Assembly: GCA_005191425.1 (NCBI GenBank)
Contig: SUPR01000010.1
Coordinates: 1-32,000 of the forward strand
DNA length: 32,000 nucleotides
Direction: 5' to 3'
Source of the DNA: Candidatus Helarchaeota ASGARD archaeon Hel_GB_B
Lineage (GTDB): Archaea; Asgardarchaeota; Lokiarchaeia; Helarchaeales; HEL-GB-B
The notes under the pieces were generated by a model, which saw only the letters and a list, made by a program, of their open reading frames with translations, was not told the DNA's origin and did no database searches. How positions within the stretch are numbered: position 1 is the first letter of the stretch; the number at the start of each line of letters is the position of its first letter. Positions 1 to 32,000 of the stretch are shown in pieces. The translations under genes were made by a program, and so were the position numbers.

Positions 1-185
1 TTCTTTAATACATAATATTTTTTAAGATTCGTCCTAATAGAGTCTACTGATCTTTCTAATAATTTTTCGTCTAAATCCACCAAATTTACTTGATACCCAT
101 TCATCGAAATTATCTGAGCTATGCCAGAACCCATAGTCCCAGCACCAATTACACAGATATTTTTTATAACAGATATTTAAATCAC
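1..185 (-). CDS. 3-hydroxyacyl-CoA dehydrogenase family, N-terminal NAD-binding part (runs off the window start; start codon ambiguous)
   Basis: Not in the ORF track. Minus-strand translation IKNICVIGAGTMGSGIAQIISMNGYQVNLVDLDEKLLERS matches the GAGxMGxGIA Rossmann motif of this family. The in-frame GTG at 183-185 is followed by TAA at codon 3 (177-179), so either the start is non-canonical or the gene is disrupted. Confidence 0.75.
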
Positions 186-287
186 TTTTTTTTATAATAT
201 TATTTTCACTCTTTTTTAAAAATAATTTATTAAAAAAAGAATTTTAAGAAGATTGGTTAAATTAGATTTTTTCTAAATTTTTTCCTT

Positions 288-1217
288 TCAAAAATAATTT
301 TTAATAATATTTGTAACGGCCTCTGAAGAAGTAAGAATTGATCTCAATACAAATTTCCGGATTATTTTTTCGGAGGATTTTGAATATTTAATGAAATAAT
401 ATGGTTTGTTATTTAAAGATACGGATTCCATTAAAGCATATCCTTTTTCATTCCAATCTAAGATCATTCTATTCGGTGCGGCTTCATCGTTACTTTCAAT
501 AATATCGATAAATGAAAGAGCTAAATAACTATATATTGATTTAACTATATGATCAGACATCTCATCTTTGCTGTATTCACCAATGATAAACCCGTTTTTT
601 TCTATTAAAAGAATAGCATCGGCATAAACTTTATTCGCCATCTTTGAAAGTTCCATATTTAATTCTCTTGCTTTTCTTGAAATAGTGGCAAGCCCAATAG
701 AAAACGAATTTAAAAGTGATAGTTCATCGTATATTGAAGTTTTAAAGAATCTAACTTGAAAATTCTTCTTTATAGAATTGATTTTGTCTTTAATCTTTTC
801 AACTAGATCGTTTAATTGGCTGATTTCTTGGATCAAATCTTTTTTGTGGAGTAATACAACAATTAATGGATTTTGGTTGACTTTTTCAATTATTTGTAAT
901 ATCGAACTAAGATAATCAATGGCTTCGTCTATTCGCTCGTCACTTAAATCTATTACGAAAAATAATAAGTCTGTATCGTGAAAATCTCTCTCCCTCTGTA
1001 AATATTCATCACGAAATTTCTTCTGCCCACCCATATCCCATTGAGTTATTTGTGTGTCCATACTTAATTGAATTTCAACTCTTTCAATACCCTGTGTGGG
1101 CTTCAACTCATTTAGTCCATATTGCCTTGATTCTAAAAATTTGATTATTGTTGTTTTACCTGCATTATCTAATCCACTATACACAATCTTGATATTATTA
1201 AGCATTTTTTGTTCCAC
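288..1217 (-). CDS. Arf/Rag-like small GTPase with C-terminal roadblock/longin-like domain
   Basis: G1 GLDNAGKT, G2 PTQG, G3 WDMGGQ, G4 HKKD, G5-like KTSI. About 130 aa C-terminal alpha/beta extension (ADAILLIEKNGFIIGE). An alternative ATG start lies at 1205. Confidence 0.85.
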   Translation of the reverse strand: MEQKMLNNIKIVYSGLDNAGKTTIIKFLESRQYGLNELKPTQGIERVEIQLSMDTQITQWDMGGQKKFRDEYLQRERDFHDTDLLFFVIDLSDERIDEAIDYLSSILQIIEKVNQNPLIVVLLHKKDLIQEISQLNDLVEKIKDKINSIKKNFQVRFFKTSIYDELSLLNSFSIGLATISRKARELNMELSKMANKVYADAILLIEKNGFIIGEYSKDEMSDHIVKSIYSYLALSFIDIIESNDEAAPNRMILDWNEKGYALMESVSLNNKPYYFIKYSKSSEKIIRKFVLRSILTSSEAVTNIIKNYF

Positions 1218-1911
1218 TTCTTAAATCTATGAATTATATTGATTTAACTTAATAGATTCATTATTATGATTATTATTAAAATATTTATTGATAGTTATAA
1301 CATTAATTAAAAGGGGATCTATACATAATTGTCTATTAACCAAAACTATCATTAAATTAATTATTTAATTATATCTATAATATAAAAGATTATATGACTA
1401 GTTATTAAACAATTTTTATGATTAAAAATTCTCAAATTTAAATTAAATGTCCATTTTCTTTTTAGATTATGTTCCAAATCATTTTGAATTAAAATTATCA
1501 TTAATAAGAAAAATGTAAGCAAAAATATCTCATTTCACTAAACTTTTATTTGAAAATAAATAGAAATATTTAATTTTAACTTTAAATACACTCTTTATAT
1601 TTAAAAATTCACTTGAATTATTCAATATTTTGTAAAATTATTCTGAAAAACATTTATACAATCAATTGAACCGATTTCAATAACTTTAAATTTATACCCG
1701 TCAATAAATTGCTCTAAATTAACTACCCTAATATCTTGCTAAACTCAAAAAATCATGACTTGATTTTCATATTATAATTGGCATTAAATAAAGTAGTTTT
1801 TAGTTTGTAAAATATATTTCTTAGACCCTTAAAAAATATTGGGTGCAAAATTTGTATATTTATTTGCTCCACTGCCTATATTATGGATTCTAGTCTATAT
1901 TTCTCTAAAAT

Positions 1912-2286
1912 AAAACTATAAAAATTGTACTTACCATTAACCGCACACCAAAATGCTAATTCTGTAAGATTCCAACAGGCACCGGCGTATGCCCTTGAAA
2001 AGACCCCGAATAAAGTGAGGATACTGAAATCGTGAACGCTAACCCCCATAAATGCGTCAGACGCAATTCCCGCCTTAAAACTTACGGACTTGTGGCTATC
2101 TCTACGTCTATAAAAGACCTTGTTCCTACATATTACAAATACAAAAATTATTATAATATACCTCAATGCATTAAATATTACTCTCATAAAACCATTATCT
2201 CCAGAATCCTCGACTCATTCACTCAAAAAGAAAACATTAACCACATCGGAAAATTAATCGCTGGAATCTCAAAACCCAAAAAATAA
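1912..2286 (+). pseudogene. Possible decayed gene remnant with Cys-rich N-terminus
   Basis: Locally raised GC. The frame of ORF 2032-2286 extends upstream through stops at 1957, 1996 and 2011, reading TPKC*FCKIPTGTGVCP*KDPE*. No family recognised. Confidence 0.2.
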
Positions 2287-2957
2287 TTTTTCTTTTTATT
2301 TAAAATCTTTTTATTACATATCTCATCCCTTTATCGCTATACTTTATACCTTGTTTTAATTTACCATTTCTTTTATTAAATTTATTAATTGTCCTATTTA
2401 ATATTTCTATTAAAATCTCTATTTTCAACTTAAATCATAATATTTAACATTTAAATTATATTACACCCATTATATTTTATTTAAAATTCCCCACTTTTTC
2501 TATTTACTCTATAAATTTCTTTTTAATTACATCAAATAAATCAAATGCAAATTCATCGACTTTTGCCTGCATCCTTAAATATTCGGGTAAATTGAATTGG
2601 ACTTCTTTATATTTCGAGATACTATATTGGCTTTTTTCCATATTTTTTTATTTTTTTATGAAATACTTAAAAATCTTTCATTTATTATTGAAATTATTTC
2701 GAGATTTTTTTTCTATTTTCACTTAAACAGATTTTTTTCTTTTTTTAGCTTGTTTTTTATTTTTATTGGTCTATTCTTTCTTTACCACCGATTATATTTG
2801 ATTCTCCAATAATTTTCCTATAATTTTTATTATCCAACTCCCATATTCTTTGCAAAATAACAGCTATATTTATTTAAAATTTGAATTTTTTAGTTATATT
2901 TATAATGTTTGAACTTTAAATAATATATGTTAATAATTTGATTTTGTGTTTTAAAAA

Positions 2958-3782
2958 ATGGTGGATGATGTATTTAATAAGGAAATCGAATACCTTAAAA
3001 AGAAATATGGAAATTTTGTTAGTACCAGACACGCTGCACCTCCAGAATACCCTGAAATAAACGCACCACGCCTTGGTCGCCGAGAGAGCGAACCTCACTC
3101 CCTTGGCATCATGCGAATCTATGATATTTTGACCACTAATTTTCCTAATGATAGAGCTATGATGGACCTCCACCATTATTTTTTTGTAAAAGGTGATAAG
3201 GTCGATGTTCAATTTGATCTATCCTATTTCATAAATTTTAAACTAAGTTATACCTTATCCTCCTTCAATTCCTCTAAATTTGATAATAAAGTCCCATCAT
3301 TGGCTATTAATATTTTATCTAAAAGTACTTATCTAAAGGATCTTGGTTATACCAAGGATTTATGTCATGAATTGAAGATTCCGGTCTATATTATATTTAG
3401 TACTCATGATTTCTCTATTTCTATGTATAAGCCACCATTTTTAAGAGTTCATTTACTTGTTGACGATAAATATAATGAAATAACTATTAATGGTGAATTA
3501 TTCGATGACGACCATAATTTAATTGAAAACAATATCGTCAAAACGAGTCCATTGCTCCCATTTAACATCGGTTTGCTAAAATTATCTACATATCATGAGA
3601 GTGGGACTTCCAATTATACATTGGCATTGTTAGAGCCAAAGACAAATAAATTATATAAGACCAGGAGCGAATTAGCAGAGGAACGAGCTGAACAAGAACG
3701 ATTACGTGCCGAGCAAGAGAAAGAACGCGCTGATAAACTTGAAAAAATCGTTAAAGATTATAAAAAAAGATTAAATCTATAA
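2958..3782 (+). CDS. Uma2/PD-(D/E)xK restriction-endonuclease-like protein with C-terminal charged coiled-coil repeats
   Basis: Pattern QFDLSYF...PSLAINILSKSTYLKDLGYTKDLCHELKIPVYIIF resembles the Uma2 (DUF820) PxLvIEilSxST..D motif. The tail AEERAEQERLRAEQEKERADKL is typical of these proteins. The usual catalytic Glu appears as Asn (AINIL). Confidence 0.6.
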   Translation: MVDDVFNKEIEYLKKKYGNFVSTRHAAPPEYPEINAPRLGRRESEPHSLGIMRIYDILTTNFPNDRAMMDLHHYFFVKGDKVDVQFDLSYFINFKLSYTLSSFNSSKFDNKVPSLAINILSKSTYLKDLGYTKDLCHELKIPVYIIFSTHDFSISMYKPPFLRVHLLVDDKYNEITINGELFDDDHNLIENNIVKTSPLLPFNIGLLKLSTYHESGTSNYTLALLEPKTNKLYKTRSELAEERAEQERLRAEQEKERADKLEKIVKDYKKRLNL

Positions 3783-3988
3783 TTATTTACTATTTTCTAT
3801 CATTTAATTTTTTTCGACTTGAATATGCGTATTCTCTCATTTTTAACTTATTTACTTTTATGAATTAAACTACATTTATAATTTAAAAATCCGATTTTTT
3901 AAAATTCTTTATATAATGGCATAAATTCTTTTTTATCTTTAAATTTCCGCTCAAAAATAATAAAATTAAAACTAATTTTAACATGGTA

Positions 3989-4666
3989 TCATATTGGAAA
4001 AAACCATAATATACCAATTATAATTGCAAATATTCCGAAAATTATGCCCCAAAAATCAGTTAATGCGAAAATTGATAATAAGATAATAATACACCCGATT
4101 GAGATACTAATTGTTCCGATTATATTTGATTTACCATATAGAGGAGAAAAGTTAATTTCATTTATTTGAAATTTCTTAGAAATTTTCAAATTTTTCATCC
4201 AATTTTTATGAAATTTAGTGACAAATTTGTAATTAGGTATTTCATCGAATTCTGCAAATTGTGCCAAATGAACAGATGTAATTAAATAATCGTAATTTTC
4301 ATTTTGTAATAAAAGATGGTCAATATAAAAATAATTGAATAAATATCGGCTAAAAGCGGTCAATTTGCAGGAGCTGAGATTGATATTTTCTAGATCGAAC
4401 ATCTTAACTATTTTAAAATATAGTTTTTTTAAATATTTAGCGTTATTTAGGGGGAGATCAATAAATTCATTCTTATTTTTTAGTTTATTCAGTTCAAAAT
4501 CAATAATATATGAGCAAAGTTTAATATTATTAGAAACAGTCAAAAAGAAAGAACTTTTGGAATTAGCCAGTTTATTTTTATTATTTTTATATTTTTTACT
4601 CAACAGGAAGATTACGTTTTTCTTTTTTATTTCTAATGGTTCCGTTGAATTATTTTGTTGATTCAT
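3989..4666 (-). CDS. Hypothetical protein with two C-terminal transmembrane helices
   Basis: 225-aa ORF ending in IIGTISISIGCIIILLSIFAL and FWGIIFGIFAIIIGILWFFPI. No family recognised. Confidence 0.5.
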   Translation of the reverse strand: MNQQNNSTEPLEIKKKNVIFLLSKKYKNNKNKLANSKSSFFLTVSNNIKLCSYIIDFELNKLKNKNEFIDLPLNNAKYLKKLYFKIVKMFDLENINLSSCKLTAFSRYLFNYFYIDHLLLQNENYDYLITSVHLAQFAEFDEIPNYKFVTKFHKNWMKNLKISKKFQINEINFSPLYGKSNIIGTISISIGCIIILLSIFALTDFWGIIFGIFAIIIGILWFFPI

Positions 4667-4701
4667 TTTTTATTCGGTTTAATATTTATTTTAAAAACAA
4701 T

Positions 4702-6060
4702 TTAAAATTTTTTTACTAGTCGGTAAACGAATTCTGTAGCTAATAGTAAGTTTTTTTCGGATATTCGTTCATTTATACCGTGTGCTAATGTGAGTGCCTC
4801 TTGAATAGGCATTTCCGGGTCTTCTTGCATTGGACTAAATCCATATACTGGAATTCCAATGTATCTAAAATCTTTTGAATCGCTATTTCCGGGGACAAGT
4901 AAGGGGACTAATTTTGCGCCTGGATCAATTTCGTCCATTATTTCAGCAATTTTTTGATATAAGAAGTCTCCAGGAGGTGTTCTGGTACCTGGTTCGTCTA
5001 GTATTGGTTTAAAAATAATTTTTTCAAATAAATTAACTCCCAATGCTTTTTTTAAATGGAAATTTAAATATTTTCTATCTTGGCCAGGCAGAGTCCTAAT
5101 ATCTAAAACGAGGTCTGTTTTTTCGGGTATTATGTTTTCTTTAGAGCCGGCATTTAACATAGTAGGTGCAATAGTCATTCTAGTAATTGCTTTTATTATT
5201 GAAGCTAATTCAGGCATCCAATGCTTGAGTAAAAAAAGTGCGAGTCCAATAGTGTGTTTATTACCTAGTAGTTTTTTAGCAAACCAATTAAATTTTATAT
5301 TTTTAATTGTGTCCATAAAAGCAGGTGTAATTTTAGGCGGGACTTTATATTTTTGAATTTTCATGATTATTTCAGTTATTTTTAGAATAGAATTATCGCC
5401 CAAATCGGGTACTGATGCATGAGCTGGGATTCCTTTATAGGAAATTCTTGTCCAAAAAGTCCCTTTTTCTGCGTGTTGTATTAAATACTGAGGTTTTTTT
5501 CCAATAGGGAGTTTGACTCCAATTCCTTCGTTAAGAACAAAATCAGCTTTAATTTTTTCAGGATAATTTTTTAATAGCCACATTACACCAAATTTTCCGC
5601 CAAGTTCCTCGTCAGCTGTGGCTGCGAGAATGATATCGCCTTTTGGTTTAAATCCATCTCTTAGTGCTTGAATTAAGCCCATAGATTCTGAGATCGTAAT
5701 ATTGGCGCAGTCTATAGCACCCCGACCCCAAATGAATTTACCATCAAAATGGCCACTAAATGGCGGATATTTCCATTCATCCGGTCGAGCTGGGACGACG
5801 TCAAGGTGGCTTAATAATAATAGTGAAGGTGCATTTTCGCTGGTGCCGCGAATTTTAAGGATAAAATTTCCCCGGTTTTTATCAGATTCAATTATTTCGC
5901 TATTTATTCCTTCTTTATCAAATTTTTTTTGTAAAAAAAGAGCTTTATTTATTTCATTTCCTGGTGGATTTGTAGTATCAATCTTTAAAAACTCTTGAAA
6001 AAATTCCCGGGTTTCTCTTCCTACTTTACTATTTTTATTAAATGTAAAATCAGCGGTCAT
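4702..6060 (-). CDS. M20/M25/M40 family metallo-hydrolase (ArgE/DapE/aminoacylase-like)
   Basis: Motifs SHLDVVPA, GRGAIDC, DEELGG, NEG, AEKG, HAS, GSKENIIP and C-terminal AHGINERI. Confidence 0.9.
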   Translation of the reverse strand: MTADFTFNKNSKVGRETREFFQEFLKIDTTNPPGNEINKALFLQKKFDKEGINSEIIESDKNRGNFILKIRGTSENAPSLLLLSHLDVVPARPDEWKYPPFSGHFDGKFIWGRGAIDCANITISESMGLIQALRDGFKPKGDIILAATADEELGGKFGVMWLLKNYPEKIKADFVLNEGIGVKLPIGKKPQYLIQHAEKGTFWTRISYKGIPAHASVPDLGDNSILKITEIIMKIQKYKVPPKITPAFMDTIKNIKFNWFAKKLLGNKHTIGLALFLLKHWMPELASIIKAITRMTIAPTMLNAGSKENIIPEKTDLVLDIRTLPGQDRKYLNFHLKKALGVNLFEKIIFKPILDEPGTRTPPGDFLYQKIAEIMDEIDPGAKLVPLLVPGNSDSKDFRYIGIPVYGFSPMQEDPEMPIQEALTLAHGINERISEKNLLLATEFVYRLVKKF

Positions 6061-6217
6061 TTTAATTAACCACGTGTTTTTAATTGTCTTATTTATTACA
6101 AATGCAATATTAGGATGTCTATAAAATGTCTAAAAAAAAATATTATTTATTTAAATAAAAAACATTTTAATTATTTGAAATAATTGTGTATTAGATGAAT
6201 TAAAAGAGAAAAATGAT

Positions 6218-7621
6218 ATGATAGAAATTGAAAAATTAATACCAATTAATATAGGATTACTTGGGCATATTGACCACGGGAAAACAGCATTAGCAAGAGT
6301 ATTAAGTGAAATAATTTCAACGGCTGGATTAGATAAACATAGACAAGCTCAAGAGAGAGGGATTTCAATAGATATTGGTATAACGTCATTTATTTTGGAT
6401 AACAAATATTTAATAACGCTTGTTGATGCTCCAGGACATGCTGATTTAATTAGGAGTGTTGTTGCAGCTTCAAACATAATTGACGGTGCAATAGTCGTAA
6501 TTGCAGCTGATGAAGGACCTAAAATTCAAACAGGAGAGCACTTATTAATCCTTGAAAGTTTCAATGTAAAAAACATTGTCATTGCGTTAAATAAAATAGA
6601 TTTAGTTTCTGATTCAGTAGTTAGTTCTAGAATTAATGAAATTAAGAGAATTTTGAAAAATACAATATTTTCAAATGCACCGATCATTCCAATATCAGCA
6701 AAAACAAAGAAAGGTATAAATGAATTAAAAAAGGAACTATTAAACATAATAAAAGTACCTGAGCGGGATATATCAGGGAATTTTAAGATGCCAATAGACC
6801 ACGCATTTCAAATAAAAGGAGTTGGGACAATTATTACGGGTACAGTTCATAGGGGTATAATTAAGGTTGGTGATACTATTGAAATTATGCCAATAAAGAT
6901 TCAGAGAAAAATCAAATCAATTCAGATTTTTAAAAGGCCGGAAAATAAAGCTATTGCAGGGCAACGAGCCGGGCTTTCTATAATTAAGGCCCCCCCAAAA
7001 GAGATTTTTCGGGGGTATTATGCGAGTAGTCCAGGAAGTCTTACAATATCAGATAAAATTATAATAGAAGGAAAAATTAATAATTTATTTGAAAGGGGTT
7101 TAAAATCAAAATTACAAGTTCATTTAACAATAGGTATGCCAACAGTTTCAGGTATAATTTATCTATTCACTAAATATAATGATAAAAATATTTTAAAAGA
7201 AAAAGTATCTAAAGGTAATAAATTTCTGGCTTTTATAAAATTAAATGAGAAAATTACACTTGAAAAAGATATGCCCGTATTAATTTCAAGGCTTGATATT
7301 CCCCCAACTAAATTAAGGATAGTTGCAAGTGGAAAAGTACTGGAAATTTTGTCAGAAATACCCGAATTTTATAGATTTAAAATAAAAGAAGGTAAAGTTA
7401 GAAATATAGATAGAAAAGAGGGAGTTGTAATAGAGGGAATAAGTTCCAACGTAATTGGTGCACGAACATATATAAATAAAGTTGTAGAAACTGATAATGG
7501 CAAAAAAGGAAAAATAATTAATACATTTGGGTCAAAAGGTTCATTATTAGTTAAATTCGACAAAAAGCCAAATTTAGGTGAAAAAGTATTTTTAAAAAAC
7601 TTAAGGCGGATTAAAATTTGA
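6218..7621 (+). CDS. selB: Selenocysteine-specific translation elongation factor, archaeal type
   Basis: GLLGHIDHGKT, RGISIDIG, LVDAPGHADLI, GPKIQTGEHL, NKID, SAKT, MPIDHAFQIKGVGTIITGT, RLDIPPTKLRI. The short C-terminal domain IV (TFGSKG) resembles methanococcal SelB. Abuts SepSecS. Confidence 0.93.
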   Translation: MIEIEKLIPINIGLLGHIDHGKTALARVLSEIISTAGLDKHRQAQERGISIDIGITSFILDNKYLITLVDAPGHADLIRSVVAASNIIDGAIVVIAADEGPKIQTGEHLLILESFNVKNIVIALNKIDLVSDSVVSSRINEIKRILKNTIFSNAPIIPISAKTKKGINELKKELLNIIKVPERDISGNFKMPIDHAFQIKGVGTIITGTVHRGIIKVGDTIEIMPIKIQRKIKSIQIFKRPENKAIAGQRAGLSIIKAPPKEIFRGYYASSPGSLTISDKIIIEGKINNLFERGLKSKLQVHLTIGMPTVSGIIYLFTKYNDKNILKEKVSKGNKFLAFIKLNEKITLEKDMPVLISRLDIPPTKLRIVASGKVLEILSEIPEFYRFKIKEGKVRNIDRKEGVVIEGISSNVIGARTYINKVVETDNGKKGKIINTFGSKGSLLVKFDKKPNLGEKVFLKNLRRIKI

Positions 7622-8946
7622 TGAATATTGATAAACTTTTAAATAATTTTATACCAAAACACATGAAAGATAGAGGAATAAATGTTTTAAATGCGAATTT
7701 TTTTCCTATTAAAGATTTATTAGAGCATAGAGTAGTCCCAGAAAATAATTGGGATGAAGAAACAATAAAATTCTTTTTTAGAATTCTTTCTCAGATGGAC
7801 ACAGATAAGGACCTAAAAGGTGTTAGGGTTGGAGAAAGAGAGGCGAGGGTAGCTTCTAACTATGTGGGAAGTCTAGCTGCATTTTTTTGTCATGGTATTG
7901 GGCGAGGAGGAAGGATCATAGGTGCGCAGCCAAAAGCGCCGGGCGCCTCAATTCTTCAAAATATAGGAAATAGGTTGGCATTAGATTTTTTAAAGAAATT
8001 GGGAAACCCAGGTCTAAAAGGAGCTATTGTATTACCATTAGCAACTGGGATGTCAATTTCTTTGGCATTAGCCACAATTAGAGATGAAACAAAAAAAACA
8101 GAAATTATTTACCCGAGAGCTGATCATAGGTCGCCATTAAAAGCTATTGAATTTATTGGACTAAAACCAGTAATAATTGAAGGTATTATAAATGATCATG
8201 GTGGCGTGGAAATACCTATTGAAAATATTGAGAATGCTATTACGGATAAGACAGCGGCAATTCTCAGCACAACTTCATTTTTCCCACCACGTGAATGTGA
8301 TAATATAAAAGAAATAGCAAAAATAGCTAAAGCCAATAAAATTGGACACATAATTAATAATGCTTATGGCGCTCAAAATCAATTCTTTATGAAAAAGATC
8401 CAAGGTGCAATCGATGCTGGCAGAGTGGACGCAATAATACAAAGTACCGACAAGAACTTTTTAACACCAGTAGGTGGAGCAATAATCTCATCTCCAGATA
8501 AGGATTTTCTTGACAAAGTTACGGAGAAATATGCCGGTAGAGCATCTGCAGCCCCTATTATTCAATTTGTGGCTGCTGTCTTGAGTTTAGGGTTAAAAAG
8601 ATATTTTAATTTGCAAGAAGAACAAAAGAAGAATAGAATTCTATTGGAAAAAGAATTAAAAATAATAGCCGAAAAATACGGCGAACGCGTCTTGAAAATT
8701 GAAAATCCAATTAGTTGTGCCCTCACAATTAATACCAGAAATGCTAAAACATTTGGTGGAGTATTATATGAGTTAAGAATAACTGGGACAAGAGCAATAG
8801 AAAAAAATTCTAAATGGGGACCGAGTATAGATAATTATCCTGATAGTTATATGTCATTAAGTGCTGCAATAGGTGCTACAGAAGAAGATATACTTAAAGC
8901 ATTTGAACGAATTGATAAAGCATTTCAACAAACGAATAAAAAATAA
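7621..8946 (+). CDS. spcS: O-phosphoseryl-tRNA(Sec) selenium transferase (SepSecS)
   Basis: Motifs VGEREARV, HGIGRGG, QPKAPG, PLATGMS, TTSFFPPR, NNAYG, PLP-lysine motif QSTDKNFLTPVGG, YAGRAS. The ATG at 7621 overlaps the selB TGA. Confidence 0.95.
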   Translation: MNIDKLLNNFIPKHMKDRGINVLNANFFPIKDLLEHRVVPENNWDEETIKFFFRILSQMDTDKDLKGVRVGEREARVASNYVGSLAAFFCHGIGRGGRIIGAQPKAPGASILQNIGNRLALDFLKKLGNPGLKGAIVLPLATGMSISLALATIRDETKKTEIIYPRADHRSPLKAIEFIGLKPVIIEGIINDHGGVEIPIENIENAITDKTAAILSTTSFFPPRECDNIKEIAKIAKANKIGHIINNAYGAQNQFFMKKIQGAIDAGRVDAIIQSTDKNFLTPVGGAIISSPDKDFLDKVTEKYAGRASAAPIIQFVAAVLSLGLKRYFNLQEEQKKNRILLEKELKIIAEKYGERVLKIENPISCALTINTRNAKTFGGVLYELRITGTRAIEKNSKWGPSIDNYPDSYMSLSAAIGATEEDILKAFERIDKAFQQTNKK

Positions 8947-9000
8947 TTGGAAATTAATTGACTCAAATCATTTATTCAAATTAAATTTTATTGTTTAATT

Positions 9001-9984
9001 TTAAATTCCAACTATTTTATCATATTTAAAATCAAAAAGTATTTCTTTATTTCCTTCATACGATAAAATCAATTTTCCTTCTTCAGTTATTTCTCCACAT
9101 TCTTTAGCTATAACCCCTTTATTTCTGAAAATTTTAATGCACTGCTCCACATTTTCTTCTTTTGTAGTTGCAACTATACCAAATCCAGGATAAGCTTTTA
9201 CCCACCGCTCTATTTCAATGCCTTCTGGAATTGGTATGTCCTCAAGATTAATAATTGCACCCTTCTTTGAACTTTCTAATAACATACCCAGAGTCCCAAT
9301 ATTACCAGGATTTGAGATGTCTTTTGCTGCAGTTAATAACTTTTTTTCTGCAATTTCATTCATCGAACTACAAACATTTCGGACATATTCAGACGATTTG
9401 TGAGAAGTAGTGTCCCAAGCGTAAATAAATTTTTCATTAAAATTACCATCCAAGTCCACTGCAAAAATTATCTTATCACCTGGTTCTGCTGTGGACGAAT
9501 AAATTTCGCAACCTTTTTTGACCATTCCTAAAATTGCAACTGCAAGAGAATTTTTATCTTCATTTGGATGTAAATGCCCCCCGACCATAGGTATTTTATA
9601 TTTTTTACACCCTTCCATAATTCCTTTAATAATTTTATTGCCTATCTGATGTGAATTGATCCCTAAATTATTTACCATGACCAATGGAACTCCACCCTTA
9701 CAATAAATATCATTTGCATTGACCAAAACAGAAAAATATCCTGCTAACTCAGGGTCTGCATCTATTAATTTATACCAAATACCATCTAATGCCATTAAAA
9801 AATAATAATTATCTATATTAGGAATTTCAAAAATTGCTGAATCTTCCCCAAATGCTCCTAATATATTCGTTATACCCAAATTTAATGTTTTATTTAATGG
9901 TTTAATGATTGTCCCAACAAGGTTCTTTCTTTTAATTCCATCAAAATTCTTTATTTCATAGATTAATCCTTTTAAATTCACCAT
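9001..9984 (-). CDS. AIR-synthase-related (PurM/ThiL/HypE/SelD superfamily) protein, methanogenesis marker 2-like
   Basis: FGEDSAI, ALDGIW, AGYFSVLVNANDIYCKGG, PMVGGHLHP, AKDISNPGNIGTLGMLLE, YPGFG. Lacks the N-terminal Sec/Cys-x-x-Lys loop of SelD. Confidence 0.8.
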   Translation of the reverse strand: MVNLKGLIYEIKNFDGIKRKNLVGTIIKPLNKTLNLGITNILGAFGEDSAIFEIPNIDNYYFLMALDGIWYKLIDADPELAGYFSVLVNANDIYCKGGVPLVMVNNLGINSHQIGNKIIKGIMEGCKKYKIPMVGGHLHPNEDKNSLAVAILGMVKKGCEIYSSTAEPGDKIIFAVDLDGNFNEKFIYAWDTTSHKSSEYVRNVCSSMNEIAEKKLLTAAKDISNPGNIGTLGMLLESSKKGAIINLEDIPIPEGIEIERWVKAYPGFGIVATTKEENVEQCIKIFRNKGVIAKECGEITEEGKLILSYEGNKEILFDFKYDKIVGI

Positions 9985-10145
9985 TCATTCACTTTAGCTA
10001 TTAAATCATTCATTATAAAGAATTTATAAGATAAATTTTTAAATTATTAAAGGTAAAATCATTTATTTTTATATTTTTATCAATTGAAAATTAATTAACA
10101 AATTAATTAACAAAAATTTATAAAATTAAAATTAGTGAATAATAA

Positions 10146-11609
10146 ATGACTTCGAAAAAATTCAGTGATAAATTAAAAGATAAAACTATTACCTTAACTT
10201 TTAATGATGTTATTTTACTTCCGGGATGGACTCGAATAGAGCCAAACGAAGCAGATTTAACCACATATATTGGCCATATTCGTCTTAATTTACCTTTTAT
10301 ATCTTCGCCAATGGATACGGTTACAGAAAGCGATATGGCAATTTCATTGGCTCGAGAGGGTGGAATAGGTATAATACACAGAAACTGCTCAATTGACTAT
10401 CAAGTTGAAATGGTAAAAAAAGTAAAACGCGCTGAATCTTTTGTAATAACTGATGTAAAGACTATTTCAAAAGATATCAAAATTAAAGACGCAATCAAAA
10501 TTATGAAGACATATGGAATTAATGGACTTCCAGTTATTACTGAAGATAGAAAATTGATCGGTATTTTAACCGGTCGTGATGTGCGTTTTGCAAACCCTGA
10601 AATGAAAGTAGAAGATATTATGACAAAAGATATTATTTATGCAGAAGAAAGTATAAAGGAAGATGAAGCTAAAAAAATCCTACATAAATATAGAATTGAA
10701 AAACTTCCTGTTGTTAATAAAAATAAAGAATTGACAGGCTTAATTACATATAAAGATTTAATGTTAAAAGAAAATTTCCCTAATTCTTCAAGAGATGAAG
10801 ATGGAAAATTATTATGTGGAGCTGCAATATCGCCTACTGATATAGAACGAGCAAAAAAACTTGATGAGTGGGTTGATTTATTAGTTGTTGATGTAAGTCA
10901 TTTTTATAATAAAAATTTATTTGACGCAACTAAAAAGTTGTTAAAAACTATTAGCACACCCCTTGTTGTTGGAAGTATTGGGACATACGAATCAGCAATA
11001 GATTGCTTAACAAAATTGGATTCTATTGTAGGTCTGAGATGTGGAATTGGTAGTGGGTCGATATGTAGTACCGCTGTAGTCACAAGAGCTGGAAGCCCCA
11101 CATTATATGCTACAGCTGTTGCAGCTGATGCAGTAAAAGAAGTAGGGGCAAATGTCTCAGTAATTGCAGATGGCGGTGTAAAGAATCCAGGCGACATCGC
11201 ATTAGCCCTGGCTGTCGGCGCTAGTGCAGTAATGATGGGAAACATATTTGCTGGTACTAAAGAAAGCCCTGGAAGATTGATCAGTATTCAAGGAAGATAT
11301 TATAAAACATATTGGGGTATGGGGTCTGAAGCAGCAAGACAAAAAAGATATTCTCTTGATAGATATTCGCAACCTTCTAAAAATATCGCGGAAGGTGTTG
11401 AGGGCTATGTCCCTTTTAAAGGTAAAGTTAAGGATATTGTGGACGAATTGATAGGTGGTCTGAAAGCCTCAATGGGTTATGTAGGGGCTGCTACAATAAA
11501 AGAAATGTGGGAAAAAGCTAAACTCGCAGGAGTCTCATTTGTAGGGGCTAAAGAAATAATGCCACATGATATATTCCTTCCAGGTGGACCAGATCAAAAA
11601 ACAGAATAA
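10146..11609 (+). CDS. guaB: Inosine-5'-monophosphate dehydrogenase with CBS pair
   Basis: LTFNDVILLP, SSPMDTVTE, GGIGIIHRN, tandem CBS domains, catalytic GIGSGSIC, IADGG, GASAVMMG, GMGS, AEGVEG. Confidence 0.95.
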   Translation: MTSKKFSDKLKDKTITLTFNDVILLPGWTRIEPNEADLTTYIGHIRLNLPFISSPMDTVTESDMAISLAREGGIGIIHRNCSIDYQVEMVKKVKRAESFVITDVKTISKDIKIKDAIKIMKTYGINGLPVITEDRKLIGILTGRDVRFANPEMKVEDIMTKDIIYAEESIKEDEAKKILHKYRIEKLPVVNKNKELTGLITYKDLMLKENFPNSSRDEDGKLLCGAAISPTDIERAKKLDEWVDLLVVDVSHFYNKNLFDATKKLLKTISTPLVVGSIGTYESAIDCLTKLDSIVGLRCGIGSGSICSTAVVTRAGSPTLYATAVAADAVKEVGANVSVIADGGVKNPGDIALALAVGASAVMMGNIFAGTKESPGRLISIQGRYYKTYWGMGSEAARQKRYSLDRYSQPSKNIAEGVEGYVPFKGKVKDIVDELIGGLKASMGYVGAATIKEMWEKAKLAGVSFVGAKEIMPHDIFLPGGPDQKTE

Positions 11610-11652
11610 TTTTTTATAAATAATACCAATTATTAACATTTTGAACCGAAAA

Positions 11653-12213
11653 ATGAACAATAATTTAATTAGATATATTACATCCAGGATTAAAAATTCA
11701 AAATTTAAATGTAAAAATTGTGGTCTTTGTTGCAAAACCTCTGAAATAATGCTATCTGCAAGAGAAATCGGTGGTATTTCTTATGCATTAAATATTGAAA
11801 AAGAGGAATTCATTAAAAAATTCCTTGAATTAAAAAAAATTCATAAAACTAAAATAATAGAAAATCGTATTTATGAAATATCTGGAGAATGTTATGTTAT
11901 AAAAAAGAATAATAACGGAGATTGCCCTTTTTATATTGAAAAAGATAATAAGTCTTATTGTAATATTTATGAATATAGACCAATTGTTTGTAGATTGTTT
12001 CCATTCACTTGGGAATATTTTCCTGATACCAATTCTATTAACATTGATTATTCTGAAAACGGATGGAATAATTGTCAAGGAATTGAAAAAAATAAACAAT
12101 CGAATTGGGATGATATTAGAGATATTGTAACGGGAAATGTTATACTTTCAATGATTCAGTCCAATGAATTACAGATGAATGGAAAATTAACTCAAAAATT
12201 AAAAATTAATTAA
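11653..12213 (+). CDS. YkgJ/UPF0153 family cysteine-cluster protein
   Basis: FKCKNCGLCC, CPF, CNIYEYRPIVCRLFPF and a distal C(QG) cysteine. Confidence 0.8.
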   Translation: MNNNLIRYITSRIKNSKFKCKNCGLCCKTSEIMLSAREIGGISYALNIEKEEFIKKFLELKKIHKTKIIENRIYEISGECYVIKKNNNGDCPFYIEKDNKSYCNIYEYRPIVCRLFPFTWEYFPDTNSINIDYSENGWNNCQGIEKNKQSNWDDIRDIVTGNVILSMIQSNELQMNGKLTQKLKIN

Positions 12214-12737
12214 ACAATTTATTAAAAAATAAAATTAGAAAATCAAATCTTTTTTATATTTTTTTTAGAATATTTTAAATCCAGAATAAATATTTTTTGT
12301 GATTTTTTAGAAATTGAATTTAAAGTAAAAAACGGAAAAATTGTATATTTTAACTTTCTTTATTGAAAAATGGTTAAAAATTAAATAATAAAACTTTTTG
12401 AATAATTAGAAAAAACAGAACTAAATTTTGACTTCTTTTTTCACCATAATTTTCTTGTATATTATTGAGGGTACATTTGTTCTCTCTTAAATTCTATAAC
12501 AACCTATAAAAATATTTAGATAGAGCGCGATTTTTTTTGTTAACGAACTATTTTTTGGACTTTAGATTTACTTGACTTTGGTCTCTAAAAACGATCTTAA
12601 TTTTCTCATATAACATTGTCAACTTAAATGAGATAATAAGATATAAATAAGATTAGAGAGATAGAAATGAAAAATCAATTTTTTTAGGGGGCCATTTTTT
12701 TGTAATAAATTGATAAGGATAATAAAATTAAAAAAAA

Positions 12738-14507
12738 ATGACAAAAAATAATGAAAATATAAAAAGGGAAAAGAAAAAAAGACCTGGGCTATTTGATTTT
12801 GGTAAGCGACCGCGAAAATATATTTGGGCACTATCAATATTTGCATCAATGATAAATTTTTTCGATGGGTGGGCGACAAGCGTGATTTTATTGGCATTAC
12901 CTATAGACCAGAAATATGAAGCTGCGGAAGAGCAAACTATTTATGATTGGTTTGGATTTTCGCCTGAAAGTTTTCAAGTGGCTTTAATATTTGTAATTGG
13001 TGGACTTGGGATAGTTTCAAGTATAATTTTTAAATATTTAGCTGATAGATATGGACGTAGACCTTTATATCTAATTACTGCAACCGGTTTTATCTTTTTT
13101 ACAGTTATTACACCTTTCATTCCTGCTGGTTATGACTACTTTCCATTATTTTTACTTGTTAGATTTTTCGCAGAATTATTCTTAGCTGCTGATCTTGTTG
13201 TTGTAATTATGACCGAAGAAGCACCAGATCAAGAAAGAGGTAGACTTGTTGGAATTACAATTTCTATGAACTTTATAGGATTAGCTATGGTAGCTATCGC
13301 CCATCAGATGGGTAATATTTTTCCGATGTTATTTAAAAATAGCTGGCAATCTTTATTTTTTCTACCAGTAGTTGGATTTTTCTTTATAATTCCAATATAT
13401 TTTAAAATGAAGGAAACAAATCGATTTCTTAAAATGAAGAAATATTTGCAATGGAAGAGGAGAAAAGGGTTAAAACTTAAAAAAACAAGCTGGTTTACCC
13501 CACTAAAAAAAGAGTATTCAAGGGTATTTATGTTATGTGTGATTCCGGGTATTTGTATAACTATGTTAATGATGGTTGTATTACAATGGATGCCTTTATT
13601 CTTGGTGAATGAGCTTTTAATAGAAAACTGGGAAGTTATGATCATTCCTTTTTCTATTGTCGCATTTTTCTCGTTTTTCATTGTAACATATTTAATGGAC
13701 AAATGGGACCGCAGACAGCTGGCGATAAGAGGCTCATTAATAATGTTTATAGGCGATCTATTAGTAGCAACACCTGCACCATTCTGCCATCCTCCTCAAG
13801 GGTTGACTTTTGAAGAATATTATCTTATAAATCCAGAACTTTGCAATTTAATTTTGACACTGAGGCCATACTTAATACCACTAATAATTGCAGGTTTCTC
13901 CATTGGTGCAATTGGTGGGCCTTTAACATTAAGTGGAATTACATTGATGCCAATGGAAATGATACCTACACATATTCTTAGCACTGCACAAGGATAGTGG
14001 AATTCTTTTATTAAGTTAGCTACTATTTTATCGCCAATATTAACATTTTATGGTGCAGTTCAAATTGGTAGGACTAGTCCAGGGTCATATGGTGGTCTGA
14101 CTTTTGCTTGGTCTTATTTTGGTATCGGTATTTTTTTAGTAGCTGCAACTTTTTCAATCATTTATTTAGCTCCAGAAAGTGGAACAGCTCGTGGAAAAAT
14201 TATTGAAGAAATAATTTATGCTACAAGTCAAAAAAAATCCTTAAAAAGAGAGAGAAGCCGAAAATATGAATATTTTACTGTTATAATGAGTTTCATCATA
14301 TTTTTCTCATTAACATTTTTATATGGTCTATTTCTTGTGCCTAATTATTTCGGTTTTGATCCATTTTATCCATAACTTCAAGTCTTGGGGATATATGGGG
14401 GTATTGCAATTGCATTAATGATCCTCGTTATCTGGTCAAGAGAAAAATGGATTGGTGTTAAAGATTTTAAGAAAGATGGTGATGAAAACAAATCGACCAA
14501 AAAATGA
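12738..14507 (+). pseudogene. MFS transporter interrupted by two in-frame stops (TAG 13995-13997, TAA 14373-14375)
   Basis: MFS motif A (LADRYGRRP) and EEAPDQERG. The same frame continues past the ORF-track end (STAQG*WNSFIKLATILSP...LAPESG...FYP*LQVLGIYGGIAIALMILVIW) to TGA at 14505-14507. Confidence 0.75.
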
Positions 14508-14953
14508 AGGTAAAGCTCGTCTCAATAAATATACAGGAATTCATTTCAAAATTAACCCATTTTTTAATTTTATCGAGTCATAAGATCTACGAAATCAATT
14601 AAAATTAAAAGGAATAACTGATATCGAATCTATATCATCGAATATATTATTTATATTAGCTAATTTATTTTGAATAACTAAAATACTAAAAAATATATTA
14701 TATTAAATTATTTAATAGAAAATCTTTTCAATTTTATATCAAATATTCATTTTTTTTAATTAAAAACTAAAATTCTATCATAAAAATAAAAATTTTATAA
14801 CATTATTTATTTTTTAACTTCCTATTTGATTTTAAGTCCCTTAAAATTTGATAAAAAACTCATTTACAAGAAATTTATATATTTTTAATTATTTTAAAAA
14901 TTATAATAGATTTTAATAAGATTATAAATTTAATATGGCGTTCTGTAGCAGTG

Positions 14954-14999
14954 GCTATAGCTGTATAAGTTTATTTGAACTTATATCGCATAGCTGTAA
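14954..14999 (+). other. tRNA-Sec intron 1 (46 nt, 5' strand of D-stem, about 15/16)
   Basis: BHB: outer TA/TG (2 bp), central helix GCAG/CTGT, bulges TG^G and AA^G, inner helix CTAT/ATAG continued by hairpin TATAAGTT/AACTTATA. Cleavage at these sites restores the D-arm exactly. Confidence 0.85.
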
Positions 15000-15023
15000 G
15001 TGGTCCACGGCACCGGACTTCAA

Positions 15024-15047
15024 TATTATAAAAATTATAATGGAGAT
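15024..15047 (+). other. tRNA-Sec intron 2 (24 nt, canonical 37/38)
   Basis: BHB: outer ACCGGA/TCCGGT, central CTTC/GGAG, bulges AA^T and AT^A, inner ATTATA/TATAAT. Confidence 0.93.
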
Positions 15048-15081
15048 ATCCGGTATACTCGATAAGAGTATGGAGTTCGAT

Positions 15082-15108
15082 ATGAAAATTGGTTAATTTT
15101 CACGAAAT
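15082..15108 (+). other. tRNA-Sec intron 3 (27 nt, T-loop 59/60)
   Basis: BHB: outer GGAG/CTCC, central TTCG/CGAA, bulges AT^A and AT^T, inner TGAAAATT/AATTTTCA with GGTT loop. Restores the T-loop TTCGATT. Confidence 0.93.
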
Positions 15109-15191
15109 TCTCCCAGAACGCCGCCAACTTTATTTTATTATTTAAAATTATTTTATTATTTATGAAATTATTATCAATTCTTTTTTCAATA

Positions 15192-15714
15192 TTAAAAAAA
15201 AATTCTTTTGAATTTAAATTCAGATAAAAATTTGTTTCTAATTTTAATTTTTTCATAATTAGCATGTATCCTATCAAATTTAATTTCTAACTTATAAGGA
15301 TATTCAAATTTTTCTAGAACGATAGGTATAATTTTAAAATTTTCGTTCGTATTTTTTTTAATCTAAAGCACTTTTTAATTCTTTTTCAATACTACGATTT
15401 TCTTCTACGGTAAACCCTGATAAAAATACTATAAAAATTGAACAAGTATCTTATATTTCCGAGATCATTTTATTCCATATATCTCCTATGCTAATTCCTT
15501 CGTCAAACCGTATTCTAACTCCTTTATCATTTAAAGTTTTTATAACACGACAAACTAAATCAACACCTTTATGGGAATTACTTACAAAAATAAACGATTC
15601 GCAACCATCAAATGACGTGAAAAGTGGATGCGTTTTTTTAATATCCAACCATTTTTTTTGGTAATCATTTTTTTTTCTATCAACTCCAAAAGTAATACCG
15701 ACAGCCCTTTCCAT
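15192..15714 (-). pseudogene. Degenerate TIR-domain gene
   Basis: FIFVSNSHK...VIKTLNDKGVRIRFDEGISIGDIW (TIR betaA/BB-loop pattern), then TAA at 15451, then in-frame DTCSIFIVFLS...IEKELKSALD*, then a frameshift in an A8 run, then FKIIPIVLEK. Confidence 0.65.
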
Positions 15715-15841
15715 ATTGATTCCTCCCTTAATAATTATTTAAATTGAAATTAACATAATAATTTATTTAAAAAAATTATATATAGTGTTATTATTTAAAA
15801 TAATTAATAAAAAGACTCAAAAATTCAAATATTTTTTAGAA

Positions 15842-16228
15842 ATGAATCGCTCACAAGATTGGATAGAAGAAGCAAGAAGAGAATTAGAAGCTGCTAAAGA
15901 TTTATATAATACAAATCATAATGCTTGGGCCTGTTTTACTTGTCATCAAGTAGTAGAGAAATCTTTAAAGGGAATTTTAGAGATTTTTAAAAATTCGATT
16001 TTTGGGCATAATTTAGTTAATTTAATAAAAAATGTAAAAAAATTTGTGAATGTTCCTAAAAAAATAGAAGATGCGTGTTTTATCTTAAATAGATATTATA
16101 TTCCAACAAGATATCCAGATGCATATCCATCAGGTGTTCCGGCTGAAATGTATAATGATAGTGATGCATCTCAAGCACTAAAATTAGCTGAGGAGGTTTA
16201 TAACTTTGCTCGAAGATTTGCAAAATAG
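15842..16228 (+). CDS. HEPN domain protein (HEPN-MNT module)
   Basis: DWIEEARRELEAA, WACFTCHQVVEKSLKG, GHNL, LNRYYIPTRYPD. ATG at 15842 is preferred over the ORF-track start at 15785. Confidence 0.88.
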   Translation: MNRSQDWIEEARRELEAAKDLYNTNHNAWACFTCHQVVEKSLKGILEIFKNSIFGHNLVNLIKNVKKFVNVPKKIEDACFILNRYYIPTRYPDAYPSGVPAEMYNDSDASQALKLAEEVYNFARRFAK

Positions 16229-16637
16229 AAAGAACTATTCAAGTTTAAAAAATTACGTGGAAAGTGTTTTAAAAAATAAAAAAAATGTTATTTCAATAAT
16301 TTTATTCGGATCACAAGCAAAAGGAACGTATTCATATAATTCTGACTTTGATTTATTCATAATAATTGAGAATGAGCCAACAAGATTTATAGATAGATTA
16401 TTAGAATTTGGAAGATACTCAGATGGACTGGTAGAGCCTTTAATTTACACGAGAGATGAAGTTGAATATATGGCTAACACATATCATACGATGGTACTTG
16501 AAGTTTGCGCAGATGGAATTATATTATACGATAAAAATCAATTTTGGGTCAATAAATGTAAAAAAATAAAGAGTTTAATTGATAAAAAGATAATTAAGAG
16601 AATTAAAAATGGCTGGGACTTGCGATTATTAGACTAA
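16206..16637 (+). CDS. Minimal nucleotidyltransferase (MNT) antitoxin-like protein
   Basis: ILFGSQAKG...SDFDLFII signature; overlaps the 3' end of the HEPN gene. Confidence 0.88.
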   Translation: MLEDLQNRKNYSSLKNYVESVLKNKKNVISIILFGSQAKGTYSYNSDFDLFIIIENEPTRFIDRLLEFGRYSDGLVEPLIYTRDEVEYMANTYHTMVLEVCADGIILYDKNQFWVNKCKKIKSLIDKKIIKRIKNGWDLRLLD

Positions 16638-16992
16638 ATAAAATAAATATTCATCAATATAAATTAACAAAGCTAGAAACTAATAAAAAAATGAATTTTC
16701 AGTAGAAATCTTTTTTCCTTCGTTGATATATCCCTATTAGGTGTATTTGACTAAATGAGGAATTGGAGTGCGGAATAAATGAGTTAATAGAGAGTAGAGC
16801 AGAGGAATTGGGCATATCGAAGGAAATAATAATTATATTAGAAAAAGTAGTGTTTATAAAGGATTTAAAAAAGGAATTAGAGGAAAAGGAGAAGAAAATC
16901 AGAAACTATATATCTAAAAATCTAACCCAGCCAATATCAGTGGATTTTGAAAAAAGGTAGGAAAAAAAATAACTAGTTTTATTATTCTATTA

Positions 16993-17814
16993 TTATTTTT
17001 CTTTTTTTATGGATAAAATAAACATATATATTGAAATACTTAATAATGGTATATGTAAAATTGTTATCCACCAATAATTAAGTGGGCTAATAAATACATT
17101 CATTATATTAATTAAACCGAAGATAATTCCTATGAAACTGTTAACGCGTATTGTAGGTCTATTAATTTTTGGATAAAATAACGAAATAACAGCTAAATAA
17201 ATTGGTGTTATCATGCAAAAAGCTAGTGTAGAATCTGAATATAATAAATACGATAAATTGAAATCAGGCATCCCTGTAAATCTATCTACGGGAAACCAGA
17301 ATGCCAAAAAAGCTAAAGGAATTACCCAATATCTCCATAATGGTATCTTTTCTAAAGTATAATCCATTTTGCAGCTTTTAATTTCATGGACCCAAAAGAT
17401 GCCGATTATTACCATCAAAATTAAATTTTGAGTCAAAAAAACAAGTCCATAAGTAATAGTCATTACTATATTTTGCAAAAATGCTACTAAAAAATAATTA
17501 ATGGCGACCCAGATACTGAAAAATCTTCTAAATTTATTCTTAAAAATAAAAATTCCAATGACCATCACTATAATCATAATATGTAAAATTGGTTGAATTA
17601 TTACATATGGAACCAGACCAAACATAAGAGCTTCCTTGACTATCTGATTTATTTGCGTATAGTCAAAATTCTTAGAAACAATTATTGGAATAAACATCCA
17701 AATTAATATTAATATTAAATAAAAACACCACTTTTGTGTTAATGATTCGAATAAAGATTTGTTTAATTTATTTGTTTGATCCATAAATAAATCACTTGTA
17801 TTGTATTTTATCAA
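16993..17814 (-). CDS. Uncharacterised polytopic membrane protein
   Basis: 273 aa with about 8 hydrophobic segments and motif-like stretches (PLAFLAFWFP, AFCMITPIYL, LHIPLL). Confidence 0.7.
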   Translation of the reverse strand: MIKYNTSDLFMDQTNKLNKSLFESLTQKWCFYLILILIWMFIPIIVSKNFDYTQINQIVKEALMFGLVPYVIIQPILHIMIIVMVIGIFIFKNKFRRFFSIWVAINYFLVAFLQNIVMTITYGLVFLTQNLILMVIIGIFWVHEIKSCKMDYTLEKIPLWRYWVIPLAFLAFWFPVDRFTGMPDFNLSYLLYSDSTLAFCMITPIYLAVISLFYPKINRPTIRVNSFIGIIFGLINIMNVFISPLNYWWITILHIPLLSISIYMFILSIKKEK

Positions 17815-18151
17815 GATAATAATAATTTATATTAAGTAAAAATTATTGCATTTTATTAATAAGGATCTATATTATCTGAAGTTTATTAAATAATTTTCAA
17901 CTAAAATTTATGAATTTCATTCAATTAAGGATGTATTTTATTATTGACAATAATACTAAATTATTGCTTATTTTTTTAGTTTGCGGGTTGATTGTATTAA
18001 TATCAGGAATAATCTATGCCTTAATATTTAATATTTAAATGTCAAAATTAAAGTGGGAAAAATAAAATTTAATTTAATATGTCTATAGATAGATAATTTT
18101 GTTTTAAAAGTATTTAAAAATGAGATATAGAATTTAATTTAACTTAAAATC

Positions 18152-19099
18152 TTAGAATATTTTAATTTTTATTGCATTTTTATCGCAAGCAGTGTAACAC
18201 TTTAAACACATTATACAATTTGATGAATCAATTCTTTGAAATGGTGTGTCCAAGATTCTGATACCCATTGGACATGCATCTTGACATATTTTACATTTTT
18301 TTCCTACACATTTGCCGGGGTCTCTCCCCAAATAAATAAGCCTGAATTTATTAAATAGACCCGTTAGTGCCCCAGTAGGACAAAAATACCTACACCAGAA
18401 TCGTGAAATATATGCACTAATAAGGAGGATTACAAGTAAAAATATTACTCTAAAAAAGAACCACGGATAAGCTAAAAATATATTCCAGACAGATCCGCCA
18501 ATACTTGTAAAAGGGGCTTCAATAATAGCAGTTGGAATTAACGAAAACAATGTATTACTTGGTGATATAGGGGCTGAAAAAATATCTACAAAAATTGAAA
18601 ATTGCGATAAATCTCGATTTGTTTCAGTTATTACCCCAGTCATTACTAAATAACCAGCCCAAACGGCTACAAATAGAGAGATAAATAAAAAAATATACTT
18701 TACTTTGTTAAAAGTTTGGTTAGTTTCTTTTGACGGTACCGTTTTATGAACAGGTAGCCAATTCATTATATCCTGGATAAGCCCAAATGGACAAACCCAC
18801 CCGCAATATCCTCTACCGAAAATGACGCCAAATATACATAAAAGCCCAATTGATAAAAACGGGAAAATTGCGTGAGAAAATTCCCATTGGATTAATTCAA
18901 AAATATTAAATGCATTCGTGTAAGGTGCTCCTATGGGCTGATTAACTGGAACAGGGATACCAATTGAAGCAGATTTAAGAGCATCAAAACCTAAGAAGAA
19001 TCCAAAAATAATTGTAATATTTCCAAACAAAATTAAAAAGAATATCTGGCTAATTAACCTTGCGCCTCGAATTATATAATTACGGTGCTTTAAGTTCAA
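18152..19099 (-). CDS. Membrane-bound 4Fe-4S binding protein (NapH/MauN-like)
   Basis: GRGYCGWVCPFG, RFWCRYFCPTG, CVGKKCKICQDACP and CIMCLKCYTAC, plus several transmembrane helices. Confidence 0.85.
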   Translation of the reverse strand: MNLKHRNYIIRGARLISQIFFLILFGNITIIFGFFLGFDALKSASIGIPVPVNQPIGAPYTNAFNIFELIQWEFSHAIFPFLSIGLLCIFGVIFGRGYCGWVCPFGLIQDIMNWLPVHKTVPSKETNQTFNKVKYIFLFISLFVAVWAGYLVMTGVITETNRDLSQFSIFVDIFSAPISPSNTLFSLIPTAIIEAPFTSIGGSVWNIFLAYPWFFFRVIFLLVILLISAYISRFWCRYFCPTGALTGLFNKFRLIYLGRDPGKCVGKKCKICQDACPMGIRILDTPFQRIDSSNCIMCLKCYTACDKNAIKIKIF

Positions 19100-19242
19100 A
19101 AATAAACCCCCAGAAGACTTAATCCAGCATTTGAAGAGATATTAGCAATTGGAGCAGTGTAAAACTGAGCAAGCGTTAGTCCAATCGCTGTTAAAGATAA
19201 CCCAATCAATAATATTATTAGTAAAATAACTTTAATCCGCAT
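19096..19242 (-). CDS. Small (48 aa) membrane protein coupled to the 4Fe-4S protein
   Basis: Not in the ORF track. MRIKVILLIILLIGLSLTAIGLTLAQFYTAPIANISSNAGLSLLGVYF*. Its TGA overlaps the TTG start of the downstream gene (TTGA). Confidence 0.5.
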   Translation of the reverse strand: MRIKVILLIILLIGLSLTAIGLTLAQFYTAPIANISSNAGLSLLGVYF

Positions 19243-20074
19243 TTTCGGTCAATTTATTTGTAATTAAATCTATTTTATTATGATTTTGATACAATTAAAT
19301 TAATTTTAAGTTTTATGGATTGTTTATTAAATTTCAAAAATTTAAATGCTATTGATTTATTTTAATAAATTCTAATTTGATAGTATCAAAACTAAATATA
19401 TTATAAAACCATTATAATCAAATCATTTTTTAAAATTTATTACTTTGTCAAATCTAAAACCTTTTTTAAATCAAATAATGAATAGTTTTAATAATTAATT
19501 TTATCAATTTTTGTTAAATCAATTTTAGAATATTCCAAATTCAAAATTAAAAACATTATATTCATAAAATCTTCTTCTTTTTACAAAAATAATGTCTAAG
19601 GACGTAAAAATCGTTATTTAGATAAATTTGATAATAATTTTTTAGATTATGATAGTAAAGAAAATCAAATTAAAAGAATATTTCTATTAAATGAATACCA
19701 ACCCATTTCAATTACCAAGAAGTACTCAAAAATAGACAGGTTATTATAAAATTTTCACTCTTTTAATTTTGATTATCATAAGTTGGTTATAAAAAAAAAT
19801 ATATTTAATTCTAAAAATCTCAAATATATAAGATCCACGTGGATAAATAAATTATTAATAATCTAAATACATCTAATATTATAACAATTTAAATGGTAAC
19901 GATTTTCTAATAGGAAAAATCCAATAACATCAAATAAATATAATAAACATATCATTTTCTCTAAAAAATTGAAGAAAACATTTTTTAGAAATAGGAACAT
20001 TTTTATTTTCTAATAACTAAAAGTGGTCATTATTTGATTGAATAGAAAAAATAGATTTAAAAAAGGTTTAGGCA

Positions 20075-20473
20075 ATGAATGAAGAGCCAGAAAAAAAAGA
20101 TTTCTTAACTGGACTTTTAGATAATGCAAAAGAATTCGTTGATGGAGTCACAAGACAAGTCCAAGATGTTATTGATAATTTGTTAGGCACTAAAAAAGAA
20201 GAAGGAAAAGAACCTGAAGGAATTAGCAAAATAATTAGTGATATTTGTAATGGTATTAGAGATTTACTTGGATTAAAGGGAGAAGAAGGTGAAGGGGAGA
20301 GTGAAGAAGAAGAACCTAGTGGTATTCTAAAAATAATCAAGGATATACGAAAAAATATTCAAGAAATTTTAGGACTAGAAGGCGGTTTTAATTTAGAAGA
20401 AAAAATCCGAGATATTAGAAATCAAATTAGAGAAATTTTAGGTATGGAGCCTCTTCCAGAAGAAGAGGTTTAA
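20075..20473 (+). CDS. Acidic protein with repeated amphipathic helices
   Basis: Internal repeats IISDICNGIRDLLGL / IIKDIRKNIQEILGL / KIRDIRNQIREILGM separated by Glu/Gly-rich linkers. Confidence 0.65.
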   Translation: MNEEPEKKDFLTGLLDNAKEFVDGVTRQVQDVIDNLLGTKKEEGKEPEGISKIISDICNGIRDLLGLKGEEGEGESEEEEPSGILKIIKDIRKNIQEILGLEGGFNLEEKIRDIRNQIREILGMEPLPEEEV

Positions 20474-20514
20474 AAAAAGATCATTTATATTTTTTTATTT
20501 TAAATCTAATTCGT

Positions 20515-21618
20515 TTAGTTTTCTAAATTTTTCTTAAAAAATTGATGAAATTCTTTTGGAAGTAATTTCCAATCCAGATCTTTTTTCAAAAATGGGTCAT
20601 ATGGTCTACTATTATATGTATTCCAGAATAAAATTGTTTTATTCTTCAAATTTTCTTTTTCAGAGTAATCTAATAAACCTGCAAAAGTTTTACCGGTATA
20701 TGTTGTGTCTAACTTTATATTTTCTAATTCTTTAACAATATCAACAGCTTCTTTTCCGTCTTTTGTAACATAGCCATATTCTTTTCCCATATAATCTGTT
20801 AAAATTTTTCTTTTCTTTAATTTAATATGATCAATTTTATTATTAGTATAAGCTTTTAATAATTTAAGAGTTTTTAAAGCATTTTTATGCTGAGAATAAG
20901 CACTACACCCAAACCATAGGATTTTCATAGCAACTTGGACACCTATTAAGTCGATGTCGGATAATCCTGCTAAATTTAAGCCGACATCTAGTCCTGCCAT
21001 TGTACCAACTGACCCCAATGTAACAAATATTATATCAGGTTTAGGAATTTCTCCAGCATCAATTTGTTCTTTTAACTCAAAAGCCGCATTGACATGCCCC
21101 AAATTTGTTATTGGATCTGTTCCCCCAGCCCATAATTTATAACCACCTTTAAAATTTCTAAAATAATAATTATAAGCCATTCCAAGTAGCCCTCCGCCAT
21201 ATATTAACTCACAATCAAGAGAATAGAACATTTTTAGTTTCTTTTGTACATCTAAAGTTAATGGCTGCTTCATTAAAATTAGTGATACATTAATATCTTT
21301 AATACCATTATACTTTTTTTTAGCAAAAATTGCTGTAGCTAAACAATGATTTGACCCAATTCCACCTATAGTAATAACTCTTTCATAATTTTCATGAATA
21401 AGTTTTCCAAAAGTATATTCTAATTTTCGAGGCTTATTACCACCATAAATTTCTGTTGTTAAATCATCTCTTTTCATATATAGATCAGAAAATCCAAACT
21501 TTTCTTCAATTTTTTCCAATTTGGTTATAGGTGTGGGATTATTTAATAATGGAATCCAAGGAATTTTTTCCTCCAATTCGGGGAATTTTTCGAATACATA
21601 ATTTATTGATTTTGTCAT
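20515..21618 (-). CDS. PLP-dependent D-cysteine desulfhydrase / ACC deaminase family enzyme
   Basis: PTPITKL, MKRDDL...GGNKPRKLE (PLP lysine), GGIGSNH, GSVGTMAGL, LDTTYTGK, LFWNT. Confidence 0.88.
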   Translation of the reverse strand: MTKSINYVFEKFPELEEKIPWIPLLNNPTPITKLEKIEEKFGFSDLYMKRDDLTTEIYGGNKPRKLEYTFGKLIHENYERVITIGGIGSNHCLATAIFAKKKYNGIKDINVSLILMKQPLTLDVQKKLKMFYSLDCELIYGGGLLGMAYNYYFRNFKGGYKLWAGGTDPITNLGHVNAAFELKEQIDAGEIPKPDIIFVTLGSVGTMAGLDVGLNLAGLSDIDLIGVQVAMKILWFGCSAYSQHKNALKTLKLLKAYTNNKIDHIKLKKRKILTDYMGKEYGYVTKDGKEAVDIVKELENIKLDTTYTGKTFAGLLDYSEKENLKNKTILFWNTYNSRPYDPFLKKDLDWKLLPKEFHQFFKKNLEN

Positions 21619-22430
21619 TTTTTTACCTCAAATTTGTGAACCACTATTAATTAATGTAATATGTTGCTAATTATATGTTATCTTAAATTGATTAAAATCA
21701 TTTGGACAGATAATTTAGGTAATAATTCTAAAATGTTCAATAGAGATTTAAAAGTTTTTAACTAAAATCTTTTGTGGGAAAAAATATGCGTTTTATTATT
21801 TTTAATTTAATGAGAAAAAATGTGATATATTAATCTTTAGAGCATTTGAATTTTCTGATTAACATATTAAAATTAGAAAAAAATTACATTTTTAAATATT
21901 TGATAATTTTTATTTCATTTGGGCTGAAACACTACACTACTAACTAATTAAACAATTTTTCCTGAATTTTACCAGCATTGTATTAATTCTATATTTTTTA
22001 GAAGTGTTATTTTAACTTTAATTAACCAATTATATCTTGAATATTCTTATGATTCCAAGGATTAATTTCTACTAATATAATTATTATTGAGTTATATATA
22101 AGAATCTCTAATTATTAATTGTTTTGTTATTGCTTTTATATTAAAGATGAGTTACTTTAATTTGATGTTAATATTATCCAAATCTATCAAAAGGTGGGAA
22201 TAGCCACAATGGTGATTTTTTGAAAAATTCTTAGATATAAAACTATGACCTAAAAAGCATGGAAAAAAGAAAAAAATAATATAACATTATTCAATAAAAG
22301 TTATTTGTAAAAAGTTCGTATTAGTATGTCAATTTATTTTTAAAAAAAGAATTTATTTGAGATTATGATTACCAGATTTTTAATAAAACTAAAAAAAGTT
22401 ATATTTAAACACAATTTAGGGATCTAAATA

Positions 22431-23195
22431 ATGCGAAATTTAATCATTTTTATGGGAATACCATCATCTGGAAAAACTACATTAGCAAATTTATTAGCAA
22501 AAAGGATTGAATTAAAATTTAACAAAAAAACAATGGTAATTGGGTCAGATCAAATAAGAAAAATGATCCCAATTTTGTCAGAGAAATTTTTACCCGATAG
22601 AGAAGAAATGGTGAGGACTCTAACACTTAAATTTATAGATTATGCTTTAGATTATAATGATGTTGTTATAAATGATGATATGAATTATTATAAATCAATG
22701 AGACATGATTTTTATAAAATTGCCTTAAAAAAGAACTGTAACTTTTTTCTAATAATGTTTAAAATAGATTTAGAACGCGCATTAGAATGGAATATTAAAC
22801 GAGGTATTCCTATACCCCAAGAATTAATAAAAAATGTATCAAAAAAATTCGACCCCCCTAGTGATTATTTGTGGGATCGCCCAATATTTGTAGTAAATAA
22901 TCGCGGCGAAAATCTCGAAGAAAATGTAGATAAAATACTCACGCTTCTTCAAGATAAATTAGACATTAATTTAATTGAAAAAAATAAAAAAATTAAAAAT
23001 ACACCAGGAAAGTCCGAATATTATGATAAATTGACAAGAAAAATAGTTTCTGAACTAATCCAAAAACCTGAATTTATTGATAAAAGAGAAAATATATTAA
23101 ATTTACGGAAATCTATATTAATAGAATCAATAGATAAAGATTTTGATGAACAAAAAATTAGGACTTTATTTATTAAAAAAATCAATGAACTATAA
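22431..23195 (+). CDS. pstK: L-seryl-tRNA(Sec) kinase (PSTK), archaeal type
   Basis: Walker A GIPSSGKT, GSDQIR, DDMNYYKSMR, RGIPIP, KFDPPSDYLWDRP. The C-terminal helical domain (DKLTRKIVSELI...LRK) resembles methanococcal PSTK. Confidence 0.9.
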   Translation: MRNLIIFMGIPSSGKTTLANLLAKRIELKFNKKTMVIGSDQIRKMIPILSEKFLPDREEMVRTLTLKFIDYALDYNDVVINDDMNYYKSMRHDFYKIALKKNCNFFLIMFKIDLERALEWNIKRGIPIPQELIKNVSKKFDPPSDYLWDRPIFVVNNRGENLEENVDKILTLLQDKLDINLIEKNKKIKNTPGKSEYYDKLTRKIVSELIQKPEFIDKRENILNLRKSILIESIDKDFDEQKIRTLFIKKINEL

Positions 23196-23198
23196 TAA

Positions 23199-24218
23199 CT
23201 ATTTTGGTGTAATATATTCTTTTTGAACACCCGAACCAATAATAATTCTATAATATTTTTTTGATTGCTTTAAATTCTTTACTTTTTCTAACATACCAAA
23301 TCCTTTTATATAAGAACCTTCATTTGCTATGTTCCTATATTCTCCAATCATTGATACTACTTCTACTATCTTATTCTCATCAATATCTAATTTTTTATTT
23401 AGTTTTACATTGCTTACTTTATAAATAGCTGGCCTAAATACAGATTCAGTATTATTTATTATTTGACAACTAAATTTTACTCCTATAATATGTTTAAATT
23501 GGAATGTATCATAATTATTTTTTGTCTCTTTTAAAGTCCTAATTGCATTAAAAACAAAATCAGTTTCCTTATATTTTCCCCGGTTTAACCGGTATTTATC
23601 TGTTTGAATTTTTACATTGTAAGTGATAATTTTTTTATCTACAAGTTCTTTTACAGTCTGTTTAACTTTAAAATAATTATCACTGCCATAAATAGCAATA
23701 TCTACATCACTTTGTTCTGAATGCATTTGATAGGAAGTAGATCCATGAATACCAAACGATTCAAGCGGTACATTTGAGTTATAAGAGAGTAATTTTATCA
23801 ATTCAATTGCAATAGATTCATGTTTGTCCAAGATTTCCTTTTTTAATAATCTTTTAAACTGTAAATCAGGTGTAAAAATTTTTTTAATATTTGAATATGG
23901 GACAACTATTATTTCTTTTTGAAGATGACTAGAATAATCTACATAATTGGGGAAGTGATTTTTGAAGACATTAATTATTTCATTAAAAATTTCTGGACTA
24001 TATAACTCTTTAGGACGTCTCATTATGACGTTTTTAAATTTCCATTTATGTTCTATATAGGGTAAATTAAATAATTTTATTAAATTTTCAGGGATATATT
24101 TTAAATATGAAATAACCTTATCTTTAGGGTGGTCATAGCCAAAAGTATACATTATAAAATTGTCTGTGGTTAAAATAACATCGCCATCTCTTGATATCCA
24201 ATTTTTAGGAATTGCCAT
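23199..24218 (-). CDS. Archaeal Pol-beta-fold nucleotidyltransferase (COG1665-like)
   Basis: RDGDVILT...FGYDHP...YLKY N-terminus and GIHGS...SDVDIAIYG catalytic signature. Convergent with pstK, stops 3 bp apart. Confidence 0.75.
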   Translation of the reverse strand: MAIPKNWISRDGDVILTTDNFIMYTFGYDHPKDKVISYLKYIPENLIKLFNLPYIEHKWKFKNVIMRRPKELYSPEIFNEIINVFKNHFPNYVDYSSHLQKEIIVVPYSNIKKIFTPDLQFKRLLKKEILDKHESIAIELIKLLSYNSNVPLESFGIHGSTSYQMHSEQSDVDIAIYGSDNYFKVKQTVKELVDKKIITYNVKIQTDKYRLNRGKYKETDFVFNAIRTLKETKNNYDTFQFKHIIGVKFSCQIINNTESVFRPAIYKVSNVKLNKKLDIDENKIVEVVSMIGEYRNIANEGSYIKGFGMLEKVKNLKQSKKYYRIIIGSGVQKEYITPK

Positions 24219-24324
24219 ATTCTTAAGATATAAATTAAATATAAAAAATTAAGTATGATAATAAAAGACAATAGTTATTTATAGAAATTCATCATTTAAA
24301 CAATTCAATTAATGAGGTAATTTA

Positions 24325-24768
24325 ATGTCAAATATAACACAATTATTATCTGCTTATATGGATAATATTATCCAATTGCTCCAAAGTTTAGTAAAATCGG
24401 TCCAAGAGAACAACCAATTAATACAGAAAAACCAACAACTTTTAATTGAGACAAATAATATAATAAAGAGTATATCCAATACAAACCCCGAAGGTTTAGC
24501 TGAAATGAGTAATTCACTCCAAGACATTGTTGGTCAACTACAGAAGGGTATTCAAGCATTTCAGTTAAATTCAATTATAGATGATATTAAAGATATAATG
24601 AAAAAAATCGGATATAAACCCAGTCATATAAAATCAGAAGAAGATTCTAAAGAAACTGAGATTCCAGCCTCAGAAATTACTCAGGAATTTAAGGCTGGTT
24701 TAAATACTACACCTAAAAAAGATGATGATGAAGATCATGTTATTAGACCATCAAGCTTTTTACAATGA
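24325..24768 (+). CDS. Hypothetical coiled-coil protein
   Basis: 147-aa ORF with heptad-patterned helices and an acidic, disordered tail. Confidence 0.65.
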   Translation: MSNITQLLSAYMDNIIQLLQSLVKSVQENNQLIQKNQQLLIETNNIIKSISNTNPEGLAEMSNSLQDIVGQLQKGIQAFQLNSIIDDIKDIMKKIGYKPSHIKSEEDSKETEIPASEITQEFKAGLNTTPKKDDDEDHVIRPSSFLQ

Positions 24769-24778
24769 AAATATCTTT

Positions 24779-25396
24779 TTATCGATATTTCATCATCATT
24801 TTTTTTCGTCTTCGTTGTTCTTCTAAAATTTCTTCCATTGTTTTTGTCTTGGCCCCTTTTTCATAATATATTGGTTTTTGCCCTTCCTGTTTGGTAGGTG
24901 TAAAGGAAGTGCCCTGAGTCTGCACAACTTTTTGCTCAGTTTGTAAAATACCTGAAATTTCTGGTTTTTTTGAATATACCTCTGAATTTAAAAAATCAAC
25001 AATTGAACTCAATCCAATTATTACTTGAACCAACTGTAAATCGGTTATTTTTTTGTCCAAAAGATCAATAATATTTGAAGATGATTCAAGAGATTTTTTA
25101 ACATCTGGAGATATATTTTTATTTATTTCAGATGAAATATCTTTCAATTTTAAAGCAATCCTTTTTACTATTTTTGAAAAAGCTTCTGATACATATTTTT
25201 TGTTATTTGCGCTCTCTTCAATCATATTTTGAACTTTAATGCCAACATCATTTATTGCATTTTGAACCGATTTTACATATCCTTGAATTGAATCAGTTAA
25301 TGCGCTAATAAGCGTCATTATTTCGTCAATTCGATCGTTTAATTCAGTAGTTACAGAAGTAATAAATGGAATTATTTCATTATTCATTATTTTCAC
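24779..25396 (-). CDS. Hypothetical coiled-coil protein
   Basis: 205-aa helical ORF. Its GTG start overlaps the TGA of the upstream gene. Confidence 0.65.
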   Translation of the reverse strand: MKIMNNEIIPFITSVTTELNDRIDEIMTLISALTDSIQGYVKSVQNAINDVGIKVQNMIEESANNKKYVSEAFSKIVKRIALKLKDISSEINKNISPDVKKSLESSSNIIDLLDKKITDLQLVQVIIGLSSIVDFLNSEVYSKKPEISGILQTEQKVVQTQGTSFTPTKQEGQKPIYYEKGAKTKTMEEILEEQRRRKKMMMKYR

Positions 25397-25782
25397 TCAA
25401 TTTTTGATATAAAATTTTTAATCTTAACCAATTCGGCATTCAAAATTTCTGGGTCAACAATCTGTTCAATTGTATTAAAAATAGATTCTAATTTTAAACT
25501 AATATCACTTATTTTAGATGTCGGTAAATCCGAGAATTTGTTGATATTAGCATAGATTTCATTTAAAAGTTTAGTAGACCGCTCAAATTCTTTACTTGAA
25601 CTATCATTAATATTCTCATTAAACGCAACAATTTGTTTTGAAATTTTTGATAAATTATCAACAAGATTTTCGTTAATTTTTGAGAATTCAATAGTTAAAG
25701 CTTTAATAGATAATGTTAATTTATCTATTTTCTGTGAAATCGAGTCCAATTTTGCACCAATTGATTCAAAACTTTTGTCCAT
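25393..25782 (-). CDS. Hypothetical coiled-coil protein
   Basis: 129-aa ORF with heptad pattern throughout; 4-bp overlap with the next gene. Confidence 0.65.
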   Translation of the reverse strand: MDKSFESIGAKLDSISQKIDKLTLSIKALTIEFSKINENLVDNLSKISKQIVAFNENINDSSSKEFERSTKLLNEIYANINKFSDLPTSKISDISLKLESIFNTIEQIVDPEILNAELVKIKNFISKIE

Positions 25783-26667
25783 TTGATCTTTCCTCTAAAT
25801 AATTCTGATTTGTTTATTTAAATATGAAATTTTTATTAGTAAGTTTTAATATTCAGTATTTTAATTGGATTACGAATTTTTTAAACTTATGATTTTAATT
25901 ATCAATTTTTTATTCTTATAGTCTAATTTTATAATTTTTTAATAAATATTGAAAAAGAATTTGATTTTTAATCATCTGCCAATCTTTTTTATAAATATTC
26001 AATTAATTTTATAAAAAATAAAAAATTTTATGATAATAAGGTAAATAGATGGATTAACAATTGGAATCTGATATATATTTACCTTTTTAACTGGGTCAAT
26101 AGATCATTTTATTATAATATTTAAGCATTTCTTCGCAAAACATTAATATCTCTTTTTAAAACAGTAATAAGATCATTTATTTCCAAACTTTTCTCATATA
26201 AATATAAAAAATACAAAAAAAGCGCCATGGTAATTAAAAAAAAATATGTTTTCTCAAAGAGTTGAATTCTTAAAAATAATTACGAAATAATAAATAAGCA
26301 CCAAATTTTATTAAATTATTATATTAACATCGATTAATTTTATGCATATAAAGTATAAAACAACATATTTGGAATTCAATTATTGAAAAAATACAATTTT
26401 TTTATTATTTTTATACATAAGTTGTCTCATTGGTCAAAATTTTAATTTTCATTTTTAGAATCATTTAGGTTTTTAATATAACTTGTGAATTTTAATAAAA
26501 AAATTGTGAATAATATTTCATCAATATTTTAATTCACTACTTTCCAAGATTTAATATATCATTTTGAGAATATCTCTTGATAGGTCAACATCAAAAAAGC
26601 CAAACATTATAATAAAAAAAATTGTATAAATTAATGATAAAACTATCAATCTAAATTGTGATAATTT

Positions 26668-27438
26668 ATGAGCAGCAAGAAAAATACAATTTGTCCCTAT
26701 TGTGGAAGAAATATTCGTAAGACAGATAAATTTTGCCCATTTTGTGGGAAAAAGGTTATTGGAATTGAAAAAAATATAAAGAAAAAAGAGCAAAAAAGTC
26801 AAGAACCTGCTACAACTGTGGTAAAAGAACCTGAACCAGAAAAAGTACCAATTAAAGAAGAAGAAATTCCGGAAAATGTTTTATTTCAGTTGGAATTACG
26901 TTCAAAAATTGAATTGATAGATTCCAAACTTACAGAAATAAGAAATCAGATAGAACAGCTAGCTTTAAAGTTAACAGGTGATGATACGGAGGGAATAGAA
27001 GATGAAGTTAAGAAATTAGGCGAAAAAATTAATAAACTTAAAGAAGAAAAAAGGAGCTTAGAATCAGATTTGGTAGATTTACCATTTGAGGAGTTGCAAA
27101 AGAAAAAAGCAGATATAGAAAGTAGAATTGCAAAACTTCAAAATGCATTTTCTTTGGGAGAAGTTTCCGAAAGTGCTTATAAGAGGCTTCGCGAAGAATA
27201 TGAAGAAAAGACAAAATATTTAGAAAATAAATTTGCACAACAGAAAGTTAAAATCAATATATGGGTACGTAATATGCGACTTGAACGTGATAAAATGATT
27301 GAAAATTTGGAATTACTAAAAGCCAGACACATCGCAGGTGAATATTCAGATAGTGAATATGAAGAAAGAAGAGAAAAATTAAAAAATAATATTAGTAAAT
27401 TAGAAACAAACATTAAAATTTTAAATAAATATGTATAA
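26668..27438 (+). CDS. Zinc-ribbon plus CdvA-like coiled-coil protein
   Basis: CPYCG...FCPFCG zinc ribbon, long coiled coil, and two SHOCT/CdvA-like motifs (LGEVSESAYKRL; AGEYSDSEYEER). Confidence 0.7.
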   Translation: MSSKKNTICPYCGRNIRKTDKFCPFCGKKVIGIEKNIKKKEQKSQEPATTVVKEPEPEKVPIKEEEIPENVLFQLELRSKIELIDSKLTEIRNQIEQLALKLTGDDTEGIEDEVKKLGEKINKLKEEKRSLESDLVDLPFEELQKKKADIESRIAKLQNAFSLGEVSESAYKRLREEYEEKTKYLENKFAQQKVKINIWVRNMRLERDKMIENLELLKARHIAGEYSDSEYEERREKLKNNISKLETNIKILNKYV

Positions 27439-27553
27439 CTCTAATTTTTTAAAAAGTGATCAGAAAATTTTTGAAAAATATTTTTAATGGGTAAATCATT
27501 TATATAATTAATTAAGATTAAATGCAAATGATAAAGATGTTAAAAGTAAAACA

Positions 27554-27958
27554 TTGTCCAGAAAATCACAATTGGTGTATAAAATGCCACGATGGCCTAA
27601 ATATTGTACTCCACTTTGCAACCAGTTAAGATGTAGCAAAAAAGCAAAAGGTAGAATAATTCAACTAAAGAACAAAAAGGTCGTTGAATGTCTATTTGTA
27701 CCGGGGGATTACTGTACTGGTAGAAATTGTAATTATAGCTATTGTTTAAAAAGAAGTTTTCGTGATGATGGTAAGTGTGGTCAATGGGTTGCAATGCAAA
27801 ATAGAAATAAAATGATTGATGATGATCTCGATGAAAATATGGAAGACTATATAGAAGAGGACATTCCAGCCATTAAAAAGATCCAGAAAAAATATCCTCG
27901 ATTAAAGAGTAAAGCAATTAAAAAAATTAAAAATTATGACAGATATGATGATTTCTAA
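27554..27958 (+). CDS. Cys-rich archaeal hypothetical protein
   Basis: Eight cysteines (CTPLC..LRC...C...GDYCTGRNCNYSYC...DGKC) followed by an acidic/basic tail. Confidence 0.7.
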   Translation: MSRKSQLVYKMPRWPKYCTPLCNQLRCSKKAKGRIIQLKNKKVVECLFVPGDYCTGRNCNYSYCLKRSFRDDGKCGQWVAMQNRNKMIDDDLDENMEDYIEEDIPAIKKIQKKYPRLKSKAIKKIKNYDRYDDF

Positions 27959-28007
27959 ATTATTTCCTTTATTTTTCTTTTCATATCTTTAGTTGAAAAA
28001 TAATAAT

Positions 28008-28077
28008 GTGCTTCAATCCTGCATGGGTACATCATCAACAAATTGTGGTTTCAGATTCCGAGGAATATCATCAGCAC
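28008..28077 (-). ncRNA. Candidate box C/D guide sRNA
   Basis: Minus strand reads GTGC-TGATGA(C)-TATTCCTCGGAAT-CTGA(D')-AACCACAATTTG-TTGATGA(C')-TGTACCCATGCAGGA-TTGA(D variant)-AGCAC. Terminal complementarity GTGCT/AGCAC. It is a GC-enriched island in an AT-rich spacer. Confidence 0.65.
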
Positions 28078-28142
28078 CTAGTTAATTTAATAAAATTTTA
28101 TTTTTATAATTATTCTAACCTTAATTTTATAAATATGATAAG

Positions 28143-28907
28143 ATGATTTTAATGCGTTTAATTGATAGCCATTGCCATTTGGACTATAATAGAAATAGAA
28201 AAGACATTGATGAGGTTATTTCTAGAGCTAAAAGCAATAATCTTGTTGCAATTATCACATGTACAATTGATAAGAAAATTGACCAAGTAAAATTATTGAT
28301 TAAAAAGTATAATAACTATGTATTCCATTCACTTGGGCTTCATCCTCCTGGATATACCAAAGAGTCAGTTAAATATATAAAAAAACTAATTCTTGAAAAC
28401 TCAAATTCAATTGTCTCAATTGGAGAAGTCGGACTTGATTACCATTGGGTAAAAAATGAAAAAGACAGAAAATATCAGGAAATTGCATTCCGGGAATTTA
28501 TTAAATTATCTAAAAAAATTAATAAACCAATTGTTGTGCATTCTAGAGAGGCTGAAAAAGAAGCTATAGATATCTTGGAGGATGAGAATGCTAGTAATGT
28601 TTTAATGCATTGTTATAGTGGTCCAGTAGAACTAGTAAAACGTATAATCAATAATAATTGGTTAATTTCAGTTCCTACTTCAGTTGTTAATCGTAAAATT
28701 CATCAGAAAATTGCAATTGAATGCCCACTTAAAAATATGGTCATTGAAACAGATTCACCCTTTCTTTCACCTGATAAAGAAAAAAATGAACCATATAAAG
28801 TTATTTTTGCAGCTAAAAAAATTTCGGAATTGAAAAAAATCGGTCTAAATAAAGTTGCAGATGAAACTACTGCAAACGCCATCAAATTTTATTCACTACC
28901 ATTATAA
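28143..28907 (+). CDS. TatD family hydrolase/nuclease
   Basis: DSHCHLD, GLHP, IGEVGLDY, VVHSREA, HCYSG, IETDSPFL. Confidence 0.92.
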   Translation: MILMRLIDSHCHLDYNRNRKDIDEVISRAKSNNLVAIITCTIDKKIDQVKLLIKKYNNYVFHSLGLHPPGYTKESVKYIKKLILENSNSIVSIGEVGLDYHWVKNEKDRKYQEIAFREFIKLSKKINKPIVVHSREAEKEAIDILEDENASNVLMHCYSGPVELVKRIINNNWLISVPTSVVNRKIHQKIAIECPLKNMVIETDSPFLSPDKEKNEPYKVIFAAKKISELKKIGLNKVADETTANAIKFYSLPL

Positions 28908-28923
28908 CCGTGGGAATTATTTC

Positions 28924-29340
28924 TTAATCGGTATTTTCAGCCAACTTTTTAACTCGATGGAAATGTCTTGCTATTGTAATAATATTATATGGAATTTCAA
29001 TTAATTCGCCTTTTTCGATGACCCAATGCGTTACTTTTAGATCGAATTTGAAATGACGAATAAGATCTTGACCTAATACTTGTAATTGAAAGCAATGTGG
29101 ACTTCCATCAATGGTTAAAATAGTCAAGTCTTTAATTTTTGAATATTTTATTATATTTGCAAGCTTATAACCTACTTGGTCCATATGATATGTTTCTAAA
29201 CATATATGTAATGGTTCTCTCTCTTCTAAGAATTTATTTAGAATTTTAGGATATCTATCTTCGATACAAGTCCCATACAACAATATTTTTTTATTTTGAA
29301 GTCTTTTTGCACCCACATTGGTTTCTAACAAATGCTTCAT
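28924..29340 (-). CDS. Small Cys-containing protein resembling the C-terminal domain of archaeal ferredoxin-associated proteins
   Basis: YGTC, HICLE...YKLANII...TIDGSPHC pattern. Family assignment is from memory only. Confidence 0.55.
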   Translation of the reverse strand: MKHLLETNVGAKRLQNKKILLYGTCIEDRYPKILNKFLEEREPLHICLETYHMDQVGYKLANIIKYSKIKDLTILTIDGSPHCFQLQVLGQDLIRHFKFDLKVTHWVIEKGELIEIPYNIITIARHFHRVKKLAENTD

Positions 29341-29429
29341 TTTTTATACCATCTTTTATAATTAAAAATTAAGTATCTAAATATTTTTAATTTAGTGAAT
29401 ATAAAAAATATTAGTTTTTGTGATAGAAA

Positions 29430-30212
29430 ATGAAATACACAGTAATGTCAATCGCGGGTTCAGATAGCGGCAGTGGCGCTGGAATACAAGCAGATTTAAA
29501 GACAATAATGATGCACGACTTATGGGGTGTCTGTGTAATTACGTCAATTACCGCACAAAATACTAAAAAAATTAAAAAAATATATAGATTGCCGCTAGAT
29601 ATTATTGAAAGCCAATTAGATGCACTTTTAGAAGATTATGATATTAGGACTATTAAAATTGGGATGTTATTGAGCCCAGAAATTATTGAACTTGTCTCTA
29701 ATAAAATTAAGAATTTAGGAATTGATATAATCATTGATCCGGTCATGAGATCAACAAGTGGAACAGACCTAATTAAAGGTGATTATGTTTCAACATTGTG
29801 TAAAAGCTTAATTCCATATTCTACGATGATTACCCCGAACATAGAAGAAGCAAAAATATTATCACAAATTGAAATATCTAATCAATCCGATGTAAAAAAA
29901 GCCTGTAAAAAAATCATAGAATTAGGGACTAAATCAGTTATAATTAAAGGAGGGCACATTAATCCATCTATTTCTGAAGTCTTTGATACATTATATTACA
30001 GTAAAAAGTTTTATTATTTTAAAAAAAAGCGCGTAAAAGGTAATTTCCATGGCCTTGGATGCACATTTTCCAGTTCTATTGCATGTAATATTGCTAAAGG
30101 ATATGATATTGTCTCTTCCGTTAAACTTTCAGAAGTTTTTATCGAAAATGTGATTAATAATTCAATAAAAATAGCCCATGGCTTAATACCTGTAAATCAA
30201 AAATATATCTAA
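29430..30212 (+). CDS. thiD: Hydroxymethylpyrimidine/phosphomethylpyrimidine kinase
   Basis: SIAGSDSGSGAGIQADLKT, TAQNT, IKIGML, IDPVM, ITPNIEEA, IKGGH, HGLGCTFSS. Confidence 0.93.
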   Translation: MKYTVMSIAGSDSGSGAGIQADLKTIMMHDLWGVCVITSITAQNTKKIKKIYRLPLDIIESQLDALLEDYDIRTIKIGMLLSPEIIELVSNKIKNLGIDIIIDPVMRSTSGTDLIKGDYVSTLCKSLIPYSTMITPNIEEAKILSQIEISNQSDVKKACKKIIELGTKSVIIKGGHINPSISEVFDTLYYSKKFYYFKKKRVKGNFHGLGCTFSSSIACNIAKGYDIVSSVKLSEVFIENVINNSIKIAHGLIPVNQKYI

Positions 30213-30604
30213 AATAAATACGATATTATTTTCTGATTAGTTATCAAATTTTTACTATTAATTAACAAAATTTCTGTATTAACATTAAATTTAATTTGTA
30301 ATATCCTAAAAGTTAAAAACTTCAAGAAAAAATAGTGTAAAATCTATTTTTCTCGCAATTCTAATCATGAATTTTCTTTTAAAAAAATCATGAAAAATTC
30401 CGTGAAAATTAAAAATTTCCTACTTTATCCATATCTCACCGATTTTTAATATTCTAATTTGATTTTCGCTTATGAATATAGAATATAAATTGAAATTATT
30501 ATTTTTTTAATTGTTTTAAAAACAAGTTTATTAATTTAGAATAAAAAAAATAGAAAATAATGCATTTAAATTTTTTAGGTTCCAAATAATGGATAGTGAA
30601 TTAA

Positions 30605-30916
30605 TTATTCACCTTTAACCTTTTTAATTAATTCTTCTAATTCATTTTGGTCTTTTATAAAAGGAATATCAGGTATATAACCGGGAAGTCCTCTTGTTAA
30701 TTCTTCAATGAGATACATTAACGCCTTGGGAGCGTCCAGTTCCCTAATATCTAAACTGCTACCATCAAATGTATAGGATACTTCTTTCCATTTGCTCTTT
30801 TCTGGGTCTAATGAATAAATTAAGTAAATATAATCTTTAGTATGAATTATTACAGAGGTAACTCCTGGGGACATCGAATTATTCAAAATTTCGACCATTT
30901 CATTTGCTTTTGACAT
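30605..30916 (-). CDS. Hypothetical protein
   Basis: 103-aa ORF with ATG start and globular-protein composition in a locally GC-richer block. Confidence 0.65.
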   Translation of the reverse strand: MSKANEMVEILNNSMSPGVTSVIIHTKDYIYLIYSLDPEKSKWKEVSYTFDGSSLDIRELDAPKALMYLIEELTRGLPGYIPDIPFIKDQNELEELIKKVKGE

Positions 30917-31060
30917 CGAATCCCTCTTTGTTTTTTATTTGTTTTATTACAATTATTAATTAAATTATTAAACTTTTCTAACATTAAAATAAATTAAAAT
31001 GTATCTAAAAACAATTGGTCTTTTGAGAATTGATTTCTCTTTTTAGATTTTAAAAAGCAT

Positions 31061-31357
31061 GTGATAAATATGAGTTATAAGTCATTAAAAAATAAAAAGT
31101 ATTTAGATGCTATAATAAATAGAGTAAAAGACACTAAAATTTCTCTACCTGAAATGATTCAAAAACTTCGGATCAAATTATCCACATTCTATCAATTGAT
31201 TGATGAAAATAAATTGGAAGAATTAAGAACCGCCCAAAATACGGATGTTAAAAATATCATCTTTAAAAATATTATGACAAATATTAATGATTTAGAAGAC
31301 TTTTTAATAGATTTTTTAAAAAATTTAGAATTAGAATTATCTAGATTACAGCTTTAA
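31061..31357 (+). CDS. Hypothetical protein
   Basis: 98-aa ORF; no motif recognised. Confidence 0.4.
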   Translation: MINMSYKSLKNKKYLDAIINRVKDTKISLPEMIQKLRIKLSTFYQLIDENKLEELRTAQNTDVKNIIFKNIMTNINDLEDFLIDFLKNLELELSRLQL

Positions 31358-31606
31358 TTAATTCAAATATTTTATTTTTCAATTTAAAAAAGAAAATGTT
31401 ATTCAAATTTATTGATGCCTAAAAGTATATTGAAAAAATTGATGGTCTTTTGCATAATTTCAATTTATTTTGATAGATACTATTAAATTTAGGTTATGAC
31501 TAAAATATTTATTTATTTCATATAGAAAAAATGTAAAATCTGAATTTTTATAAAAATTAGGCATTAATAAAAAGAAAATATATTTCAAATAATAATGTGA
31601 ATAAAA

Positions 31607-32000
31607 TTGAGAAAATCAATAAAATGGGTCATAATAGTATCAAGTATAATATTTATTTTATTCATAACATGGTTTATACCAATTATTTTCGATAATTTAG
31701 GTCCCACCCCAAGATTTGTTGAAGAAGATTGGACGGAATTAGATAAAATATATGCAATAGGTAAGTTTCATTCCACATTAGGTCATGGTTATCCGGATGA
31801 TAATTCTCAATATTCCGATAAGCATTATTTTATACCCCTTTTTAATTGGGGAAATTCAAGTAATAAAATAAAGGTTTTTTCTCCGTTTGAAGGGAGAATA
31901 GTCAATATTTTTTGGGAAAAACACCGGTTTTCAGATGGGACAATTCAAGGGCACCAGATTTGGATAGAATCAGTACTTCATCCGTCAATTATAGTAAAGT
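31607..32000 (+). CDS. Partial membrane-anchored protein, possibly M23-like fold (runs off the window end)
   Basis: Not in the ORF track. Open frame from TTG 31607: N-terminal hydrophobic anchor WVIIVSSIIFILFITWFIPIIF, then KFHSTLGHGY...KHYF...VFSPFEGRIV...GHQIWI. Confidence 0.6.
   Translation, partial: MRKSIKWVIIVSSIIFILFITWFIPIIFDNLGPTPRFVEEDWTELDKIYAIGKFHSTLGHGYPDDNSQYSDKHYFIPLFNWGNSSNKIKVFSPFEGRIVNIFWEKHRFSDGTIQGHQIWIESVLHPSIIVK

What the first reader, a model, noticed from the sequence alone, without database searches (positions are those of the whole stretch)
6218..23195. Co-located selenocysteine machinery: selB, SepSecS, tRNA-Sec and PSTK within about 17 kb
Seen: four core Sec components are in one window, all on the plus strand. 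Established: in Methanococcales these genes are largely dispersed, and Lokiarchaeota are known to encode Sec. Inference: this could be a relic of an ancestral Sec gene cluster, diluted by insertions, in the lineage closest to eukaryotes. SelD, an SBP2 homologue, selenoproteins and SECIS elements were not seen here and should be elsewhere in the genome.
Basis: partly seen in the sequence, partly recalled or inferred. Interest (0 to 1): 0.7.

Follow-up and report, generated by a model that had tools for sequence, protein, structure and literature searches.

The report
Loosened Asgard selenocysteine locus, triple-intron tRNA-Sec
This stretch of a Helarchaeales (Asgard) genome really holds the elongation factor, the synthase, the kinase and the tRNA for selenocysteine, a kind of locus already described in Asgard archaea; its one unusual feature is a tRNA gene broken by three introns, which hides it from standard tRNA finders.

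Summary
selB (6218-7621) and SepSecS (7621-8946) form an overlapping operon, PSTK is at 22431-23195, and a tRNA-Sec gene is at 14937-15126, all on the plus strand. ARAGORN and Rfam miss the tRNA because three bulge-helix-bulge introns (46, 24 and 27 nt) interrupt its D stem, anticodon loop and T loop. Once spliced, it is a textbook archaeal 9/4 tRNA-Sec(UCA).

The system is in use. A Sec-containing SelD lies on another contig, and four VhuD-type genes carry in-frame TGA codons.

Synteny:
- selB, SepSecS and tRNA-Sec are linked throughout Lokiarchaeia.
- PSTK is unlinked in about 95 other Lokiarchaeia genomes sampled, but lies within 7 kb of selB in four other Asgard families.
- Several "intervening" genes recur in those clusters: an AIR-synthase-like gene, a NapH-like gene, a nucleotidyltransferase-like gene and a Zn-ribbon/coiled-coil gene.

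The window's gene order equals a relative's order after one inversion.

The locus type is known (Mariotti 2016; ISME J 2024), and this scan has reported compact versions in other genomes. The new points are the three-intron tRNA-Sec and a Zn-ribbon gene that follows selB.

The parts
6218..7621 (+). selB / aEFSec, the Sec-specific elongation factor (467 aa)
   Evidence: TIGR00475 scores 278.1 bits, above the 242 cut-off. Pfam finds GTP_EFTU, GTP_EFTU_D2 and aSelB_III. PDB 4AC9 matches at E 1.4e-101 over residues 10-464. The GHIDHGKT motif is invariant in 12 orthologues.
7621..8946 (+). spcS / SepSecS, O-phosphoseryl-tRNA(Sec) selenium transferase. The probable ATG at 7621 overlaps the selB stop codon (TGATG). 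The mechanical ORF starts at a TTG at 7618.
   Evidence: TIGR03531 scores 482 bits against a cut-off of 225. PDB 2Z67 matches at E 1.5e-107, and the S-x-DKN-x-LTP lysine motif is kept. The start-codon context was read.
9001..9984 (-). AIR-synthase-like protein (methanogenesis-marker-2 / sll0787 type). It is a conserved companion of the Sec locus and is not SelD.
   Evidence: TIGR03267 scores 361.7 bits (cut-off 365), while the SelD model scores only 46 bits (cut-off 125). It lies next to spcS/tRNA-Sec in G001, G002, G004, G005 and G006, and close by in f11, f17 and f23. It is also present in Sec-less families f16, f19, f13 and f22.
10146..14490 (+). Block between the AIR-synthase-like gene and tRNA-Sec that was not found at the Sec loci inspected outside this family (G001 has it too; an NCBI contig of the family ends in the CxxCxxCC gene): IMPDH (10146-11609), a CxxCxxCC protein (11641-12213), and an MFS transporter (12738 to about 14490) broken by two in-frame stops.
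   Evidence: The block is absent from the Sec loci of G002-G006 and of the other classes. In the MFS gene, G000 has TAG at 13995-13997 and TAA near 14374 where G001 has TGG and CAA.
14937..15126 (+). tRNA-Sec(UCA) gene: a 190-nt precursor that gives a 93-nt mature tRNA including the encoded CCA. Exons are 14937-14953, 15000-15023, 15048-15081 and 15109-15126.
   Evidence: ARAGORN calls the spliced sequence tRNA-SeC(tca) but not the precursor. The spliced sequence is 78-83% identical to intron-less 93-nt orthologues of G002, G004 and G006. All 32 stem pairs fit the 9/7/6/6/4 layout, with compensatory changes across 8 orthologues. The precursor folds at -69.9 kcal/mol, z = -6.75. It carries the only tRNA-Sec anticodon-arm signature in the genome.
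14954..14999 (+). Intron 1 (46 nt), in the 5' strand of the D stem. Relaxed BHB motif.
   Evidence: Central helix GCAG/CUGU, bulges UG|G and AA|G, inner helix CUAU/AUAG. G001 has CUAA/UUAG there, a compensatory change. The outer helix is only 2 bp. An intron occupies the same position in G086, G052, G040, G031 and G092.
15024..15047 (+). Intron 2 (24 nt), at the canonical 37/38 position. Canonical hBHBh' motif.
   Evidence: Central helix CUUC/GGAG, bulges AA|U and AU|A, outer helix 6 bp, inner helix 7 bp. The intron is absent from G004 and G006, which fixes its borders.
15082..15108 (+). Intron 3 (27 nt), in the T loop at 59/60. Canonical hBHBh' motif.
   Evidence: Central helix UUCG/CGAA, bulges AU|A and AU|U, outer helix formed by the T stem (4 bp), inner helix 8 bp. 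An intron sits at the same position, with the same ATGAAAA start, in family f4. Lokiarchaeum has a T-loop intron (PMC4989117).
15785..17814 (.). Material found only in G000: a HEPN (15785-16228) / nucleotidyltransferase (16206-16637) pair and an unknown ORF at 16993-17814 (-).
   Evidence: Pfam finds HEPN at 101 bits and Polbeta/NTP_transf_2. tblastn finds no counterpart in the G001 locus.
18152..19099 (-). NapH-like membrane polyferredoxin, a conserved companion of the Sec locus.
   Evidence: Pfam finds Fer4_5 twice plus Fer4, and TIGR02163 (napH) scores 80 bits, below its cut-off. Homologues lie directly beside selB in six f11 loci and near the locus in G001, G003 and G005.
20075..21618 (.). 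Unknown 132-aa ORF (20075-20473, +) and a PLP-dependent D-cysteine-desulfhydrase/ACC-deaminase-like gene (20515-21618, -), found at this locus only in this family.
   Evidence: Pfam finds PALP, and TIGR01275 scores 166 bits, below its cut-off. Both are present in G001 and on NCBI contig WJJF01000301. Neither is found at the Sec loci of other families.
22431..23195 (+). [quoted passage not shown]
   Evidence: KTI12 scores 115.8 bits, and TIGR03574 scores 156.7 bits, below its 290.5 cut-off. M. jannaschii PSTK 3ADB matches at E 9e-31 over residues 4-235. The only other, weak KTI12-model match in the genome is a 184-aa ORF at 36.5 bits. Its family-level distribution across Asgard matches that of SelB. 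Walker A and Walker B are conserved, and the RxxxR motif reads WNxxR in all 15 Asgard orthologues aligned.
23199..24218 (-). Nucleotidyltransferase-like protein of unknown function (339 aa), a conserved tail-to-tail neighbour of pstK.
   Evidence: Pfam gives only a weak Polbeta/NTP_transf_2 hit. It is adjacent to PSTK in G001-G006, f12, f17 and f23. Orthologues at E around 1e-85 also occur in Sec-less families f13, f19 and f25.
24325..25782 (.). Three small unknown ORFs (24325-24768 +, 24779-25396 -, 25393-25782 -) that travel with the Zn-ribbon gene within the order.
   Evidence: tblastn finds them in G001, G002, G004 and G005 next to the Zn-ribbon gene. They have no Pfam family above cut-off.
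26668..27958 (+). Zn-ribbon + CdvA-like coiled-coil protein (26668-27438, 256 aa) and its 134-aa partner (27554-27958).
   Evidence: The gene lies within 2 kb of selB, mostly divergent, in most f4/f5 genomes where both genes are assembled on one contig. In G092 each of the two selB copies has its own copy of the gene. It lies within 4.5 kb in f2, f3, f11 and f17. The structure model has pLDDT 84. Its best structural match is CdvA 9s9g, with Z 13.4 and rmsd 1.6 over 124 residues. The family also occurs in Sec-less families.
28143..30212 (.). TatD-like hydrolase (28143-28907 +), an unknown 138-aa ORF (28924-29340 -) and ThiD (29430-30212 +). These form the ancestral flank of pstK.
   Evidence: They lie directly beside PSTK in G002, G004 and G005. 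TatD flanks PSTK in G003 and G054, ThiD flanks it in f23, and the 138-aa ORF lies near it in f11.

Best explanation
The window carries the working selenocysteine (Sec) charging and delivery genes of a Helarchaeales-type Lokiarchaeia archaeon.

Inferred pathway, taken from the established archaeal/eukaryal route:
1. The tRNA-Sec precursor is cut at three bulge-helix-bulge motifs by the splicing endonuclease and religated.
2. SerRS charges the mature tRNA with serine.
3. PSTK phosphorylates Ser-tRNA(Sec).
4. SepSecS, using selenophosphate from the Sec-containing SelD encoded on another contig, converts it to Sec-tRNA(Sec).
5. SelB delivers it to UGA codons of selenoprotein mRNAs.

selB and spcS are translationally coupled: the sequence reads TGATG at the junction.

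The 17-kb co-location is not chance. It is a loosened, internally inverted and insertion-diluted version of a gene neighbourhood shared by several Asgard classes. That neighbourhood also holds an AIR-synthase-like gene, a NapH-like gene, a nucleotidyltransferase-like gene and a Zn-ribbon/coiled-coil gene of unknown role.

Shown here: gene identities, the exon/intron structure and its splicing motifs, synteny, and the presence of SelD and of UGA-containing genes. Inferred: that splicing and each enzymatic step actually occur, and that linkage was retained rather than regained.
For: Gene identities.

tRNA-Sec:
- The 9-bp acceptor stem, G73 and CCA are visible in the sequence.
- Intron-less orthologues fix the exon borders.
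- ARAGORN calls the spliced form tRNA-SeC.
- 32 stem pairs are kept with compensatory changes.
- Exons are 92/93 identical between G000 and G001, whereas the introns are 67-86% identical. All three introns give 3-4-3 BHB motifs in both genomes.
- Two EndA-domain genes are present in the genome.

System in use:
- SelD carries an in-frame TGA.
- 4 of 11 FlpD/VhuD-family matches carry 1-2 in-frame TGA codons.

PSTK rather than Kti12:
- The best PDB hits are PSTK structures only.
- It is the only full-length gene of the family in the genome; the one other KTI12-model match is a weak hit to a 184-aa ORF.
- Its family-level presence and absence across 151 Asgard genomes matches SelB.

Linkage:
- selB-spcS are adjacent in 7 of 7 genomes of the order and 3-7 kb apart in f4.
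- tRNA-Sec sits beside spcS in every Lokiarchaeia locus inspected outside this family (14 of 14); in G000 and G001 it lies 3.5-6 kb away.
- PSTK lies within 7 kb of selB in f11 (15 of 22), f23 (5 of 6), f20 (3 of 3) and f17 (2 of 3).
- The same layout is found in G001 and on NCBI contig WJJF01000301.
- Inverting one block of the G005 order reproduces the window's order exactly.
Against: - PSTK scores below the curated TIGR03574 cut-off, and its RxxxR motif reads WNxxR. This holds for all Asgard orthologues aligned, so it looks lineage-typical.
- In about 95 other Lokiarchaeia genomes sampled, PSTK is on another contig or more than 300 kb away. Retention in this family alone therefore requires at least two independent separations elsewhere.
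- The SelB+SepSecS tree does not resolve the order of the families.
- No RNA data show that the three introns are removed.
- The D-arm intron has only a 2-bp outer helix.
- The D stem of the mature tRNA carries an A·G mismatch at its third pair, shared with G001 and G003.
Confidence: 0.8

Rival explanations
1. Secondary re-association. PSTK had already left the Sec core locus in the common ancestor of Lokiarchaeia, and in this one family a later rearrangement brought the PSTK locus and the selB-spcS-tRNA-Sec locus back together. On this reading the co-location is derived, not a relic.
For: - All other Lokiarchaeia sampled (f2-f6, about 95 genomes) have PSTK unlinked.
- In f2 and f3 the two loci each keep their own conserved flanks: ZnR...AIRS-tRNA-spcS-selB on one side, and the 23199-type gene-PSTK-TatD-138 aa-ThiD on the other.
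- In f2, f3 and G054 (f5), PSTK sits directly beside TatD.
Against: - A random rearrangement places PSTK within 15 kb of selB with a probability of about 1%.
- The window's order is reached from a contiguous version of the G005 order by a single inversion. G005 has both halves on one contig in exactly the predicted polarity.
- Outgroup families f17 and f23 have the two halves contiguous.
Confidence: 0.25
2. The co-location is coincidental and the genes between the Sec components carry no signal.
For: - About 14 kb of unrelated-looking genes separate spcS from pstK: IMPDH, an MFS transporter, a HEPN/NTase pair and a PLP enzyme.
- The companion families also occur in Sec-less Asgard lineages.
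Against: - The chance expectation is below 1% per gene.
- The layout is shared by G001 and an independent NCBI contig.
- Eight further genes in the window, besides the four Sec genes, recur around Sec genes in f11, f17 and f23.
Confidence: 0.03
3. The KTI12-like gene at 22431-23195 is an Elongator-associated Kti12 homologue rather than PSTK, so only three Sec components are co-located.
For: It scores below the NCBIfam PSTK cut-off (157 bits against 290), and the best Pfam family is named KTI12. The first arginine of the RxxxR motif is replaced by tryptophan.
Against: - The PDB search returns PSTK structures (E 9e-31, full length including the C-terminal domain) and no Kti12 entry at E<=0.001.
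- SepSecS needs a Sep-tRNA(Sec) donor, and the genome's only other KTI12-model match is a weak hit (36.5 bits) to a 184-aa ORF.
- The gene is found in every Asgard family that has SelB and in none of the 20 families that lack it.
- It lies next to tRNA-Sec in f11.
Confidence: 0.04
4. The tRNA-like sequence is a decayed pseudogene disrupted by insertions, and a functional tRNA-Sec lies in the unassembled 6% of the genome.
For: Standard tools do not call it, the genome is 94% complete, and no expression data are available.
Against: - Exons are 92/93 identical to G001 while the inserts have diverged. Each insert keeps a 3-4-3 BHB motif in both genomes, with a compensatory change in one helix.
- The same insert positions are used in f4 genomes.
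- ARAGORN finds only 6 tRNAs in the whole genome, so interrupted tRNA genes are the rule here.
Confidence: 0.03

Closest known systems
Lokiarchaeum GC14_75 Sec machinery (Mariotti et al. 2016, PMC4989117)
   Same: Both have archaeal-type tRNA-Sec (9/4 fold, 7-bp D stem, UCA, G73), PSTK, SepSecS, aSelB and a Sec-containing SelD. Both have a T-loop intron in tRNA-Sec and keep tRNA-Sec on the same contig as EFsec.
   Different: In Lokiarchaeum the genes were on distinct contigs except EFsec and tRNA-Sec, and the tRNA had one 31-nt intron. Here all four lie within 17 kb, selB and spcS overlap, and the tRNA has three introns (D stem, 37/38, T loop).
Asgard-wide Sec-encoding systems and their gene neighbourhoods (Huang/Zhang et al., ISME J 2024, PMC11227280; Sun et al. 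2021, PMC9723677)
   Same: The component set is the same. That work also reports that an Asgard-only hypothetical protein is often found near secS, efSec and pstk, and describes odd insertions in some Lokiarchaeia tRNA-Sec genes.
   Different: Those papers do not, in the text I could read, describe the selB-adjacent Zn-ribbon/CdvA-like gene, the gene-order relation between families, or a three-intron tRNA-Sec. I could not trace their example accession (MBD3157761.1) to any gene in this window.
Compact PSTK | tRNA-Sec | orf216 | SepSecS | SelB clusters of family f11 (probably Thorarchaeia) and related f17, f23 and f20 clusters
   Same: They contain the same four Sec genes plus the AIR-synthase-like, NapH-like, Zn-ribbon and 134-aa companions, all within 9-13 kb.
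   Different: In those clusters the four genes span 4-10 kb and an additional roughly 216-aa gene follows spcS. In this genome that gene has only a partial match, on another contig. Here the four genes span 17 kb, with one inversion and about 10 kb of unrelated genes.
Multi-intron tRNA genes of Asgard archaea (bioRxiv 10.64898/2026.10.13.758758) and of Thermoproteales
   Same: Several BHB introns occur in one gene, D-arm introns are missed by annotators, and T-arm introns have canonical motifs.
   Different: That census treats tRNA genes in general and focuses on Atabeyarchaeia and Freyarchaeia. A tRNA-Sec with three introns is not described in the text I searched. Published intron-bearing tRNA-Sec genes have one intron each (Lokiarchaeum, Daphnia; PMC5330540).
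Methanococcales / Methanopyrus Sec machinery
   Same: The pathway is the same. The closest solved structures for SelB, SepSecS and PSTK come from Methanococcus and Methanocaldococcus.
   Different: By established knowledge the genes are dispersed there and tRNA-Sec has no introns. The PSTK RxxxR motif is RNIER there and WNxxR here.

Membership tests
Archaeal SelB (aEFSec) | Score above the curated equivalog cut-off, and presence of the archaeal SelB domain III | tested here: met
   TIGR00475 scores 278.1 bits against 242.25, and PF21440 aSelB_III scores 64 bits against 19.
Archaeal SelB (aEFSec) | Four-domain, full-length similarity to a solved archaeal SelB, with an intact GTP-binding P-loop | tested here: met
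   4AC9 matches at E 1.4e-101, residues 10-464 against 20-480. GHIDHGKT is invariant in the alignment.
SepSecS | Score above the curated cut-off, and the PLP-binding lysine motif | tested here: met
   TIGR03531 scores 482 bits against 224.85. The motif iiqSTDKNfLTP aligns to vvsSSDKNlLTP of 2Z67.
PSTK | Score above the curated NCBIfam equivalog cut-off | tested here: not met
   TIGR03574 scores 156.7 bits against 290.5. The Asgard orthologues aligned are only 27-58% identical to the query.
PSTK | Walker A, Walker B and RxxxR motifs of the kinase domain | tested here: inconclusive
   Walker A (GIPSSGKT) and Walker B (VINDDMNYY) are present. The RxxxR position reads WNIKR, and reads WNxxR in all 15 Asgard orthologues aligned.
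PSTK | Full-length likeness to a solved PSTK, including the C-terminal tRNA-binding domain, rather than to Kti12 | tested here: met
   3ADB and 3A4L match at E around 1e-30 over residues 4-235. No Kti12 chain is returned at E<=0.001.
PSTK | Co-occurrence with the rest of the Sec pathway | tested here: met
   The gene is present in f4, f5, f11, f12, f17, f20 and f23, exactly the families that have SelB. It is absent from the 20 sampled families without SelB.
Archaeal tRNA-Sec | UCA anticodon, G73, 9-bp acceptor stem with 4-bp T stem, 7-bp D stem with 4-nt D loop, and a long variable arm | tested here: met
   All features are present in the spliced 93-mer. The D stem has one A·G mismatch, at pair 14:27.
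Archaeal tRNA-Sec | Rfam RF01852 gathering score on the genomic sequence | tested here: not met
   The window gives no hit even at E<=10, and no hit in the genome exceeds the cut-off. The three introns explain this. The spliced sequence could not be passed to the Rfam tool.
Archaeal BHB (splicing-endonuclease) introns | Two 3-nt bulges separated by a 4-bp helix, with cleavage at the same place in each bulge, flanked by helices | tested here: met
   All three introns show this in both G000 and G001. Introns 2 and 3 are canonical hBHBh'. Intron 1 has only a 2-bp outer helix, which is a relaxed form.
Archaeal BHB (splicing-endonuclease) introns | Removal from the transcript | not testable with these tools
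   No RNA run is listed for this DNA.
SelD (selenophosphate synthetase), considered for 9001-9984 | Score above the curated SelD cut-off | tested here: not met
   TIGR00476 scores 46.4 bits against 125. The best family is methanogenesis marker 2 at 361.7 bits against 365. The true SelD is on contig C31.
CdvA, considered for 26668-27438 | CdvA helical domain fold | tested here: inconclusive
   VIA-align gives Z 13.4, rmsd 1.6 Å and 124 aligned residues to 9s9g, against 10.5 for the next entry. Foldseek gives probability 0.99 but E of about 1. Pfam CdvA scores 17.9 bits against a cut-off of 30. The PRC-barrel N-terminus of CdvA is replaced by a zinc ribbon.

The most novel reading that the evidence does not exclude
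The Zn-ribbon/CdvA-like coiled-coil gene at 26668-27438 is an unrecognised archaeal factor of Sec decoding, for example an adaptor between SelB, the ribosome and the 3'-UTR SECIS. That would make it a functional stand-in for the SBP2 that archaea lack.

The case for this rests on its position. It sits divergently beside selB in most Lokiarchaeales genomes where both genes are assembled on one contig. It is duplicated together with selB in one genome. It stays near selB in three further family-level lineages.

The evidence does not exclude this reading. Against it, related genes also occur in Sec-less Asgard lineages.
Probability: 0.1. Interest if true: 0.8.

Novelty: new member of a known kind. 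Interest (0 to 1): 0.35.

Why it matters
- The locus confirms that a Helarchaeales genome has a complete selenocysteine system that is in use.
- It places this locus in a phylum-wide picture: a Sec gene neighbourhood shared by several Asgard classes, compact in some and stretched or split in others.
- The practical lesson is that tRNA-Sec genes, and apparently most tRNA genes of this genome, are invisible to ARAGORN and Rfam because of multiple introns. Surveys that score the Sec trait by tRNA-Sec detection will therefore under-count it in such lineages.
- The recurrent selB neighbour of unknown function is a concrete candidate to test in the open question of how archaeal SelB finds 3'-UTR SECIS elements.

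Tried and rejected
- ARAGORN, Rfam at gathering thresholds, Rfam at E<=10, and RF01852 over the whole genome all failed to find the tRNA-Sec. It was found by reading the longest gene-free gap.
- AIR-synthase-like gene as a hidden SelD: rejected on score. It also occurs in Sec-less families and is missing from Sec-positive family f5.
- Selenoprotein genes inside the window: no TGA-bridged reading frame of coding quality was found.
- My first reading, that PSTK co-location is purely derived, rested on the class-level data. I revised it after the phylum-level searches and locus inspection.
- A SelB+SepSecS maximum-likelihood tree, built to order the families, has deep nodes at 27-50% support and was unusable.
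- The roughly 216-aa gene that follows spcS in f11, f17 and f23 has no homologue in the window. The ORF at 3989-4666 is unrelated (hhalign probability 0.03). The genome has only a partial hit, on contig C118.
- The accession MBD3157761.1 named in PMC11227280 could not be found in that paper's supplements. I therefore cannot say which window gene, if any, it matches.
- The in-frame TAG in the MFS gene is not pyrrolysine. G001 has TGG at that site and no PylS is present in the genome.
- Expression: no RNA holder was listed.
- Complex prediction for SelB with the Zn-ribbon protein's coiled-coil part gave no verdict.
- Foldseek against the PDB for the Zn-ribbon model gave no match at E<=0.001.
- The earlier-findings index has nothing resembling the Zn-ribbon protein.

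Full report
**What is in the window.** The window is the first 32 kb of contig C9 of a 3.54-Mb, 94%-complete genome with 27% G+C. Close homologues of its proteins are labelled Candidatus Helarchaeota or Lokiarchaeota, and a Gtr1/RagA-type GTPase sits at 288-1217. Earlier notes of this scan on the same genome also call it Helarchaeales.

**The three protein components.**
- SelB (6218-7621) passes the curated equivalog cut-off and carries the archaeal SelB domain III. It matches M. maripaludis SelB 4AC9 over its full length.
- SepSecS passes its cut-off by a factor of two. It keeps the DKN lysine motif aligned to 2Z67. Its likely ATG at 7621 overlaps the selB stop codon as TGATG, the usual sign of translational coupling.
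- The gene at 22431-23195 is a KTI12/PSTK-family P-loop kinase. It misses the NCBIfam PSTK cut-off (157 bits against 290), but several things point to PSTK:
  - Its best solved relatives are PSTK structures of M. jannaschii, matched over the full length.
  - The only other KTI12-model match in the genome is a weak one (36.5 bits) to a 184-aa ORF on another contig.
  - Across 151 Asgard genomes it is found in exactly the families that have SelB, and in none of the 20 families that lack it.
  - The RxxxR motif reads WNxxR in all 15 Asgard orthologues I aligned, so the low score reflects lineage divergence, not decay.

**The tRNA-Sec.** ARAGORN and Rfam report no tRNA in the window, even at E<=10, and RF01852 finds nothing above cut-off in the whole genome. 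Reading the 1.8-kb gene-free gap showed GGCGUUCUG...CAGAACGCC-G-CCA at 14937-15126.

- A DNA search in relatives returned orthologues. G004 and G006 have uninterrupted 93-nt tRNA-Sec genes, G003 has only an anticodon-loop intron, and G001 (same genus) has the same three inserts as the window.
- Removing 14954-14999, 15024-15047 and 15082-15108 gives a 93-nt sequence that ARAGORN calls tRNA-SeC(tca). The precursor is not called.
- All 32 stem pairs of a 9/7/6/6/4 cloverleaf are kept over eight orthologues, with many compensatory changes. The only exceptions are two mismatched D-stem positions: A·G at pair 14:27 in G000 and G001 (G003, outside this set, has A·G at the same pair, read by eye), and A·C at 15:26 in G006.
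- Exons are 92/93 identical between G000 and G001, while the three inserts are 67-86% identical. Each insert forms a 3-nt bulge / 4-bp helix / 3-nt bulge motif in both genomes, with a compensatory change in the inner helix of the D-arm intron.
- Introns 2 (37/38) and 3 (T loop, 59/60) are canonical. Intron 1 (D stem) has only a 2-bp outer helix.
- The genome has two splicing-endonuclease catalytic-domain genes.
- The D-arm and T-loop positions are also used in family f4, where genes with zero, one or two introns occur. Three introns were seen only in this genus.
- ARAGORN finds just 6 tRNAs in the whole genome. This fits a recent preprint on heavily interrupted Asgard tRNA genes (10.64898/2026.10.13.758758).
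- Published intron-bearing tRNA-Sec genes have one intron each (PMC4989117, PMC5330540).

**Is the system alive?** SelD lies at the end of contig C31 with an in-frame TGA in HG-U-SCK. Four of eleven FlpD/VhuD-family matches have one or two in-frame TGA codons. Earlier notes of this scan list further HdrA/VhuD selenoproteins in this genome. The window itself holds no TGA-bridged gene.

**Synteny within the class.** I searched 100 Lokiarchaeia genomes.
- SepSecS, SelB and PSTK are nearly universal.
- selB and spcS are adjacent and co-directional in all seven genomes of the order. In family f4 they are 3-7 kb apart and divergent, and in f5 they are unlinked.
- tRNA-Sec sits right beside spcS in every locus I fetched outside this genus; in G000 and G001 it lies 3.5-6 kb from spcS.
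- PSTK is on another contig or more than 300 kb away in all genomes except G000 and G001. In G001 the end of contig C3 and the start of C38 join through the PLP-enzyme gene. An independent NCBI contig, WJJF01000301, shows the same PSTK-side layout.
- In the other genomes of the order, PSTK keeps its own flank (the 23199-type gene, TatD, a 138-aa ORF and ThiD), and the core keeps another (three small ORFs, the Zn-ribbon gene, a 134-aa ORF and the AIR-synthase-like gene).

Taken alone, this looked like a secondary merger of two loci.

**Synteny across the phylum changed that reading.** Notes from earlier windows pointed to compact four-gene clusters in other Asgard classes, and I tested this.
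- PSTK lies within 7 kb of selB in f11 (15 of 22 genomes that have both), f23 (5 of 6), f20 (3 of 3, adjacent) and f17 (2 of 3). It is about 22 kb away in f12.
- Fetched loci show PSTK > < tRNA-Sec < orf216 < spcS < selB in f11, followed by homologues of the window's NapH-like gene (18152-19099), AIR-synthase-like gene (9001-9984), 134-aa ORF (27554-27958) and Zn-ribbon gene (26668-27438).
- In f23 the order is ThiD - PSTK - 23199-type gene (two copies) - selB - spcS - tRNA-Sec - AIR-synthase-like gene.

So most of the window between 6.2 and 30.2 kb is made of genes that surround the Sec genes in other classes.

- The order on the G005 contig is [selB spcS tRNA AIRS NapH 134aa' ZnR' ... 24325'] - 300 kb - [23199-type PSTK' TatD 138aa' ThiD].
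- Inverting the block from the 134-aa ORF to PSTK in a contiguous version of that order gives exactly the window's order.
- I therefore favour retention of an ancestral contiguous neighbourhood, followed by one inversion and insertions, at about 0.7. The inserted material is IMPDH, the CxxCxxCC gene, the MFS gene, the HEPN/nucleotidyltransferase pair, an unknown ORF and the PLP enzyme.
- Re-association gets about 0.25. The gene tree I built could not order the families, so this remains an inference.

**The companions are not Sec-specific.** Three of the companion families were searched across the phylum. The AIR-synthase-like, 23199-type and Zn-ribbon families all occur in Asgard families without SelB or PSTK, and the first is missing from Sec-positive f5. 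They may be passengers of an old synteny block.

The Zn-ribbon gene stands out for how tightly it follows selB.
- It is within 2 kb, mostly divergent at about 170 bp, in most f4/f5 genomes where both genes are on one contig.
- In G092, each of the two selB copies has its own copy of the gene.
- It is within 4.5 kb in f2, f3, f11 and f17.
- Its model (pLDDT 84) is a zinc ribbon, a disordered linker and a helical domain. The best structural match for the helical domain is S. islandicus CdvA, with Z 13.4 and rmsd 1.6 Å over 124 residues. That is borderline for an all-helical fold.

Its function is unknown, and I list it as the novel case at low probability.

**Verdict.** The locus is a new member of a known kind: the Asgard Sec-encoding system (PMC4989117, PMC9723677, PMC11227280), of which this scan has already reported compact versions in other genomes. 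The additions here are the three-intron tRNA-Sec, the phylum-wide gene-order picture, and the selB-tracking Zn-ribbon gene.

Noticed in passing
window 12738-14490 (+): The MFS transporter ORF (12738-13997) continues in frame for about 165 more codons that are 78% identical to G001. G000 has TAG at 13995-13997 where G001 has TGG, and TAA near 14374 where G001 has CAA. The gene looks like a recently inactivated 14-TM-type MFS transporter, or the assembly has errors at these two sites. It is not pyrrolysine recoding, because the genome has no PylS.
   Followed up: yes
whole genome G000: ARAGORN, with intron search on, finds only 6 tRNA genes in this 3.5-Mb, 94%-complete genome. Most tRNA genes are probably interrupted at non-canonical positions, like the tRNA-Sec.
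   Followed up: partly
window 26668-27438 (+) and relatives (L034-L044, L063-L073): This Zn-ribbon + coiled-coil protein has a helical domain that superposes on Sulfolobus CdvA (Z 13.4). It also contains two SHOCT-like 'GE(I/V)SExEY...KL' repeats. The family is found in 118 of 151 Asgard genomes, a group usually described as lacking CdvA.
   Followed up: partly
window 15785-16637 (+): Overlapping HEPN and minimal nucleotidyltransferase genes form a toxin-antitoxin-like pair. Together with the unknown ORF at 16993-17814 (-), they are present in G000 but absent from the same locus in G001.
   Followed up: partly
window 288-1217 (-): A Gtr1/RagA-family small GTPase (Pfam, 107 bits), a eukaryote-like signature protein typical of Asgard archaea.
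   Followed up: no
G092:C1:771891-774836 and 1149052-1152832: One complete Lokiarchaeales genome carries two selB genes, and each is paired with its own copy of the Zn-ribbon gene. Only one SepSecS was found.
   Followed up: no
L065:4770-5420 (-), L069:11529-12209 (+), L067:6469-7167 (-): A gene of about 216-232 aa with no known family directly follows spcS in f11, f17 and f23 (alignment A2). G000 has only a partial match, at C118:31829-32107.
   Followed up: partly
The SelB of this Helarchaeales genome is more similar to those of other Asgard classes (52-55% identity to f20 and f23) than to family f4 of its own class (42-47%). In the SelB+SepSecS tree, f4 sits on a long branch.
   Followed up: no

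Follow-up and report, generated by a model that had tools for sequence, protein, structure and literature searches.

Introduction

In 2016, Mariotti et al. described a Lokiarchaeota tRNA-Sec gene interrupted by a single 31-nt intron in the T-loop, a case reported again by Santesmasses et al. in 2017 (PMC4989117; PMC5330540), and a 2022 review still treated it as the sole archaeal tRNA-Sec with an intron (PMC9499178). The initial annotation of the locus studied here had mentioned this single T-arm intron, correctly (PMC4989117). More recently, Valentin-Alvarado et al. (2024) listed tRNA SeC(UCA) genes, 175 and 176 nt long, for Atabeyarchaeia-1 and -2 (PMC11291895, Supplementary Data 4), for which tRNAscan-SE counts 0 introns and R2DT counts 3, and which were found by Secmarker and left uncalled by tRNAscan-SE (PMC11291895). 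Thus, at least one specialised finder can detect such genes. The supplement gives them without intron positions, BHB motifs or boundaries, and the main text does not take them up; being listed there, they nevertheless overturn the suggestion in the initial annotation that a three-intron tRNA-Sec might be undescribed (PMC11291895).

Interrupted tRNA genes are not restricted to this case, since the tRNA genes of Asgard lineages contain, on average, more than two intervening sequences each, those in the D-arm being often missed (PMC11291895; 10.64898/2026.10.13.758758). The notion that triple-intron tRNAs are known mainly from Thermoproteales is therefore outdated (PMC11291895; 10.64898/2026.10.13.758758). 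For the Thermoproteales themselves, Sugahara et al. (2008) and Marck and Grosjean (2003) are cited for tRNA genes with as many as three BHB introns, located at non-canonical sites. Among eukaryotes, the tRNA-Sec of Daphnia pulex shares with the gene analysed here an intron at 37/38, and differs from it in having a eukaryotic host, one canonical intron only and eukaryotic splicing recognition (PMC5330540).

In the present work, we analysed a window of 32,000 nucleotides, that is, the whole stretch of DNA under study, from an Asgard archaeon of hydrothermal-vent sediment, and we conclude that positions 14937-15126 of its forward strand very probably constitute the single, functional tRNA-Sec(UCA) gene of this organism, with three EndA-type introns. 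This reading draws on gene anatomy, BHB geometry, conservation, covariation, the enzymes present and the need for Sec decoding. The gene resembles its Lokiarchaeota counterpart in the archaeal 9/4 organization, the 7-bp D-stem, the T-loop intron, an EFSec gene a few kb away and an Asgard host, but its D-stem and its 37/38 site are each interrupted by an extra intron. The Atabeyarchaeia genes are alike in having three introns, as counted by R2DT, and their hosts belong to another Asgard class and come from wetland soil. The heavily interrupted tRNA sets of other Asgard archaea offer a further parallel, with multiple BHB introns per gene, D-arm introns missed by annotators and a background of two EndA paralogues; studies of them focus on the families Freyrarchaeaceae, Jordiarchaeaceae and Atabeyarchaeaceae and give tRNA-Sec no separate treatment, whereas the class considered here is large and Sec-using, with at least 151 species sampled. 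Thermoproteales are alike in having up to three non-canonical BHB introns and a broad-specificity heteromeric EndA, in a different phylum. Besides, the Thermoproteales with multi-intron tRNAs are not known to have tRNA-Sec.

Results

The gene and its introns are organized as follows.

14937..15126, forward strand: complete tRNA-Sec(UCA) gene, 190 nt, with four exons, three introns, G73 and encoded CCA
14937..14953, forward strand: exon 1, 17 nt, with the acceptor 5' strand (9 nt), a 2-nt linker and nt 1-6 of the D-stem 5' strand
14954..14999, forward strand: intron 1, 46 nt, splitting the D-stem 5' strand at nt 6/7 (mature nt 17/18)
15000..15023, forward strand: exon 2, 24 nt, with the last D-stem 5' nt, the UGGU D-loop and the D-stem 3' strand
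Within 15000..15023, forward strand: 3' part of exon 2, with the anticodon stem 5' strand and the anticodon-loop sequence CUUCAA (anticodon UCA)
15024..15047, forward strand: intron 2, 24 nt, at the canonical 37/38 site
15048..15081, forward strand: exon 3, 34 nt, with the last anticodon-loop nt, the anticodon stem 3' strand and the variable arm
Within 15048..15081, forward strand: 3' part of exon 3, with the T-stem 5' strand and the T-loop sequence UUCGAU
15082..15108, forward strand: intron 3, 27 nt, in the T-loop at 59/60 (mature nt 75/76)
15109..15126, forward strand: exon 4, 18 nt, with the last T-loop U, the T-stem 3' strand, the acceptor 3' strand, G73 and CCA

The exons add up to 93 nt (17+24+34+18) and the three introns to 97 of the 190 nt, the intronic share given in the initial annotation. 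Its cuts for introns 2 and 3 also stand, whereas its junction strings implied 14955-15000 for intron 1, which we place one base leftward, at 14954-14999, because exon 1 of a relative from the same genus (G001) ends in GCAGUG followed by U, which does not allow the other cut; both placements lead to an identical mature RNA.

The spliced 93-nt RNA has the archaeal 9/4 tRNA-Sec cloverleaf as its MFE fold, and ARAGORN calls it tRNA-SeC(tca). All 13 pairs of the 9-bp acceptor and the 4-bp T-stem are Watson-Crick and are present in the MFE of both the spliced and the unspliced forms. Splicing yields an anticodon arm reading ACCGGA / CUUCAAA / UCCGGU, with a 6-bp stem and a 7-nt loop containing UCA, and a T-loop reading UUCGAUU, next to a long variable arm with a 6-bp stem and a 5-nt loop, the discriminator G73 and the encoded CCA. 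Removal of intron 1 produces a D-arm reading GCAGUGG / UGGU / CCACGGC, with a 7-bp stem, of which 6/7 positions pair, and a 4-nt loop; the A.G mismatch at the third pair is conserved in G001. A 7-bp D-stem with a 4-nt D-loop is the organization described for archaeal tRNA-Sec (Santesmasses et al. 2017, PMC5330540). Hence the claim that excision rebuilds a 9/4 tRNA-Sec with UCA, UGGU, UUCGAUU, G73 and CCA agrees with both the fold and the ARAGORN call.

The raw gene escapes the same tools. ARAGORN found no tRNA in the raw DNA, intron options included, and Rfam gave no match anywhere in the window at the gathering threshold; relaxing the search to E <= 10 over 14850-15220 returned only a spurious ARRPOF match, so that the tRNA-Sec model RF01852, whose curated threshold is 47 bits, had no match to the raw gene even then. 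Over the whole genome, RF01852 retrieved just ordinary tRNAs below its cut-off and no other tRNA-Sec candidate. A profile HMM made from 10 intronless tRNA-Sec genes, all from other orders, scored the spliced 93-mer at 46 bits (E 3.6e-14) and the raw gene at 17.5 bits, with 200 shuffles reaching at most 2.8 bits; the score climbs with the removal of introns 2 and 3 and is unchanged by that of intron 1. The same profile revealed no second tRNA-Sec candidate in the genome. Because neither ARAGORN nor the Rfam models for tRNA and tRNA-Sec detect the raw gene, the genus looks as though it lacked tRNA-Sec despite encoding Sec machinery, both of which the initial annotation had foreseen.

In this genome, which is 94% complete in 182 contigs, tRNA calls are few altogether, with just 16 ARAGORN calls and 13-16 Rfam tRNA matches, the lowest numbers among 25 relatives. 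Greedy removal of 36,525 loose BHB candidates genome-wide, followed by ARAGORN, gave no tRNA gain and left the tRNA-Sec gene itself unrecovered; this census is uninformative because false positives swamp the signal in DNA of 28% G+C.

Each of the three introns lies within a BHB motif with a central helix paired at 4/4 positions and two 3-nt bulges, the cut falling after the second bulge base, in agreement with the proposal of a tRNA-Sec split by three BHB introns in the D-stem, at 37/38 and in the T-loop at 59/60.

Intron 1 BHB, forward strand: central helix 14948-14951 GCAG / 14994-14997 CUGU, bulges 14952-14954 UG|G and 14998-15000 AA|G
Intron 2 BHB, forward strand: central helix 15018-15021 CUUC / 15042-15045 GGAG, bulges AA|U and AU|A
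Intron 3 BHB, forward strand: central helix 15076-15079 UUCG / 15103-15106 CGAA, bulges AU|A and AU|U

Introns 2 and 3 present strict hBHBh' motifs, with an h' of 7 bp and an h of 6 bp formed by the anticodon stem in the former, and an h' of 8 bp and an h of 4 bp formed by the T-stem in the latter, whose motif is present in the unconstrained MFE fold. At intron 1, the intron-side helix h' has at least 4 bp and continues past a 1-nt bulge, and the exon-side helix h has only 2 bp, making it a relaxed, HBh'-like substrate; the corresponding conformer belongs to the MFE fold in G001, whereas in this genome it is 4.2 kcal/mol less stable than the MFE. Given this weak exon-side helix, the cleavage of intron 1 would be expected to depend on a broad-specificity EndA. 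The precursor as a whole folds with z = -7.0, and 0/200 shuffles fold equally well. Across the class, 31 distinct D-arm introns share this site and this geometry, with the central helix paired at 122/124 positions and varying jointly on its exon and intron sides (GCAG/CUGU, GUCG/CGAU, GUUG/CAAU).

Comparison with G001 revealed an identical three-intron layout at the same sites. The exons are identical at 92/93 positions (16/17, 24/24, 34/34 and 18/18 for exons 1 to 4), whereas introns 1, 2 and 3 are 65%, 57% and 83% identical, and helices are kept with differing letters, as in h' of intron 1 (CUAU/AUAG versus CUAA/UUAG). This divergence of introns around near-identical exons in two species reflects selection on the exons. 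Within the same order, three genomes (G002, G004 and G006) carry an uninterrupted tRNA-Sec joined exactly at all three predicted junctions, and one (G003) has the 37/38 intron only; excision of intron 1 restores the 7-bp D-stem and UGGU loop exactly as in the intronless orthologues.

Searching relatives for the gene and comparing intron positions, as the initial annotation had proposed, we resolved 130 tRNA-Sec genes in the class, 57 of which (44%) have introns, at the same three sites, so that its statement that tRNA-Sec genes are generally intronless fails here. Two or more introns occur in 38 of the 130, and all three sites are filled in this genus only. The Rfam tRNA-Sec model overlooks 54 of the 57 interrupted genes; intronless relatives score 57-68 bits with it. 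The present gene is the extreme case of a pattern common among its relatives and not a new kind of element. With middling confidence, we propose that tRNA-Sec is a recurrent intron host in this Sec-using class, probably Lokiarchaeia, with three fixed BHB-competent sites occupied in nearly every combination and differing within genera, that the genus of the window represents the end state, that the D-arm central helix co-evolves with the exon, and that this class-wide picture is undescribed for tRNA-Sec in the literature searched.

In JGI metagenomes, exon 2 as query retrieved only two separate contigs, with genes identical to the types of this genome and of G001, and no sequence variants beyond those two types; such identical copies exclude an assembly artefact. 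As a query, a 14-mer from exon 2 is too unspecific, with at least 120 unrelated bacterial matches. When the 190 nt were searched with BLAST against their own genome, the matches were all short, AT-rich and of E > 0.02, giving no sign of introns as repeated elements.

Three parts of the Sec pathway are encoded in the same window as the tRNA-Sec.

6218..7621, forward strand: archaeal SelB / EFSec (aSelB; Pfam GTP_EFTU 1.8e-37, aSelB_III 1.3e-17)
7618..8946, forward strand: SepSecS (Pfam SepSecS 2.1e-113)
22431..23195, forward strand: PSTK-like kinase of the KTI12 family (Pfam KTI12 3.4e-33)

SepSecS is present in 142 of the 151 genomes sampled from the class. Its protein cluster has Promethearchaeota as taxa, which, together with the vent-metagenome origin of the DNA, is the basis for placing the genome among the Asgard archaea. 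From its family and neighbourhood, we read the KTI12-family kinase as a probable PSTK. In selD, located on contig C31, a TGA lies in frame within an N-terminal G-U-S-C-K motif, at what we take to be the catalytic Sec/Cys site, and judging from this codon the gene would need a UGA-Sec reader. An AIRS-family ORF on the reverse strand of the window (9001-9984) was considered as selD; it scores 46 bits against a cut-off of 125 bits, has no Sec-site motif and was therefore left out of the Sec machinery. As for splicing, the genome encodes RtcB (568 bits) and two EndA paralogues (PF01974, 98.6 and 75.1 bits), located on C36 (192 aa) and C98 (198 aa), one of which has crenarchaeal alpha subunits as best match (3p1z_B, 2.5e-42). 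A putative catalytic alpha-type EndA together with a second paralogue fits the broad-specificity (alpha-beta)2 type.

Discussion

According to the mechanism that we propose, a precursor of about 190 nt would be transcribed and would form three independent BHB motifs, of which the 37/38 motif would stack directly on the anticodon stem and the T-loop 59/60 motif on the T-stem. In the D-stem motif, the D-stem 5' strand would pair with the 3' end of intron 1, so that the D-arm would form only after intron 1 leaves. EndA would cut each 3-nt bulge between its second and third bases, and RtcB would join the exons, giving a 9/4 tRNA-Sec of 93 nt whose D-stem has 7 bp and whose D-loop reads UGGU, and which has a long variable arm, G73 and an encoded CCA. 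This product may then enter the SerRS - PSTK - SepSecS - aSelB pathway.

It is conceivable, though highly improbable, that the gene is functional and only the 37/38 and 59/60 inserts are BHB introns, the D-arm insert being excised in some other way or with different boundaries, or staying in the RNA as an enlarged D-arm. The motif of intron 1 is the weakest of the three, with an h of 2 bp and a conformer 4.2 kcal/mol above the MFE here, and, according to a 2026 preprint, a canonical motif is missing from a substantial minority of D-arm insertions in Asgard archaea, splicing being shown for none of the insertions (10.64898/2026.10.13.758758). Against this, the 4/4 central helix and the 3-nt bulges occur in both this genome and G001, the BHB is within the unconstrained MFE of the latter, and geometry and exon-intron covariation extend across the 31 distinct D-arm introns of the class. 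Moreover, removal of the insert restores the exact stem and loop of the intronless orthologues, whereas 46 nt left in place would destroy the D-arm, on which archaeal PSTK reportedly relies.

A dead or decaying tRNA-Sec gene, whose inserts are not removed while UGA is no longer read as Sec or is served by another, unassembled gene, seems extremely improbable. A second copy could be unassembled in a genome 94% complete in 182 contigs, and the D-stem does contain an A.G mismatch; yet decay is hard to reconcile with exons identical at 92/93 positions between two species whose introns are 57-83% identical, with the exact BHB geometry of all three inserts kept in both, and with intact aSelB, SepSecS and PSTK-like genes. 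The predicted requirement of selD for a UGA-Sec reader also speaks against it, and neither the covariance model nor the HMM found another candidate in the genome. Chance resemblance of AT-rich intergenic DNA to pieces of a tRNA has a negligible probability and is already refuted by the comparative data: the region has 28-31% G+C, where permissive BHB-like pairings are common (36,525 loose candidates genome-wide), but a perfect 9-bp acceptor stem, a profile E of 3.6e-14 with shuffles at or below 2.8 bits, a precursor z of -7.0 and orthologues across 130 genomes all contradict it. A functional gene with three EndA-type introns is the reading that we retain.

For annotation, the only tRNA-Sec gene of this genome and that of its sister species are invisible to standard models, such that an automated pipeline would list a complete Sec pathway minus its tRNA, and about two-fifths of the tRNA-Sec genes of the class are affected. 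One Asgard selenoproteome survey required tRNA-Sec among the Sec-system genes (PMC11227280); since Rfam misses 54 of the 57 interrupted genes, surveys that score Sec partly by tRNA-Sec detection could under-call the trait. In addition, a single RNA combining strict canonical, strict non-canonical and relaxed D-stem BHBs would be a compact substrate for probing the range of Asgard EndA, an experiment that the 2026 preprint names as missing (10.64898/2026.10.13.758758). For the organism itself, Sec decoding would hinge on three EndA/RtcB splicing events, one of them preceding the formation of the D-arm.

Anatomy of the tRNA-Sec gene

As read from the sequence, the tRNA-Sec gene at 14937-15126 (+) begins with GGCGUUCUG and ends in CAGAACGCC-G-CCA, giving a perfect 9-bp acceptor stem followed by G73 and an encoded CCA. 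Between the acceptor strands lie recognisable tRNA-Sec pieces split by three AT-rich inserts, and the unspliced 190 nt have a folding energy of -69.9 kcal/mol (z = -7.0). Once spliced, the RNA measures 93 nt and its minimum-energy fold (MFE) is a 9/4 cloverleaf. Its stems are the acceptor (9 bp, followed by a 2-nt linker), the D-stem (7 bp, UGGU loop), the anticodon stem (6 bp, CUUCAAA loop) and the T-stem (4 bp, UUCGAUU loop), and its variable arm has 6 bp and 5 nt; the sole blemish is the third pair of the D-stem, which is A.G. That this is a tRNA-Sec gene is almost certain.

A search for bulge-helix-bulge (BHB) motifs, defined by a 4-bp helix, two 3-nt bulges and a cut after the second bulge base, picked out three motifs in the gene (H, central helix; h and h', exon-side and intron-side helices; a caret marks the cut):

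14954-14999 (+), intron 1, 46 nt, D-stem, mature nt 17/18; H GCAG/CUGU, bulges UG^G and AA^G, h' 4 bp (resuming past a 1-nt bulge), h 2 bp
15024-15047 (+), intron 2, 24 nt, canonical 37/38 position; H CUUC/GGAG, bulges AA^U and AU^A, h' 7 bp, h 6 bp
15082-15108 (+), intron 3, 27 nt, T-loop, 59/60; H UUCG/CGAA, bulges AU^A and AU^U, h' 8 bp, h 4 bp

Of all BHB candidates, introns 2 and 3 are flanked by much the longest helices, and they form textbook hBHBh' structures in the unconstrained MFE. Intron 1 has weak flanking helices (h' 4, h 2), equalled by those of some chance candidates, and its placement is based on the orthologue in G001, a relative of the same genus, and on class-wide covariation. 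This motif requires the 5' strand of the D-stem to pair with the 3' end of the intron, a conformer that lies 4.2 kcal/mol above the MFE in the source genome (G000) and within the MFE in G001. Together, 97 of the 190 nt are intronic (46 + 24 + 27), as the initial annotation had claimed; its boundaries give the same mature product, with intron 1 set one base too far right, since in G001 exon 1 precedes U, not G, which places the cut at GCAGUG^.

Comparison with close relatives

The 190 nt were compared with 60 relatives by BLAST, and the loci were then read. G001 carries the same three introns at identical sites, with exons identical at 92/93 positions and introns 1, 2 and 3 at 65%, 57% and 83%, the intron helices being preserved by differing sequences. 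Within the same order, G003 has the 37/38 intron only, while the tRNA-Sec genes of G002, G004 and G006 are uninterrupted and continuous through all three predicted junctions, which confirms the boundaries. Additionally, two JGI metagenome contigs hold identical copies of both genus variants (G000-type and G001-type), so that the three-intron structure is not an assembly artefact. The observation of a tRNA-Sec with three BHB introns is confirmed.

Detection by tRNA finders

ARAGORN returned zero tRNA calls on the whole raw window, with or without intron options, and Rfam gave no match over the window at the gathering threshold and none relevant over the gene region at E <= 10, bearing out the expectation that standard finders would miss the raw gene. 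With the three inserts removed in silico, ARAGORN reported tRNA-SeC(tca). In a search with a profile HMM derived from ten intronless genes for tRNA-Sec in other orders, the spliced 93-mer reached 46 bits (E 3.6e-14), compared with 17.5 bits for the raw gene and no more than 2.8 bits for 200 shuffles. The score rose on removal of introns 2 and 3 and was unchanged on removal of intron 1, because the match begins downstream of that site. The ARAGORN call, the MFE fold and the HMM score thus uphold the initial reading of the spliced form as an archaeal 9/4 tRNA-Sec.

Introns across the class

SepSecS is present in 142 of 151 sampled genomes of the class, and the Rfam tRNA-Sec model exceeds its cut-off in 76/151 (0/2 in the window's genus). 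In most of the 151, the tRNA-Sec gene lies directly upstream of SepSecS; in Rfam-negative genomes this upstream region was aligned to intronless references with long gaps made cheap, and boundaries were refined by BHB, for a census total of 130 resolved genes.

Intron content of the resolved tRNA-Sec genes
No intron: 73/130
D-arm only: 13/130
T-loop only: 3/130
37/38 only: 3/130
D-arm + T-loop: 26/130
37/38 + T-loop: 10/130
All three: 2/130 (G000, G001)

Interrupted genes number 57/130, 54 of the 57 being missed by the Rfam model; as the genomes are akin to one another, the counts describe a pattern, not independent events. Intron sites are uniform across the class, at mature nt 17/18 (16/17 in four genomes), 41/42 and 75/76. 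The central helix of D-arm introns is paired at 122/124 positions (n = 31 distinct introns) and changes on the exon and intron sides together (GCAG/CUGU, GUCG/CGAU, GUUG/CAAU), a covariation that directly supports a functional BHB. The gene in the window represents the far end of a pattern that is common across the class.

The D-arm introns lying one base further 5' (16/17) belong to one genus (L216 in G033, L209 in G047, L225 in G064, L234 in G092), have GGUU/AACC or GGUU/AACU as H and are unrelated in sequence to the common 17/18 intron, which points either to a separate gain close to the usual site or to a boundary that has slid. The T-loop intron of the window (15082-15108) shares its ends, AUGAAAA ... 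UUUU.A.GAA, with L221 (G040) and L236 (G096) of a different order, while the D-arm introns in this comparison have nothing in common except the constrained helix; judged by sequence, the T-loop intron may have an old origin followed by repeated losses. A 3' CCA after G73 is encoded in every tRNA-Sec gene read in the class (e.g. L157-L186; window 15124-15126); a 2022 review (PMC9499178) states that the tRNA-Sec genes of archaea lack an encoded CCA. In G026, the SepSecS match (C197:20690-22012, -) has one in-frame TGA, perhaps a Sec codon or part of a mini-intron, or else an error.

Sec pathway and splicing machinery

Maturation would involve three EndA/RtcB splicing events on the precursor, one of which would have to precede D-arm formation; gene anatomy and covariation lend good support to this predicted three-step mechanism. 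RtcB is encoded in the genome, as are two EndA-family genes, one closest to crenarchaeal catalytic alpha subunits (3p1z_B, 2.5e-42) and the other more divergent. In 2018, Kaneta et al. (PMC5829648) assigned Asgard archaea an (alpha-beta)2 EndA with an L1 loop linked to broad substrate range, and the gene pair fits such an enzyme.

The window also encodes Sec-pathway proteins:

6218-7621, aSelB
7618-8946, SepSecS
22431-23195, KTI12-family PSTK-like kinase

On contig C31, a selD gene cut off by the contig end has an in-frame TGA within a G-U-S-C-K motif, which we take to be the catalytic Sec/Cys position of SelD. An AIR-synthase-family ORF between SepSecS and IMPDH (9001-9984, -) was rejected as selD, since it scores 46 bits where the cut-off is 125 bits and lacks a Sec-site motif. 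The Rfam model and the profile HMM found no second tRNA-Sec candidate in the 94%-complete assembly. Just downstream of the tRNA-Sec gene, two ORFs overlap: the first has a HEPN domain (15785-16228, +; Pfam 6.3e-29) and the second is small (16206-16637). Together (15785-16637, +) they could be a HEPN/MNT-type toxin-antitoxin pair.

Relation to previous reports

In 2016, Mariotti et al. (PMC4989117) described a single 31-nt T-loop intron in a Lokiarchaeota tRNA-Sec, still named the sole archaeal case in the 2022 review (PMC9499178). Sun et al. (2021) noted "unusual insertions and deletions" in certain tRNA-Sec genes of Lokiarchaeia, not using the term intron, and introns go unmentioned in a 2024 Asgard selenoproteome paper (PMC11227280) and a 2026 review. 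Valentin-Alvarado et al. (2024; PMC11291895) reported introns in 92-95% of Atabeyarchaeia and Freyarchaeia tRNA genes, and their Supplementary Data 4 lists tRNA SeC(UCA) genes from two Atabeyarchaeia genomes, 175 and 176 nt long, "Identified via Secmarker", with 0 introns by tRNAscan-SE and 3 by R2DT. A three-intron tRNA-Sec was therefore already on record, with neither positions nor discussion given, and the novelty proposed in the initial annotation is only partly right, the intron count having this precedent.

An October 2026 preprint (10.64898/2026.10.13.758758) reports that tRNAscan-SE systematically misses D-arm introns of Asgard archaea. Rfam or ARAGORN finds 13-16 tRNA genes in the 94%-complete G000, the lowest among 25 relatives (19-47), and most of its tRNA genes are probably interrupted in ways that finders cannot bridge. 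For annotation, the picture across the class and the gap in detection are of use, but a specialist aware of the 2024 and 2026 papers would hardly find them surprising.
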